From an uncultured Chloroflexia bacterium (GTDB lineage: Bacteria > Chloroflexota > Anaerolineae > CG2-30-64-16): 64,000 bases of DNA. Position 1 is the stretch's first letter, and each line of letters begins with the position of its first letter. Of this stretch, positions 1-64,000 are shown in pieces. The stretch spans positions 576,001 through 640,000 of the forward strand of contig CAWEMM010000007.1 of NCBI GenBank assembly GCA_963810095.1, given 5' to 3'. Made by a program: the position numbers and the translations under genes. Below the pieces are notes generated by a model. That model saw only the letters and a program-made list of their open reading frames with translations, had not been told where the DNA came from and searched no databases.

Positions 1-398
1 ATGACCCTTGTAGATCCGCCAGTTCCACACGCGCACCATCAGGCTGGCATGGCCTGATCGAGGTGGACCGTAGTGGGTGACTTCTCCGACTTGGGGTTGC
101 GTAAGGGCTGGTGCTGGGGCGGTGAAGGTGAGGTGTGATAGTAGTACGATCTGCGCAATGAGCGTCAAATCTTACTCGCCTCCCATAAATTGATCTCGCC
201 CGGCTCATTCCGGGACGAGGAATCTAACATTAAGACGCTGATTACAGCAAAACGTTCCCAAGCACGCTGTGCTTGCCTATTCGATTGCTGTAAGGAGATC
301 ATACCGCAAGGGGTGGGACAGTGGATGTAGGGACCCGTACACCCCCGCGCAGCCGTCGGGCGGGGCGGAGCGAGGCCGGTGGGCGTGCGGAGGGCGCG

Positions 399-2234
399 CT
401 AAGCCGGCGGGTATGGCAGCGCGGGCTGGCGGCGGCCCACTTCGGCCACGCCCCGCTCCTCCCAGTCAACCCAATTAACCTGCTCGGCGTGCACGTACGC
501 GTTGACGGCCTCGCCGACCGTCCTGAAGAAGAATGCATCGCCGAACTTGTCGAACAGGCCAAACCGCTTGAGCTTGTCTTTGACCGGGCCCTTCATGGCC
601 GCGAAGCACACCCGCACCTGCGCCGCCTGCAGCTCTTCATGCAGCCGGTCCAGCATGTCCGCCGCAGTGATGTCCACGCTGGTGACCGGCTCGGCCGTGA
701 CCACCAACCAACGCACGGGCGTGGGCGATTCGTCGACCGCGTCGAGCACGCTCGTGCGGAACTGCTCGGAGTTGGCGAAGAAGAGCGGCGCGTCCCAGCG
801 GAACAGCACCAGCCCGGGCACCCGTCGCGCCTCGGGGTGGCGCGCAATGTCGTGGTACCCCTTCACGCCGTCGATCCTGCCCAGCACGGCATGGTGCGGC
901 CGCCAGCCATCCCACAGAAACTCGATCACCGCGAGGACGATCGCGAAAATGATGCCGGGGACTGCGCCGAACAGCACGACGCCTGCGAAGCAGCCGAGGG
1001 AGAGCCAGAACTCCCAGCGCTGCATGCGGTAGAGCCGTCCGAGGTCGCGCACCTCGAACAGCCCGATCGCCGCGGCAATCACCACCGCGGCCAGGGCCGC
1101 GTTTGGCATGTTCTGAAGTAGGTTGGGCGCGGCGATGAGCAGCAGCGCGACGCAAACCCCGCCCGCGACCCCTGCGACCTGTGTCCGCGCGCCCGCGTTC
1201 TCTGCGACAGGCGTGCGGGACGCGGCGCTGTTAACGGGGAAACCTTGAAACAAGCCCGCGGCGAGGTTGGCCATGCCCAGGCCCGCCATCTCACGATTCG
1301 GGTCGACGTAGGCGCCGTCCTTGGCCGCGTAAGCGCGCGAGAGCACGCTGGTCTGAGCGACTGAGACGGCCGCAATCGCGACCGCAGCAGTCGCAAGGGG
1401 CGCCAGGTCTTGCGGACGCACCAGCGGCACGGCTGGAGCGGGCAGCCCTTGGGGCAGTGGCCCGACAACGGCAACGCCGGCACGCTCCGCCAGGTGCAGG
1501 AGGCCGTTACAACGGTGGCCCCTACCACCGCGATCAACACGCCGGGCACTTGCCGCCAGCGCTTGAGCAGCAGCACCACTGCGAGCGTGGCCACGCCGAT
1601 GCCCACCGCTACCCAGTTCGTCTGACCCTTCGCCACACCCTCGCCCAGCGCCGACGCGCGGGAGGGCAGGTTGTCGCCACCGGCCGAGAAGCCGAACACC
1701 CGCGGCAGTTGACTGACGAGCACCATCGAGCGCGATGCCGTTCATGTAGCCGTAGCGGATGGGTTTCGAGAGCAGCTCGGTGACGAAGCCGAGACGTGCA
1801 ACGCCGACGAAGACGCAAATAAGGCCCGAGAAGATGGCCAGGGCCGCGGCGAGGGTCATCGCCCGGCCCACATCGCCGGCCGCCAATGGGATGATCGCGG
1901 TGGCGATCATCGGCGTCAGAGCGGCGTCGGGCCCGAAGATCAAGATGCGGCTGGGCCCGAAGACGGCGTATGCCAGCAGAGGAAAGATTGAGGCGTAGAG
2001 GCCGATGCTCGGCGGCAGGCCGCACGCCTGCGCATAAGCCATGCCCGCGGGGATCAGAACGGCAGTGAGCACGAGGCCCGCGACCAGATCACGGGCCAGC
2101 CAGCCGGCGCGGTAATGCCGGATCATATGGAAGCCCGGCACCCAGGCGAGCGCACCTTGTTGGTCGCGGTCAGGCTTCGGCCGCACGATGCGGCCGGGCT
2201 CGGGGCGGCTGCCGGCTTCGCTGCTTGTCGTCAT
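399..2234 (-). CDS. sulP: SulP family anion transporter with C-terminal STAS domain (two compensating frameshifts, ~1728 and ~1500)
   Basis: DLVAGLVLTAVLIPAGMAYA, GLYASIFP..YAVFGPSR, NREMAGLGMANLAAGLFQGFP..SRT and STAS-like LFFANS..VDITAADML. The hydrophobic middle segment is in ORF 1079..1726. Confidence 0.9.
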   Translation of the reverse strand: MTTSSEAGSRPEPGRIVRPKPDRDQQGALAWVPGFHMIRHYRAGWLARDLVAGLVLTAVLIPAGMAYAQACGLPPSIGLYASIFPLLAYAVFGPSRILIFGPDAALTPMIATAIIPLAAGDVGRAMTLAAALAIFSGLICVFVGVARLGFVTELLSKPIRYGYMNGIALDGARQSTAAGVRLLGRWRQPALPRVGAGRGCGEGSDELGSGGHRRGHARSGAAAQALAASARRVDRGGRGHRCNGLLHLAERAGVAVVGPLPQGLPAPAVPLVRPQDLAPLATAAVAIAAVSVAQTSVLSRAYAAKDGAYVDPNREMAGLGMANLAAGLFQGFPVNSAASRTPVAENAGARTQVAGVAGGVCVALLLIAAPNLLQNMPNAALAAVVIAAAIGLFEVRDLGRLYRMQRWEFWLSLGCFAGVVLFGAVPGIIFAIVLAVIEFLWDGWRPHHAVLGRIDGVKGYHDIARHPEARRVPGLVLFRWDAPLFFANSEQFRTSVLDAVDESPTPVRWLVVTAEPVTSVDITAADMLDRLHEELQAAQVRVCFAAMKGPVKDKLKRFGLFDKFGDAFFFRTVGEAVNAYVHAEQVNWVDWEERGVAEVGRRQPALPYPPA

Positions 2235-2275
2235 CCTGCTGGGCCTCCGGACAAACGACGTTCGGGAGAGTCCCT

Positions 2276-2304
2276 ACGTTAGCACTGCCGCGCCGCGCTG
2301 TCAA
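2276..2304 (-). promoter_or_regulatory. Sigma70-type promoter for sulP
   Basis: Minus strand TTGACA-17 nt-TAACGT with TG extended -10, ~40 nt before the ATG at 2234. Confidence 0.6.
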
Positions 2305-2353
2305 TCGCCGGGAGACCGGAGGCCGCGTTTCAAACTGCAGGCAAGGTCAGCGG

Positions 2354-2480
2354 AGCATCCTGAGCGGAGCCGAGTGAAACGTAGCGGAATCGAAGGATGC
2401 GGAGCGGCTTCGCGCTGAGAAGGCCGCATCCTTCGACGCCGTTTCCCCAAAACCGCAAGCGGAACTCCGGTCAGGATGCT
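2354..2480. repeat. Nested palindromic REP-like element
   Basis: AGCATCCTGAGCGGAG pairs with CTCCGGTCAGGATGCT (1 mismatch); inner TCGAAGGATGCGG (2390-2402) pairs with CCGCATCCTTCGA (2424-2436). A related half copy lies near 12518-12563. Confidence 0.7.
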
Positions 2481-2575
2481 TTCGCCCCCAAACGAGACAC
2501 ACCCGCGACCAGGTCAAAGCCTGCGAAGAGCGCGGTGGGGCCTAAGCGCGCTCTTCCGAGCGGACACCGTTTCGC

Positions 2576-3484
2576 TTATGGGAGCTCCACCGCAATCGCG
2601 GCCAGCTCGAACCCCCAGCGCCACAGGATCGGGTTACCCTGCTTCGGGAAAATGGTGATTTCGGCCGTGTAGGACGTGTCGAAATCGGGCCGGGGCGCGC
2701 CGCGCGCCAACTGGGTGTCGGGCCACTTATAGCCCATCCGCGAGAAACGGAGCACATTGCACTGCCCGTTCTCGTCAGAGAAGAGGCAGTAGGGCGCGTT
2801 CCGCTCGATCGTGTCGTAGGCGACGACCTCGTCCCCGTTGTCGTCCACGTACTTGATCTTGAACTCGACCTGCTGGATGCCCGCGCCGATTGCTTGCCCC
2901 GCCCGCCGGTCCAGCGGCTCGACGCCAAAGCCGAGTCCGTCGCCGAACCGGATCTGCCCGTTCGCATCCAGCACGTCCTCGATCAGCTTCTGGTCGGCCC
3001 GGGGAATGATGATGTACTGGCCGTTGTTGACGTTGGCCGGGCCCCGGACCACCGGGTTGTTGCTTAGGTCACCCCCATTGACACGCGTGCGTGAGACCCG
3101 CTCGTCGGTCGTCTGGGGCACAGGCGGGATCTGGCCGGGCGTCAGCGTGCTCGCGGCCGGCTGGCAGGCAACAGTCTGCGCGTCGGCGGGCAGGAAGCCT
3201 AGCGAACGCCCCGGTGTCTGCTGCACCTCGACCCAACTCCCGCCCGGCACACCGATCTTGACAAAGGTAATCCCCTGCAACACGGTGCCCTGGATGAACT
3301 TGCCGACCGCCGGATACGCGGTCCCCGGGCCGATGCGCAAAAAGACATCCGCCGCCAGCACTCGACAGGATGCCACGCCGCCCGCCTCGGACGGTGCAGC
3401 GCCGGCAGCGCCCGCACCGGCAACTAGCAACATCGCCGCCAGGGCGATCGTGATGACCCGCAAAGCCGCAAACGGTCTGTACAT
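2576..3484 (-). CDS. Secreted protein with bacterial SH3-like domain and Cys-containing C-terminal domain
   Basis: Signal peptide (MYRPFAALRVITIALAAMLLVAGAGA); SH3b-like LRIGPGTAYPAVG...WVEV; starts 10 nt after the CHAT gene stop. Confidence 0.75.
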   Translation of the reverse strand: MYRPFAALRVITIALAAMLLVAGAGAAGAAPSEAGGVASCRVLAADVFLRIGPGTAYPAVGKFIQGTVLQGITFVKIGVPGGSWVEVQQTPGRSLGFLPADAQTVACQPAASTLTPGQIPPVPQTTDERVSRTRVNGGDLSNNPVVRGPANVNNGQYIIIPRADQKLIEDVLDANGQIRFGDGLGFGVEPLDRRAGQAIGAGIQQVEFKIKYVDDNGDEVVAYDTIERNAPYCLFSDENGQCNVLRFSRMGYKWPDTQLARGAPRPDFDTSYTAEITIFPKQGNPILWRWGFELAAIAVELP

Positions 3485-3494
3485 TCTCTGCCTC

Positions 3495-6020
3495 CTAACC
3501 CAACCTTGCCAACTCCTGCTCGACCTGATCGATTGCAGGCGTGCAGCCTCCGTCTATGATATCGACCCGCAGCGTCTCGTCGTCCGGCGTCTTGGCCAAT
3601 GGCAGCTTACACGCTTCGAACTCGGTCCGCGCTTGCTCGAAGAGCTGCCGCGCCCGCTCGAGGTTGCCTGCGCCCGCGGCCAGCCGGCCGCCGCAGAGCC
3701 GGGCGGCGCCCGCAATCGCATGATACTGGGCGACCATGCGCCACAGATTCCCGCGCTGCAGCGTATCCAGGATGGATGGATCCAGGGCGCGGTCGGCCTG
3801 GTCGAGTACCCTCTGTGCGTCCGCGCTCGTCTGCTCCAAGGGGCTCTGGCCGTACAGGTAGCACAGCGTTTCGGCATGTGCGACCAGCGCGTCGCCCTGT
3901 CCGAGCCGCGCGATCGGCAGCTGCGGGCTGGCAGTAGCGCCCTGTGCGGCGGCATCGTCCGAAGCCTTCGCCGCCTGCGTAACGGCCAGTTCGTACTGGT
4001 TCTCCGCCTGCTCCTGCAGCCCGCCCGGCTCCAGGCTCGTCAAGGGATCGGCCGCGATCGCGAGATCGAGCAGCGCGCCTGCCAGCACGATCCGCGCGCG
4101 CACGTTGTTCTGATCGATCTGCAGCGCCCGGTTCGCGTCGTCCGCCGCGGCCTGGCTCTGGTGCAGAAACAGCTTCTCGCGCGCCAGGAAGTAGTACACG
4201 TCGTCGATCCCCGAGCCGGCCGGCGCGCGCTGTACCGCCCCGTCCTGAGACACCGGTTGTGACGGCGCTGCGGCAGTGGCCAGGCCCAGCTTTGCCTCCA
4301 GCGCCTGGAGCACGGTGAGCGCTCGGGCGTGGTCGCCGATCGCGTCGTACTGCAGCGCGAGGACGATGGTGTTCATAATCTCCATCCGCCGGGTCACTTC
4401 GCGGCGGACGGCTTCCCGGCCCGCCGAGTCCTGCGCCAGGTCGCCGACGAACGCGATGGGTTGGCCCAGCGTGTAGTAGCCAATGGCCTCGCCCGCGGTC
4501 GCCGCCAGGCGGGGGAACACGAAGAACTCGGGGGCGAGCTCAAACTTGTCTTGAGACTGGCCCGGCTCCCGCGTGATGCGGGCCGAGATGACGACGTTCG
4601 CCTGGATGCGGTCGGCCAGCACGCGCGCTTCGGCCTCCCGTTCCCCGTCCGTCGACTTCTGCAGTACGGGCAGCGGGTCGCGCTTCTGCGAGCGCGGCAG
4701 CCCGTTATACCAGACGCCCACCCGCTCGGTCGACGTGACCGGGTCGCCCCGCGCGCCAAGCTGCGCCACCATCCACGATCGAACGAGCGCTGCGTTGGGA
4801 GCGGCCGCAAACTTGCCGTCGTTGCCCTGCAGCCCGGGGTCGAGCACCGCGACGTTGAGCGTGTTCGTGCTGTCCATCTGCGTCGGGCCGGCCCGCCACC
4901 AGATGAAGAAACCGAGGAGCGCAACCGCGACGACCGCGGCCGCAGCCCCGAGCGCAAGCCTGATCCGTTTCTGCCGGATCGCCGGGTCGGGCCGCCACAG
5001 GTGGCCGTCGGCCGCCCGCATGTACAGCACGGCCGTGGCCCACTCGCTGGGGAAGCCGCCCGAGTACAGCGTCTTGCGCGCCTCGGCCATGGCCTCGTCG
5101 ACGGCCGCACCCGCCGCCAGTGCCGTGTAGAAGCTGCGAGCCAGCGCCTCGGCAGCGGCGGCAGAAATGGCCGAGCGCATCGCGATAACCGCCGGCACGC
5201 CCCCGCGCACCAGCCGCTGCGCGACGCCGGAGTACGGGTCCTGCACACCGCTGACCGCGCCCCGGCACGCGCTGATGACTGCGAGGCGCAGCGACCGCTG
5301 ATCGCGCAGCAAGGTGGTGAACGTTTCGCCGCTGACTGCGTCGCCCTTGCCGTCGGCCGCGGTCAGCAGCAGCACGCTGTCCTGATCGTCCTCAGAGTAG
5401 TCCCCGTGGCCGAGGAAGTGCAGGATGTGGTACTCCTGCTTGAGCAACTGCCGCTGCAGGTTGTCGACCGTGGGCGGGTCCAGCCGGTCTACCGTGACGA
5501 CCCCGCGGCCCTCCAGGTCGGCCATGCCCTGCTTGAGGTTCGTCCATTCCTGGTCTGCGTCGAGTGGTGGATAGTCTGACGGGCTGGAGAAAACCGCCAG
5601 CACCCGCAGCCGGATTTCCGGCGTCCCGGGCTCGGCAGGCTCGGGCAGGTCGAGGTAGCGCACAAGGGGTGTCTCGCGCGAGAGCCCGAGGAAGGTCGCC
5701 CGCTGCCCGTCGTACATCAACTCCCACGGCAAGCCGGCGAGTTCGGGCGTCTCCGAGAGCCGCAGGCGGATGCGCAGCCCCCGGTCCGAGCGCTGTGCGC
5801 TGTCGAGGCTGCGGCGCAGGCAGCCAAGCACGTCGCCGCTGAACACCGCGTCAAACAGCGCGCCGCCCATCACTTGCGGCGCAGCGTCGGCCGGCAGGTG
5901 GTCGACCGGCCCCAGCTGCGCACGCGCCTCTCCCGCAGGCGAGCTCAGGACGTGCGCGCGGTAGCCGCCGTCGGCTTTCTCGATCTCCAGGTCGAAGTTG
6001 AGATACACCAGCTCGGGCAT
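3495..6020 (-). CDS. CHAT (caspase-like) domain protein with one TM helix and C-terminal TPR-like region
   Basis: LPWELM, HILHFLGHG (catalytic His), ISACRG (catalytic Cys), VPAVIAM, FYTAL; TM LALGAAAAVVAVALLGFFIWW; helical repeats after it. Start taken at MPELVYLNF. Confidence 0.88.
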   Translation of the reverse strand: MPELVYLNFDLEIEKADGGYRAHVLSSPAGEARAQLGPVDHLPADAAPQVMGGALFDAVFSGDVLGCLRRSLDSAQRSDRGLRIRLRLSETPELAGLPWELMYDGQRATFLGLSRETPLVRYLDLPEPAEPGTPEIRLRVLAVFSSPSDYPPLDADQEWTNLKQGMADLEGRGVVTVDRLDPPTVDNLQRQLLKQEYHILHFLGHGDYSEDDQDSVLLLTAADGKGDAVSGETFTTLLRDQRSLRLAVISACRGAVSGVQDPYSGVAQRLVRGGVPAVIAMRSAISAAAAEALARSFYTALAAGAAVDEAMAEARKTLYSGGFPSEWATAVLYMRAADGHLWRPDPAIRQKRIRLALGAAAAVVAVALLGFFIWWRAGPTQMDSTNTLNVAVLDPGLQGNDGKFAAAPNAALVRSWMVAQLGARGDPVTSTERVGVWYNGLPRSQKRDPLPVLQKSTDGEREAEARVLADRIQANVVISARITREPGQSQDKFELAPEFFVFPRLAATAGEAIGYYTLGQPIAFVGDLAQDSAGREAVRREVTRRMEIMNTIVLALQYDAIGDHARALTVLQALEAKLGLATAAAPSQPVSQDGAVQRAPAGSGIDDVYYFLAREKLFLHQSQAAADDANRALQIDQNNVRARIVLAGALLDLAIAADPLTSLEPGGLQEQAENQYELAVTQAAKASDDAAAQGATASPQLPIARLGQGDALVAHAETLCYLYGQSPLEQTSADAQRVLDQADRALDPSILDTLQRGNLWRMVAQYHAIAGAARLCGGRLAAGAGNLERARQLFEQARTEFEACKLPLAKTPDDETLRVDIIDGGCTPAIDQVEQELARLG

Positions 6021-6098
6021 GCGTGACTGACTCCCCGGCAACAACAAAGCCCAGGAGCGATCCTGGCCTGGGCCGCATTCCTGGGTGCAACTTGTACG

Positions 6099-6127
6099 AT
6101 ACTAGCACGCTTATTGGTCTGTGTCAA
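6099..6127 (-). promoter_or_regulatory. Sigma70-type promoter for the CHAT-SH3 operon
   Basis: Minus strand TTGACA-17 nt-TAGTAT with TG extension. Confidence 0.65.
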
Positions 6128-6282
6128 CGGCCTGGAAAAGGGGGGTGGCGCGTTCCAGTCTGGGGCAGAATGAGCATCCAGAGCAACGCCGGCTGCACAG
6201 GCGCACGCCGAGGATGGAGCTCTCCAATTACGTGGGGGAAGTGAGAGGGACCCCGGGCCGCGGTGTCGACCCGCCCCGTGCT

Positions 6283-8282
6283 TCAGTCGTGGGGCAGGAC
6301 CACCCGCACGAGCGTGCCTTCGCCCGCCCGGCTTTCGATCTCCCAGCTACCCCCGATCTTGGCGGCGCGCTCGCGCATGGAGTGCAGGCCCATGTGGCCG
6401 GGATAGGGCGTAGTGGCGTCAAAGCCGGACCCGTCGTCCCTCACTTCGAGCCTTACCCCGGCATCCACGCATGCCAGCGACACGGTGATCCGGCTGGCTT
6501 GCGCGTGCCTGGCCGCGTTGTTGGTCGCCTCCTGCGCGATGCGGTAGAGGGCCTCTTTCGTCTCCACGGACAAATCAGGCTCAGCCGGCACCTCCAAGTC
6601 GACCTCGAGGGCGTAGCGGGCGCGCAGAAGGTCGGCATGCCGGCCGAGCGCGTGCACCAGGCCGCCCGTCACGAGCAGGTCGGGCCGGAGCTCGAAGATC
6701 AGCGCACGCATCTCGGCCAGCCCCGTTGCCGCAATCGAGCGCAGGTTGTCGAGCCGGGAAGCGAGCCATTCCGGATCCGCGTCAAGCCGGTGCTGCATGC
6801 CGTGGACGGCCAGCAAGATGCCGTACAGCGCCTGCGAAACCGAGTCGTGCAGCTCGCGGGCCAGGCGTTCCCGCTCTGCGAGCGCGGCTGCCCGTTGGGC
6901 TGCCTCGTACAGCTGGGCGTTGGCAATGGCGATGGCCACCTGGTACGCCAGCGTCAGGGCGTGCTCGCTTTCGTCGCGCGTGAAATGTCCCGGCTCGCGG
7001 TGGTCCAGGCGCAGCAGTCCGATCAACTTCCCCTTCGTGATGAGAGGCAGACCCAGCCAGGCCCTCGCATAACTCATCTGCGGTGCGACAGCCTCGTCCC
7101 ACACGGGCCAGCCCGACCCCGACGCGGCAGCGTCTGCCCAGACGTCCTGCACCAGGACCGGGGCTCGGGTCTCGACGACCCTCCGCCAGCCGCTGTCGCG
7201 CCCCAGCCCGATGCGGGCCCCGACGACCTTGTCGCGGTCGGCCGGGCCGGCATAGTCCAGGACGACGAGTTCCTGGTCATCCAGGATCGCAATGGCGGCG
7301 CCCGTGTAGTCGATGGCCGACCGCAGCTCGACCAGGATGTGAGCCAGCAATGTGCGCAGATCGAGCTCCGAAGCGACATCCCGGCTGATCTCGAGCACCG
7401 TCGCCAACTGGCGGGTGCGCTCGGCCACCCGCGCCTCGAGCTGCTCGTTCGCCTCGACCAGGGCTTCCTCCGCCCGCTTACGGTCCGAGATATCGCGGAA
7501 GGAGAGGCTGGTGCGTTGGCTGCCGTCGCGATCGGTAAAGATGGCGGACGAGACCTCGGCGGGGAAGTGCGAGCCGTCGGCCCGGACCAACGTCAACTCC
7601 CCCGCGCTTTCCCGGTGGTCGCGCGCTCCTCAAGAATCGGCGCCAGCCGTGGATCGGACAGGTCGACCACGCCCGCCCGGCCCACCGCACAAATCTCCTG
7701 CTCCGTCCTGCCAAGCAACAGGCATGCAGCGGGATTCGCTGCTAAAATCGCGCCGTCGGGGTCGGTCAGGACGATCGCGTCGATGCTGTGCTCGAAGAGC
7801 GAACGGAAACGGTTCTCGCTCTCTCGCAGCGCTGCTTCGGCGCCGCGGCTCTCGGTGATATCTGCGAAGGACGCCACGACGCTGTACGGGCAGGCTTCGC
7901 CGGGCCGGAACAGCGGCTGCGTGTTCACCAGGACCCAGACGCGTGATCCATCGGCGTGTCGCACGCCCATTACGACGTCGTGCAGCGGCTCGCCCGTGCG
8001 CAGGGTGATCGGGATGGGATGGTCCTCTCCCCGTATGGGCGCGCCATCTGCGTCGGTGGCCTGCCAGCGTGGGTCGAACGAGGTGAGGCCCATCATCTGG
8101 TCCCGAGTCAGTCCAAGAATGCGCTCGGCGCTGGCATTGCAAGCGGTGATGCGCCCTTGGGCATCCTGCATGACGATGCCTTCTGACATCGCAGTGACGA
8201 TCGACCGGTAACGTTCTTCGCTTTCGATCAGCGCTTCTGCGACGCGCTCCACCTCGGAGGGGGTGCGGGATTTCGAGTGCAC
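6283..8282 (-). CDS. Soluble PAS-PAS-GAF sensor histidine kinase, HisKA_3 (NarX/NreB-like); frameshift at ~7598
   Basis: Two PAS domains, GAF, H-box ERERLARELHDSVSQAL, EATNNAARHA, DDGSGFD, GHMGL. Adding one G to the G-run joins ORFs 7593..8324 and 6283..7596 as KARGELTL. GTG start at 8282 chosen from GGAG RBS and upstream TATAAT (8314-8319). Confidence 0.88.
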
Positions 8283-8581
8283 ACACAACTCCACAGCACA
8301 GATTCGCCTTCGCATTATAGCCATTCGCGGTCAGGCTGTCCACGCGGAATCTCCCCCTCTGAGCAATTCCAAATGGTCACGCTGCAAAGCGTCCTTCGGC
8401 TGTGGCTTGCCATGAACCCCGCCGTGTGCTAGGATGCCCCGTGCTTCGGGGGCGCGAAACCTGCACGTTTCGCCCCTCGGGCAGTTGAACCAGCCTCGTG
8501 AGCAGTGGCTGCGGTCTTCGAACCGAATCTCGCCTTGCGTAGTCATTTGTCGCGTGCAGTGTCTATATCGGACGGAAACCG

Positions 8582-11413
8582 TTGGCTGCGAGCCTTGAAC
8601 CCCTACGCCTGCTGCGCACCAAGCTCTATCGCCCGCGCCCCACGAGCGGCTTGATCGCTCGCCCGCGCGCCCTGGAGATCCTCAACCGGCGAATGGACCG
8701 CGCGCTCACGCTGGTGTGCGCCCCGGCCGGATTTGGCAAGACGACCCTCATCAGCGATTGGCTCGAACACTGCGCGGACCCGAGCGCCTGGCTGTCCCTC
8801 GACAAGGGAGACGGCGAGCTCGGCGTCTTCCTGAGTTACTTTGTCGCGGCGGCCCGCACCCTGTTCCCCGAGGCTTGCGCGAATACCCATGCACTCCTGC
8901 GCGCACCTGCGCTGCCTCCGTTCGGCCATCTTGCGACCGCGCTCGTCAACGATCTCGACGAAATGGCGGACAACCTCGCGCCCGATGAGCGGTTCATCTT
9001 CGTTCTCGACGACTACCACCTGGTCAGCAATTCGGCCGTGGATGCCCTGTTGACAGAGCTTTTGCGTCACCTCTCCCGCAGCCTCCACCTGGTCATCAGC
9101 ACCCGTCGTGATCCCCCGTTTCCCGTTCACACCCTGCGCGCACAAGGGCAGTTGACGGAGATCCGCATCGCCGAGCTCCGTTTTACAGCGGAAGAGGTGG
9201 GCCTCTTCATGCAGGCCGCGTCAGACACGCCGTTCGACGCGGAGGTGATCGGGTCCCTGGTCGACCTGACTGAGGGTTGGAGTGCCGGGCTGCGCCTGGC
9301 CGCGCTGGCGCTCAACGTGGGCGGCGACGTTGCCGGTTCGTTGACTTCGTCCGGGTTCGATAACCAGTATGCCATGGGCTACCTGCTGAACGAAGTGCTC
9401 TCGCACGTGTCCCTGCCTGCTCAGGAGTTCCTCCTCGCCACTTCCATCCTCGACCGGCTCTGCGAGCCCTTGTGTGATGCCGTGGTCGGCGCGACCGACA
9501 TGCCCCGGACGGGCGACGCGTCCCTCGAAGCGTTTGTTGCAAACAACCTCTTCACCTTCTCACTCGACGAGCAAGGCGTCTGGTATCGCTACCACCACCT
9601 GTTTCAGAAGATGCTGCGCAACCAGCTTATGCGGCGCCGCAAGCCCGACGAGATTGCCGGGCTCCACCGCCGCGCGAGCCACTGGTTAGCGCAAAACGGC
9701 GATATAGACGAGGCCATCGAACACGCCCTGGCCGGCGGCGACGAGATGGCGGCCGTCCGCCTGGTCGAGGCGAACCGGCACAAGGCCATCAACCACGAAA
9801 ACTGGCGCCAACTCGAGCGGTGGCTGAGCCTCATGCCGCGGTCGCTGGTCGAGCGGCGCCTCGAGCTGCTGCTGATGCAGGCCTGGCTGCTTACGACCCA
9901 GTGGCGCATCACAGACCTGCCGCCCCTCTTGCAGCGCATGGAGCAGATGATCGCGTCAGGGGACAGTGCGCTGACCGGCGGCGAGGCCGCATTGGGAGAA
10001 GCCCAAGCACGGGAGTTGAAGGGCGAGGTCGACGCGCTGCGCGCCGTCCTCTTATTCTACGTGTTTGACGCCGAGCGGGCCATCGCCTCTGCCCGGCGGG
10101 CGCTGCAAGCCGTCCCGCTCCGCAACTCGGGCGTGCGCGGCGTCGCATGGTTGTACTTGGCGGGCGGTCTTCATCTCGCCGGGCAGACGGAAGCCGCCTA
10201 CGAAGCAATTCTCGAGGGACTCCAGGAAGACCGGCTGCATCGCAATTCCTTTGCCACCCGGGTGTATATGGCATTCTGCATCGTGCGGTGGTTGGAGGCC
10301 GACGTGCAGGGCATGTTGACCGGCGCAAACCAGATGCTGCTGACCGCCCGCGAGCGCGACCTCCCGGAGGCAGTCGGCTGGGCCCACTACTTCCGGGGCT
10401 GCGCACTCTACCACATGAATGACCTGGACGGGGCCGAGGAAGCATTTGTATCGGCCGAGCGGCTCCGCTATCTCACCAATGGGAACCCCTACTCACAGAG
10501 CGCGTTCGGGTTGGCTCGTGTCCTGGCGGCCCGGGGGAAGATCGACGAGGCGCGGGCCCTGATCGAATCGGTGGCGGGATACGCGCTGGAGATTGGCAAC
10601 CCGCGCATCATTGCGGATGCGGACGCGGCTCGGGCGTGGGCAGCGCAGCAAGCGGGCGCCGACGCGCAGGCCCTGCGCTGGGCGCTCGCCTATGATCTGA
10701 ATGCGCCCCCGGTCCCGCTAACCACGTTCACTTCAGCGCAGGCGCTGCTGGCGCGAGTCCTGGTTTCCGCGTCGACGGCGCCCGCGATCGACAAAGCCGC
10801 GCACGCGCTGTCGCGCCTGCGCGAGCTTGCCGTCCAGACACACAGCAGGCAGTACCTGGTCGAGGTGCTTGCGTTGCAAGCAGTGTTTGACGCCGCGCAG
10901 GGCAACTATGCTTCTGCGCTGGAAGCGCTGCGGCAGGGTGTCAAGCTCGCAGAACCGGGCGGGCTTGTGCGCCTGTTTGTCGAGCTGGGCCCGGCCATGG
11001 CCGGCCTGCTCCAACAGCTCGCGGCGGGTCCCGCGCCAGCGCCTTTTCTCCAGAAGCTCGTGGCCGCCTGCGCGGACGAGGCCCAAGCGCGGCGTGAGGC
11101 GGCGCCATCCACTGCCCCCGCCGAGCAGGCGGGCGGACTGACAGAATCTCTCGCGCAGCGAGAGCCCCTCGCGCAGCGAGAGTCCCTTTCGCCGCGCGAA
11201 CTAGATGTGCTGGTGCTGCTGGCGCAGCGTATGGTGGATAAGGAAATTGCCCGTGAGCTGAGCATTTCGCCGATGACGGTCAAGCGGCACGCGTCCAACA
11301 TTTACCGCAAGTTGGGCGTCTCGAATCGCAGGGATGCCGTCGTCAGGGGCGCCGCACTTGGCCTGGTGCCGCCGCCGGCAGCCCAGCGCCGCCGCCCCCA
11401 GCGGCCCCAGTGA
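8582..11413 (+). CDS. MalT-like ATP-dependent transcriptional regulator (STAND NTPase, TPR-like, LuxR HTH)
   Basis: LRTKLYRP, Walker A APAGFGKTT, Walker B VLDDYH, TEGW, YRYHHLF, C-terminal LSPRELDVL..KEIARELSISPMTVKRHASNIYRKLGV. Confidence 0.93.
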   Translation: MAASLEPLRLLRTKLYRPRPTSGLIARPRALEILNRRMDRALTLVCAPAGFGKTTLISDWLEHCADPSAWLSLDKGDGELGVFLSYFVAAARTLFPEACANTHALLRAPALPPFGHLATALVNDLDEMADNLAPDERFIFVLDDYHLVSNSAVDALLTELLRHLSRSLHLVISTRRDPPFPVHTLRAQGQLTEIRIAELRFTAEEVGLFMQAASDTPFDAEVIGSLVDLTEGWSAGLRLAALALNVGGDVAGSLTSSGFDNQYAMGYLLNEVLSHVSLPAQEFLLATSILDRLCEPLCDAVVGATDMPRTGDASLEAFVANNLFTFSLDEQGVWYRYHHLFQKMLRNQLMRRRKPDEIAGLHRRASHWLAQNGDIDEAIEHALAGGDEMAAVRLVEANRHKAINHENWRQLERWLSLMPRSLVERRLELLLMQAWLLTTQWRITDLPPLLQRMEQMIASGDSALTGGEAALGEAQARELKGEVDALRAVLLFYVFDAERAIASARRALQAVPLRNSGVRGVAWLYLAGGLHLAGQTEAAYEAILEGLQEDRLHRNSFATRVYMAFCIVRWLEADVQGMLTGANQMLLTARERDLPEAVGWAHYFRGCALYHMNDLDGAEEAFVSAERLRYLTNGNPYSQSAFGLARVLAARGKIDEARALIESVAGYALEIGNPRIIADADAARAWAAQQAGADAQALRWALAYDLNAPPVPLTTFTSAQALLARVLVSASTAPAIDKAAHALSRLRELAVQTHSRQYLVEVLALQAVFDAAQGNYASALEALRQGVKLAEPGGLVRLFVELGPAMAGLLQQLAAGPAPAPFLQKLVAACADEAQARREAAPSTAPAEQAGGLTESLAQREPLAQRESLSPRELDVLVLLAQRMVDKEIARELSISPMTVKRHASNIYRKLGVSNRRDAVVRGAALGLVPPPAAQRRRPQRPQ

Positions 11414-11519
11414 CGGCAGCCCGATCAGCGGGCTGCCCGCGTTTTTCCCCGCCGGCGCTCCTTGCGGCATAATTGGTGATCATTCCCACACATCCCCCAA
11501 CGGCATCCGGGAGGCTCTT

Positions 11520-12365
11520 ATGGCGCAGAAGCAAACGAAGCCGAAAGAACTCAAGAACATCGGCTACGAGATGTTCATCGGCGCGTTGTCGATCTTGTCG
11601 ATCCTCAACCTCGTGCTGAGCTACACATTCCAGGCCGACCAGAATCTGCAATACGTGGTCCTCATCATGAACGGCTTCTTCATGCCGATCTTCCTCGGCG
11701 ACTTCTTCTACCGGCTCTTCACGGCAAAGCCGAAGTCAGACTACTTCTTCCGGAAATTCGGCTGGGCCGACCTGCTTTCCAGCCTCCCGTTTCCGCAAAC
11801 CAAGATCTTGCGCGTGTTCCGGCTATGGCGGGTGATCCGCCTGGCGCGCAACTTCGGCATTCGCAATCTCGTGCGCGAGTTCGTGGGCAACCGCGCCGGG
11901 AACGCGTTGTTGACGGTCGTCTTCCTCGTCTTCTGCGTGTTGGAGTTCGGCTCGCTCGCGGTTCTGAGCGTGGAAGGGTCTTCGCCTGATGCAAATATCA
12001 CGAACGCGTCGAGTGCGCTGTGGTGGACCTATGTCACCATCACGACGGTAGGGTATGGCGATCGCTATCCCGTGACCAACATGGGGCGTCTCGTCGGCGT
12101 CTTCGTGATGACCGCCGGCGTGGGTCTGTTCGGCACCCTGAGCGGTTTCCTGGCCAACACGTTCCTTTCACCGCCGAAGAAGAAGAAGAAAGAGGAGCCG
12201 GAAGGCGGGCTCCCCGCCGCAACCGACCCTGCAGCCCGCATCGCTGAGCTCCAGCGCATGTTGGAGGCGCAGGAGGAGGCCCAGGTGCAGGCCATGAGCG
12301 ATCTGAAGGCGAAGCTCGAGGAGATGGCCCAGCTCTTCATCCCCGGCGACGGAAGCCAGGCCTAG
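11520..12365 (+). CDS. Voltage-gated-type potassium channel (ion transporter)
   Basis: Selectivity filter TTVGYGD; S4-like LRVFRLWRVIRLAR; GGAGG RBS before ATG 11520. Confidence 0.9.
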   Translation: MAQKQTKPKELKNIGYEMFIGALSILSILNLVLSYTFQADQNLQYVVLIMNGFFMPIFLGDFFYRLFTAKPKSDYFFRKFGWADLLSSLPFPQTKILRVFRLWRVIRLARNFGIRNLVREFVGNRAGNALLTVVFLVFCVLEFGSLAVLSVEGSSPDANITNASSALWWTYVTITTVGYGDRYPVTNMGRLVGVFVMTAGVGLFGTLSGFLANTFLSPPKKKKKEEPEGGLPAATDPAARIAELQRMLEAQEEAQVQAMSDLKAKLEEMAQLFIPGDGSQA

Positions 12366-12366
12366 G

Positions 12367-12470
12367 TATCTACCCGAGAAATGGCTGGGGCCGGTCTCTG
12401 ACCGTGCCCCACCTGGCCCGGGCGGCAGCCAGGCCGGCGAACGAGACCGGCCAAAGCATTTTCGGATAGA
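12367..12470. repeat. REP-like element, GCTGGGGCCGGTCTCTGACCG family (copy 1)
   Basis: GCTGGGGCCGGTCTCTGACCGTGCCCC...GAGACCGGCC is shared with 19902-19960 and 21097-21151. Confidence 0.65.
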
Positions 12471-12601
12471 TTCTACGTGCAACCACAGTGAATCTGGTGA
12501 GCCACGACGCTCGGCGCCCTTCGACTGCGGGCGCTCCTGCGCACCGTCCTCCGCTCAGGACGCCTGCACTTCGAGTCCTGACCGCGCATCGGTCCCGGCT
12601 G

Positions 12602-14104
12602 CTAGCCCACCAACACCGGCTCCTCCGGATACTTGACCAGGCTCTCGCTCGTCCGTCGCTTCAGCAGCACGATCACGATCGTGATTGCACCCAGCCGGCC
12701 CCAGAACATGAGCGCGATAATGACCAGCCGGCCGAAGGTGTCGAGTTCGCCCGTCACCCCCAGGCTTAAGCCCGTGGTCGAGAACGCGGAGACGGTCTCA
12801 AACAGCGCCTGGCTGAGGCTCAGATTCTGCGTGAGCAGCAGCAGCCACGTGCCAATCATCACGACGGCCAGGCTCATCAGGAGCACCGCCACGGCCCGCC
12901 AGACCATCGCCAGCGCTATCGCGTGATGGCCCGCCCGCACCCGATCGTAGCCGCGGCCCAGGCTCCACAGCGCCAAGACCAGCACCGAGATCGTCCCGGT
13001 GGTGATGCCGCCGCCCATCGACGCGGGTGCGCTGCCGATAAACATCAGGCAGATCAGCAGCAGGCGGCTGGCCTCGTGGATGTTGTTGAAGTCATTCAAG
13101 CCGGAGAACCCCGCCGTGCGTGCGCTGACTGACTGGAACCAAGCGCGCAGCACGCGCTCGCCGAATGCCTGACCCGAGAAGACGCCCGTTGCCCGGTATT
13201 CGCTGATCAGCAGCCCGGCCCACCCGGCCAGGATCAGGATGAGGGCCGACCACAGGGCGAGCCGCGTCTGCAGGCTCAGGGGCTGGCGGTGGCCCTGGCG
13301 CCTGCGCCTCGAGATTCGCCAGCGCTGCAAGAACTCCATGTAGACCGGGATGCCCAGGCCGCCGATGACGACCAGCCATCCCAGCGTCAGGAATGTGACC
13401 GGGTCGGCCGGGACGCCGTTCGGATACCCCGTCGTTCCGGAGAACAGGTCGAACCCGGCATTACAGAACGCGGCCACTGCGTGAAAGAGCCCGTAGAAGG
13501 GCGCTTCGCGTGCCGCCACCTGCCCGCTCAGGCTCCAATAGCCCCATAGGATCGCAGCCCCAAGCCCTTCAACCGCCAGCATCAGCGCCACGGCGCGACC
13601 GAGGACCTGCAAGACCTCCCGGGTGTTCGCAAGGCCGAGCGACGAACTCACCGTCAGGCGGTCGACGAGCGACACGCGTCTGCCCAACAACCGCACGGTC
13701 AGGATCACGACCACGAGGAAGCCAAGCCCACCGAGCTGCATCAGCAGCAAGATCACCCACTGGCCCAGCCGGGTGAACCGGGCGCCCGTTGCTACCACGC
13801 CAAGGCCGGTCACGGCGGCCGCGGAGGCGGCCGTGAACAGCGCATCCATGAATGTGATCGGCTCGGTGGTCATCGGGGGCAGCAATAACAGCGCGGTGCC
13901 GGCGGCGATCAGCCCCGCCAGGGCAATCACCAGGCGGAGCGGAACGGGCATGCGCCGCTTTCTGCGCAGGTCGAGGCTTCGTTCGATCAGGTCGCCGCCA
14001 AAGACGGACGGGATCGCAGGGGAGCCGGTTCGCGCCATCGGGCCGCTCGGCGCCTTCGCAGGGGCCGGACCCAAGCCGGGCTCGGGCTCGGCGCTCGGGC
14101 TCAC
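12602..14104 (-). CDS. ktrB: Ktr/Trk potassium uptake membrane subunit
   Basis: Four pore loops SAAAVTGL, AFCNAGF, SARTAGF, SAFSTTGLS; GSAPASMGGGI; C-terminal YPEEPVLVG. Confidence 0.9.
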   Translation of the reverse strand: MSPSAEPEPGLGPAPAKAPSGPMARTGSPAIPSVFGGDLIERSLDLRRKRRMPVPLRLVIALAGLIAAGTALLLLPPMTTEPITFMDALFTAASAAAVTGLGVVATGARFTRLGQWVILLLMQLGGLGFLVVVILTVRLLGRRVSLVDRLTVSSSLGLANTREVLQVLGRAVALMLAVEGLGAAILWGYWSLSGQVAAREAPFYGLFHAVAAFCNAGFDLFSGTTGYPNGVPADPVTFLTLGWLVVIGGLGIPVYMEFLQRWRISRRRRQGHRQPLSLQTRLALWSALILILAGWAGLLISEYRATGVFSGQAFGERVLRAWFQSVSARTAGFSGLNDFNNIHEASRLLLICLMFIGSAPASMGGGITTGTISVLVLALWSLGRGYDRVRAGHHAIALAMVWRAVAVLLMSLAVVMIGTWLLLLTQNLSLSQALFETVSAFSTTGLSLGVTGELDTFGRLVIIALMFWGRLGAITIVIVLLKRRTSESLVKYPEEPVLVG

Positions 14105-14775
14105 GCCACCATCCGGAGCAACTCGTCACGCGGGCCGACCGCGAACACCGTGTCGTCGGGCTGCAGCCGGGTGTCGGACCCCGGGCATGGAATCAGCGTG
14201 GCGCCGCGTTGGACGAGCAGGATCGTGATGCCGGCGCGCGTGAAGGCGGTGGCAGGCTGCCCGATCAACCCAGGCGGCGCCTTGAACTCCACCACGCTGT
14301 GGTCCGCATCGAGCGCGACCCGTTCGAGCAGCTGCGGTGCGGCCAGCACCTCGGCAAGACGGATGCCGCTGTCCTCGTCTGGCACGATCACCTGGTCTGC
14401 GCCGACGCGCATCAGGATATCCCGGTGCCGCCGCGTCTTCCCGAGGCAAATGATCCGGGGAATGTCCAGCCCCTTGAGATGCGCGGTGATCAGCGCACTC
14501 GCTTCAAAGTCGTTCGCAATTGCGACGATCACTGTGCCGAAGGACCGGATGTCGACCTCATCGAGCGCATCCTCCATCGTCGCATCCAGGGCCGCCGCCG
14601 ACGTCACCTCGTCAGCGAAGTCCTGGACGCGCGCAATGTCGATGTCCACGCCCAGCACGAGGTGGCCCATCGCCTCGAGCCGCCGTGCCAGGCTGCCCCC
14701 GAACGAGCCCAGCCCGATCACCGCGAATTCTTTGGCCGCCGGCCGCCGGTCATTCCCGCGTGCCCTCGCGCTCAT
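14101..14775 (-). CDS. ktrA: Ktr/Trk potassium uptake NAD-binding RCK subunit
   Basis: FAVIGLGSFG Rossmann motif, VGADQVIVP, TrkA-C tail; overlaps the ktrB start. Confidence 0.9.
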   Translation of the reverse strand: MSARARGNDRRPAAKEFAVIGLGSFGGSLARRLEAMGHLVLGVDIDIARVQDFADEVTSAAALDATMEDALDEVDIRSFGTVIVAIANDFEASALITAHLKGLDIPRIICLGKTRRHRDILMRVGADQVIVPDEDSGIRLAEVLAAPQLLERVALDADHSVVEFKAPPGLIGQPATAFTRAGITILLVQRGATLIPCPGSDTRLQPDDTVFAVGPRDELLRMVA

Positions 14776-14886
14776 CTCGACTCCCCCGGTTCACCGCATC
14801 GTGTCGCTGACGCTCGCTTCGGAGTGCGGCCCACCGGCAGCCCTGCTGCCCAACGTCGAACTCCGGCAGGCGCTTGAGCTGCCTGT

Positions 14887-15567
14887 TCAGCCCTCTGCCA
14901 GCATTAAGCCGTCGGCTTTGCCGCGCAGGTTCTCGATCAGGATGTACACGCTGATCATCAGGACCCACAGCGGGAACACCAGCGCAACCCAGCTGAAGTG
15001 CGAGAGGCTCAGCAGCAGGACCAGCGCCAGCGTGTATCCCAGAAGCGCCATCCAGCGCGGCGTGACCTTCAAGCGCATAAACAGCGTGCAGCTCGATATC
15101 ATGAAGACGCCGGCCATTCGCATCGCGTACGTGTTCAACACGATGTAGGTCATGGCCCGGCCCAGCGAGTAACCGCCGCTCTCCAGAAGCTGCTGCGGGC
15201 GGTCGCCGTATGCGATGATGAGCCCACCGGCCAGGGCCGCCGACGAAAACAGCATGGCCAGGAACAAGAGGCCGCTGCCGAGAAACACGGTCGAAAAGAA
15301 TCTGTCTTCCTGCGTGCCCAATCGGTCGCGTACCACGCCCATAAACCATAGAAACGCGATTCCGGCAAACGGCACGAGATTCAACGCCAGCGTCACGCGG
15401 CCCGTGCCACTGACCAACCATTCACCTGCATCTCTCGGGTCGGCGGGGATGGAAAGCCGGATCAGGATCAGGCTGGCCAGCAGCAACAACGAGAACAACA
15501 CGCCTGCGACGGCGGCGGCGCGCGGCGTTGTCAATCGTGCGCGGTCAAAGGCCGGTTCGTGAGTCAT
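14887..15567 (-). CDS. Uncharacterised integral membrane protein (~6 TM)
   Basis: Hydrophobic 226-aa ORF (LTTPRAAAVAG, FLWFMGVVRDRLG, EDRFFSTVFLGSG) with GGAGG RBS. Confidence 0.75.
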   Translation of the reverse strand: MTHEPAFDRARLTTPRAAAVAGVLFSLLLLASLILIRLSIPADPRDAGEWLVSGTGRVTLALNLVPFAGIAFLWFMGVVRDRLGTQEDRFFSTVFLGSGLLFLAMLFSSAALAGGLIIAYGDRPQQLLESGGYSLGRAMTYIVLNTYAMRMAGVFMISSCTLFMRLKVTPRWMALLGYTLALVLLLSLSHFSWVALVFPLWVLMISVYILIENLRGKADGLMLAEG

Positions 15568-15721
15568 CCTGGTCCTCCGGTCATCGGTTACGGGTGAACG
15601 TCACGGGGCGTCTGCCAGGCACCGCGCGAGACCCTGCAGGCCAAACCTGCAGCTCCGCGGTGCCTGGCAATCCCTACTTTTCCGCCCATTCGTGGGCTAC
15701 AGCCGGCGCACCGCCGGGCGA

Positions 15722-17041
15722 TCAGGGCCTCGGTTGGACCTCCATAACGCGCCACGCGATCCAGTCCAAGGGCACCTTGCGGACGTAGGTGCGGACACTG
15801 CCCATGATGTGGCGCGGGTCGCCCAGGAAGTCGAGCGGCACCCGTACCACGAAGCTGTTTGCCGAACGCTTCAGTTCCACCGGCGGCTTGACGAGCCGCT
15901 TGGACTGATCCATTACGACGGACGTGTTTTCGCTCAGCCGCACCTGGATCTTCGGCATCTGCGCGAACGGCCGGTCGGGGCGATAGCCGAAGAGGTAGAT
16001 GGCGGCGCCGACTTCGTTACCCAGGGGCCGCGAGAAGTCCACGGCTACGTACACGTATTCGCCTTCCTGCCATACCGCCCGGCGCTCCACACCTACCCAC
16101 TTCGCGCGTTCGGCATTGGTCAGCTGCGGGGCGATGGCCTCGGGGTTGATCCTCGCCTTCGCAAGGATGTCCGCCGCTTTGCCGAACTCCAGGGCGCGCT
16201 GCGAGAGGTCGCCAAACAGCTCGTTGGCGCGCATGAACGAGCTCAGGTACGCGGCGCTCATCCGCACCTGCGTCGCATGCTTCTGCAGCGCTTCGGCCTT
16301 CTTCTCGACCTGTGCGCGCGTCAGGTGGTTCATCGTCCAGGTCCCCTCGCCCTGGAGCCGCTCGGGTGGGACCAGCCGGCCGCCGAAGTCGATGCCCGGG
16401 TTTGGGAAGGCGGGGTGGTGCACCAGGAAGGGGAACAACTCGGGCTGGGTCTCCAATGCCCCCTCGGCCGCCAGGTCCCACAACGCGACCCGCGCAAACA
16501 GGTAGAGCGACACATGATCGGGGTTATGGTCGCCCGGATGCGACACGAAGAGCTTGGTCGGCTTGAATTCCCGCAGCACCTGCTTGACATCCGCGAGAAT
16601 CTCGTCCGCCCGGTAAGGCGTGCCTGGGCGCAGCGCGTTCGCATAGGGCACAACCGTGGTGCGGGTGAACATGCTCTCGCAGGGCTCACAGTCGCCCCAG
16701 TGCTCGGACCAGATCACGAGCGTCCGAAAGTCGGGGTAGCCGAGGAAGGTCAGGTGGTCCGGTGCCAGGCCGAGGACGCCGGTCGCAGCCACGCCTTCGT
16801 CGTGTCGCACGAGGCCCATCTCCTGCGCACTCTGGCCTTTGACGATGGGGCGGCGGCGGTAGACCATGAAGGCGGTCTCTGCGTTGTCGCCGTAGGTCAG
16901 CCAAACGACCCGGATGGGCAGGCCCATGGCCACGGCCTTCTGGATCACGCCGCCCGTCGCGATGGTTTCGTCGTCGGGATGTGGTGCGAGGATCAGGATC
17001 CGGTCATTCGGATCGAGGTTGAGATCGTGAAAGGCAACCAT
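15722..17041 (-). CDS. PIG-L/LmbE family deacetylase with C-terminal extension
   Basis: ILAPHPDDET, LTYGD, FLGYPD, HPGDHNPDH, KAEALQKHATQ; AGGAG RBS before ATG 17041. Confidence 0.85.
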   Translation of the reverse strand: MVAFHDLNLDPNDRILILAPHPDDETIATGGVIQKAVAMGLPIRVVWLTYGDNAETAFMVYRRRPIVKGQSAQEMGLVRHDEGVAATGVLGLAPDHLTFLGYPDFRTLVIWSEHWGDCEPCESMFTRTTVVPYANALRPGTPYRADEILADVKQVLREFKPTKLFVSHPGDHNPDHVSLYLFARVALWDLAAEGALETQPELFPFLVHHPAFPNPGIDFGGRLVPPERLQGEGTWTMNHLTRAQVEKKAEALQKHATQVRMSAAYLSSFMRANELFGDLSQRALEFGKAADILAKARINPEAIAPQLTNAERAKWVGVERRAVWQEGEYVYVAVDFSRPLGNEVGAAIYLFGYRPDRPFAQMPKIQVRLSENTSVVMDQSKRLVKPPVELKRSANSFVVRVPLDFLGDPRHIMGSVRTYVRKVPLDWIAWRVMEVQPRP

Positions 17042-17300
17042 CGAATCTGTTACTCCTTGACTTCGCCCGGCGATCGGGGCCACTGGCGCGGGCGACAATG
17101 GGTGAGACCGGCCTTCTTTCGACTTCACGACGGGTGTTGGGCCCCATGCCTGGACGCTAGGTATGCTGCTGCGCGCACCGATCTGCCTGGCAATTGGCGG
17201 CTGGATCAACAGCGGCAGAATCGCCGCAGCAGGTATTGACATAACGGGCGGGCCTGCGACCAGGTGGACGCCGTCTGGCGCCACCTGGCCGCCCCCCCCG

Positions 17301-19689
17301 CTACTGGCGCGCCATCGCGATGCGGAAACGCTCTTCCGGATCGATGAAGTGGTCGTGGTCATCCACGCCCACGTCCAACTGCACCCAGTGGATCTTGCCG
17401 TTGAACTTGCTCGTGTGCGTGGTGTACTTGGGCGAGACGGGCGTGCCGGCCTCGTAGCCGATGTCCAGGGTCTCGTCGGCGGAGAAGATCATGGCCTGGG
17501 TGGCCGCCACCCGGCCCTCCGCAACCTTGTTGCCGTCATAGTAGAGCGTCACGGCGCCGCCTTTGCCCAGGCCGCCGCCATCGTAGGCGAACTCCATGCG
17601 CACCTGGTGCTGGCCCGGCGTGATGGGCATGGTGGCCTCGACCGGGAAGTGCTTGATCCCCAGCACGTTGTACTCGAAGCTGAGGCAGCCCTGGTCGAAG
17701 AAGAGGGTCCAGCCACCAAAGCGCCCGCCCTGGGCCACCAGGACGCCATTGGCGGACTTGCTGCCCACCTCGATCTCCGCGGTCGCGGAGAACGACTTGT
17801 TCTTGACGTTCAGCACGCTGAGTTCAGACAGGCGGCCCATGCCTGGGAAGAAGAGTTGCGTGTTGCCGTGGATCAGTGTGGGCCGGCCCGCCAGCTCGGG
17901 CAGCAGGCGCTCCACCTGGCGGTCGTCCAGGGGAATCGCGTTGTACTTGGTCGCCTCGATCAGCCACAGGCGCTGCAGCTTCAGTAGCCGCTGCAGGTTT
18001 TCGTCGCTCGGGTCCTCCTTTAGGAGGTCGTGCGCCTGGCTCCAGTCCTTGCTGCCGTCGTACAGCTCCCAGATGTCCTCGTCGAAGGCCACCATCTTCT
18101 GCCCGTTCATCACCCAGGGCGTGCGGTGTTTGGTCACCGCGCTCCAGCCCCGGTAGTAGATGCCGCGGTTGCCGAACATCTCGAAGTACTGCAGGTCGTG
18201 CCGCTCGGGCGCCTCGGGCTGGTTGAAGCTGTACAGCATGCTGGTGCCTTCCATCGGCGACTGCTGTACGCCGTTGACCGACACTGGCTCGGGCAGGCCA
18301 GCCGCCTCCAGGACCGTCGGTGCTACGTCGATCACGTGGCTGAACTGCGTCCGCAGCCCGCCCTTCTCCTCGATGCCCTTAGGCCAGTGGACGATCGTGC
18401 CGTTGCGGGTGCCACCCCAATGGGAGGCGACCTGCTTGGTCCACTGCAGGGGCGTATCCATCGCGTGCGCCCAGCCCACTGCGTAGTGGTTGTAGGACGC
18501 GGGCGAGCCGAACTCGTCCATCACCGACGCCATGAACTCGGGCGTTTCGAGCGCCGCCATGCCGTTGAAGTTGGCCATCTCGTTGAACGCGCCGTGCAGC
18601 GTGCCCTCGGCCGATGCGCCGTTGTCCCCGATGATCACGTAGATCAACGTGTCGTCCATGATCCCGAGGCCTTCGATCGCAGAGACGACCCGGCCGACGT
18701 GGTAATCGGTGTGCTCCATGAACCCCGCGTAGACTTCCATTTCACGCTCGAGGATGGGCTTCCATTCCGCGGGCATCTCGTCCCACGCCGGAATCTCCGC
18801 GTGGCGGGCGGTCAGCTCACAATCCTGTGGCACGACGCCGAGCGCCTTCTGGCGGGCGAGCGTTTCCTCGCGCAGCTTGTCCCAGCCCTGGCTGAACTGG
18901 CCCTTGTACTTGTCGGCCCACTCCTTGGGGACGTGATGCGGCGCGTGGGTCGCTCCGGGCGCAAAGTAGACGAAGAACGGCTTGTCGGGCATCAACGCCT
19001 TCTGGGTGTGGATCCAGGAGATCGCGTGGTCGGCCAGGTCCTCGGTCAGGTGGTATCCTTCTTCGGGCGTCGCAGGCGGCTCAACCGCCGTGGTGCCCTC
19101 GAACAGCGCGGGGTCCCACTGGTTGTTCTCGCCGCCAATGAAGCCGTAGAAATACTCGAAGCCGCCGCCGCCCGACGGCCAGTGCTCGAACGGACCCATC
19201 GGGTTGTTCTCCCACACGGGCACCTCGTGGCACTTACCGAACATGGCGGTCGAGTAGCCGTTCAGCTTGAGCGTCATCGCGACAGGGGCCTTGGTGTTGG
19301 TGCGGATGGAGTTCTGGCCGGGCGCGGCGGTGGCCGTCTCGGTGATGTTGCCCATGCCCACCGAGTGGTGGTTGCGACCGGTCATCAGGGCCTGGCGGGT
19401 GGGCGCGCAGAGTGCGCAGGTGTGGAAGCGGTTGTAGCGCAGGCCGGCCGCGGCCAGCCTCTCGAAGGTCGGCGTCTGGCACGGGCCGCCGAACGCGCTC
19501 GGATGCACCAAAGCCGACGTCGTCGAGCAAGACGATCAGGACGTTGGGCGCGCCCGCGGGCGGGCGCAGCGGCTCGATGGGCGGATACTTCGTATCCGGG
19601 TCTTTGGCGTCGTAGGTCGTCAGGCCGAATTTGGGCACTTCCGGAATCGGAAGGTGCGCGCGCAGGTGTTGATCAGGTTGGTTTGCCAT
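17301..19689 (-). CDS. Arylsulfatase, Cys-type, long form (frameshift at ~19500)
   Basis: PNVLIVLLDDVGFG (ORF 19234..19743) continues as SAFGGP..LCAPTRQALMTGRNHH (CxPxR formylglycine motif), GKCHE, HAPHH, GDNG; no signal peptide. Confidence 0.92.
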
Positions 19690-19804
19690 ACATTTCCTCC
19701 TGGTGTCATGCCCCGGCGCTCCGCTCTCGCCAATTGTGCGCACCGGGGCCTTCGCAACGCCATCTCAAGCGCTGCCCGTTGGGGTCGGGCAGTCTATCGC
19801 TGTC

Positions 19805-19861
19805 AAGGTACGCCCTTTAGGGCGTGCAGGGAATGCCCAAAAGGGACCACTGTGGATGTAA
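19805..19861 (-). promoter_or_regulatory. Shared activator-type promoter motif, site A (sulfatase 1)
   Basis: TACATC-cacag-TGGTCC-CTTTT-GGGC-24 nt-TACCTT. Confidence 0.6.
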
Positions 19862-19901
19862 TGTTGTCAACTGCGCGTTCTGCCCCCCCGGAAATGAACC
19901 A

Positions 19902-19960
19902 GTATCCAGGCGAGAATCGGCTGGGGCCGGTCGGAGACCGGCCAACGCATCTTGGATAGA
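19902..19960. repeat. REP-like element, GCTGGGGCCGGTC family (shortened copy 2)
   Basis: GTATC..CGAGAA..GCTGGGGCCGGTCGGAGACCGGCCAA..GGATAGA; the ends match copy 1. Confidence 0.6.
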
Positions 19961-20212
19961 TTGTAGGCCCCTGGCCCGTTCCGAGCCGATTCAGGAGTCA
20001 TGCTGGCGCGACAGGGGGCGAGTTCGCGTCCGTCACACAGACTGGCTGGCGTGGGGGCATGGGCAGCGCCGCAGACAGAAGCATTGAGCGCGTCTGGACT
20101 CCTGTTAGCGGCGCTCTCGCAAAGGGCCAACGCCGCGACCCGCAACGACGACGCGGGGCCTTGGATACTGGGACTCTAGCCGACATCTCGGCGGTGCACG
20201 CTAAACTGATGC

Positions 20213-20311
20213 GAAATGGGACACTGATGCAACTGATTGAACTGATCTGCACGGTCTTTTGGGTAAAGCGCGTGATAATCAGTCCGATCCGTTCAATCAG
20301 TGTCCCATTTC
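20213..20311. repeat. Inverted repeat built of 9-nt periodic ACTGAT units
   Basis: 16-bp perfect terminal IR GAAATGGGACACTGAT/ATCAGTGTCCCATTTC; ACTGAT at 20223, 20232 and 20241. Confidence 0.7.
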
Positions 20312-20368
20312 ATCCCGCTTTGTCCGGCAGCGCGGGGTGAAGGTCTGGTCGCAAAGTGGAAAGGACTC

Positions 20369-20400
20369 GCTGTAGGGCGCGCTTTGGCGCGCCCTACAGC
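20369..20400. repeat. GTAG-type REP hairpin, possible terminator
   Basis: GCTGTAGGGCGCGC-TTTG-GCGCGCCCTACAGC, a 14-bp perfect stem just after the DUF1269 gene. Confidence 0.65.
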
Positions 20401-20421
20401 GCAACCCGTATTGCGATCAGC

Positions 20422-20940
20422 TTAGGCGGCGGGCGCATCCGCCGCGGGTTCGTCGGCCGGCAGCGACTCGGCGGCCGCGGCCGCTTCCTCGACTGCCTCG
20501 TCCGACACTTCGTACGCCTCTGCCGTGCCGCCGAGCTCCGCAAGCTTGGCCTTGACGGCCTCGACCTCAGCCGCATCGACCATCAGGCCCACTGCCGCCT
20601 TGCCGGCGTCCAATTCGGTGTTCAGCTTGGCCTGCTCGTCCTTCGAGATGTTCAGCCCCTTCTTGAACAGCGAACCCAGGACCGCGCCCCCGATCAGCCC
20701 ACCCAGCAGGGTGACGCCGCCCGAAAAAACGCCCAGGATCACGCCGAGGACCGCGCCGCCCTTGGTCTTGCGCGAGCCCATCTTGTGCGTCTTGATCTTG
20801 CCCTTCTCGTCCTTGACCAGGATGCCGATGGCGCCCAGCTTGACGTCAGCGCTGGCCTTGTCCCACGCCTTGATCTGGTCGGCGGCGGCGTCCGCAGCGG
20901 CTTCGTCGGCGAAGAGAGCGAGTACGAGTTGCTTTCCCAT
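20422..20940 (-). CDS. DUF1269-like membrane-associated protein
   Basis: LVLALFADEAAAD..AIGILVKDEKGKIK, glycine-zipper GGAVLGVILGVFSGG..GGLIGGAVLG, LDAGKAAVGLMV; AGGAG RBS. Confidence 0.75.
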   Translation of the reverse strand: MGKQLVLALFADEAAADAAADQIKAWDKASADVKLGAIGILVKDEKGKIKTHKMGSRKTKGGAVLGVILGVFSGGVTLLGGLIGGAVLGSLFKKGLNISKDEQAKLNTELDAGKAAVGLMVDAAEVEAVKAKLAELGGTAEAYEVSDEAVEEAAAAAESLPADEPAADAPAA

Positions 20941-21005
20941 TGTGCATTCTCCTTGAGTGGTTGTTGCAGCCGCCAGGTCCTGATGACCTGTCCGGCCTAC
21001 ACTAC

Positions 21006-21063
21006 ACCATACGGCCCGGTAGAGTGGACCACAACGCCCAAAATGGTGTACTTAAGGCGTAGT
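21006..21063 (-). promoter_or_regulatory. Shared activator-type promoter motif, site B (DUF1269 gene)
   Basis: TACGCC-ttaag-TACACC-ATTTT-GGGC-24 nt-TATGGT. Confidence 0.65.
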
Positions 21064-21096
21064 TCTTGCTAAACGAGTCGCAGCGTGAAAATGTCC

Positions 21097-21151
21097 GCTG
21101 GGGCCGGTCTCTGACCGTGCCCCCCTGGCTCGGTCGGAGACCGGCCCCAGC
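21097..21151. repeat. REP-like element, GCTGGGGCCGGTC family (copy 3, full hairpin)
   Basis: GCTGGGGCCGGTCTCTGACCG ... CGGTCGGAGACCGGCCCCAGC. Confidence 0.7.
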
Positions 21152-21171
21152 AATTTCGCCTGGCGCTTGGT

Positions 21172-21517
21172 TTAGTCCCGCAGCAGTTTCTGCTTCGCCA
21201 GGCTGAACTCCTCGTCCGTCAGCACCCCGGCGCCGTGCAGTTTGCCCAGCTGCTCCAACTGTGCGACCAAGTCCGGCCTCTGGTTCGGCGCGGCCGCTAC
21301 CGGGACAGCCGTGTACCGCGCCACACCTGGCCCCAACCCACGGTTGAATCGAGCGGCCGGCAGGCGAACCGGCCCCGCCGTGGGCTGGACGCCCGGCTGG
21401 AGGGCCGCCGCCTGGTAGCGCCGCCGCATTGCCGAGGAGGTCACCCCAATCACGCTGCCCACCACCACTGCGCCGAGCCAGCGCGCCTACAAGCCCGTCA
21501 TGATCGAACATCAGCAT
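21172..21517 (-). CDS. SHOCT domain protein (start uncertain, probable frameshift near 21475)
   Basis: C-terminal LVAQLEQLGKLHGAGVLTDEEFSLAKQKLL; paralogous layout to 43171..43560. Confidence 0.7.
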
Positions 21518-21534
21518 CGCCCCCCTGGTCTCGG

Positions 21535-23404
21535 CTAAGCCACCCGGGTGATGGCCGGCAGCACATAGGTCCCGTCCAAAATCTGCTGCTTGGGCTGGTA
21601 GAGGCGCATGATCGGCCGGAACGGACCGCTCTGCGGTGCAGGCAGCCAGTTCGACTCCTTGTCCGCGCCCGGCGAGTCCTTCTGGATGTACAGCGTCACC
21701 GAGCCGTCCGGCCCGTATTTCAACCCAGGCGTCCGGTCGCCGATGGAGTAGCGGTTGATGGGGTTGGCGACCAGGTAGAACTCGGGCACGTCGTACATGG
21801 TCAGTGACCAGAACGCGTCGACAGGCGGGGCTCGGGCAGCGTCAGTTCGTACCGGTGATCGCTGTGGAGCGGCTCGTTGTCCGCGTCCACATAGACAATG
21901 CTATAGTCGGCCTCATAGCCGTGATTGCCCCACAGGCCCGCCCGGGCCACCACGGCGCGCGTGACATAGGCGATAGTCCGGTCGGCGATAATCCACTCGG
22001 GCGCGTCCAGCGCGCCGATTTCGAAGAAGTCCAGCGTTGTAGTCGAACAGGTGCTTCGACTCCTGCCAGCCGTTGACCGGCTTGGCCGCGGTGTTGATCA
22101 GTTCCTCGATCTTGTTCTGTGCGGCCTGCTGGCCCGCGACCAGCACCTGCGCCAGTGCCGGGCTGGCATTCACGTAGAGCGATTCCGCTGCGGTCAGCCC
22201 CAGCTTCTCGCAGATCGCCTGGAACGGCGCGTCGGCCGCAGGCGGCGGGAACGCCTGGAGTGCCACCCGGAACGCCTCCCACCACTTGAGCGTCGTCCCG
22301 CACGCGCGCGTCCGGCTCGGGCACGCCGGCGACTGCCGTGGGTTCGCCGCCCGCCAGCGGGGCCAGGGTGAACTGGTCCTGCAGCGCGTGGGCGGTGGGC
22401 AGGTCGGCCTCGCCGTTCACCGCGATACGGCCGACGATGGCAAACATGCCGGTCGGCGCGCAGACGAGATGCATGCCCTCGGGAATGGGGGCCGCGTAGT
22501 CGCGGGCCGCCAGCACATAGTCTGCCTCGGCAGTGCCCGTCGCGCGGCGCCCGATGTACGCAAAGTTGTTCGTCCAGGCATCCACGAACTGCAGGACGTA
22601 GTAGCGGTCTGCTGTGTCCGGCGTGTGGAGCACCAGCGGACCTTCCCGCACGTCGCAGATGGCGATCATGTAGAGCGTGTCGTTATTGGGCGAGACGAAA
22701 TGAGCGTCGGGGCCCAGCAATTGGCGAGCATACCCCACCGTGTTGTAGGGCAGGGCCTGAGGCCCGACCAGGTTCGGCCCCCCTGGGAACTTGGCCATCT
22801 CGGTCAGGTTGTAGACGAGCGGGTAGCCGTAGATGTAGGCCTCGGCGGCCAGCTTGACGTGCTCGGCCACGTCTGCACTGGCTGCCGAGGCAACCGCCGG
22901 CGCGGCGGCAGACGCCTGTTCGGCGGGCTCGGCTGCCGTCGCTTCGGCCTGTTCGACCACCGCGTCGCCCATCTCATGTGTTTCTATGCGCGCGCCCAAT
23001 GACGACAGGAATCCCGTGATCCCTACGACCTCATCGGGGTTCACCATCAGGCCCACCGCGGCCTTGCCGCCGTCGAGTTCGGCGTCGAGGTGGGCCATGT
23101 CGGCCTTCGAGAGGCCCAGGCCCTTGTGGAACAGCGAGCCGAAGACCCCGCCGATCAGCAGCCCTCCAAGGACCGTCAAGCCGCCCGATAGGAGGCTGGC
23201 CAGGCCGAACAGCAGCGCGCCGGTGCCTGTCCGCCGCGTGCCGAGCTTCTGCGTCTTGATCTTGCCCTTGTCGTCTTTCACCAGGATGCCGATCGCTCCC
23301 AGCTTGATGTCCGGGCTGATGCGGTCCCAGTCCTTCACCTGCTTCACCGCGTCATCCGCGGCGGCTTCGCTGGCGAAGAATGCCAATATCAGTTGCTTAC
23401 CCAT
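21535..23404 (-). CDS. DUF1269-DUF1254-DUF1214 fusion protein (several frameshifts)
   Basis: N-terminus nearly colinear with 20422..20940; then YIYGYPLV, VSPNNDTLY, DRYYVLQFVDAWTNNFAYIGRRATGT; C-terminus NPINRYSIGDRTPGL..DGSVTLYIQ..NWLPAP..MRLYQP. Confidence 0.8.
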
Positions 23405-23447
23405 GCGATTTCCTCCAAGTCAGTTCTGACTGCTACAACTGCCGCGC

Positions 23448-24206
23448 TTATTCGTACTTCGGTTCCCAGCCGGGTGCCATCTTCTCTTTGAGCGTTTCCC
23501 GGCGGGTGACCGTTCCCACGACATGTTCGGGCAGCCGGGGCAGCGGCTCTTCCCAGGCGAACCACAGGGCCGCGGTTCGGAACGAGAACCCGACGACGAA
23601 CGAAATCAGCGTCGCCGGCCAGATCGACAGGCCCAGGTACTTGGACATGATCAGGAAGACGACTGAGGTCAGCACGGCCGTCCCCACGAACCACTCGCCG
23701 CGGATGAACTGCTTGGCCGAGTGCCCTGCAGTGATGTCAATCAGGAAACGGCCGGCGGTGGGGCCGACGACGCCGATCGCGATGGCCGCAATGTCGGGCA
23801 GGCCGGCAGTCAGCGCGGCGCTCACGCCGATCGCCGCGTACCAGGGCAGTGAGAACGCGGTCATGAACTGGTAGAAGGTCTCGCGGAACTTCTGGCCGCC
23901 CTTGTAGGAGATCAGCATGCCGACGACGCCGGCCAGCAGGCACAGGATTAGGTACCAGGGGTTCGACAGTGCGCCCGGCACCTTGTTCAGCAGGACGTCG
24001 CGCGAGACGCCGCCGCCGATGCCGCCGAAGATCGCGAGGAGCAAGATGCCGACGATCGACCACTGGCGGCCACGGTAGTAGTCGGGGCGCTGGGCCAGCA
24101 GCGCGCCGTTGAGTGCATTGGTGCTGGCCGCGATCAAATCGATGATCACGAAACTTCCGACTGTGATGAATGAAGCGAGGTAGGCCAACCATTGCTGGAA
24201 TTCCAT
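23448..24206 (-). CDS. TRIC (UPF0126) cation channel family protein
   Basis: AASTNALNGALLA, GGIGGGVSRDVLL and a second repeat GPTAGRFLIDI; GGAGG RBS. Confidence 0.8.
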   Translation of the reverse strand: MEFQQWLAYLASFITVGSFVIIDLIAASTNALNGALLAQRPDYYRGRQWSIVGILLLAIFGGIGGGVSRDVLLNKVPGALSNPWYLILCLLAGVVGMLISYKGGQKFRETFYQFMTAFSLPWYAAIGVSAALTAGLPDIAAIAIGVVGPTAGRFLIDITAGHSAKQFIRGEWFVGTAVLTSVVFLIMSKYLGLSIWPATLISFVVGFSFRTAALWFAWEEPLPRLPEHVVGTVTRRETLKEKMAPGWEPKYE

Positions 24207-24312
24207 ATCACCGTGCCTCCGAGATAAACGAGAATCGTCTCGCCGGGTGGGCAGACACAGGCCGGGCATACCACGCTCGAGGTCAGCCCGGCACTAGTCG
24301 TCGCCGTTGATG

Positions 24313-25938
24313 TTACTTCTGTGCGCCTTCCGCGATCACGGCGGCCGTGTCCTTCTCGTGATATTCCATCAGCAGCTTGCGCTCGTCGTCCTGCTTGGGG
24401 AACACGAAGAACACCAGCGCCGCGCCCACGACCACCGCGATGATGCCCGCGATGTACGCGGTTTGATCGCCGGCCAGGAACGACGCCTGGGCAGCCGACG
24501 TGATCTGGGTGGCATACTGCGGGTACTGCGCGGCGACGGCCTGCGCGCCCGCGTACGACATCTCGAGGCTGTTAGCGACGTTGCTCGGGATGCTCGGGTC
24601 AGCCGCCGCCTGGGTTGCCATCGCAGCGGCATAGCCCGAGGCCAGCAGTGCGCCGAAGAGCGAGTTGAAGAGCGCGCCGCCCAGGTCGCGTTGCAGGTCG
24701 GCGGTGCCCGACGCCATGCCCGCCCGGGTCACGGGGACCGAGCCGGTCAGCGCGCGTGAGGCGGGCGTGCCCGCCAAACCGATGCCGATGCCCACGAAAG
24801 AGTAGGCCAGGCCAACAGGCAGGTAGGAGCTGCCCTCTTTCCACAGCAGCAGCATTGTCAGGAAGCCAAGGAGAACGAACACGTAGCCAATGAGGAACAC
24901 CTGGCGCGAGCCGCGGGCCTCGACCAGCTTAGCCGAGCGCGGTGCGGCGAGGATCATGAGGAAGCCCGCCGGCAGCACCGCGGCGCCCGCAGCCACGGTC
25001 GAGTAGCCCAGCACGTCCTGCATGTACTGCTGGCCGATGAACATGGCGCCCATCAGCGAGCCGAAGACGATGATGCCCGCGAGCGCCGCCACCCAGAACG
25101 TCGGGCGAGCGGCAATCTTCAGATCGTACAGCGGATTGCCGGCGCGTCGCTGCCGGACGACGAACAGCGCAGTCGCGACCGCAGCCGCGACGAGCAGCCC
25201 CACTGCGAGCTTCTGGTACGCGGGCACTGGCAGGAAGTTGAGCGACAGCACAAATGCGCCGATCAGTACGACCGATAGGATGCCGCCTAGATGGTCAACC
25301 GGCTCCTTGGTCTCATTCACATGCGCCGGGATGAAACGCAGCGCCATGATGAGCGCCACAACCGCCAGCGGCACCACCACGACAAAGACCGAACTCCATG
25401 GGAATACGGTCAGCAGCAGCCCCGACAGCAGTGGCCCCGTCACCGAAATGGCGCCGCCGATGGCCGCCCACAACGCAATCGAGCGCGTGCGGCCCGGTCC
25501 GGGCCCCCACAGGGCCGCGATGAGCGCCAGGGTTGTGGGGTAAGCCATACCTGCCGCAAAGCCGCCGAAGAGCCGGCCGAAGATCAGCACGTTGATCGTA
25601 GGCGCAAAGCCCGAGATGAGCGCGGCCGGGATTGCCAATGTGACGCCCAGCAGCGCCATCAGCTTGCGCCCGTAGCGGTCGCCCACCGCGCCCAGCCACA
25701 GCACCGAGCACGCCAGGCCTAGCGAGTAGGCCACGGCGACCAGATTCAGTTGCGTTTGTGAGGCGTCGAAATAGACGCCGATCGACGGCAGAGCGACGTT
25801 GGCCATCGCCAGCGGTAGGTTGGCGACCGCTGCGACAATAATCAACGTGCCCAGCACCAACCCTGCCTTGGCCGGAGCAGTCGCGCCTGACGGCACTTGC
25901 GGCCCTGCGGGCATTGCGGAAGCGACACTTACGGACAT
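24313..25938 (-). CDS. MFS transporter, DHA2 (14-TM) type
   Basis: NVALPSI, GAVGDRYGRK, GPLLSG, QQYMQDVLGYS, AGMASGTADLQRDLGGA. Confidence 0.88.
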   Translation of the reverse strand: MSVSVASAMPAGPQVPSGATAPAKAGLVLGTLIIVAAVANLPLAMANVALPSIGVYFDASQTQLNLVAVAYSLGLACSVLWLGAVGDRYGRKLMALLGVTLAIPAALISGFAPTINVLIFGRLFGGFAAGMAYPTTLALIAALWGPGPGRTRSIALWAAIGGAISVTGPLLSGLLLTVFPWSSVFVVVVPLAVVALIMALRFIPAHVNETKEPVDHLGGILSVVLIGAFVLSLNFLPVPAYQKLAVGLLVAAAVATALFVVRQRRAGNPLYDLKIAARPTFWVAALAGIIVFGSLMGAMFIGQQYMQDVLGYSTVAAGAAVLPAGFLMILAAPRSAKLVEARGSRQVFLIGYVFVLLGFLTMLLLWKEGSSYLPVGLAYSFVGIGIGLAGTPASRALTGSVPVTRAGMASGTADLQRDLGGALFNSLFGALLASGYAAAMATQAAADPSIPSNVANSLEMSYAGAQAVAAQYPQYATQITSAAQASFLAGDQTAYIAGIIAVVVGAALVFFVFPKQDDERKLLMEYHEKDTAAVIAEGAQK

Positions 25939-26243
25939 GGTTCCGCTCCTTCAGACAATTTCTTCCGACTGCCGGCGAGCCTCCGGCGATCCTGCATTCC
26001 GGTCGGACCTCTCGACGCGCCCGAACTTGATGACAAACCGTAGACTCCGCGGCCTGCCCGCCCTCGTCATTGGAGAGAGTTGCATCGGCCACATTCGCCC
26101 GCACGACTCCGCCGCCGGCCCTCCGGTGCACCGTGCGTGCCCCGCGTGGGACCGGCTGCATCCCGTGCCAGGAGGCGCAATGCGCGGCCTCCTGGCCGGA
26201 ATCCATCTGGCCGGCAAAACTCACGGTTTCGCCGGCCAGAACA

Positions 26244-27860
26244 CTACGCCGCAGGCGGGATATCGCCCGGCAGCTCGACGTCTGGCAGGTCGGCTGCCGG
26301 CAGTTCAGCTGCGGGCAGATCGACAGCGGGCGCAGCGGCCGTATCCGCGACGACAGACTTCGCTTCGGCCTCGGCCAGGCTGGCCTCGGCATTCCGGTAC
26401 CAGCGTACCAACTGGAACTTCGCAACGTCCGTGCCGCCCAGGCCAAAGGCCAACGCGACCGCAAGCGCAACGCCGGCCAGGATCAGGCCGAATGTGAGGT
26501 TGACGACGTCGTTGGCGATGCCCATCTGGTCCAATGCCATGGCCACCGCAAAGACGACGATCGCGAGCCGGGCCAGCAGCGCCAGCACCTGCCTCTGCTT
26601 GAGGCGGGTGGCCAGGATCAGCTTGCTGGTGAAGTTGGCCAGGTAGATGCCGATGACGATGATGATGAACGCCAGGGCCAGCCGGGCCAGGAAGGCGATG
26701 AACGCGGTCAGGATGGCCACCATGGCGGCCCAACCGAGGAGGTCGACGACGGCCAGCGTGGCAAACAGCATGACCACAAAGAGAATCAGGTAGCCGGCGA
26801 TGCGCGACGGGCCCACTGCAGGGGTATCGGAGATCTCGCCCAGGCTGAGCCGGGCGACCAGGTTGTCAAACCCGGCATTGGTCAGCAGGCGTGTCACCAG
26901 GTCTGCGATCACCCGGGCGACCATGTAGGCGACGAACAGAATCACGATGGCCATGAAGATCTTGGGGATGGCCAGCAAGACCTGCGTCAGCATGTCCGCC
27001 ATTGGCTGGGCGAGGTAGGTCAGGCCCAAGGCGTTCAGGGCGGCGATGGCAACCGGGATGAAGACGATGATGTACACGACCAGGCCCAGCAGCCCGGACA
27101 GATTCCCCTTGCCCAGGTACTTGCCGAGGCCGACGCGGTCGCTGATGGCGTCGAGGCCGAGCGCGTGCAGCGCCGACGTGATCAGCCGCTGCAGGATGCG
27201 GGCGACGAACAGGCCGATGACGATGATGACGACCGCCATTGCCAGCCGGGGCAGGAAGGCCAGGATGCTCGTAATCATGGCCTGGATCGGGGCGAGGATG
27301 CCCATCAAGCCAAGCACGCCCAGGATCGCCGGCAGGAACAGCAGCCAGACCAGCCAGTAGACCGCTTCGCCGATCGCGGTGGAGATGGGCGCCTCGTTCA
27401 TGCCCGCAGGTTCGGTCACCTTCTTGTCCGCACCGGCGGTATGGAGCACACGGGTGACGAGGGCGCGCAGGATGCGGGCAACGATCCAGGCGACGACTGC
27501 CAGGACGACCGCGTAGGCGAACCGTGGCAGGTACGCAAAGACCGATACGAGCATGGTGCCAAACAGCGCGGTAATCGCCGTGAGCCCGAGCGCGTTTAGC
27601 GCGGCCAGCACGGTAAGGAAGACGATCAACCAGTAAACGACCTGGGTGATCACCTTCTCCACGCTCATAGGTTTGTCGCCTGCGCCCTCCATGCCGCGTG
27701 CGAGGCGGTCGTCAAGCTTGAGCCACCTGAGCAGCCGCCGCGTGACGCCGGCGAGCAGGCGCGCGATCAGCCAGCCGATCAGCAGGATCAGCAGCGCGGC
27801 GACGACGCGCGGGATCCAGATCTGCGCTTGCTGCAGCAGCCACTGGCCAAAGTTCTCCAT
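26244..27860 (-). CDS. CmpX-like protein with repeated TM-helix units (mechanosensitive-channel associated)
   Basis: Repeated (Y/F)LPR..A..I..IG..VAR units; C-terminal VALAVALAFGLGG; AGGAG RBS. Confidence 0.8.
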   Translation of the reverse strand: MENFGQWLLQQAQIWIPRVVAALLILLIGWLIARLLAGVTRRLLRWLKLDDRLARGMEGAGDKPMSVEKVITQVVYWLIVFLTVLAALNALGLTAITALFGTMLVSVFAYLPRFAYAVVLAVVAWIVARILRALVTRVLHTAGADKKVTEPAGMNEAPISTAIGEAVYWLVWLLFLPAILGVLGLMGILAPIQAMITSILAFLPRLAMAVVIIVIGLFVARILQRLITSALHALGLDAISDRVGLGKYLGKGNLSGLLGLVVYIIVFIPVAIAALNALGLTYLAQPMADMLTQVLLAIPKIFMAIVILFVAYMVARVIADLVTRLLTNAGFDNLVARLSLGEISDTPAVGPSRIAGYLILFVVMLFATLAVVDLLGWAAMVAILTAFIAFLARLALAFIIIVIGIYLANFTSKLILATRLKQRQVLALLARLAIVVFAVAMALDQMGIANDVVNLTFGLILAGVALAVALAFGLGGTDVAKFQLVRWYRNAEASLAEAEAKSVVADTAAAPAVDLPAAELPAADLPDVELPGDIPPAA

Positions 27861-28155
27861 GTCGGTTCTCCTTCCCGGATGTGTGGGTGGGTGATTACCG
27901 GACGGGCCGGTGGATTAGCCGGCCCGGGTCCTCCAGAAAACGTGCAGCACTGCACCGGCTCCGCGGCAAGCGCTCACCTCGCTCGGCCAGCAAACCGTAA
28001 TCGATGAACGTGTCGCGTGCGCGCCGAGGGTTGCCGGCCAGGCGGCAATGGAGGCCGTCTTGCCGAAACCGGCGCCCGCACGCATCGTGGCGAGGGGTTT
28101 GCCGGGCGCCGCCGCGAGACCACTGCGCGGTCGGATCATTGCGGGGGGCTGCCGC

Positions 28156-28416
28156 CTACGGGGCTGCGTCCGCCATCCGCTTCACGTCGAGCAGTGGGTA
28201 TCCCATGTCGTAGAGCTCGGTGAGGACGCTGATGAGGCATGCCTGGTCGATGACCATGCCGGTCAGGGTCGTGGTGGGGGGATCGCCCCGCACTTCACTC
28301 AGGCAACCGGTCATCCCGCAAAAGGGATCGAGGCGAGGCGCGGCGAAGCGCCCCAGAACCCGAATCCGGTAGGTGCCAGGTGCATCGAACAGGTTGCTCT
28401 TGGCGTCGGCCTTCAT
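28156..28416 (-). CDS. Small ACT-like hypothetical protein (paralog 1)
   Basis: YRIRVLG..TTLTGMVIDQACLISVLTELYDMGYPLLDV aligns with 45355..45594; AGGAG RBS. Confidence 0.75.
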   Translation of the reverse strand: MKADAKSNLFDAPGTYRIRVLGRFAAPRLDPFCGMTGCLSEVRGDPPTTTLTGMVIDQACLISVLTELYDMGYPLLDVKRMADAAP

Positions 28417-28484
28417 GCTCCGGCTCCTTAAACGCGGCGCGGGGCAGCCAGGATCGGCCGCTTACCCGCGCCAAACCCGCCCTT

Positions 28485-28541
28485 ATCATCGCGCTCTCTG
28501 CAACGGAGCTAAAGGCCCATTTTGGTGTAATTGGATGTAGT
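28485..28541 (-). promoter_or_regulatory. Shared activator-type promoter motif, site C
   Basis: TACATC-caat-TACACC-AAAAT-GGGC-24 nt-GATGAT. Confidence 0.6.
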
Positions 28542-28548
28542 GTGGAGG

Positions 28549-28848
28549 TTAGCGGTGTCTGCGCGGGGAGTTTGCTCGTCCTCCCCCGGCCCAGAGCAGT
28601 ACGCCCAGGAGGAAGCCGAAGACGTACCCGTTCCCGCTGTTGTGCACGTCGAAGACGTGCACACTGTCATTGAACAGGGAGCGGACGACCGTGACCGGCG
28701 CGCTGAAGCCGTGCCACAGACCGTGCCAGAACCCGGCGATTCTGCCGTTTTCGTCCGGCGTGTTCACGAGGGGGTTGGGTCCCGCGCTCCAGTTCCCCAT
28801 CCTTGCGATCATTCCGGCCAGCGGCCCTTCTGATGTGATCTTTTCCAT
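28549..28848 (-). CDS. Small hypothetical membrane protein
   Basis: AGFWHGLWHGFSAP..FDVHNSGNGYVFGFLLG; GGAG RBS. Confidence 0.7.
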   Translation of the reverse strand: MEKITSEGPLAGMIARMGNWSAGPNPLVNTPDENGRIAGFWHGLWHGFSAPVTVVRSLFNDSVHVFDVHNSGNGYVFGFLLGVLLWAGGGRANSPRRHR

Positions 28849-28941
28849 ACCTGCATCTCCTGTGCTATGAACTGCCCCAGCGCATTTGCGGGCAGGGGCC
28901 TCCGTTCTCATTCCACTGCGTCCCGAAAGGCTGCAACCGGC

Positions 28942-29649
28942 CTAGAACAGCACTACTACCAGGTTCATGGCCGCGTGCAGCAGCATGGGCGGATAGACGC
29001 TCTCGGTCTTGGCGCGTGCATAGCCGTACATTACGCCCCAGACCACCGCGCTCAGCGCCTGCAGCGCGACGAATTCAAGAGGTACTCCGGCCACCAGGTT
29101 TTTGACGTGCAGCAGGCCGAACGCAACGCCGCTCAGCCACACCGCGAGATGCATGCTGGGGCCCTCGGCGTACCACCGCCTGAACGCCAGCAGCAGCGCC
29201 GTGAAGACAAGGCCGCGCCAGAAGGATTCCTCGACCAGCGGCACGATCACGATCTCGGTCAACAGCCACTGGTTGCCGCTGAAAGGCGTGCCGCCGCCGG
29301 TCAGCAGCAGGTACGCTGCGATAATCCCGCAGTTCGCCAGGAGCATCAGCAGGATCATCCGCCAATAGCGCCGGGTTTGGCCGGTCTGAAAGCCGAACAG
29401 CCGCGGCCGCCACAGGATGAACGGCACGATGAAGATGATCAGGTGGGCCCGCGAAGCGACGCCCCACAAGGTGGCGAGCAGCGCGGACTCGCCGACATGG
29501 GGAAAGCGCGCGTCGGCAAAGCGAAAGTAGGCATTGTCGGCCAGGATGAAGGCGGCGCAGAAAATCAGCAGGCCGAGGAGCACAAGCATCCCCGGCAGCG
29601 GCAGGCGGGATTGAGGCTCGCGGGTGGTGGGGGAAAGGGTGTGCGTCAC
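28942..29649 (-). CDS. CPBP (CAAX/Abi) intramembrane metalloprotease
   Basis: PLVEESFWRG, FGLLH, LLHAAMN. Confidence 0.85.
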   Translation of the reverse strand: MTHTLSPTTREPQSRLPLPGMLVLLGLLIFCAAFILADNAYFRFADARFPHVGESALLATLWGVASRAHLIIFIVPFILWRPRLFGFQTGQTRRYWRMILLMLLANCGIIAAYLLLTGGGTPFSGNQWLLTEIVIVPLVEESFWRGLVFTALLLAFRRWYAEGPSMHLAVWLSGVAFGLLHVKNLVAGVPLEFVALQALSAVVWGVMYGYARAKTESVYPPMLLHAAMNLVVVLF

Positions 29650-29853
29650 AGGACGTCCTTTCGTTCCGAAAGCAGGTGAACGCAGGCGGCGGCGCATCGG
29701 TACGTGATATGACACGTAATACGCCCACCACTCCTTGCGGTTGCACGGGCCGCCCCGGGCCTCGCCTCCAAGCACGCGGGCCTAAACCCACAATCCGACC
29801 CCGAAGTCGGAGTGTGCCGGCAGCGACCATACCCCGTTCGTTCGTCACGAACG

Positions 29854-31597
29854 CTACTTCTCCGTCCGCACCCACTCCAGATCGGCCAGGAACAGCGTGC
29901 CGCTCGGCGTCTGGTCGAAGACCAGCGCGACTTCGCAAATATCCGCCAGGTCCAGGCTTGCGAATGCAGAAAGGGGGATGCGGATTGTCGTCAGCGGCAC
30001 CCGCCCCGTGAAGAGGCCGCCGAATGTTGCGTCGGCCAGCAGTTCGCCCGCCGGGTAACGCAGGGCCGGCTCGTCGGGCCCCACAGCCACACGTGCGGTC
30101 TTCCCTGCGCCGTCCGTCATCTGCACGGCGAAACTCTGGCTCTGCCCCCTCGCATTGCGCTCTGACAGCGGATCTACCGCTGCCCGCAGGCTGACGGCCA
30201 CAGCCTGGTGCAGGTCACCCTTGCCCGGCGGGATCGCGAAGCGCCACGCCGCGACTCGTTGCACGGCGCCGGCGCTGTCCCAACTTACCACGGCCAGCGC
30301 GGGTTGGCCGGGCACGACAACAGTCGCCCGCCGGCACGGCTCGGTCCCGGGCCGGGTCAACGGCGTGTAGCTGCCCGCGTCGCAGAAGAACGCGCTGACT
30401 CCTTGTGTCTGCACGGCTCCGCCAAGACGGTTCGTCGTGAGTTCGCCGTCCACGGCCGGTGCGAAGAGCGCCGTGCGTCCTGCTGCCGGATACAGCGTCG
30501 CCACTCGGGCCTCAAGCCCTCCTACCTGCGTCAGTGCGGGCAGCGCCGGGCTCATACCGAGCCATCGCAACCCCTGCTCGCCGGCCGTGGACCCATCGAA
30601 GATCGTGTCGAAGAACGCGTCTGCGTACTGAGTCAGAAACGTCTGCTGGGTCTGGGGATCGAGCAGCGAGGTGCAGTCTGGCCGGCCGGGCGTGCCGAAC
30701 GGGTCGGCGCCGAGCGTCGTGTTGAACCCGTTATGGTTGGCGCGCTCGATGAACGCGGATGTCACCCACGCTTGTGGCCGGCCTCGCCAGGCGCGCGCCT
30801 TCATAGAAATGCTGCCCGTCCTGCTCGGTGACGTCGCCGTCACACATCGGGAGGATGATGCCCAGGGGAACCGGCGTGCCCGGCGCCGGGTCGGTGAAGC
30901 CCGGCGACGGCGCGACCATGAGGATGCCCGCAGGGGGGGCGTAGCTCCCTGCCCCGGTGGCGACCATCCCCGTGCCCGTGGCCAGCAACAGCGCCTGGTC
31001 GCCGCCGCGCGAGTGACCAACGAACGCAAGCCGCTGCGTATCGACCTTGCCCTCGAGGTCGACGCCAAAGCCATTCGCGCCGCCCGCCGATGCGGCCGCC
31101 AGCGCGGCCAGCTGCTTGTCGACGATCTGCGTGAGGCGCTCGCCGGCAACCGGCTCGCCGAAGCCAAACGTATTCTCCGCGTTGATATTGATCGAAAGGG
31201 CGACGTAGCCGTTGGCGGCCAGGTGCTCGGCCAGGTAGGTAAAACCGCGGTAGTTGGGCTGCTCCAGCGCCGGGTCACACGGCCAGCGGTCGACGTGGTC
31301 GATCTCCGGGCAGCCGGGGTGCGTGCCGTGCAGGATGACGATGACCGGGAACGGTCCCTCACCCTCGTTCGGGACTGCGATGACCCCGTTCAGCCGCACC
31401 GGCATGTTGTGAAACCGGCTGTCTTCGGGAAAGTTGGCTTGCACGACGGTCGCTTCGCCCAGGTCGTACTCGACGGCCGCCGGGCGCGCGTCCGGGGTGG
31501 CCGCGGGGGATGGCAACGCTGCCGGCGCCGCGGCGGGTGGCAGCGGCACGCACCCGGCCAGGAGCAAGGCCAGCGTCGCAAGGATCAGCACGCGCAT
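29854..31597 (-). CDS. Lipoprotein alpha/beta hydrolase with C-terminal domain (frameshift at ~30780)
   Basis: Lipobox LLAGC; PFPVIVILHG, GHSRGG nucleophile elbow, CDGDV, ANHNGFNT in the second frame. Confidence 0.8.
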
Positions 31598-31671
31598 TTT
31601 ACTTCTCCAACAACAGCGCGATCAGGCCGAGGACGCCGCCCGCGGCCATTGTCGTCAGCCCCCGAAGTCGC

Positions 31672-32322
31672 TCATTCCGATTCTACGTCCGGCAGAACCG
31701 GCTGCGTCTGCCAGTTGTAGCGCTGCGCCAGCGTGCGAACCACAATGAACAGGGCGATCACGATCCAGGCCGCCACGGTCGCTGCGACGTGCAGATAGAC
31801 CTCCAGTACGACGAACAGGATGCACGAGATGAACCCGGCCGACAGGTAGAACCGGCCCGGCTTGAGCACGGCGGGGGTATTGCCCACCGTGATGTCACGC
31901 AGGATGCCGCCGCCGAAGCCGTTAATCATGCCGATCAGCACCACGCCCGGCAGCGTCATGCCGGCCACGAGCGAGAGCTGCATGCCGACCGTGGCAAAGG
32001 CAGGCACGCCGATCCCGTCGATCAGGCTAATCAGGTTGTCCACCAGGCGCATGCCCACGATCTGCCTCCGAAATAACCCGGCCACAAATGCGGCGAGCAG
32101 GATCAGAGGCAGATACCAGACGTTGGTTACGACGGGCGGCATCGTGTTCAGGAACAGCCCATCGCGCAGGGTGCTGCCGCCCGTCGCGGCAAGGAGCGCG
32201 ATCACGCAAACGCCCGCAAAGTCATAGCGTTTGTGCATGCCAACAATCGCGCCGCTCAACGCCCAGAGGAAGGTGGCGAAGTAGTCGAAGAGCGGCGGAA
32301 GCTGGAAGTATTCCGTTCCCAT
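31672..32322 (-). CDS. TRIC (UPF0126) cation channel family protein
   Basis: WALSGA, ATGGSTLRDGL, GFGGGILRDI. Confidence 0.85.
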   Translation of the reverse strand: MGTEYFQLPPLFDYFATFLWALSGAIVGMHKRYDFAGVCVIALLAATGGSTLRDGLFLNTMPPVVTNVWYLPLILLAAFVAGLFRRQIVGMRLVDNLISLIDGIGVPAFATVGMQLSLVAGMTLPGVVLIGMINGFGGGILRDITVGNTPAVLKPGRFYLSAGFISCILFVVLEVYLHVAATVAAWIVIALFIVVRTLAQRYNWQTQPVLPDVESE

Positions 32323-32325
32323 CGC

Positions 32326-33990
32326 CTAGAACCGGACCGGATATCCAGGGCCAAGTGGGAGGCCCAGCACGAACCACAGCAGCAGCAGGATCAGCCAGAC
32401 AATCAGCATGACGACGGCATACGGCAGCATGAGCGCAACGAGGCTGCCCACGCCGAACTTCTTGTCATACCGCTGCCCGAACGCGACGATGACGGGGAAG
32501 TACACCATCAGCGGCGTCAGGGTGTTCATGGGCGAGTCGGCCACCCGGTAGGCCGAGAAGAGTGTCTGCGCAGGCACACCTAGGCGCACGAAGAGCGGGA
32601 CAAAGATGGGTGCGAAGATGGCCCACTTGGCGAGCGAGCCCGGCATGATCAGGTCGAGCACGACGATCACCAGCACGAACCCGATGAGCAGCGGGATCGC
32701 GCCAATGCCGGCCGCGCTCAGCCCGTCGGCCAGGGCGACCGCGATGACGTTGGGGATCTGGCTGTAATTGAAGTAGGCGATGAACTGACTGATCATCAGC
32801 AGCGTCAGGATCAGCCCGCCCAGCCCGGCGAAGGTCTTGACGATGGCCGCGATCACGTCGTTGGCGTGCTTGAACTTGCCGACGGCTGCGCCGTACGCAA
32901 TGCCGGGGACGAGGAAGCACAGCATGATGATGAACAGCAGCGAGGCCATGAACGGCGTCTGCCCGATGATCAAGCCTGTCTGCGGATCGCGCAGCGGCGC
33001 GCCCTGGGGGAAGGTGCACAGCGCCACGACGGCCAGGACGCCCAGCAGCGCAAAGCCCGCGTTGCGCAGACCGCGACCGTCCAGCTTCGGGTCGACATCT
33101 TCCGCGGCGGTGGCGCTCGCGTCGCCCGCATCCGCCGGGTCGTACTTGCCCAGTCGCGGCTCGACAACCCGCACGGTGATGATTCCCGCCACAAGCGTCA
33201 TCAAGAGGGTCGAAACGACCTGGAAGAAGAAGTCCGCCGTGATCGAGATCGAGGGCTGTCCGATCAGGGCGAGCGACTCGTTCGTGATCTCGAACAACAT
33301 CGCGTCGGTGGGCGTGACGATCAGGTTCGCCATAAAGATCGCGGCCACGCCGGCAAACCCTGCGGCCAGGCCCGCAATGGGATGGCGTCCGACCGCGAGG
33401 AACGCGACGCCGGCCAGCGGAATAAGGATCAGGTACCCGGCGTCCGACGCCACGCTTGCCAGCGCGCCGACGAACACGATTAGGAACGCGAGCAGCGCGG
33501 CCGGCGCCACCTTGACGAGCTTGCGGATGAGCGCAGCCATCAGCCCGCCCTGTTCGGCCACGCCCGCGCCCAGCAGGGCGATCAGCGTGATCGCCAGCGC
33601 GCCGAAGCCTTGGAACGTCGGCACGAACGACGTGAACATGAACCGGATGCCTTCGACGCTCAGGATCGGCTTGATGGGGATCGTCGTCGTCTGGATCTCG
33701 TACTGCGTTACGTCGGCGACGGCCGGCAGCCCCACGCTCGGCTGGCTCAAGTCCTCGTAGAAGTTCGGCTGCGCGGCAATCGGCACGGGCACCGCGATCT
33801 CTTCCGTGACGCTCACGCCGAGCCAACCGAGCACGGACGATACAACAATGATGAAGAGAATGAGGTACGCGAACATCAGCACGGGATGGGGCACCTTGTT
33901 GCCCACCCGTTCGACGCCGTCCAGCAGCTTATCCATGAATCCTCGCTGGGCGGGTTGCGCCGGGGCTCCTGCGGTCATGGTCTCCTCCAC
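32326..33990 (-). CDS. abgT: AbgT family transporter
   Basis: VERVGNKVPHPVLMF, ASDAGY, GRHPIAG, SQFIAYFNYS, SLAKWAIFAPIFVP, AYRVADSPMN. Confidence 0.92.
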   Translation of the reverse strand: MEETMTAGAPAQPAQRGFMDKLLDGVERVGNKVPHPVLMFAYLILFIIVVSSVLGWLGVSVTEEIAVPVPIAAQPNFYEDLSQPSVGLPAVADVTQYEIQTTTIPIKPILSVEGIRFMFTSFVPTFQGFGALAITLIALLGAGVAEQGGLMAALIRKLVKVAPAALLAFLIVFVGALASVASDAGYLILIPLAGVAFLAVGRHPIAGLAAGFAGVAAIFMANLIVTPTDAMLFEITNESLALIGQPSISITADFFFQVVSTLLMTLVAGIITVRVVEPRLGKYDPADAGDASATAAEDVDPKLDGRGLRNAGFALLGVLAVVALCTFPQGAPLRDPQTGLIIGQTPFMASLLFIIMLCFLVPGIAYGAAVGKFKHANDVIAAIVKTFAGLGGLILTLLMISQFIAYFNYSQIPNVIAVALADGLSAAGIGAIPLLIGFVLVIVVLDLIMPGSLAKWAIFAPIFVPLFVRLGVPAQTLFSAYRVADSPMNTLTPLMVYFPVIVAFGQRYDKKFGVGSLVALMLPYAVVMLIVWLILLLLWFVLGLPLGPGYPVRF

Positions 33991-34066
33991 ACGAATCCTG
34001 AGAAAAATGACGGCGCTTGCCCGCTCGCCGGCAGCAGCAGAGCGGGCTCATCAATCGCTTGCGGCG

Positions 34067-35338
<1,272 letters not shown>

Positions 35339-35352
35339 CAATCCCCCCCTTC

Positions 35353-35428
35353 AACACAAAGGCACAAAGACACGAAGCTGCTGTGTTTTCGCCTTCTCTA
35401 GATCTTCGTGCCTTTGTGTCTTTGTGTT
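35353..35428. repeat. Inverted repeat of 8-nt periodic CACRAAGR units
   Basis: AACACAAAGGCACAAAGACACGAAG ... CTTCGTGCCTTTGTGTCTTTGTGTT (23/25 paired), filling the gap between the dipeptidase and pepT. Confidence 0.75.
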
Positions 35429-36807
35429 TAAAGCTCTGCAAGTTCGTCCAGGTACACGATCGCCGTCTGGATGCCCCGCTCGAACATATCGATCCGATAG
35501 TGCTCGTTGGGCGAGTGCAGCCCGTCGGTGTCCAGCCCGTAGCCCATCATCACCACCGGCACCTTCAACAGGTCGGCCAGCTCGGCCACGATGGGGATGC
35601 TGCCGCCCCCGCGGGTGAACACGGGTGCGTGGCCCCAGCCGCGCTCGTACGCCCGGGACGCGGCTTGCATCTCGGGCAGGTCGAAGGGGATCAGAGCGGG
35701 CTTGCCGGTAGTCAGCAGCCGCACCTCCACCTTGACCGTCGGAGGCGTCGCGTCCTCAATGGCCTTCTTGATTAGCTCGTAAATCTTGTGGGCGTCCTGG
35801 TTGCCCACCAGCCGCGAGCTGATTTTGCAGCCCGCTCGCACAGGGATGATGGTCTTGGGTCCTGGGCCAGAGTAGCCGCTCCACAAGCCGTTGATGTCTA
35901 GCGTCGGCCGCGCGGAGACGCGCTCCCGGAGCGTGTAATCCGCGTCGCCCCAGGCTGCGGGCACGCCGGTCGCAGCCATGAACTGCTCGTCGGTCAGCGG
36001 GACCTTTGCCAGCATCTCCCGTTCGGCCTCGGTCAGCGCCACGACGTCGTCGTAGAAGCCCGGGACGGCGATGGTGCCGTCGTCGTTGTACAGCGACTTG
36101 AGGATTTCGACCAGCGCCAGTGCCGGATTGTGCGTCGCGCCGCCCCAGAACCCGCTGTGCAAATCCTCCCGCGGCCCTTGAACTTCGACCTCGAGATAGG
36201 TCATGCCGCGCAGGCTGTGCGTAATTGCGGGCGCCTCGATCGTGGCCATCGATGAATCGCTAATCACGCACACGTCCGCTTGGATCAGGTCTGCGTGTTC
36301 CTTGACCCAGGGCACGAGGTTGGGCGAAGATATTTCTTCTTCGCCTTCCAGCAGGATCTTCACGTTGACCGGCGCGGCCCCCCCGGTCTTCAGGTACGAT
36401 TCGAGCGCCTTGACCTGGATGAAGAGCTGGCCCTTGTCGTCGGTCGCGCCCCGGGCGTAGATCTTGCCGTCCTTGACGATCGGGTCAAACGGGTCGTGAT
36501 CCCACCCGTCCTCCATCACCGCGGGCACGACATCGTAATGACCGTAGATGAGCGCGGTGCGCGCCTGCGGCCCCGCGCCGAGCCACTCGGCGTACACGAC
36601 CGGGTGGCCGGCCGTCTCCATCACGCACGCGTTGTCGAGCCCCAGGCCCGCGAGGTGCGCGGCCAACCACTCGGCGTTGCGACGTGTGTCCGCGGCAAAC
36701 GCCGGGTCCGCGCCGACGCTGGGGATGCGGATCATCTCGAAGAGTTCGTCCAGAAACCGTGCCCCGTTTTCACGCGCATACGCTTGCGCCCGCTCGACAT
36801 CTCCCAT
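35428..36807 (-). CDS. M20 family dipeptidase (Dug1/CNDP2-like)
   Basis: YGHYDVVP, YARGATDDKGQ, EGEEEISS, DLHSG, GGSIP, LHSPNE; GGAGG RBS. Confidence 0.92.
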   Translation of the reverse strand: MGDVERAQAYARENGARFLDELFEMIRIPSVGADPAFAADTRRNAEWLAAHLAGLGLDNACVMETAGHPVVYAEWLGAGPQARTALIYGHYDVVPAVMEDGWDHDPFDPIVKDGKIYARGATDDKGQLFIQVKALESYLKTGGAAPVNVKILLEGEEEISSPNLVPWVKEHADLIQADVCVISDSSMATIEAPAITHSLRGMTYLEVEVQGPREDLHSGFWGGATHNPALALVEILKSLYNDDGTIAVPGFYDDVVALTEAEREMLAKVPLTDEQFMAATGVPAAWGDADYTLRERVSARPTLDINGLWSGYSGPGPKTIIPVRAGCKISSRLVGNQDAHKIYELIKKAIEDATPPTVKVEVRLLTTGKPALIPFDLPEMQAASRAYERGWGHAPVFTRGGGSIPIVAELADLLKVPVVMMGYGLDTDGLHSPNEHYRIDMFERGIQTAIVYLDELAEL

Positions 36808-36820
36808 TGGTGTTACCTCC

Positions 36821-38486
36821 CTATGCAACCGCAGGCGCCGCTTGGTGTTCCCGGCGCCCTTCTTCGTCTACGATTTCTTTGGCACTCAGCTCGGTGAGCC
36901 GGTAACGCGGCAGCCGCATGGCCGGGAAGATCGCCACCAGGCAGATCAGGGCCAGCAGCAGGAACGACGCCTTAAGCGCGTTGATCCGTGCGACCTGGTT
37001 AATGCGCACCAACTCTTCGGCCTCGGCGGGCGCGACGGGCGTGGCAGCCAGCCTGTCTTTGAGTTGCACGTCGCTGATAAAGTCCACCCGGCTAACGTTG
37101 TCCAGGTTGAACTGCGGCGGCAAGTTCGCCCGGCCCAGGCCGGCGCCCAGCGCGGTGGTCAGCAGAGTCACCGCCACGACGCCGGCAAACGCCGCGCCCA
37201 GCGCCGAGGAGACGTTGTTAGCCACGCCGCGCAGCGCACCGACGTCGCCCGCGTATTCTTTCGGCGACGCGGACACCAGCACGTTGAAGAGAAGCGTCAG
37301 CATCGTACCCTCGCCGATGCCTGCGAGGATCAGCCCGAGGATGACAAAGGGCGTCCCCCAGCCGCCGCCGATGGCCAGCCCGACGAGTGCGAACCCGACT
37401 GCGTTGAGAATGAAACAGCTGGCGCCCAACACCCGCGGGTTGATCCGGTCGTACAGCCGCACGGAGAGGATCGCGGCCGCCGCGACCGCCAGCGCATAGG
37501 GCACGATGGCTACAGAGGTAAAGAGCGGCGTCTGGCCCTGCACAATCTGAATGTAGAGCGGGATGAGGAAGCTGATCGCCGCCCCAAGTGCGCCCGCCAC
37601 GAGGAAGGCCAGCACCGCGTTGCGCTCTTCGGACGAATTGAGCACCTCGCGCGCCAACAGCGGCGTCTTGCCCTGATCCTCACGGCGCTTGAGCCACACG
37701 AAGAACGCCTGGCCCAAGACGACGCCGGCGATCATGAAGATCGGCACGGGCGATAGGCCGAAGACGTTGAACGGCGCGTCTGGCGTGGCCAATATCAGGC
37801 CCCAGTGGTTGATGTTGTTGAACGCGAAGAGGATCAGCGTGATCGAGAGCGCCGACAGGAGGACGCCGACGAAGTCGATCTTGATGTTCCGCTGGCGCGG
37901 CACCGGCGTGAGGCGGAAGCTCAATGCCAGCACCAGGAGCGACTGGAGGAAGATGATGCCGAACGAGATGCGCCAGTTCAGCGCCGTGGCGATCCAGCCG
38001 GCGACGATAAACGCCAGCCCGCTGGCGATGGCCGGAATGCTGGCCAGGATGCCCAGGGCTTGCGACTGCTGCTTGCCGCTGTAATTGGCCGCGATCAGCA
38101 CGACCAGCGTCGGCACGAGCAGCGCGGCGGCCAGCCCCGCGATCGAGCTGCGCGGCGTTCATCATGGCCGCGTCGCGGCTGATCGCCATCAATGCCATTG
38201 CCAGACCGTGGGCCAACGCGCTGACCTGGAACACGAGGCGCTCGCCGAACAGCTTTCCCAGCTTGGCCCCCAGCATGACGAATGCCGCGACCGCCAACGA
38301 GTACAGGACCAGCGCCGTCGATACGGCAGTCGCGGGCGCATTCAGGTCCTGCAGGATGGGACCGAGCGAGACCGGCAGCGCGTTCACGTTGATGCCCATC
38401 TGCAACTGCGCAATGACGATGATGATCAGGGGCAGCCACGAGGCAGCCGCTTCTGCTTTTCCGACGGAGATCGACCTATCTGCCAT
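36821..38486 (-). CDS. MFS transporter (frameshift at ~38140)
   Basis: N-terminus WLPLIIIVIAQLQM..GAKLGKLFG (ORF 37680..38909) continues in ORF 36821..38116 with LYIQIVQG and ALGAAFAG. Confidence 0.85.
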
Positions 38487-38515
38487 AATTACTGCTCCTT
38501 GTGCAGCGCCCGGCA

Positions 38516-39202
38516 TCAACCGATCAGGGCGGAGATGCCCTTGTACAGGAAGAACAGCCCGAATACCAGGTAGACTGCAATGAAGACCGGCCGGCTGTTG
38601 CGCTCCAGCCATGTACGGACTGCGAAAATGGCACGATTCGCCCGCTCGGGCGATAGCACGGAAGCGATCACGGCGACCAATCCAAATACCTGGGCGCCCA
38701 GCACATAGGACAGGAAGAGCCCGGCGCTGGTGGGCGGGCCAAAATGGGCCTTTTCCAGAACGCCGATGGCTCCGAGCGTGAAGACCCACTGTTTGCCGGA
38801 GAGCAGAACCACCGCGACGCCCATGCCGAACGCCATAAGCGCGGAAAGGTTGCCGAGGGAGGCCATCCATTTGGGCGGCGGCTCGTCGGGATCGGCCTCT
38901 TTGGTCCATTTCTTAAATGCGTTGATCAGCATCAGGACGCCGATCACGATCAGCAGTGTGGAGACGATGAGGTTGCCACCGGCTTCGGTCGTCGCCGCGG
39001 GGTCACCGGCGAAGATCCAGCCGAACGCGATTCCTTGCGCGAGCCGCACGAGGATAGCGCCGGCGACGAAGGCCGCGCCCTTCGCCAGCCCGCCCCGGTT
39101 GCTTAGCAGGAGGAGCACGATCATGATAGGGACGGGGACGACGGCCGCGCCGATAATCAAAGGGAGGAGTTCGATGAAAACAGAACCGGTGCTTGGCTGC
39201 AT
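38516..39202 (-). CDS. GAP (Sap/SfLAP-like) family membrane protein
   Basis: LLPLIIGAAVVPVPIMIVLLLL, PPKWM, WLERN..GLFFLYKGI. Confidence 0.8.
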   Translation of the reverse strand: MQPSTGSVFIELLPLIIGAAVVPVPIMIVLLLLSNRGGLAKGAAFVAGAILVRLAQGIAFGWIFAGDPAATTEAGGNLIVSTLLIVIGVLMLINAFKKWTKEADPDEPPPKWMASLGNLSALMAFGMGVAVVLLSGKQWVFTLGAIGVLEKAHFGPPTSAGLFLSYVLGAQVFGLVAVIASVLSPERANRAIFAVRTWLERNSRPVFIAVYLVFGLFFLYKGISALIG

Positions 39203-39312
39203 GGGCGACGTCCCTTCGTGCAGTGGCGATGTCGCAATGCCGGGTGCGAACTGAGAGTGAACACCTGCAATTCACACCGTGAGGCAAGATTTGGTCTGCC
39301 GGGCCACGTTGG

Positions 39313-39341
39313 TGCGGGCCGGGCGCTAAGCCCGGCCCGCA
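39313..39341. terminator. GC-rich hairpin after the META lipoprotein gene
   Basis: TGCGGGCCGGGC-GCTAA-GCCCGGCCCGCA; no clear U-tract. Confidence 0.4.
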
Positions 39342-39355
39342 TTAGAGCGGCGGCG

Positions 39356-41272
39356 CTATTGCGCGCGGTTTGCCATCACAGCCAGCGCATCAGCCGCAGA
39401 GCGAATCTGGAGCTGAGCGCCGCTGATTTGGAAGGTGGCTGCCGAATTGAGCGCAGCCAGGAACTGCTGCTCCTGCTGCATCACGCCTTCCGGCGAGTCG
39501 CAGAACAGGTTGGTGCTACCCGGCCGGTCGATCGTCAGCACATTGCCGCCGGCCTGGTAGTTGGCGAAGAAGTTGTTGCAACCCGCCTTGCCCTGTACCC
39601 GGCCCGTCGCGTCGAAGTCCATCGTGATCGTGCTCCCCTCGACGAGGCCGACCACCGCGCCGCCGTTGTTGAAGTTCGTCACGGTCCAGCGGGTGCCCGC
39701 CAACGGATTGACGACCGTGGGCGGCTGGGGTGGGGCAATGGGCTGCGTCGCGACTGGCGGCGGCTGGGGCGGCGCGATGGGCTGCGTCACGTTGATGGTC
39801 ACCTGGCGGAACTGGGTGGACCCGTCGTTCATCTGCACGCGCATCTCGTAGGTCGTCGTCGCGGCGGGGCACACCCGCTCGCTGCCCTGGCCCGTGCGGG
39901 GGAACGCGCTGAAGTTGGAGCCCTGCGGGTAGATCCACACCCCCTGCACGTTGCGGACATCCCAGTTAAGGGTGGCGCACTCGCCCGCGTTGATCTGCGT
40001 GCGGTCGGCCCAGAAATTGATCTGTGCCTGGGGCGGAATGGGCGTCGCGACGATGGGCGCCGCCGTCGGGGGGACGCGTGTTGGTGCAGGTGTCGGCGGC
40101 ACGCGGGTTGCGGTCGGCACCGGGGTCGGCGGCGACGCGACGACCGGCACGTTCTCGGCATTGGTCGCGGTCACAAAGTCGGCCGAGACCCAGCCGGAGC
40201 CGCCTGGCAGTGCCGGGGCTTCGACCTGCCACCAGCGTCCGTCCTGGCTGCGGCCGATCAGCGTGCCAGAGTCGCCCTGGCGGGCCGCGCCGATGATCGG
40301 GAAGTTGGTGCCCGGGCCCGAACGGATGTTGAGCACGCTGGCGCCGGTGACGGTCCCCGTGGGCGTCTGCGGCGCGGGCTGGGGCAAATCGACGATCTGC
40401 TCCTTCACCGCGATCACCGCGATTGCGTCGCCCGCGGTACGCAGCCAAAGCTCGTCGCCCTCGATGCGGTACGTCGCGGCAGTTTGGAGGGCGGCCAGGT
40501 ACTGCGCCTCCTGGTCCATCACGCCCTGGGGCGACTCGCAGAACATCTGGGTCGAGCCGGCCGCATCGATGGTGATTGTGTTGTCCTGGGCCTTGTAGCC
40601 CGCGAAGTAATTGTTGCACCCGGCGTTGCCGTTCAGCTGGTCCTTCTCGAAGTTGAGCGTGATCTCAGTCCCGTCGAGGACGCCAACAACCGCTTCGCGG
40701 CCGTTGTTGTAGTTCACGACGGCCCAGGCCGTGCCTTCCAGCTTCTGGACGTCGGCGATGAATGTCAGCACGATGTCGCTGCCGGCGAAGAGCACGAGCT
40801 GCCGGGCGCTCATGGCGAAGCGGGTCACGCTCGCCAACGCCTTCTGATACTCGGCGGCCTGGGTCATCACGGGCTCGGCGCAGGCCATCATCGTACCGGC
40901 CATGGGTTGCATGAAGGTGAGAGCGTCGCCAAGCTGGTTGTACGTGGTCGTGTAGCGGTTACAGCCGTCCGAGCCACTGGCCGAGCCATCCATTCCGAAC
41001 TGCAGGGTGATGGCGGCTTCGTCAATCGGCAGGCTGCCGTTCAGCGAGCTCATGATCCATGCGGTGCCCGCGAGGACTGGTGCGGCAGGCGCGATGATCT
41101 CCGGGCCGGGCTGTGCGATGGCCTGGGTCGGCGCGGGGGCGACGGCGGTTGGCTCCGTCGCGGCCGCGGGGGCGACCGTCGGCGCTTCAAGCGGCGGCAG
41201 CGGACCGGGCGCGCAGGCCGCGGCCAGCAAGGTGACCAACAGCAAGAGTGACAGTAGGGAGAACTTGCTCAT
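39356..41272 (-). CDS. Lipoprotein with three META (HslJ-like) domains, an SH3b domain and Pro/Thr linkers
   Basis: Lipobox LAAAC; three L(A/E)GT.W...G..GCN..(T/F)..Y...T.(M/L).C...VM.Q units; LNIRSGPGTNFPIIG SH3b. Confidence 0.88.
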   Translation of the reverse strand: MSKFSLLSLLLLVTLLAAACAPGPLPPLEAPTVAPAAATEPTAVAPAPTQAIAQPGPEIIAPAAPVLAGTAWIMSSLNGSLPIDEAAITLQFGMDGSASGSDGCNRYTTTYNQLGDALTFMQPMAGTMMACAEPVMTQAAEYQKALASVTRFAMSARQLVLFAGSDIVLTFIADVQKLEGTAWAVVNYNNGREAVVGVLDGTEITLNFEKDQLNGNAGCNNYFAGYKAQDNTITIDAAGSTQMFCESPQGVMDQEAQYLAALQTAATYRIEGDELWLRTAGDAIAVIAVKEQIVDLPQPAPQTPTGTVTGASVLNIRSGPGTNFPIIGAARQGDSGTLIGRSQDGRWWQVEAPALPGGSGWVSADFVTATNAENVPVVASPPTPVPTATRVPPTPAPTRVPPTAAPIVATPIPPQAQINFWADRTQINAGECATLNWDVRNVQGVWIYPQGSNFSAFPRTGQGSERVCPAATTTYEMRVQMNDGSTQFRQVTINVTQPIAPPQPPPVATQPIAPPQPPTVVNPLAGTRWTVTNFNNGGAVVGLVEGSTITMDFDATGRVQGKAGCNNFFANYQAGGNVLTIDRPGSTNLFCDSPEGVMQQEQQFLAALNSAATFQISGAQLQIRSAADALAVMANRAQ

Positions 41273-41359
41273 GTTAGATGTCCTTTCGGATAGGTGTGTT
41301 CGTGCGGGCCTTGTCGCTCAGGCTGCCCGCACGCGGGCTCGGACACGCCTGCGCGCGTC

Positions 41360-43093
41360 CTACGGTTGGCCCGGGCTGGTCGTCTCTCCCAGCCACTGCG
41401 ATGCGACCTGGACGGCCGCGTTCACTGCGGCTCCGATCTGCGGTTGTGCGACAAACACGTTCTCGGGGCCGAGGACCGCCAGCATTCCGGTCCTGCTCAA
41501 CTGTTCGTACATCTGAGGCGCGACACCGACAAGCATCAGCCGGCCGTCCCGCGCTCTCAACGCGTCGGCATAGCGCTTGAGCACGTTCATGAACGTGCTG
41601 CCCAGCTCGGGCTCGCCGCGTACGATGATCGCAATTGCGGCACGCGTCGACTGGTCCACCTTCGGCAGCATTTCCTCTACACTGCTGGCCGCGGCGAAGA
41701 ACAGGCTGCCGTAGATGTAGAGAAGCGTGAAGCGGTTGCTGGAAGCCTCTTTCGGCGGCGCCTGCTCGATTGGCCACCCGCCCGGCCCGTTCGGCCCGTT
41801 CGGCTGCAGCGCCCACTCGGTGACGACGACCTTGTTCGATGCGCGGATGACGTGCAAGACGATGCTGAGCGCAACGCCCAACAGCACGGCGAACTGCAGC
41901 GAGACGAAGAGCGTGGCGACGAACGTAATGACCATCACCACCGCCGTCACCCGGCCGGTCTTCCACGCAGTGACCGCCTGCTCGATCCGCAACCCCTGGA
42001 AACCGGCGACGATCAGCAGCGCCGCCAGCGCGGGCATGGGCACCCGCTCGACCAACGGCGCGAACAGCAGGACGACGAGTGCGACAAACACGCCGGCGAA
42101 GATGTTCGTCCAGCGCGACTTGGCGCCCGCACCCATGATGAGTGCCGTGCCCGAGATGGATCCGCCGGCCGGAGGTCCGCCGACAAAGCTGGTCGCCAGG
42201 TTGGCCGCACCCTGGCCGAAGAAGTCACGCGAGACGTTGGGAAACTTGCCGTTGGGGTTCGGCGTGCCCTGGCTGACGCCCGCACCCTGGATCAGGCCGA
42301 TGATCGCGAGTGAGAACGCGGGCAGCAGCATGGGCAGGATGAACGACGGGTTGGGCAGCGCAAGACGCGGGAGCGATCTCGGAATGCTGGTGATATCGCC
42401 AACCGTTTGCACTTGCGCGAAGTAGGCGGCCGTCGGCAGCTGGGGGAGCGTCAGGATGGCAAGCAGCAGCGTGGCCGCGCCGATCCCGATGATGAAGGCG
42501 AAGCGCTTCAGGCGCGTTGCCAGCAGCGCGACGATCAGCCCCAGGGTCAGCAGGCCGACGACGGTGGTGGGGACGACGACCTCCGTGGGGTTGAGCAATA
42601 GGTGCAGTGCGCGGACGACGCTGTTCCGGTACGGGCTGCTAAAGCCGGTGAGATCGGCGAGCTGGCCGAGGATGATGAGCACGGCGACGCCGTTGAGAAA
42701 GCCCGTCATTACCGCGTTCGAGACGAAGCGCAGCACGAAGCCGAGCCGGAAGATGCCTGCCAGCAGCTGGATAAGGCCGACGAGAAGCACCATCACGACC
42801 AGCGCTTCCATGCGCTGGGCGGGAGGCACGGCGACCAGGCCGGCGCCCGCGGCCACGGACAGCGCGCTCGTCGTCGACACGTTCATGTACACCGAGCTGG
42901 TGAAAATCGCGCCGACCGGCACCGCGACCATCAGCGTGTAAATCCCGAACACCGGGTTGATCGTGGCCAACAGCGCATGCCCCATCGCCTGGGGCACGTT
43001 CACGACGGCAAACGTGAGCCCGGCGATGAGGTCGGAGACGATATTCGCGCGCTCCGGCTTGAGGTGCTGGGTAGCAGTAGTCAACTGTTGCAT
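41360..43093 (-). CDS. sulP: SulP family anion transporter with STAS domain
   Basis: DLIAGLTFAVVNVPQAM, VSNAVMTGFLNG, GQGAANL, GGSISGT, YGSLFFAAA. Confidence 0.9.
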   Translation of the reverse strand: MQQLTTATQHLKPERANIVSDLIAGLTFAVVNVPQAMGHALLATINPVFGIYTLMVAVPVGAIFTSSVYMNVSTTSALSVAAGAGLVAVPPAQRMEALVVMVLLVGLIQLLAGIFRLGFVLRFVSNAVMTGFLNGVAVLIILGQLADLTGFSSPYRNSVVRALHLLLNPTEVVVPTTVVGLLTLGLIVALLATRLKRFAFIIGIGAATLLLAILTLPQLPTAAYFAQVQTVGDITSIPRSLPRLALPNPSFILPMLLPAFSLAIIGLIQGAGVSQGTPNPNGKFPNVSRDFFGQGAANLATSFVGGPPAGGSISGTALIMGAGAKSRWTNIFAGVFVALVVLLFAPLVERVPMPALAALLIVAGFQGLRIEQAVTAWKTGRVTAVVMVITFVATLFVSLQFAVLLGVALSIVLHVIRASNKVVVTEWALQPNGPNGPGGWPIEQAPPKEASSNRFTLLYIYGSLFFAAASSVEEMLPKVDQSTRAAIAIIVRGEPELGSTFMNVLKRYADALRARDGRLMLVGVAPQMYEQLSRTGMLAVLGPENVFVAQPQIGAAVNAAVQVASQWLGETTSPGQP

Positions 43094-43121
43094 GCCATCA
43101 CCCGTGGGAATAGGTGCGCGA

Positions 43122-43158
43122 CTGACGCTCGCGGTGGCGCCGCCACCGCGAGCGTCAG
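43122..43158. repeat. 17-bp perfect intergenic hairpin (REP-like)
   Basis: CTGACGCTCGCGGTGGC-GCC-GCCACCGCGAGCGTCAG. Confidence 0.6.
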
Positions 43159-43170
43159 CCTGGGTTGCGC

Positions 43171-43560
43171 TTAATTGATCAGCTTGGCCTTCATGGCAGC
43201 GAATTCCTCATCCGTCAGGACGCCTGCTGCCTTAAGCTCACCCAGCTTCTGCAATTGGGCGATCACATCGTCGGTCGCTGCCGGGGCAGGAGCAGCCGCC
43301 GGCGCCTCGGCCGCAACTTCGGCGGGAGCCTGCGCGGCCATTTGTGCGGCTACGGCAGCCGCAGCTGCAGCGTCGATCTGGGCCTGCTGCTCGGCGGCGG
43401 CCTGTTGGGCGGCGGCTTCCTGCGCCGCTTGTTGCTGCGCGGCAGCCTGCTGCTGTGCCGCGGCCTTTTGCTGCTGTGAGCCTGCCACAGCGCCCGAAAC
43501 GACGGTTGCGGTGCCCGCGATGACCGCGGTGCGTCCGATTGTGCGTGCAAGTCTTGGCAT
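43171..43560 (-). CDS. SHOCT domain protein
   Basis: RTAVIAGTATVVSG, Q/A-rich linker, VIAQLQKLGELKAAGVLTDEEFAAMKAKLI; GGAGG RBS. Confidence 0.85.
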   Translation of the reverse strand: MPRLARTIGRTAVIAGTATVVSGAVAGSQQQKAAAQQQAAAQQQAAQEAAAQQAAAEQQAQIDAAAAAAVAAQMAAQAPAEVAAEAPAAAPAPAATDDVIAQLQKLGELKAAGVLTDEEFAAMKAKLIN

Positions 43561-43586
43561 GTCAGTCCTCCATCAGGTATTGGTGT

Positions 43587-43625
43587 GTAGGGGCGCGGCA
43601 TTCTCGAAGAGAATGCCGCGCCCCT
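43587..43625. repeat. GTAG-type REP hairpin
   Basis: GTAGGGGCGCGGCATTCTC-GAA-GAGAATGCCGCGCCCCT. Confidence 0.65.
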
Positions 43626-43631
43626 CCTTGT

Positions 43632-45125
43632 CTAGTGATTAGCGCCCCCGCTGGCGTCTTCAAGCTTCCGCATGACGGCTTCGAGGTTGAACGAGGCCGG
43701 CTTCTGGCGCGGCGGGTACTTTACGAAGTCCTCGATCTGCTGGGCCACCAGCCCCTGCATGCCGTACAGCAGGTAGGCGTGCGAAATGACCCAGTCCCAA
43801 TATGTGTTCGAACTCTCGTCCGCCCGCTCGAACGGGTCACGGCGCAAGTTGAACATCTTGGGTGCGCGCAGCGCCACGAACGGTTCGAACCAGCACGCCA
43901 GCGCGGTCGCGCGCTGTTCCATCAGGACCAGCTTCCAGTCGCCGTGGCGGATGGCCATGATGTCGCCGTCGTCGCTCATGTAGAAGAAGAAGCGGCGCGG
44001 GCTCTCCTTGGCCTCGCCCGTCAAGTAGGGCAGCATGTCGTACCCGTCGATGTGGACCTTGTAGGTCTTGTCGCCGGCCTGGTGCCCTTCGAGCAGCTTG
44101 GCCACGATGTCACCCTCGCCCGCGGCGGCCAGCAGCGTCGGGAGCCAGTCCTGGTGCGTAACGATGCCGTTCAGCACGGTCCCGTCCGCGATCTTGGCTG
44201 GCCAGCGCACAAAGGTTGGCACCCGGAACGCGCCCTCCCAGTTCGTGTTCTTCTCAGAACGGAACGGGGTGATGCCTGCGTCGGGCCAGCTGTTGTAGTG
44301 CACGCCGTTGTCGGTCGAGTACATCACGATCGTGTTCTCGGCAATGCCCAACTCGTCCAGCTTCTCCAGCATCCGGCCAACGTTCTCGTCGTGCGCCACC
44401 ATCACGTCGGCATAGTCGCCCTGCCCGTTGCTCTTGCCCTTGTGCTTCGCGGCCGGGTGGGTGCGGAAGTGCATGGCGGTGGTGTTCCACCAGAGGAAGA
44501 ACGGTTTGTCCGACCGGTGTGCTTCGTCGATGAACCGTAAGGCCTCGTCGGTCACCTCGTCGTCGATCGTCTCCATCCGCTTCTTGGTGAGCGGGCCGGT
44601 GTCCTCGATCCGCTGCCCGCCGTTCCCGTCCGCCCAGCTGTGGATGACCCCCCGAGGTCCGAAGCGCGCCTTGAAGGCCGGGTCCGTCGGATAGTCCGGG
44701 TCCTCCGGCTCCTCCTCGGCGTTCAGGTGGTACAGGTTGCCGAAGAACTCGTCGAAGCCGTGCATCGTGGGCAGAAACTTGTCCTGGTCGCCCAGGTGGT
44801 TCTTGCCGAACTGACCCGTCACGTAGCCGAGCGGTTTGAGCAGCTCGGCAATGGTCGGGTCTTCCGCCTGCAGGCCCAGGTCGGACCCGGGCATGCCGAC
44901 CTTCGTCAAGCCGGTCCGGATGGGGTTCTGGCCGGTGAGAAAGGCCGCCCGACCGGCAGTGCAGCTCTGCTGGCCGTAATAGTCGGTGAAGGCGACGCCC
45001 TCATTCGCAATACGGTCGATGTTGGGGGTCCGGTAGCCCATCTGGCCCCGGCTGTTGTAGCTGATGTTCCACCAGCCGATGTCGTCGCCCCACAGGATGA
45101 GGATGTTAGGCCGCTCTGATGCCAT
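43632..45125 (-). CDS. Arylsulfatase, Cys-type, CxAxR motif
   Basis: PNILILWGDDIG, TPNIDRIA, QSCTAGRAAFLTG, GKNHLGD, STDNG, EKNTNWEGAFRVP; no signal peptide. Confidence 0.95.
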   Translation of the reverse strand: MASERPNILILWGDDIGWWNISYNSRGQMGYRTPNIDRIANEGVAFTDYYGQQSCTAGRAAFLTGQNPIRTGLTKVGMPGSDLGLQAEDPTIAELLKPLGYVTGQFGKNHLGDQDKFLPTMHGFDEFFGNLYHLNAEEEPEDPDYPTDPAFKARFGPRGVIHSWADGNGGQRIEDTGPLTKKRMETIDDEVTDEALRFIDEAHRSDKPFFLWWNTTAMHFRTHPAAKHKGKSNGQGDYADVMVAHDENVGRMLEKLDELGIAENTIVMYSTDNGVHYNSWPDAGITPFRSEKNTNWEGAFRVPTFVRWPAKIADGTVLNGIVTHQDWLPTLLAAAGEGDIVAKLLEGHQAGDKTYKVHIDGYDMLPYLTGEAKESPRRFFFYMSDDGDIMAIRHGDWKLVLMEQRATALACWFEPFVALRAPKMFNLRRDPFERADESSNTYWDWVISHAYLLYGMQGLVAQQIEDFVKYPPRQKPASFNLEAVMRKLEDASGGANH

Positions 45126-45354
45126 ACTTAGCTCCCTTTCTCCGTGATCAGTACTCGAGATGGATTGGCGCCGAAACGTGGATGGGGACGCTGTGCGCGC
45201 CGCTCAGCAGCGCGACCGGGATACCCGCGACCGCGGCGGCGCCACACGCTTTAGGCGCCGAAAGAGCGGGAATTCGAGGGTGAATGACCGTCATATATCG
45301 CTCCGCCTGGCTCGTCTCGAAGCCCACGCGTTCCTGCCATTCGGCGCGGGGCCG

Positions 45355-45594
45355 TCATGCCAGGGCGGGCAGCGACTCGACGAGTATCAGTCGCATGCCC
45401 AGCATGAAGAGCGTGTCGAGCACTCCCTGCAGCGCGGACTGATCGACGATCTGGCCTTCCAGCCGGGTGATGACCACGTCCCCGGACTGCCGCTGCTCGG
45501 ATGCTTCAAAGCCGCCGAGGCATTGTAACCACATGGGATCGAGCACGCCTTCTACCACGATGCGATAGTGGGTCGCCTGTGATGCTTGCCTCAT
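45355..45594 (-). CDS. Small ACT-like hypothetical protein (paralog 2)
   Basis: YRIVVEGVLD..TRLEGQIVDQSALQGVLDTLFMLGMRLILV; divergent from the MalT-like gene. Confidence 0.75.
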   Translation of the reverse strand: MRQASQATHYRIVVEGVLDPMWLQCLGGFEASEQRQSGDVVITRLEGQIVDQSALQGVLDTLFMLGMRLILVESLPALA

Positions 45595-45664
45595 GCTGCC
45601 TTCATCCAAGCAAACAGTATCGTATTCCTTGTCAGCCGGCCCACCGCACGGGGCCATAAGTTAC

Positions 45665-45721
45665 ATTGTATGGCGATCGTGCAGCGATTGATAGACCCTA
45701 AAAAGGGGCTAATAGGGAGCA
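45665..45721 (-). promoter_or_regulatory. Shared activator-type promoter motif, site D (head of the long minus-strand unit)
   Basis: TGCTCC-ctat-TAGCCCC-TTTTTA-GGGT-24 nt-TACAAT. Confidence 0.55.
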
Positions 45722-45877
45722 AGGAATGAGCCCCGGCCCGCCACACCGTCCATGTGAGACAGGCCCATCCTCAGCGTTGTTCTTCGTGCGCCTTGCCCTG
45801 CCGCCCGAGAAGCGTGATATAATGGCGTTCTGTTGCGAGTCCAGCCTCCGCGCACTCACTGGAGCAGCCCGATCGCC

Positions 45878-48610
45878 ATGGCAAAACTGACCGAAGGGCA
45901 GCCAGCGGTGCCCGTGTTGGCCACCAAGCTGCGACGCCCGTCCACTCCCTTGCTTCTGATCGAGCGGCCGCGCCTGCTCGACCAGCTCAGCGCCCACGGT
46001 AACCGCCGGCTGATCCTGATCTCGGCGCCCGCGGGCTACGGCAAGACCGCGCTGGTGAGCCACTGGCTGGGTACGGTGGGCACCCCATACGCCTGGCTAT
46101 CCCTCGACGAGCAGGATAACGAACTCGCCACCTTTGTCCTCTACCTGGCTGCGGCGGTTCGCGGCCCTTGTCCCGGCGCCCTGGACGAGGTCGAGCAGTT
46201 GCTGCGAGCACCCGCACTTCTGCCGCCGGTCCGGCTGGCCGACGCCATTCTGCAGGGCCTCGCCGGGCTGCCCGGAAGCCTAATCCTGGCACTCGACGAC
46301 TATCACGTGATCCGCTCGGCAGAGGTCCACGCACTGATGGCGCGCCTGATCGAGCACCTGCCGCTACACATCCATCTGCTTCTGATTACCCGGGCCGACC
46401 CCCCGCTGCCGCTCGACCGGCTGCGCGGGCGCCAGGAACTGGGCGAGACCCGGGCGGCCGACCTCCGTTTCACTGCTGACGAGGCCCGGCTTCTGCTGCA
46501 ACAAATGCTCGAGCCGGGCATCGGCGACGAAACCCTCACGATTCTCGAGGAGAGCACCGAGGGATGGGCCGTGGGGCTGCATCTTGCCGGGTTGTCGCTG
46601 CGCAACTGGCAGCAGCGCAGCGACGGCGATCCTGTCGTGTTTGCCCGCAAGATCGCGGAGCACGGCCACCAATCCGTCACGGAGTATTTGCTGTCCGAGG
46701 TGCTGGGCGGCCTGCCGCAGGCTCAGGCAGACCGGCTGTTGCAGATATCGCTCTTTGACCGGTTCTGTGCGTCGCTGGTCGACGCGACGCAGACCGCCGG
46801 CGGCTCACAGCTCTCAGGCGACACGTTCCTGCGCGAGATCCGCCGTGCGAATCTCTTCGTCGTGTCGCTCGACGACGAGGGGACGTGGTTCCGCTATCAT
46901 CACTTCTTCCGCGCGCTCCTCCGCGCTCGGCTCGGCCAGCGTTTCTCGGCGGCAGAAATCAGCGCGACGCACGTGCGTGCAGCCGCCTGGTTTCGGGGCC
47001 AGGGGTTCGTTGACGAAGCCGTCGGCCATCTGCTCAAGGCCGGCGAGCCGGTCGCCGCCGCCAGGGTTGTGGAGGAACAGGTGCATCCGGCGCTCGATCG
47101 CGAGGACTGGCGCCAGATCGAGCACTGGATGGTGCTTATCCCAGCAGACGTGGCGGCGACCCGCCCCCGCCTGCTGCTGGCCGAGGGCTGGCTGCACTTG
47201 ATTCGCTGGCAATTCGGCGCGCTTGAGGCGCGTGTTGAGGCTGCCGAGAGCATTCTGCGTGAGGCGCCTGCCGCGAAGAGCGGCGAGGCCATGATGCGGG
47301 GCGAGATTAATGTGCTGCGATCGGCCCTCGCCCAGAACAAGGGCGACTGCCGCTTGACGGTGCAGTTGAGCGAGGCTGGCATGGCGGCACTGCAGCCCCA
47401 GACCGGCTACGCGATCGGGCAGGGGTATTTCAACTACATCTGGGGCTTGCAAACATCCGGCGAGCACGAGCGGGCCGTCGCGTTCGCTCGCCGCCAGCTT
47501 GATTCGTCTGGCTGGCAGGCGCACGGGCTGAACTTGCGGGTGCTCCTGGGCTTGGCGAACATTTGCTACGAGACGGCCGACCTGCCGGGCGTACAAGACC
47601 TCCTGCCCGCGTGGCAGAAGGTCGTGGCGCCGCGAGGGGTCCGCCTCAGCGTGGCCTGGCTGCTGTTTGCCGAGGCGTGGCTCCATTATCAGAGGAATGA
47701 GCTTGCCGCGGCCGATGAAGCCTTCCACCGCCTGGCGGGCGCTGCCTGGTCTGCCCACGGCCGGGCGGTCCTCGACGGACATACCGGGCTGGTGCTGACG
47801 GCGCTGGCGCGGGGGCGTGCAGGCGAAGCGGCAGACCACGTACGCGACCTGAACGAACGGCTGTTGGAACGCCGGATGTTGTCGCTCGCGAGCGTCGCCC
47901 AGTCGCTCGAGCAACGCATCGCACTGGCGGGTGGATCGCCCGGGCGGCTTGACTGGCACCCAGACCCGGGCTCCGGCGCTGTTCCGCCTGACCTGTGGGA
48001 ACAGCCGGTGTTGACCCACGTGCGCACCCTGGTCGCTGCGGGAAGTCCCGACTCGCTCGCAACCGCGTCGGAACTGCTGGCGTACGCCCGAGCGAGGGCA
48101 GCCGATCGCAACTCCAGGCGCAGGCTCATCGAGATCGGCGGGCTGCAGGCGCTCGTGTTTGCGGGGCAAGGGTGCGAGGCTGAAGCGCTTGCCGCGCTCC
48201 AGCAGGCGGTCGAGTGGGCTGCCCCGGGCGGCACGTTGAGGCTGTTGGCCGACTGCGGACCCGGCTTGATCCCGCTGCTGTGCAAGCTGCAAGCCGCGGG
48301 CGTCGCTCCCGATTATATCGAGAAGTTGCTCGGGGCTTGTCAGCCGCCGCTCGGCGGCGAGCCGGCTATCCTGCCCCCGACCCCGCCGACCCCCGCCCCG
48401 GTGCAGCCGGCACCGGCCGACACGCTGACGAACCGCCAGATCGATATCCTCATACTCCTGGCCGACCGGCTCTCGGACAAGGAGATCGCCGAGCGGCTCG
48501 TACTGTCGCCCGTGACCGTCAAGAAGCACACCCAGCGCATCTACGAAAAGCTGGGGGTGCACAGCCGCCGGGCAGCGGTGGCCGAGGCCCGGCGCCTGGG
48601 CCTGATCTAG
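45878..48610 (+). CDS. MalT-like ATP-dependent transcriptional regulator (second paralog)
   Basis: LATKLRRP, APAGYGKTA, LDDYH, TEGWAVGL, FRYHHFF, LTNRQIDIL..KEIAERLVLSPVTVKKHTQRIYEKLGV. Confidence 0.93.
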   Translation: MAKLTEGQPAVPVLATKLRRPSTPLLLIERPRLLDQLSAHGNRRLILISAPAGYGKTALVSHWLGTVGTPYAWLSLDEQDNELATFVLYLAAAVRGPCPGALDEVEQLLRAPALLPPVRLADAILQGLAGLPGSLILALDDYHVIRSAEVHALMARLIEHLPLHIHLLLITRADPPLPLDRLRGRQELGETRAADLRFTADEARLLLQQMLEPGIGDETLTILEESTEGWAVGLHLAGLSLRNWQQRSDGDPVVFARKIAEHGHQSVTEYLLSEVLGGLPQAQADRLLQISLFDRFCASLVDATQTAGGSQLSGDTFLREIRRANLFVVSLDDEGTWFRYHHFFRALLRARLGQRFSAAEISATHVRAAAWFRGQGFVDEAVGHLLKAGEPVAAARVVEEQVHPALDREDWRQIEHWMVLIPADVAATRPRLLLAEGWLHLIRWQFGALEARVEAAESILREAPAAKSGEAMMRGEINVLRSALAQNKGDCRLTVQLSEAGMAALQPQTGYAIGQGYFNYIWGLQTSGEHERAVAFARRQLDSSGWQAHGLNLRVLLGLANICYETADLPGVQDLLPAWQKVVAPRGVRLSVAWLLFAEAWLHYQRNELAAADEAFHRLAGAAWSAHGRAVLDGHTGLVLTALARGRAGEAADHVRDLNERLLERRMLSLASVAQSLEQRIALAGGSPGRLDWHPDPGSGAVPPDLWEQPVLTHVRTLVAAGSPDSLATASELLAYARARAADRNSRRRLIEIGGLQALVFAGQGCEAEALAALQQAVEWAAPGGTLRLLADCGPGLIPLLCKLQAAGVAPDYIEKLLGACQPPLGGEPAILPPTPPTPAPVQPAPADTLTNRQIDILILLADRLSDKEIAERLVLSPVTVKKHTQRIYEKLGVHSRRAAVAEARRLGLI

Positions 48611-48701
48611 GGGACGGCTTCAGCCGCGCCGGACGCAACGGCCGTGGGATCCGAAGCGCCTGGCGGCGCCTCGACCTGCCCTGTGACCTCTTTGGCGGAT
48701 C

Positions 48702-50060
48702 TTACTGCCTGGACCCGTGACACGCCTTGAACTTCTTGCCGTTCCCGCACGGGCACGGATCGTTGCGCCCGCGCTTCGCGTCCTCCGCGGCAACGAGGGC
48801 CATGACCCCGTCCGCATACTTCCCCTGCTGCACCAGGCGTGCCATGGCGCTCATGGTAGGCCGGGTGTGGCTGAAGAAGCCGTACAAGCCCTCACACAGG
48901 TAGTTGTGGCCGGGCTCGCCGTCACGCGAGCTCACGAACCGGTCCTTCGGGCATCCGCCGTGGCATAGGCCGCGTACATCGCACGCCTGGCACTGCGCCG
49001 TCAGCAGATCGCGCTTGTTGTCGCCAAAGCGGCGCTGCGCGGTCGAACTGACTAGCTCGATCATGTGCGTCTCGTTGATGTTGCCGAGAAGAAAGTCGGG
49101 CTCGACGAAGTGATCGCAGGCGTAGAGGTCGCCGTTGTGCTCCAACGCGGGACCGTAGCCGCACGTCGGCGCATGGATGCACAGCAGGTGCTCGCCGAAA
49201 TAGGCGTGAAGCGTCACGTCGAAGAGCTGCACGTACACCTTGCCAACGTCGTGCCGGATCCACTCCTCGTAGATGTCGATGAGGAACCGGCCATACTGCG
49301 CACCACCCACCGACCTCTCGGTGACCAGCGACCCCGTTTGCGTGTAGAGCAGACGCTGTCCACCCGGTCTCTCGCTCCAGCCGAGGTTGGCGACGGGCAA
49401 CGTTTCCTCCGTGGCACGCTCGACGATGGGGATGAACTGCACCCACTCCGCACCGAGCTCATCGCGGAAGAAACGATAGACCTTGCGCCCGTGATGCTGG
49501 TTCGCCGCGTTCACGGTGCACAGGATGTTACAGTCGACCCCGTGCTGGCGCAGGAGTTCCCACCCGCGCATGACCTGCTTGAACGTGCCCTGCCCGCCCT
49601 TGTTCAGGCGGTAGGTGTCGTGGATCTCCTGCGGGCCGTCGACGCTCAACCCGATCAGAAAGTTGTGCTCCTTGAAGAACTCGCACCAGGCGTCGTCCAG
49701 CAGCACGCCGTTGGTCTGAAAGGTGAACTCGAGCTGTTGGCCGGGCCGGCGATGCTGCAACGCCAACTCGACCGATTTCTTGAAGAAGTCGAGCCCCATC
49801 AGCGTCGGCTCGCCGCCTTGCCAGGCAACCGTCACGGTCGGGGTGCGGTGGGCCTCGAGCAGCTGCCGGATATAGTTCTCCAGCGTCCGCTCGGTCATAC
49901 GGCTCTTTTCATTGGGATAAAGCGCTTCCTTCGACAGGAAGAAGCAGTAGGTGCAGTCGAGGTTGCAGGTCGAGCCGCTGGGCTTGACGAGCAGGTGAAA
50001 GCGCGGCGGCGCTTTGGCGAGGGTCGCGGGGTTCAGATCAGCCAGGGTGGGCGAAGTCAT
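48702..50060 (-). CDS. Anaerobic sulfatase maturase (radical SAM/SPASM) with C-terminal SEC-C motif
   Basis: KPSGSTCNLDCTYC, WQGGEPTLMG, QFIPIVE, CIHAPTCG, YACDHFV, CQACDVRGLCHGGCPKDRF, GRNDPCPCGNGKKFKACH. Confidence 0.93.
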   Translation of the reverse strand: MTSPTLADLNPATLAKAPPRFHLLVKPSGSTCNLDCTYCFFLSKEALYPNEKSRMTERTLENYIRQLLEAHRTPTVTVAWQGGEPTLMGLDFFKKSVELALQHRRPGQQLEFTFQTNGVLLDDAWCEFFKEHNFLIGLSVDGPQEIHDTYRLNKGGQGTFKQVMRGWELLRQHGVDCNILCTVNAANQHHGRKVYRFFRDELGAEWVQFIPIVERATEETLPVANLGWSERPGGQRLLYTQTGSLVTERSVGGAQYGRFLIDIYEEWIRHDVGKVYVQLFDVTLHAYFGEHLLCIHAPTCGYGPALEHNGDLYACDHFVEPDFLLGNINETHMIELVSSTAQRRFGDNKRDLLTAQCQACDVRGLCHGGCPKDRFVSSRDGEPGHNYLCEGLYGFFSHTRPTMSAMARLVQQGKYADGVMALVAAEDAKRGRNDPCPCGNGKKFKACHGSRQ

Positions 50061-50225
50061 GTCATCCATCCTCGGAGCGGCAGTGGGCACGTTAGCGCCC
50101 GGCGCCCCGTCGTGGCAGAAGCAGGAGCGTCCTCGCTATTGTAACACACCCCCGGGCGGGGAAGCCCGGCGGCGCAGTTCAAGGAGATTTACAGTGAGTT
50201 GGCTTGGGTCGGCGTCGTTTGGTCG

Positions 50226-50570
50226 TCACCATTGCCGCCAGGCGACGACCAGGGCTCGGTTGACTGCTGCCAGGATGAGCAGGGCGACGCCCGCGGCCGG
50301 TTGGCCGGCCGCCACGAGCGCCAATGCTGCGAGACCGAACAGGCCAGAGGAGGCGGCGACTCCGACCGTGAGGCCGGCCCGGTGAGCCGCCTTGGGAGCG
50401 AGGTACCGGCCCCACACGACGATCACGGCCAGCGGCACGCCGATCGCCAGCAGCCACCGCACCCACGGATTGGCCGTGGCATGAAAGCCCCAATAGGCGA
50501 AGGCCGCAAGCGTGGCGACCTCCAGCAGGAACGACAGCGCGACGTTGATCTGTTTCACATCCCACTCCAC
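50226..50570 (-). CDS. YrdB (DUF2568) family membrane protein
   Basis: NVALSFLLEV..FAYWG..VWGRYLAPKA..VNRAL. Confidence 0.8.
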   Translation of the reverse strand: MEWDVKQINVALSFLLEVATLAAFAYWGFHATANPWVRWLLAIGVPLAVIVVWGRYLAPKAAHRAGLTVGVAASSGLFGLAALALVAAGQPAAGVALLILAAVNRALVVAWRQW

Positions 50571-50712
50571 GTCCCGGCACTAATGACGAACTCTCGCACG
50601 CACACCTGAGGATTCCTTCGGCTGTGTCAGTATTGCATTCGCCAGTATAGCCGAAAGAACGTGAGCGGACGAGAAGTGGCTCCGTGCCCGATCCCTCTGC
50701 CTTGCGTACGAC

Positions 50713-52151
50713 TCAGGCCGCGTCGAGCGCGTCATACGGATAGGCCCGGCGCCACACTGGCGCGCTTACGCTGATACCGTAGCTTTTCTCGGTGCGCTGC
50801 ACAAGCGCGCGGGCCCTTTCGTTCGCACAGCGGGTCAACTCGTCACAATCCACCCCAAGCAGTTCGCCACGCTCGACCCGCACCGCCCCGTTCACGATCG
50901 ACAGGTCGACCCGGTCGACATCGCACAATACGAGCCCGGCGACCGGGTCGTGCACGCCGCCCGCGAATGCGAGCCGGCGAGTATCCACGCCGATAATGTC
51001 GGCCGCCTTCCCGGGGGCGAGAACGCCGATGTCGTCGCGGCGGAGGACAGCGCGCGCCGCCGAGGATCGCAATCTCCAGGGCTTGCGTGGGCGAGAGGGC
51101 GTCGGCCCCGAAGAATGCCCGCTGCATCAGGAGGGCGTTGCGCGCTTCACGCAGGAGGTGCGAAGAGTTGTTCGCCGCGCTGCCGTCCACGCCAAGACCG
51201 ATCGTGAAGCCGCCTTGCCTGAGCATCGGGGCCACCCGGCACACATGCGCTGCCGTGTACATGTTCGAGTTCGGGCAGTTGCAGATCCCCGTCCCGGTCC
51301 GCCGGACGATCTCCGTCTCGCGCTCGTCCAGCATGGTGGCGTGCGCATACCACACGTCGGGCCCCACCCAACCGAACTTCTCCGCGACCTCCACCGAACG
51401 CATGCCATACCGTTCGCGCACCCAGCGCTCCTCGTCCGGCGCTTCGGCCATGTGAGTGTGGTTGCCGATCCCGTATTGACGTGCCAACGCAATGCTTTCG
51501 CGCCACAGCCGTTCGCTCACTGCAAAGAGCGAAGAGGGTGCGTTCTCGATTCGCACCATGCCGCCCGGACCAAACTCGTGATAGGTCTTGATCAGGCGCT
51601 CGGTATCGGCCAGGATGTCGTCGATCCGCTCGGTGGTGTGATCCAGCGGGGTCGCGCCGTCCTTCTGGCCCAGGTCATGGCTGCCGCGCGCCAGATGGAA
51701 GCGGATCCCCATCTCTTGCGCCGCTCGAATCTCCGTGTCGTGCTGCATGTCGTTGACCTTGATGTAGTTGTGGTCGACGGCCGTCGTGCAACCCGAGAGC
51801 AGCAGCTCGGCGATGTTGAGTCTTCGCAGCGTAGTAAAGGTCCTCGTCCCGCACCTCGCTCATCAGGAAGCTCATGTCCCGAATCCACGTGAAGAGCGAG
51901 ACGTCCTGCAGGCTCGGCACGTTCTTCAGCAGGGCCTGGAAGAAGTGGTGGTGCAGGTTGACCAGGCCGGGGAGAACGACATAGCCAGACAAGGTCAGGC
52001 GCCGGTCGACCGGTTCGCCCTCGTACCGCCGGTCGCCGAGCGCCGCGATGCGTTGTTGTCCTCCACCAGCAGCCAGGCATTCTTCAGAACCCGGCGCTGC
52101 TCGTCGAATGTGGCCAAGGTGTCGAATGCCTTCCAAAAGCAGGGTCGTCAT
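50713..52151 (-). CDS. Amidohydrolase, 8-oxoguanine deaminase/AtzB-like (multiple frameshifts)
   Basis: PGLVNLHHHFFQ, HTHMAE, VWYAHA, CPNSNM, GLGVDGSAANN and GVLAPGKAAD spread over ORFs 51675..52151, 50843..51748 and 50713..51072. Confidence 0.85.
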
Positions 52152-52199
52152 GTCGCTCTCCCTTTCTGTGTGGATGGCTTGAGACGTCGCGATTCCCTA

Positions 52200-52285
52200 T
52201 TGACAAGGGCCTAGCTGTCTGCTATAGTTACCACAAAATAGGTCTGACGTCAAGCCTCTGACCTATCTGGTTCGCCGGTCTGACG
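52200..52285 (+). promoter_or_regulatory. Sigma70 promoter followed by probable GntR operator sites
   Basis: TTGACA(52200)-17 nt-TATAGT(52223); ATAGGTCTGAC..TCTGACCTAT inverted pair (52238-52266) and another GGTCTGAC at 52277. Confidence 0.7.
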
Positions 52286-52288
52286 AGA

Positions 52289-53035
52289 ATGGCACCGCCT
52301 TGGATACGCAACGAGCTTTCTCCGATTCGAGACCAGGTGGACCGTATCTTCCGCGATCGCATCTTCAGCGGCGAGTACGAGCTGGGCGAGCGGCTGCCGC
52401 CCGAAGCCGTGCTGGCCAAAGAGCTGGGGGTGAGCCGCGCGACCATCCGCACCTCCCTGGGCAGGCTCGAAGCAGAAGGCGTCATTACCCGCCGTCACGG
52501 CGATGGGACGTACCTGAACAGCCATGCTGTGGAGGTCGACGCCCAGCCCACTCAGATCATGGCCTTCCGCACCATGATCGAGAAGAGCGGGCGCCGGGCC
52601 ACCGTTGCGCGCCTCACCATCCAGTCCCGCCTGCCAACCGGCGACGAGTGCGAGAAGCTCCAGACGCCGCCCGACGAGCGGGTGGTCGAGTTGATCTGCC
52701 TCTTTCTTGCCGACGACCAGCCCGCCATCTACTCGGTGAACCGGTATGCCGCGCGGGTCCTCCTCGCCGCAGACCTGGACCTGGACGTCCGCATCCCGAT
52801 GCACGACTTCATCCGGCACTACTCCGGTCACCAGGTCGCCTATTCCGTCTCCGACTTCTGCGCCGTCGTTCCCCCGCCCGAGGCCGTCCAGCACCTCAGG
52901 ATCGACGCTTCGCGTCCCCATCCTCATGTCGACGATCTTTTCTACGGGTTGAAGGACGTCCCGCTGGCGTTGGGCAACAACTACTTCCATCCGGAGCAGT
53001 ACAGCCTGCGACTGGCGCAGTCCTGGATGGGCTGA
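52289..53035 (+). CDS. GntR family regulator, HutC/UTRA type
   Basis: GERLPPEAVLAKELGVSRATIR..EGVITRRHGDGTY; UTRA-sized C-domain. Confidence 0.9.
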   Translation: MAPPWIRNELSPIRDQVDRIFRDRIFSGEYELGERLPPEAVLAKELGVSRATIRTSLGRLEAEGVITRRHGDGTYLNSHAVEVDAQPTQIMAFRTMIEKSGRRATVARLTIQSRLPTGDECEKLQTPPDERVVELICLFLADDQPAIYSVNRYAARVLLAADLDLDVRIPMHDFIRHYSGHQVAYSVSDFCAVVPPPEAVQHLRIDASRPHPHVDDLFYGLKDVPLALGNNYFHPEQYSLRLAQSWMG

Positions 53036-53184
53036 CAGGGGGCGAGAACCCGGGTCGTTCGCCTCCACTTGAACACGCGGCGCCCACGCTGGGGGAAGGA
53101 GGCACTCTGCCCACAAACCGGCTCCATTAAACGCATTTCTGACACCCTACACCGTAGATCCTACATCGTAGGAAGGAGAACGCT

Positions 53185-54368
53185 ATGAAATCCCGAATTG
53201 TCCCAGTTGTCGGAGTACTGCTCGCCGCGATCCTGTTGCTCTCTGCCTGCGCTCAGCCCCAACCCGCAGCTGCACCCCAGGTGATCAAGGAGACTGTCGT
53301 CGTCGAGAAGGCGGTCAAGGAGACGGTGGTCGTCGAGAAGCAGGTCGAGAAGGCGGTCAAGGAGACCGTCGTCGTCGAGAAGCCGGTCGAGAAAACGGTG
53401 GTCGTGACCGCGCAGGCCAGTCGACCTGAACGCAGCGCTCAAGGGCAAGAAGCTGGCCGGCATCTTCCCCGGCCCCATCAACGACTCCGGCTGGAACCTG
53501 CAGGCCTACCTGGCCGCCATGAACATGCGGGACAAGTATGGCATGGACGTCGCCTTCACCGATAACGTCGTCTTCCAGAACGCTGAGCAAGTGGCGCGCA
53601 CCTATGCGGAGGAAGGGTACGACATCATCTGGGGGCACAGCTTCGATTACGACGACCCGCTCCGGGCGGTCGCCAAAGACTATCCGAACGTCAAGTTCAT
53701 CATCGACAACGGCAGTCATGAAGGTCGATCCCAACGTCTACACGTACACCGACGAGACCGGCCCCGGTGGTTACTTCATCGGCCGCATGGCCTGCTTGAT
53801 GTCCAAGACCAAGAAGATCGCCTTCGTGGCAGCCGTTTCTTGGCCGCTCATGGACCACCATTACAAGATGATCGCCCAGGGCTGCAAGGACGGCGGCGGC
53901 GACCCGAAGAACGCGCTGTACAGCATCATCGGCAGTTGGGACGATCCAGCCAAGGCTAAGGAACTGGCAGTCGCCGCAATTCAGGGCGGCGCGGACGTTC
54001 TCATCTCGAGCGCGAACACGGGCGACGCAGCGGTCATCGAGGCCGTCCGTGATGCCTATAACGCGGGCAACAAGGACATGCGCTACCTCTCCTGGAGCGC
54101 CGACAAGCACGAGCTTGGCCCCGAGTTTATCAGCAGCGGCTACATCCAGGACACGCTGAAGGCGCTCGAGTGGATGGTCACGGCCGTGGTCAACCAGGAC
54201 AAGCCCGGTGGACACTACACGGCCGGCCTCCGCGAGGGCACAGCCTACTTCTCCCCCTTCTACGGCCTCGCGGCGCCCGAAGTCGAGAAGGATCACGTCG
54301 ACGCCGTGCGCAAGTTCAAGGAAGATCCAGCTTCTATGCCGCAGATCGAGGTACGCACGGACCTCTAG
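53185..54368 (+). CDS. BMP family nucleoside/purine-binding lipoprotein (frameshifts at ~53420 and ~53715)
   Basis: Lipobox LLSAC; PGPINDSGWN, GYDIIWGHSF, SKTKKIAFV, GSWDDPAKAKE, GADV across three ORFs. Confidence 0.85.
53281..53410 (+). repeat. Intragenic tandem repeat encoding VKETVVVEK units
   Basis: TCAAGGAGACNGTNGTCGTCGAGAAG three times plus partial units. Confidence 0.8.
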
Positions 54369-54374
54369 CCACCC

Positions 54375-54408
54375 AGCCGGCGCCGGCAGTGGTCCGCCGG
54401 CGCCGGCT
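54375..54408. other. Hairpin after the substrate-binding gene (possible mRNA-stabilising structure)
   Basis: AGCCGGCGCCGGC-8 nt-GCCGGCGCCGGCT. Confidence 0.45.
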
Positions 54409-54492
54409 CAGAACCCTGTGACGTTTCGCGAGGCCGGCCCTACGCCGGCCGGCCTCGACGTTGCACCTGCGGCCCTCGTCGGAGGCACTCGC

Positions 54493-56052
54493 ATGGCGGA
54501 GATTTTGCGGCTGGAAGGGATCACCAAGACCTTCCCGGGCGTGCTCGCAAACGATTGCATCGACCTGGAGATCGAGCGCGGGGAAGTCCATGCCCTGCTG
54601 GGCGAAAACGGCTCTGGCAAGACGACCCTGATGAACTGCGTCTACGGCGTCTACCGTCCCACCAGTGGCCGCATCTTCTGGCAAGGTCAGGAGGTCCGCA
54701 TCCGCCAGGCGCGCGACGCCATCGCGCTGGGTATCGGCATGGTGCACCAGCACTTCATGCTGATCCCTCCGCTGACGGTGGCCGAAAACGTCATTCTCGG
54801 CCTGCCACAGCCACGCGAGCCCTTCCTCGACTTCGCGCGGGGCCGAGCGGAAAGTGCGCGAGAGCAGCGAGAAGTTCCACCTGGACGTCGATCCTAAGGC
54901 GCCGGTTTGGGAGCTGCCCGTGGGCGCGCAGCAGCGGGTCGAGATCCTGAAGGCCCTCTACCGCAATGCCGAGCTGCTGATCCTGGACGAGCCGACGGCT
55001 GTGCTGACCCCCGACGAAGCCAACGAGCTCTTCCGAACCATCAAGGCGCTGAGCGAGCACGGCCTCTCAGTGATCCTGATCACCCACAAGCTCGAAGAGG
55101 TCACTTCGCGTTTGCGACCGGGTGACTGTGCTGCGCGACGGCCGCAAGATCCGCACCGTGCCCGTCGGCCAGACGAGCCGCGCCGAGCTGGCGCGCATGA
55201 TGGTGGGCCGCGAGGTGCTGTTGACCGTCGACAAGCCGCCGGCGGCCCCTGGCGACGTGATGCTTTCGGTGGAGAACCTCTCGGCCGTAGACAGCCGCGG
55301 GCTGGCGGCCTTGAAGAACGTCTCGCTCGACGTGCGCGAGCACGAGATCCTCGGGCATCGCAGGCGTCGACGGGAACGGTCAGACCGAGCTGGTCGACGT
55401 GCATCATGGGCATGCGGCGCGGCAACGTCCGGCCGGGTGTGCGTGGGCGGGCGAGGACATCACCCACTGCACGCCGCGCGCAGATTCTGCAGCGGAAGGT
55501 GGCTTGCGTTCCGCCCGACCGGCAGCACATGGGCCTGTTTCTCGATTTCACGGTCGCCGAAAACCTGATCAGCCGCTCGCTTTGGGAAGCGCTCTTCGCC
55601 CGCTGGGGCTTCCTGCGCGGCACGATCGATCGCCGGCGCCGCCGAACGGCTCATCGAGAACTACTCCATCCGCACGCCGAGCCGTGACTTGCAGGTCAAA
55701 CTGCTCTCGGGCGGCAACCAGCAGAAAGTCCTCCTGGCACGCGAGATGTTCAGCGAGCCGAAGCTGCTGATCGCCGCCCAGCCGACCCGCGGGCTGGACA
55801 TCGGCGCGATCGAGTACGTCCATCGCCGGATCATCGAGGCGCGCGCCCATGCGGCGGTCCTGCTGATCTCCACGGAGCTGTCCGAGGTGCTCAGCCTGTC
55901 GGACCGGATCGCCGTCATGTACGGTGGCGAGATCATGGGCATCGTGCCGGCCAAGGGCGCCGATGTCAGCCAAATCGGCGAAATGATGGCCGGCGTGCTC
56001 CGCTTGGCGACGCAGCCGGCCGGGCCGCGGCGGAGTGGGCAGGACGCGATGA
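54493..56052 (+). CDS. CUT2-type ABC ATPase with two nucleotide-binding domains (multiple frameshifts)
   Basis: GENGSGKTT, GMVHQHF, ILDEPT, ITHKL, LSGGNQQK, AQPTRGLDIGA; end inferred from the ATGA overlap at 56049-56052. Confidence 0.85.
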
Positions 56053-57311
56053 ACACGCAAGCACCAAATCCAGTCAGCCTGGACCCGCTTCCTCGAGCGA
56101 TCCTTCAACGTCCTGGTCCCGATCCTGGCGATCCTCGGCGCACTGCTGATCAGCGGGCTGCTCATTGCGGCCTACGGCGCCAGCGCGCTTGAGGCGTACA
56201 CCGCCCTTTTCAGCGGCGCGTTCGGCTCGCCCGCGGCGTGGGCAACTACACTGGCCCGCACGATCCCGCTGGTCTTCACGGGCCTGGCGGTCGCGTACGC
56301 CTATCGCGGCGGCTTCTTCAATATCGGCGCGGAAGGCCAGCTTTTTGCGGGGGGCTCGCTGGCGCTTGGGTCGCGCTGACGTTCGCCGATTGGCCCGGCT
56401 GGCTGCTGATCCCGGCCAGTCTACTGGGCTCGGCGGTGGCGGGCGCGCTGCTCGCCGCAATCCCCGGCATTCTCAAGGCGACCCGCAACACTAACGAAGT
56501 CCTCACTACGATGCTGCTGAACTACATTGTCATCCAGTTCTTCGAGCTGAGCCTCAGCACCGAGAAGATCACCGCCGGCGTCGCCCGCAAACTGGGGCCT
56601 GATCAACATCATTCGGTATCAAGGACCCGACCCAGGGGCTGCCCAAGTCGGCCAGCCATGCCACCGCGGCTACCCTGCCATCCGTGGCCGACGTGCTCGC
56701 CAGCGCCCCGCTGCGCAGTGCGTTCGCCGGCCAGGGGTGGTACGACAACCTGCTCGCCGTCCCCGCGTTCGGGCGCATCACCCTGGGCATCGTGCTGGCG
56801 CTGCTCGCCGCGTTCGCTGGTCTACGTGCTGCTCTTCCGGACGACGACCGGTTTCCGGGTGCGAGCGGTGGGCATCAACCCCGAGACGGCCCGGCGCACC
56901 GGCGTGAACGTGCGAGCGACGATCATCCAGACCGCCATGATCAGCGGGGCTTTGGCAGGGCTCGCGGGCGGCGTCGACATGCTCGGCTCGGCGCACCGGG
57001 TGATCTCCGGGTTCCTGTCGGGCGCCGGCTGGACGGGCATCCCCGTGGCCCTCATCGGCCAACTCCACCCCGGCGGCGTCCTGCTGTCGTCGCTATTCTT
57101 CGGCGCCCTGAAGGCCGGCGCGAACAAGATGCAGATCATCTCCCAGGTGCCGGCCGCGGTCGTCGGCATCATCCAGGCGCTGGCGATCCTGTTCGCCATC
57201 GCCGGCACCGTCGTCGACATTCCCTCGCGGATCAGAAAGGCCCGGGTGCTTGGCGAGTCTCAGGGTCACGCCGACCTATCGGACATGGCCCAGGAGGCGC
57301 CCCATGCTTGA
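56049..57311 (+). CDS. Nucleoside ABC permease subunit 1 (multiple frameshifts)
   Basis: FNIGAEGQ in an alternate frame, NEVLTTMLLNY, GALAGLAGG, GWTGIPVALIG, FFGALKAG. Confidence 0.82.
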
Positions 57312-58263
57312 GTCGATCCTCGGGATCCTGCTGTCTCCAGACTTTTACCAGGCCGCCGTGCGCCTGACTGCGCCGATCCTGCTGGCTGCGATGGGTGCGC
57401 TCCTTGCCGAGCGAGCCGGTATCGTCACATTCAGCATGGAGGGCATGTTGCTGATGGGGGCGGTCGGCGGCGTGATCGGCAGCGGGCTAACGCACAGCAC
57501 GTGGGGCGGCCTCCTGGGCGCCGTTATGGGCGGCGTGTTGATCGCCATGATCTATGCGTTCATGGCGGTTACGGTTGGCGCGAATCAGATCGTGACGTGT
57601 GTGGCGCTCAACCTGGGGGCGGTTGGGCTCGCCGACACGCTGTACGTGATGGCGTTCGGCGCCGGCCAAGGCGGGTTCGTGCGGGAGATCGTCCGCGTTC
57701 CGCGTCTTCCCGACTGGGAGATCCCCGTGCTCAGCAAAATCCCGGTTGTCGGGCCGATCTTCTTCGATCACATACCGCTCGTATACCTCGCATACATCAT
57801 GGTCCCGCTGGTCGGCTATGTGCTCTATCGCATGACCTGGGGCCTCAATGCCCGCTCGGTGGGGGAAGTTCCGCAGGCTGCGAACGCGGTGGGCATCAGC
57901 GTCCGCAAGGTGCGCTACCTGACGCTGCTCCTGGCCGGCATCGCCACCGGGCTCTCGGGCGCCTTCCTCTCCATCGGCCTGCTCAGTTCCTTCACCACCA
58001 ACATGACCGGGGGCAGGGGTTACATCGCGTACACGGCGATCGTCTTCGGGCGGTGGGAGCCGCTGGGAATCGCCCTCGGGGCTCTGCTCTTTGGTGCGAC
58101 CGACGCGTTCCAGATGCGCATGCAGGCCATCGGGGTCAATATCCCGTCGCAGATCATGGTGGCGCTGCCCTACATCGTCACCTTCATCGCCCTGGTCCTT
58201 TTCGTCCGCCGCGCTGCCCAGCCGGGCGCGTATGGCCGGCCCTGGTCGCGTGAGTCCAAATAG
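57304..58263 (+). CDS. Nucleoside ABC permease subunit 2
   Basis: ERAGIVTFSMEG, ANQIV, RSVGEVP, GRGYIA..FGRW, LPYIVT. Confidence 0.9.
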   Translation: MLESILGILLSPDFYQAAVRLTAPILLAAMGALLAERAGIVTFSMEGMLLMGAVGGVIGSGLTHSTWGGLLGAVMGGVLIAMIYAFMAVTVGANQIVTCVALNLGAVGLADTLYVMAFGAGQGGFVREIVRVPRLPDWEIPVLSKIPVVGPIFFDHIPLVYLAYIMVPLVGYVLYRMTWGLNARSVGEVPQAANAVGISVRKVRYLTLLLAGIATGLSGAFLSIGLLSSFTTNMTGGRGYIAYTAIVFGRWEPLGIALGALLFGATDAFQMRMQAIGVNIPSQIMVALPYIVTFIALVLFVRRAAQPGAYGRPWSRESK

Positions 58264-58291
58264 CACGCAAACACGCAAAAGGAGATGACCT

Positions 58292-59308
58292 GTGCCCAGA
58301 CACAAGATGCTCTTCCTCACGGAGCGCTCGCTGCGCCACCAGGAACTCGCTCTCAAGGCCGCGCCGCCAGAACTAGACGTCACGATGATCCGGGATGCCT
58401 CGCGCGAGCAGGTTCTCGAGCTCATCCCCCAGACTGAGTTCCTCGTCTCGGAGCGGAGCGGGATTATCGACGAAGAGCTCATCGCCGCGGGCCGCCGGCT
58501 GCGGCTGATTCAACGGCTCGGTTCGCTGACGTACGACATCGACCTCGATGCGGCCCGGGCAGCCGGTATTCCTGTTTGCTACTGGCCCATTCGCACGTGC
58601 GTCATGCTTGCCGAGCACATGCTCATGCAACTGCTCATGGTGGCGAAGCGGGCGCGCGAGGCGATGTGCGTCCTGGCGCAAGTCGATGCTTGGGGTCAGG
58701 AGCCGGGGAAAGTCGACGAGGATTACTTTGCCTATAACTGGACAGACCGGCAGGACGTTCGGGGTTTGTACCGGGCGACCGTGAGCATCCTGGGCTTTGG
58801 GGAAGTCGGCGCCGAGCTTGCCCGGCGGCTGCGCGGGTTCGAGTGCCGGGTGCTCTATCACAAGCGGCGCCGGCTTCCTGCGGCGACGGAGGCCGAGCTT
58901 GGCGTCGAATATGCCGAGCTCGGCCGTCTGCAGGCTGAGAGCGACTACCTCTGCTTGCTCATGCCCTACCATCCTGCCACCTGGGAAACCGTCGACGAGG
59001 GGTTCATTGCGGGGATGAAGCCCGGGGCAAGTGTGGTCACGTGCTCGGGCGGGCTCGACGAGGGCGCGGTGGCGCAAGCCGTGCGGAACGGCCGGCTTTA
59101 CGGGGCCGCAGCGGACACCTTTGCCTGGGAACCGATCCGGGCAGACAATCCGCTGCTCGCGCTGGCCGCCGATCCCGCCGCAAATGTGGTGTTGACTCCG
59201 CACATTGGCAGCGCCACGATTGCCGACTGGGATAACCATCGCGCGGAGGATTATGCGAACGCGCTGGCCGTGTTGGCCGGCCGTGCGCCGCGTTATCGAG
59301 TCGCCTGA
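58292..59308 (+). CDS. D-isomer-specific 2-hydroxyacid dehydrogenase family protein
   Basis: IDLDAARAAGIPV, LAEH, LGFGEVG, MKPGA, DTFAWEP, LTPHIGS. Confidence 0.85.
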   Translation: MPRHKMLFLTERSLRHQELALKAAPPELDVTMIRDASREQVLELIPQTEFLVSERSGIIDEELIAAGRRLRLIQRLGSLTYDIDLDAARAAGIPVCYWPIRTCVMLAEHMLMQLLMVAKRAREAMCVLAQVDAWGQEPGKVDEDYFAYNWTDRQDVRGLYRATVSILGFGEVGAELARRLRGFECRVLYHKRRRLPAATEAELGVEYAELGRLQAESDYLCLLMPYHPATWETVDEGFIAGMKPGASVVTCSGGLDEGAVAQAVRNGRLYGAAADTFAWEPIRADNPLLALAADPAANVVLTPHIGSATIADWDNHRAEDYANALAVLAGRAPRYRVA

Positions 59309-59382
59309 TGCACGAGAATGCGGTTGGCGTAGCACGGAACTGACCACAGTGGGCTGTCTTCGAGTGAGGAATTAAGCGTGGC

Positions 59383-59432
59383 ACGCTTGAGCCCTGGTTG
59401 CGTGACCCCGCAACCAGGGCTCAAGCGTTTTT
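59383..59432 (+). terminator. Intrinsic terminator between convergent genes
   Basis: 20-bp stem ACGCTTGAGCCCTGGTTGCG/CGCAACCAGGGCTCAAGCGT followed by a T run. Confidence 0.65.
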
Positions 59433-59462
59433 ACGGCTGCCGGCGGCTATCCCCAACCCGCC

Positions 59463-60942
59463 TTAGCCGATTTGCTCGATCTCGCCTGGCCGCCAGGTCT
59501 GGTCGAACCACGGCTCGAGAGGGCTGTAAAGCCGCAGGTAGGTCCACCAGCCCTTTCCCGGAATGGTCTGGATCCAGTTGCCTTCTTTGCCTACGGGCGG
59601 CTCCGGGCCGAAATACACATCCACCGATGTGTCTGGATTAACCAGGAGATCCTTCTTCTGACTGCTGACGCTCGGAAAACGCTGGTCGGTCTGGAGCAGC
59701 GCGCGCGTCTGGCTGTCGTACACGACCAGCGACCAGAAATTCTTCACCGGAACATTCGGCGGCAGTCGCAGCCGGTAGGTCTTACCACCATCGAGATAGT
59801 GGCCCGCGGCGTCGTGCTCCGTGAACGCGTACTGAGAGCCGGCGCCCACCATCTTTATCGAGATGGCCGGGCTGATGCCCCAGGCGAGGAAGAAGAAACG
59901 CGTGCGTGAGTCTAGGTCCAGCACCCCGCTCGGCATGAAGCTGCAATCGTTGCCTGTCCAACTCATCTTCCACTGGCTGTCGGGGTAGTACAGGACACCC
60001 GGGTCGCGCGGGCTGAAGGCGAGGGTGCGGCCCGTGGCGGCCCCGACGGCCGCGGCATCGGCGAGGATGCGCCGCATCCGCTCGTCCGGGGCGAACGGCT
60101 TGTCCTTGCGAATACCGATGGCGGCGAATACCCCGACGGTTTCCGCGTCGATCATATCGAGCGGCTCTTCTTGGACAACGGTTGCCACATGCTCAAAGAG
60201 CGAGACGTCGGTCGCGGGGACGGTGCTGAACGCGACGCCAGAGATATCCACGAACGTCATCGGGGGCGGGTCCGCCGCCCGATCGAGCGGATAGACCCGA
60301 TAGTGTTGCTTGGTGTTCTCGACCGCCGGTCGCGGGTCACCATCCGGGATAAAGCCACGAATGAAGAGCGCGCTTCCGTAGGTGCGGGAGGTCAGGACGA
60401 AGTAGCCGTCGGGCACGGGGCCCTGGTAGCCCGGGGGAAGGAGCAGGTACTTTCCGCCCGCGCCCCGGTCGAGGCCGACTGTGCCCAGGTCCGCGACGTA
60501 GCGACCCCAGAAGTCGTTGATCATACCGAGCACGCGCTGGCGGTATCTCGATGACCAGTGGGCCTTCTTTGGTGTCGAGCCAGGCGATCGTGTAGACCGT
60601 CTCCGTGTTCGCCGCCCCGAAGAGCAGAGAGCGCGAGTCTACCAGCGATTCGCTGATCACCGCCGTCTGGTTGTCGGGGCCAAAGCTCCGCAGGCCGGTG
60701 CGCGTCGCGTGGAATACGGCCAGCGGCATGGCGGTGAGAAAGGTCTGCACGGCGCGCTGAAAGTCGAGGTTGTCGTAGACTTTCTGCACGGTGGTCTCGT
60801 CGGGCAAGCCGTCGAAGAAGCGCAGCTTGCCGAGACGGGTCTCGACGGCGTCCGGCATGGCGACGCCGGGCGGGATGTCGGTCGTCATCTTGTAGTGGGT
60901 GGGAGCCGTGGCCACAGGTTCGCGTTCGATTGTGAGTTCCAT
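59463..60942 (-). CDS. DUF1254/DUF1214 domain protein (frameshift at ~60535)
   Basis: VETRLGKLRFFDGLP, ANTETVY, GPLVIEIPP, GGKYLLLPPGY, GSQY, FWSLVVYD, NWIQTIPG, LRLYSP; GGAGG RBS. Confidence 0.85.
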
Positions 60943-61120
60943 GGGATACCTCCTTTTTCCCTTGGAGAACTGGCGACGAACGGTTGGCCGCCCGTGCGTC
61001 GAGACGGCGTCAGGGAAGGTGACCGATGGCGCCGGAACGACGCAGGCGGCGAAATGGCGGGAAAACGGCGGGCGTGTAGCGGCAAGGTCTGGCAATAGCA
61101 CCGGCTCTTTGCCAGCAGGC

Positions 61121-61137
61121 TACTTTCCACGAAAGTA
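61121..61137. promoter_or_regulatory. AT-rich palindrome, candidate regulator site
   Basis: TACTTTC-CAC-GAAAGTA in the divergent intergenic region. Confidence 0.4.
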
Positions 61138-61395
61138 TACAACCTAACTTCGGTTCTCGCGCGCACGAGTTTTGTGGATTCTTTCACGCTTGCGCCGCAC
61201 GATCCCCGCAGTTGCGGCCGCGCCGCGGCGTTACGTCCGGTGCGGCGAGGATCACCCGGTTGACGGCGTCCGGTGCTTTCAAAGGCACAACGTGCCCAGC
61301 CCTCGGGACGCTTTGTCCGGTCAGACGACGTCAAGTGTAGCGGAAGTTATAGTGTCCATCGTACGTTTGAGCTACTTTGCCTGGGGAGCATGAGA

Positions 61396-62039
61396 ATGGC
61401 AAGGCTACGTTTCAGGATCTCGATGTCACTCGACGGCTATGTTGCCGGCCCTCACCAGAGCCTCGAGCATCCGCTCGGGATCGGCGGCGAGCGACTGCAT
61501 GAGTGGGTGGTTTCTCTCGCAGAATGGCGCGCGTCCACGGGCTGGAGGGCGGGGAAGTGAACGAAAGCTCGGCTGTCATACGGGAGGAGAACGCCAACAT
61601 CGGCGCCACGATTATGGGACGCAACATGTTCGGCGGGTATCCCGGCCCGTGGGACCTCAGCAACCCGTGGAACGGCTGGTGGGAAGACAATCCTCCGTTC
61701 CACCACCCGGTCTTCGTGCTCACGCACTATGCCCGCGCGCCCCTCGTGCTGGAGGGAGGGACGACCTTCACGTTTGTCACAGAAGGCATCGAGGCAGCAC
61801 TTGAGCAGGCACGCCGGGCCGCGGGCGAGATGGATGTGTCGCTCGCAGGCGGTGCGAATATTGCCCGGCAGTATTTCGCGGCGGGGCTCGTCGACGAGAT
61901 GGAGATCAACCTCGCGCCAACGCTTCTCGGCAGCGGCGAGAGGCTGTTTGAGGGCAGTGGGGATGACCTGCACGGCCTTGCACTCGTGCGGACGGTTGCG
62001 ACGCCGAGGGTGGTCCATCTCAAGTTTGCCAGGACCTGA
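61396..62039 (+). CDS. Dihydrofolate reductase-like (RibD C-terminal) protein (frameshift at ~61530)
   Basis: ISMSLDGYVAGP, IMGRNMF, PVFVLTH, AGGANIARQ, GLVDEM..LLGSGERLF. Confidence 0.88.
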
Positions 62040-62234
62040 CAGGCTGACCCAGATGCCCGAGATCTACCGGGGGCACCGGTTTTGACCTGGGGAGACCCGC
62101 AGAGCCGGCGCGCTGCGGGTCTCTTCGTGCTGTATGTAACCCAACCAGAACGCTTAACCGCCGGCATCCTCGTCCAGTTGTTCGCGCGGGCAGCTGAGCC
62201 GTTGCCCTTTCCCAGAAGCCAGGGCGCCCAACTC

Positions 62235-62909
62235 CTACGCTCGGAGCTGCTCGGCGAGAAACGCCAGCGTCCGCTCCCATGCCAACTGGGCCGCCTGCGG
62301 ATTGTACGCTTCCGGGCGGTCCGTCTCAAAGAACCAGTGGGTGGTGCCCTCGTAGATAAAGAAGCTTGCCGGCCGGCCCACTGCCTTCAACGCGGCCTGC
62401 AATTCCTCCATCCCCTCTCGCGGCTCGTAAGGGTCGTTCTCGGCGAAATGGCCGAGGAAGGCGGCCGTTGCCGGGGTGAGGTCGGGCGCGTATGCGCCGT
62501 AGAAGAGGACGACCGCGCCCACATTCGCCGGTCGCATCGCCGCCAGCACCGAGGCCCACGCGGCGCCGAACGAGAAGCCGATCACGCCGATGCGTTGGCT
62601 GCGTGACCGGCGCACCAGGAAGTCGACCGCCTCGCCGGCTGCCGCCTGGATATGCTCCGACCACTCGGCCTCGACGGTCTGGACCAGCTCCTGCGCCTCC
62701 TCGACGGTCTTTGCGATGCGGCCCTTGAAGAGATCGGGCGCAAACGCGGTATACCCGGCCTGCGCCAGCCGGTCGCACACCGCCTTGAACGTGTCGTTCA
62801 GCCCCCACCACGCGTGCAGCACCAGTACGCCCGGCCCGCCAGCGGCCGGCGCCGAAAGGTATCCTTCGTACGCCTGCTTTTCGCCATATCGCGTCATTTC
62901 ACCAGACAT
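62235..62909 (-). CDS. Dienelactone hydrolase family protein
   Basis: GVLVLHAWWGLN, APDLF, GFSFG, HFAEND, THWFFE, AWERTLAFL. Confidence 0.9.
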   Translation of the reverse strand: MSGEMTRYGEKQAYEGYLSAPAAGGPGVLVLHAWWGLNDTFKAVCDRLAQAGYTAFAPDLFKGRIAKTVEEAQELVQTVEAEWSEHIQAAAGEAVDFLVRRSRSQRIGVIGFSFGAAWASVLAAMRPANVGAVVLFYGAYAPDLTPATAAFLGHFAENDPYEPREGMEELQAALKAVGRPASFFIYEGTTHWFFETDRPEAYNPQAAQLAWERTLAFLAEQLRA

Positions 62910-62918
62910 GTTCGCCTC

Positions 62919-63451
62919 TCATTCGGATCGGAACTCGCGAAATTCGCCGGTTTCCTCCATGTACGCCCAGCCGTCCATGCCGGGTGGCCGGATGCCCAAC
63001 TGCGTGATGATCGCTGAGACTTGTTCCCGGTGCTCGGTCGCGTGGTTGATTGCCTGCATGAGCAGACTGCCGAGTGGATACTCGACGGAAAGCCCTTGCT
63101 CCGGGTCGGTTTCTCGCACAAGGCTATCGGCCCTCGCGCCCATGGCCAGCCGAGCCAGCTCATCGCCCGATTCGCGCGCGTCCGAGCGCAACACCTGGAA
63201 CCCGGGGAATGCGTCGCCCGACAGCCAAGCGGGCGGCATCTTTCTCGTGACCCGGCTGGCAGTAGTCCACCTGCGCCCCGACGAGATGCGCCAGGGTCGC
63301 GCGGATTGAGCCGTGCGCGCCCACAGCGGTTGCCCTCAACTGCTCGTCGGTCAAGTTCGCGGCAGAAATCAAGCAGCCTGAGGTTGGCCCACGTATTATG
63401 GCGGAACATGGTCGTCAAAACGCTCGAATCACCCTGTCCGTTTACCGACAT
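62919..63451 (-). CDS. DinB family protein (two frameshifts)
   Basis: FRHNTWAN, GSIRATLAHLV, QAINHATEHREQ..LGIRPPGMD over three ORFs. Confidence 0.82.
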
Positions 63452-63609
63452 CCCCTATCTCCCTCTCCAAGCCCAACCTACTTCATTGACTACAAGAGCG
63501 CCAGCCATGTTATCACGGCCGGTCGGATGCGCAAGCAATCATGGTCACCGTTTCACGTTTGAGATTAAGCCTTCACCGCACGCTGCCGGACAACGAGGGA
63601 CCAAATAGC

Positions 63610-63642
63610 ACACTGATCGAACGGACCGGACTGACGATCACG
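63610..63642. repeat. Single arm of the 9-nt periodic repeat seen at 20213-20311
   Basis: 29/33 identical to the reverse complement of 20271-20303. Confidence 0.65.
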
Positions 63643-63649
63643 ATCTTTA

Positions 63650-63859
63650 TCAAAGGAGAGTGGGGACCTGGATCGCTGTACCCTGTGCTCGCCTGGTCGC
63701 AGGAAACAGACCCGCGTTATCTGCGCCACCCCCGCCTGCACCCCGCTCCATCCAAGCGACCAATCGCCCAGCTGGCATCGACCGGCCGGCGCGGGCAAGG
63801 GTGATGGCCGCAGCCAGTCCATTTGGGCCCGCGCCGACGATCACCGCGTCGTAGCTCAC
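63650..63859 (-). pseudogene. N-terminal remnant of a phytoene-dehydrogenase-like FAD oxidoreductase
   Basis: VSYDAVIVGAGPNGLAAAITLARAGRS, then similarity is lost and a stop follows within ~70 codons; GTG start overlaps the upstream stop. Confidence 0.6.
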
Positions 63860-64000
63860 TTCCGCAACACCTGCCTGGCCAACTGTCCGGGCAGATGCAG
63901 CATCGTGCGGATGGCGGCGTTGTGCCAGATGTTCCGTGCCTGCCCCCACTGCATCTTCGGGTCCACCAGCTCCCTGCGCTGAGTAACCACCGGCTCGTGA
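63856..64000 (-). CDS. C-terminal end of an unidentified gene, truncated by the window edge
   Basis: Open frame HEPVVTQRRELVDPKMQWGQARNIWHNAAIRTMLHLPGQLARQVLRK*, ending in a GTGA overlap. Confidence 0.5.
   Translation of the reverse strand, partial: HEPVVTQRRELVDPKMQWGQARNIWHNAAIRTMLHLPGQLARQVLRK

Follow-up and report, generated by a model that had tools for sequence, protein, structure and literature searches.

The window, i.e., the whole stretch of 64,000 nucleotides from an uncultured Chloroflexia bacterium analyzed here, encodes two MalT-like regulators on its plus strand: regulator 1 (8582..11413, 943 aa, helix TVKRH), a MalT-like STAND-TPR-LuxR protein matching the Pfam families AAA_16, TPR_MalT, and GerE, and regulator 2 (45878..48610, 910 aa, helix TVKKH). 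Both possess an N-terminal STAND ATPase, a TPR_MalT sensor, and a C-terminal LuxR HTH, the same arrangement as the NOD-TPR-LuxR HTH architecture of E. coli MalT (PMC10427625). Walker A is found in both proteins; the Walker B pattern is matched only in regulator 1, and the alignment shows that both acidic Walker B residues are conserved. The two window regulators score 375 and 320.5 bits, below the cut-off of 537 bits for the MalT equivalog (PRK04841), and E. coli MalT has the helix TIKTH instead of the TVKRH or TVKKH found here.

Four sites, A to D, are located on the minus strand (spans run from the first half-site to the end of the -10 element). Site A (19805..19860) has half-sites at 19860 and 19849, a T-tract, GG at 19838, and the -10 hexamer TACCTT, with a TSS predicted near 19798. 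It is followed by an arylsulfatase gene (17301..19689, minus strand) which is interrupted near 19500 by a frameshift in the assembly; a 283-nt contig, otherwise identical, lacks one base at this frameshift. Site B (21006..21061; half-sites at 21061 and 21050, GG at 21039, -10 TATGGT, predicted TSS near 20999) precedes a DUF1269 gene (20422..20940, minus strand; E 7e-6, 26.7 bits with a cut-off of 26.9), for whose product no plasmid match was found. Site C (28485..28539; half-sites at 28539 and 28529, GG at 28518, predicted TSS near 28478) has a weak -10, GATGAT. The first gene behind it (28156..28416, minus strand) codes for an unnamed protein of about 86 aa from the DQAAL family, a label coined in this analysis from the family's conserved motif, and was recognized by our own HMM (E 1e-27). 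The rest of the site C operon (21172..27860, minus strand), encoding a mechanosensitive channel, a DHA2 MFS transporter, a PF03458 membrane protein, a split DUF1254/DUF1214 protein, and a SHOCT protein, is probably co-transcribed, judging from strand and spacing. Site D (45665..45721; GG at 45698, -10 TACAAT, predicted TSS near 45658) is a variant operator ahead of a gene for a 79-aa DQAAL protein (45355..45594, minus strand, own HMM), and further genes on the same strand (28942..45125) code for a sulfatase, SHOCT, SulP, META/SH3, GAP (SfLAP), and MFS proteins, two M20 peptidases, AbgT, a PF03458 protein, a hydrolase, and a CAAX protease. Sites are found, as the original prediction had it, upstream of sulfatase, DUF1269, DUF1254, and SHOCT genes, and site D is indeed divergent from a MalT-like gene, that of regulator 2. 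A TG-n-TATAAT extended -10 element read from the sequence at 45815..45823 (plus strand) is the probable activator-independent promoter of regulator 2.

The four strings originally proposed as a shared motif are all present on the minus strand exactly as given; the upper span ends proposed for A-C were overlong by 1-2 nt. The claim of a fixed spacer stands, since the distance between the start of GG and the start of the -10 is 28 nt (GGGY plus 24) in 4/4 sites, and the half-sites are one turn apart, with periods of 11, 11, 10, and 10 nt in A, B, C, and D, respectively. Site D is considered a variant because its second half-site is 13 nt from GG, not 11 nt as in A-C. The contrast with promoters possessing a -35 element was also borne out: scanning the window for TTGAC[AT]-N16-18-TAnnnT identifies three promoters (52200, plus strand; 6127 and 2304, minus strand) and none at A-D. 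The motif, designated type I, reads TACACCC-N3/4-TACACCC-WWWW-GG..CT-N22-TAnnnT (half-site consensus TACACCC / TRCACCY) and consists mainly of an 11-bp direct repeat plus a T-tract; its inverted half is weak. The window scan detected no type I site ahead of the gene for an anaerobic sulfatase maturase (48702..50060, minus strand; TIGR03942 over the cut-off) that adjoins regulator 2.

A first model, built from A-D with no -10 term and used with a threshold of 17 bits, finds 16 matches in the genome outside the window, 13 of them intergenic, compared with 19% of the genome that is intergenic. TAnnnT follows at exactly 24 nt in 7/16 of these matches, as opposed to 0.47% per intergenic position (binomial 2e-11, corrected for 40 offsets). 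A second model, made from 21 sites of other genomes and partly circular as 13 of them had been retrieved using a pattern taken from this genome, gives 25.7, 27.9, 26.2, and 17.5 bits for A, B, C, and D, while the best of 30 shuffled windows reaches 14.6 bits; D scores lowest of the four and is absent from the 27 best operator-only matches. Fourteen of the 15 best operator-only matches in the genome are intergenic, and 11 of the 15 have [TG]AnnnT exactly 28 nt from GG, with none at 26, 27, 29, or 30 nt. With its spacing kept, the type I motif occurs at about 20 intergenic places spread over 7 contigs of this genome, and other Chloroflexota carry it with the same spacing. It is the offset histogram alone that discriminates, as total-score match counts at shifted spacers do not, the operator part alone exceeding the threshold. 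A loose regex scan (98 matches, mostly coding) was uninformative, and one candidate site, C13:9709, was dropped, as it lacks the upstream repeat and has a good -35 of its own.

Instead of being activator sites, they might have arisen by duplication of one promoter or might belong to an alternative sigma factor. Several of them do precede homologous genes, a DQAAL gene following 8 of the 22 credible type I sites, and some promoters of contigs C4, C5, and C15 are clearly related. The remaining sites, however, precede at least 10 unrelated families, their 24-nt spacers are dissimilar, and the conserved bases extend from -62 to -35, upstream of a sigma-70-like -10. Given promoter geometry, the region from -62 to -35 is out of reach of the sigma -35 contact, and we regard this explanation as extremely improbable.

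The expected co-occurrence of the motif with MalT-like genes is observed, 10 of the 15 best operator-only matches being located within 20 kb of a TVKRH-type regulator, although such zones make up 4.2% of the genome. An adjacent type I site is present in 16/27 TVKRH regulators (none above threshold in 11/27) vs. 1/34 other LuxR-type HTH genes. Starting from the motif, a scan of 185,579 genomes leads to 12 loci, 11 of which are titled as Chloroflexota lineages; at six of the 12, MalT-like genes lie within 9 kb, and all eight of these genes encode T[VA]KRH. Another of the 12, L064, is probably a chance match, being without a regulator and having GG without CT at the usual place. Starting from the regulator, four new genomes were picked blindly by helix only, and three of them possess a site of 25-34 bits located 80-150 nt behind the regulator, while one has no site. 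Among 150 genomes of the same class, the pattern occurs in two (one match equals a training site), both belonging to the six genomes with this helix, and in none of the 144 others. The strict consensus is found in 0/300 other same-class genomes, so that in other genomes the GGGY half is weak; a looser pattern matched 2/7 genomes of the same genus, besides the two of the 150 same-class genomes.

Helix class agrees with the adjacent operator type in 36 of 37 called regulators, and each operator type corresponds to one regulator clade, and vice versa, even if the HTH is left out, with four changes, the minimum. Besides TVKRH and TVKKH, the helices include TVKGH (C9:20335) and TVRTH (C15:7842), and besides type I there are operator types II, III, and IV. 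MalT-like paralogues appear to fall into clades, each with an operator type of its own, type I going with the TVKRH-helix clade. The class-defining helix residue aligns with Val189 of NarL, a base contact. This agreement between clade and operator goes back to only 4-5 evolutionary events, and with so few inherited events the match of helix and operator is no proof that the residue is causal. In the 11 named-record loci besides E. coli (L061, L062, L076-L078, and L081-L086), sites are present in L061 (type III, 3.5 kb off), L076 (type III, 13.5 bits), and L081 (palindromes); the models find no site at the remaining eight MalT-like loci, including L062, which was predicted to be type II yet missed.

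The heptamer is similar to half-sites of the NarL family, and a NarL-type response regulator might read it, the MalT-like genes being merely co-located. A type I site heads the genes of a GAF-HisKA_3 kinase-response regulator pair (C9:165516-167706), another lies upstream of a similar response regulator in genome G004, and the window itself encodes a GAF-HisKA_3 kinase (6283-7590). This reading is very unlikely in view of the low frequency of type I sites beside other LuxR-type HTH genes and of an operator type that changes along with the MalT-like clade; also, the type I layout differs from the 7-2-7 palindrome of NarL sites (PMC10853779). The NarL-family 7-2-7, BldM, and PAS-LuxR (PimM, RazD) sites are likewise recognized by this HTH family and have C-rich half-sites near -43, but they are dimer palindromes of small regulators, whereas type I is a phased direct repeat tracking large STAND proteins.

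We estimate a probability of about 85% that MalT-like STAND-LuxR proteins of a single clade, characterized by TVKRH, use the motif as their activator site, with regulator 2 (TVKKH) reading the D variant; the sites very probably mark promoters activated by one MalT-like subgroup. The MalT-type position and the clade link support the assignment of this candidate site to the MalT-like STAND-LuxR class. Ascribing it to one or both flanking regulators was too narrow: in the genome, TPR_MalT exceeds the Pfam cut-off in 11 matches, and nine MalT-like genes, regulator 1 included, have a T-x-[KR]-R-H helix, so that A-C cannot be assigned to flanking genes alone. Regulator 1 is the nearest candidate reader for A-C; it falls in a 16-row clade with 12 type-I-linked regulators, and no adjacent type I site of its own was found. 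The most likely readers of A-C are regulator 1 and/or the eight paralogues that share its helix, acting in trans. D is probably read by its divergent neighbor regulator 2, as the D-type second half-site and spacing are conserved beside regulator 2 orthologues in three genomes, even where gene order differs, and site D is conserved next to orthologous regulators in G001 and G027. Alternatively, the two window regulators and their paralogues might recognize A-D equally well, i.e., there would be no specificity within the larger clade. Both regulators do belong to one 27-row clade (support 100), the type I model scores D and its orthologues at 13-26 bits, and the site at C4:2268 looks D-like though it neighbors TVKRH; the deviating half-site and spacing of D, kept in the three genomes, speak against it, and we consider such equal reading possible but rather unlikely.

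Activation by a MalT-like clade is consistent with promoter geometry in E. coli, where the proximal GGA(G/T)GA of malP, malE, malK, and malS starts 28 nt upstream of an nAnnnT hexamer in 4/4 cases (-10 hexamers assigned from sequence, not from mapped TSSs), the same distance from GG to -10 as in all four window sites. Upstream boxes are inverted relative to the GG box in malP, malK, and malS, like in type I. In contrast, the type I core is CAYCC after TA or TG, compared with TC(A/C)TCC for E. coli MalT, and the type I half-site consensus does not contain the core hexamer GGA(G/T)GA; among the window sites, CATCC is present only in A and C. E. coli MalT oligomerizes in dependence on maltotriose and ATP and regulates maltose genes, whereas no maltose transport or utilization operon is found behind the type I sites surveyed. 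Upon ligand binding, the ATPase of the regulator would oligomerize and place HTH domains on the two half-sites, whose centers near -59 and -48 are separated by one helical turn, and a further HTH on the inverted half-site, a weaker one that spans -40 to -35. The bound regulator would then stand in for the poor -35 element and recruit sigma-70 polymerase, the regulon comprising the approximately 20 promoters in this genome.

The original prediction spoke of an uncharacterized regulon, which can no longer be upheld as the regulator type, the promoter position, and many of the gene families are already known from Actinoplanes (PMC7567727). In Actinoplanes SE50/110, a MalT-like regulon was demonstrated by deletion and overexpression (Droste 2020; PMC7567727). 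As its gene content matches that of the MalT-activated island of Actinoplanes, the regulon proposed here is a variant of a known one and the equivalent of this island in Chloroflexota. In both, a MalT-like regulator resides within a gene island and a second paralogue is present. The 3′ end of the Actinoplanes site lies about 34 nt before the TSS, overlapping the -35 region (PMC7567727), and the window sites would occupy a similar position if the TAnnnT hexamers are -10 elements. In a comparison based on rows 3900-3941 of Table S3, and on Table 1 for 3944-3950, families common to both are SHOCT, DUF1269, AI-2E, MFS, DUF308, ThrE, M20 dipeptidase, a glucosidase with an alpha-amylase-type enzyme, arginine deiminase, ornithine carbamoyltransferase, and, in relatives, ppk2. 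The gene content that marks the Actinoplanes MRLGR (SHOCT, DUF1269, AI-2E, arginine deiminase pathway, and transporters around MalT-like genes) is thus present here as well. However, the Actinoplanes motif is a palindrome, TCATCC-N5-GGATGA (PMC7567727), from which the window sites differ by their direct repeat and T-tract. The Actinoplanes-like palindrome corresponds to type II here, beside [PA]NTVK[STA]H helices, and a helix of the type II class is predicted for ACSP50_3915; allowing one mismatch, it occurs 10 times in 41 kb of a Nonomuraea island and also in type II sites. Unlike in Actinoplanes, the sites here are distributed among 7 contigs, and the regulator clade has about 10 members; the Actinoplanes workbook has no DUF1254 and its four sulfatase rows fall outside the island. 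A role of the regulon in the survival of ion, pH, and energy stress is suggested only tentatively.

The basic regulon idea is already known; the literature searched, whose coverage falls short of most subscription journals, contains nothing on the type I operator, on operators specific to single clades of MalT-like proteins, or on the DQAAL protein. For uncultured Chloroflexota, a regulator family thereby gains a defined operator with some 20 target promoters, and a single switch connects the unnamed families DUF1269, DUF6325, SHOCT, and DUF1254. With the table of clades and their operators, isolated HTH domains can be used to test specificity, and regulons can be assigned in paralogue-rich genomes.

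DQAAL proteins (about 80 aa) are encoded beside 32 of 75 MalT-like genes and match no Pfam or NCBIfam family, only our own HMM. The model of the 79-aa protein (pLDDT 86.9) shows the DSSP order E-H-E-E-H-E, i.e., beta-alpha-beta-beta-alpha-beta, and predicts an ACT/RAM-like, ferredoxin-like fold. Top matches in structure comparison include ACT and Lrp/AsnC RAM domains; the best one (Z 8.4, rmsd 2.8, 78 aligned) is tied with other ferredoxin-like folds and is not family-specific, and Foldseek gave no match at E 0.001 or better. Stand-alone ACT/RAM domains share this fold, but there is no sequence-family match to them. The first gene switched on often codes for a DQAAL protein, which may act back on the regulator, and complex prediction weakly supports binding between the two. 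It is a speculative, rather doubtful idea that Chloroflexota possess insulated STAND modules in which the residue equivalent to NarL Val189 sets the clade-own operator and a cognate ACT-like protein, as the first gene product, binds and tunes the regulator by feedback or ligand relay; if true, this would mean an undescribed class of STAND modulators and a natural recognition code for LuxR-type helices. Protein modulators are established for MalT (PMC10427625); MalY and Aes are enzymes, whereas DQAAL is a small ACT-like protein which, if it binds the regulator, would represent a new control route for bacterial STAND proteins.

The four motif strings noted on the minus strand of the window, here called type I operators, were all found there, at 19860-19805 (site A), 21061-21006 (site B), 28539-28485 (site C) and 45721-45665 (site D), and the observation of a shared motif is real. 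From the first to the second half-site there are 11, 11, 10 and 10 nt, respectively, matching the 10-11 bp originally given, and the proposed constant spacer of 24 nt is borne out by a distance of 28 nt from the start of the proximal GG to the TAnnnT-like -10 hexamer in all four sites. At site D, the second half-site precedes the GG by 13 nt, as opposed to 11 nt in the others, and differs in sequence as well. A scan of the window also confirms that three TTGACA-type promoters exist elsewhere and none at sites A-D. Within the spacer of site A lies a short inverted repeat (19793-19820, plus strand) that the core model also picks up on the other strand, with no gene behind it.

The window sites share the layout of E. 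coli MalT promoters, as in malP, malE, malK, and malS the proximal GGA(G/T)GA begins 28 nt before an nAnnnT hexamer, taking the -10 hexamers as assigned by us; nearby upstream boxes are inverted in malP, malK, and malS. According to PMC10427625, MalT oligomerises with ligand and ATP and binds cooperatively to several sites. The window regulators do not reach the cut-off of the E. coli MalT equivalog, and by analogy they might resemble MalT in their mode of working: a regulator oligomer would occupy phased half-sites near -59, -48, and -37 and would recruit polymerase to a promoter devoid of a good -35 element.

A model built from sites A-D only and lacking a -10 term yields 16 matches above 17 bits in the genome outside the window, 13 of which are intergenic, and TAnnnT is encountered at exactly 24 nt in seven of the 16 (P = 2e-11). 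Twenty-one sites of other genomes provide the consensus TACACCC at -62, T(G/A)CACC(C/T) at -51, TTTT, GG at -40, and CT at -36/-35, if the -10 hexamer is taken as -12 to -7; since 13 of these training sites were retrieved with a pattern derived from this genome, the sequence match is partly circular, and the -10 spacing did not enter the score. In the genome-wide scan that had been proposed, the best matches concentrate in intergenic DNA and near MalT-like regulators with a TVKRH or TVKKH recognition helix: of the top 15 operator-only matches, 14 fall between genes, 10 map to the 4.2% of the genome that is within 20 kb of such a regulator, and in 11 the distance from GG to [TG]AnnnT is exactly 28 nt. 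Credible intergenic sites number about 20 (22 in a list of our own choice) and are distributed over contigs C4, C5, C7, C8, C9, C12, and C15; their first genes include those for DUF1269, DUF6325, ornithine carbamoyltransferase, sensor kinase, LURP-one, PRC-barrel, pyridine nucleotide-disulphide reductase, ligand-gated channel, and sulfatase proteins. At C9:165516-167933, a GAF-HisKA_3 kinase and a NarL-type response regulator follow a type I site, and a similar regulator is placed likewise in a relative (G004, locus L037); the kinase-regulator pair may form a second regulon tier. At C4:2369-4384, a gene encoding a neurotransmitter-gated ion-channel ligand-binding domain (PF02931) is preceded by a type I site and by a pair of MalT-like genes.

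Around MalT-like genes of eight relatives (40 regions), 12 of 47 intergenic matches show TAnnnT at 24 nt. The strict consensus is absent from 300 same-class genomes (0/300); in other genomes, the direct repeat and the T-tract are conserved and the GGGY half degenerates. Starting from the motif, a scan of 185,579 genomes identified 12 loci, 11 of them Chloroflexota as judged from record titles; six of the 12 lie no more than 9 kb from a MalT-like gene, and the eight genes concerned all encode T[VA]KRH. Among 150 same-class genomes, the pattern occurs in two (one match being identical to a training site) and a TVKRH-type HTH in six, which include both pattern genomes. When the remaining four TVKRH genomes were fetched blind, three had a site of 25-34 bits just behind the regulator and one had none.

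De novo motif search in 421 upstream regions of relatives, this genome being left out, revealed several motifs at a fixed -10 distance, refined to operator types I to IV; three doubtful sites were omitted from training. Leave-one-genome-out scoring gave an operator call for 40 of 78 regulators, and five of 600 control segments exceeded the threshold. Five helix classes, which were defined after the de novo results had been seen and with two rows set by hand, comprise 64 regulators, 37 of them called, and helix and operator agree in 36 of the 37. TVKRH goes with type I (16/27, seven of these 16 from motif-selected loci), TVKKH with type I (3/7, another one with type II), TVKGH with type IV (7/11), TLRTH with type III (7/9), and TVK[TSA]H with type II (3/10). 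Applied out of sample to this 6.1-Mb genome, the models of types III and IV find a single match each above 19 bits, in both cases immediately behind a regulator whose helix is of the corresponding class. On a cyanobacterial plasmid, a type III site is located 3.5 kb from a TVRTH regulator. No operator model matches in eight of 11 named distant MalT-like loci. The class-defining residue aligns with NarL Val189, described as base-contacting in PMC10853779. In a regulator tree calculated without the HTH, four changes suffice for five groups, so that the helix-operator match represents a handful of inherited events. Unlike type I, types III and IV (e.g., L053, L059, L050) carry an additional half-site copy within the operator--10 spacer. 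Two more operator-like variants at a fixed -10 distance (upstream regions L031:8275-8829 and L035:2012-2566; L053:17272 and L054:3180) neighbor regulators with TEGTVKSH and LGTVKKH helices.

We take the window motif to be a real operator and estimate a probability of roughly 85% that it is read by MalT-like proteins of the TVKRH/TVKKH clade. The original prediction had assigned it to one or both of the MalT-like activators bordering the block, regulator 1 (8582-11413) and regulator 2 (45878-48610). The link to MalT-like proteins is supported, and the restriction to the flanking genes is too narrow; the site scan found no site adjacent to regulator 1. Action in trans is likely, given that the highest-scoring site (C9:392957) has no TVKRH/TVKKH regulator within 20 kb. 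The latter site stands alone before a 287-aa protein without Pfam match, near leuS. Regulator 1 belongs to a starred clade of 16 rows, 12 members of which are type I, and is followed by a terminator-like hairpin at its 3' side. Regulator 2 clusters with its orthologue from relative G027; site D is kept in G001 and G027, where it lies behind the regulator and is not divergent from it.

Site A precedes an arylsulfatase gene whose start at 19689 is severed by a frameshift near 19500, probably an assembly error, because a 283-nt contig from another run has one base fewer there and is otherwise identical. Site B precedes a DUF1269 gene. Sites C and D each precede a small gene, and both of these genes belong to one unnamed family (DQAAL); mechanosensitive channel, MFS, DUF1254, and SHOCT genes come next after C, and sulfatase, SHOCT, SulP, and other genes after D. 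The genome has 11 TPR_MalT matches above cut-off, genes outside the window being called with our own simple caller. Split genes are frequent (in the window, e.g., 21535-23404, 50843-52151, and 59463-61101), and four MalT-like paralogues are split by frameshift (C8:159693-162457, C9:159287-162057, and on C5 and C12). At least the breaks near 19500 and 21826 show one-base differences in contigs of other runs, which makes assembly indels a likely cause, and homopolymer lengths within the sites may be affected too.

Regulon content includes the arginine deiminase pathway, K+, Na+, Cl-, and mechanosensitive transport, PPK2, a P-type ATPase, and DUF308, from which a role in ion, pH, and energy stress might tentatively be proposed; this does not account for the sulfatases. 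Such a regulon is not uncharacterised, as had been supposed: PMC7567727 describes an Actinoplanes island in which a MalT-like protein, acting through TCATCC-N5-GGATGA at the -35 region, activates 42 of 51 genes, and many of the island's gene families recur in the window regulon. The window is therefore a variant of this kind of island with a different operator (PMC13683440 and PMC8914203 served for comparison). In a Nonomuraea island, palindromes of this kind occur 10 times alongside a regulator with the helix PNTVKTH, which matches type II. A block with glycogen-debranching enzyme, MGH1-like glycosidase, DUF6325, and SHOCT genes, present in two copies (C9:9837-16398 and C15:30596-37137), is reminiscent of the paired glucosidase and alpha-amylase genes in the Actinoplanes island. 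Our literature search retrieved nothing on the type I operator, on clade-specific operators of MalT-like proteins, or on the DQAAL protein, and the weight of the finding resides in the correspondence between clades and operators and in the DQAAL gene more than in the regulon itself.

The DQAAL family has no Pfam or NCBIfam match, and its Atlas neighbours are unnamed clusters. Its gene adjoins 32 of 75 MalT-like genes versus three of 37 other LuxR HTH matches, and these three are MalT-like genes whose N-terminus was missed by the filter. It is found behind eight of the 22 credible type I sites in this genome and behind all three sites in the blind genomes. Plasmids of Chlorohelix and Deinococcus likewise carry it behind MalT-like genes (L082, L083, L084), at loci that match none of the four operator models. 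The DQAAL tree separates a type I side from a type III/IV side (support 76), a split that linkage alone could explain. The structure model displays an ACT/RAM-like fold, and co-folding with regulator 2 scores 0.41 (best of three controls, 0.00), a mark that 116 of 157 solved complexes attain, as do two of 215 mismatches, with just 18 of those complexes and both mismatches at ≤0.60. At least 82% of contacts agree between runs and partner pLDDT is at least 74; the modeled binding of the DQAAL protein to regulator 2 may serve as a weak lead.
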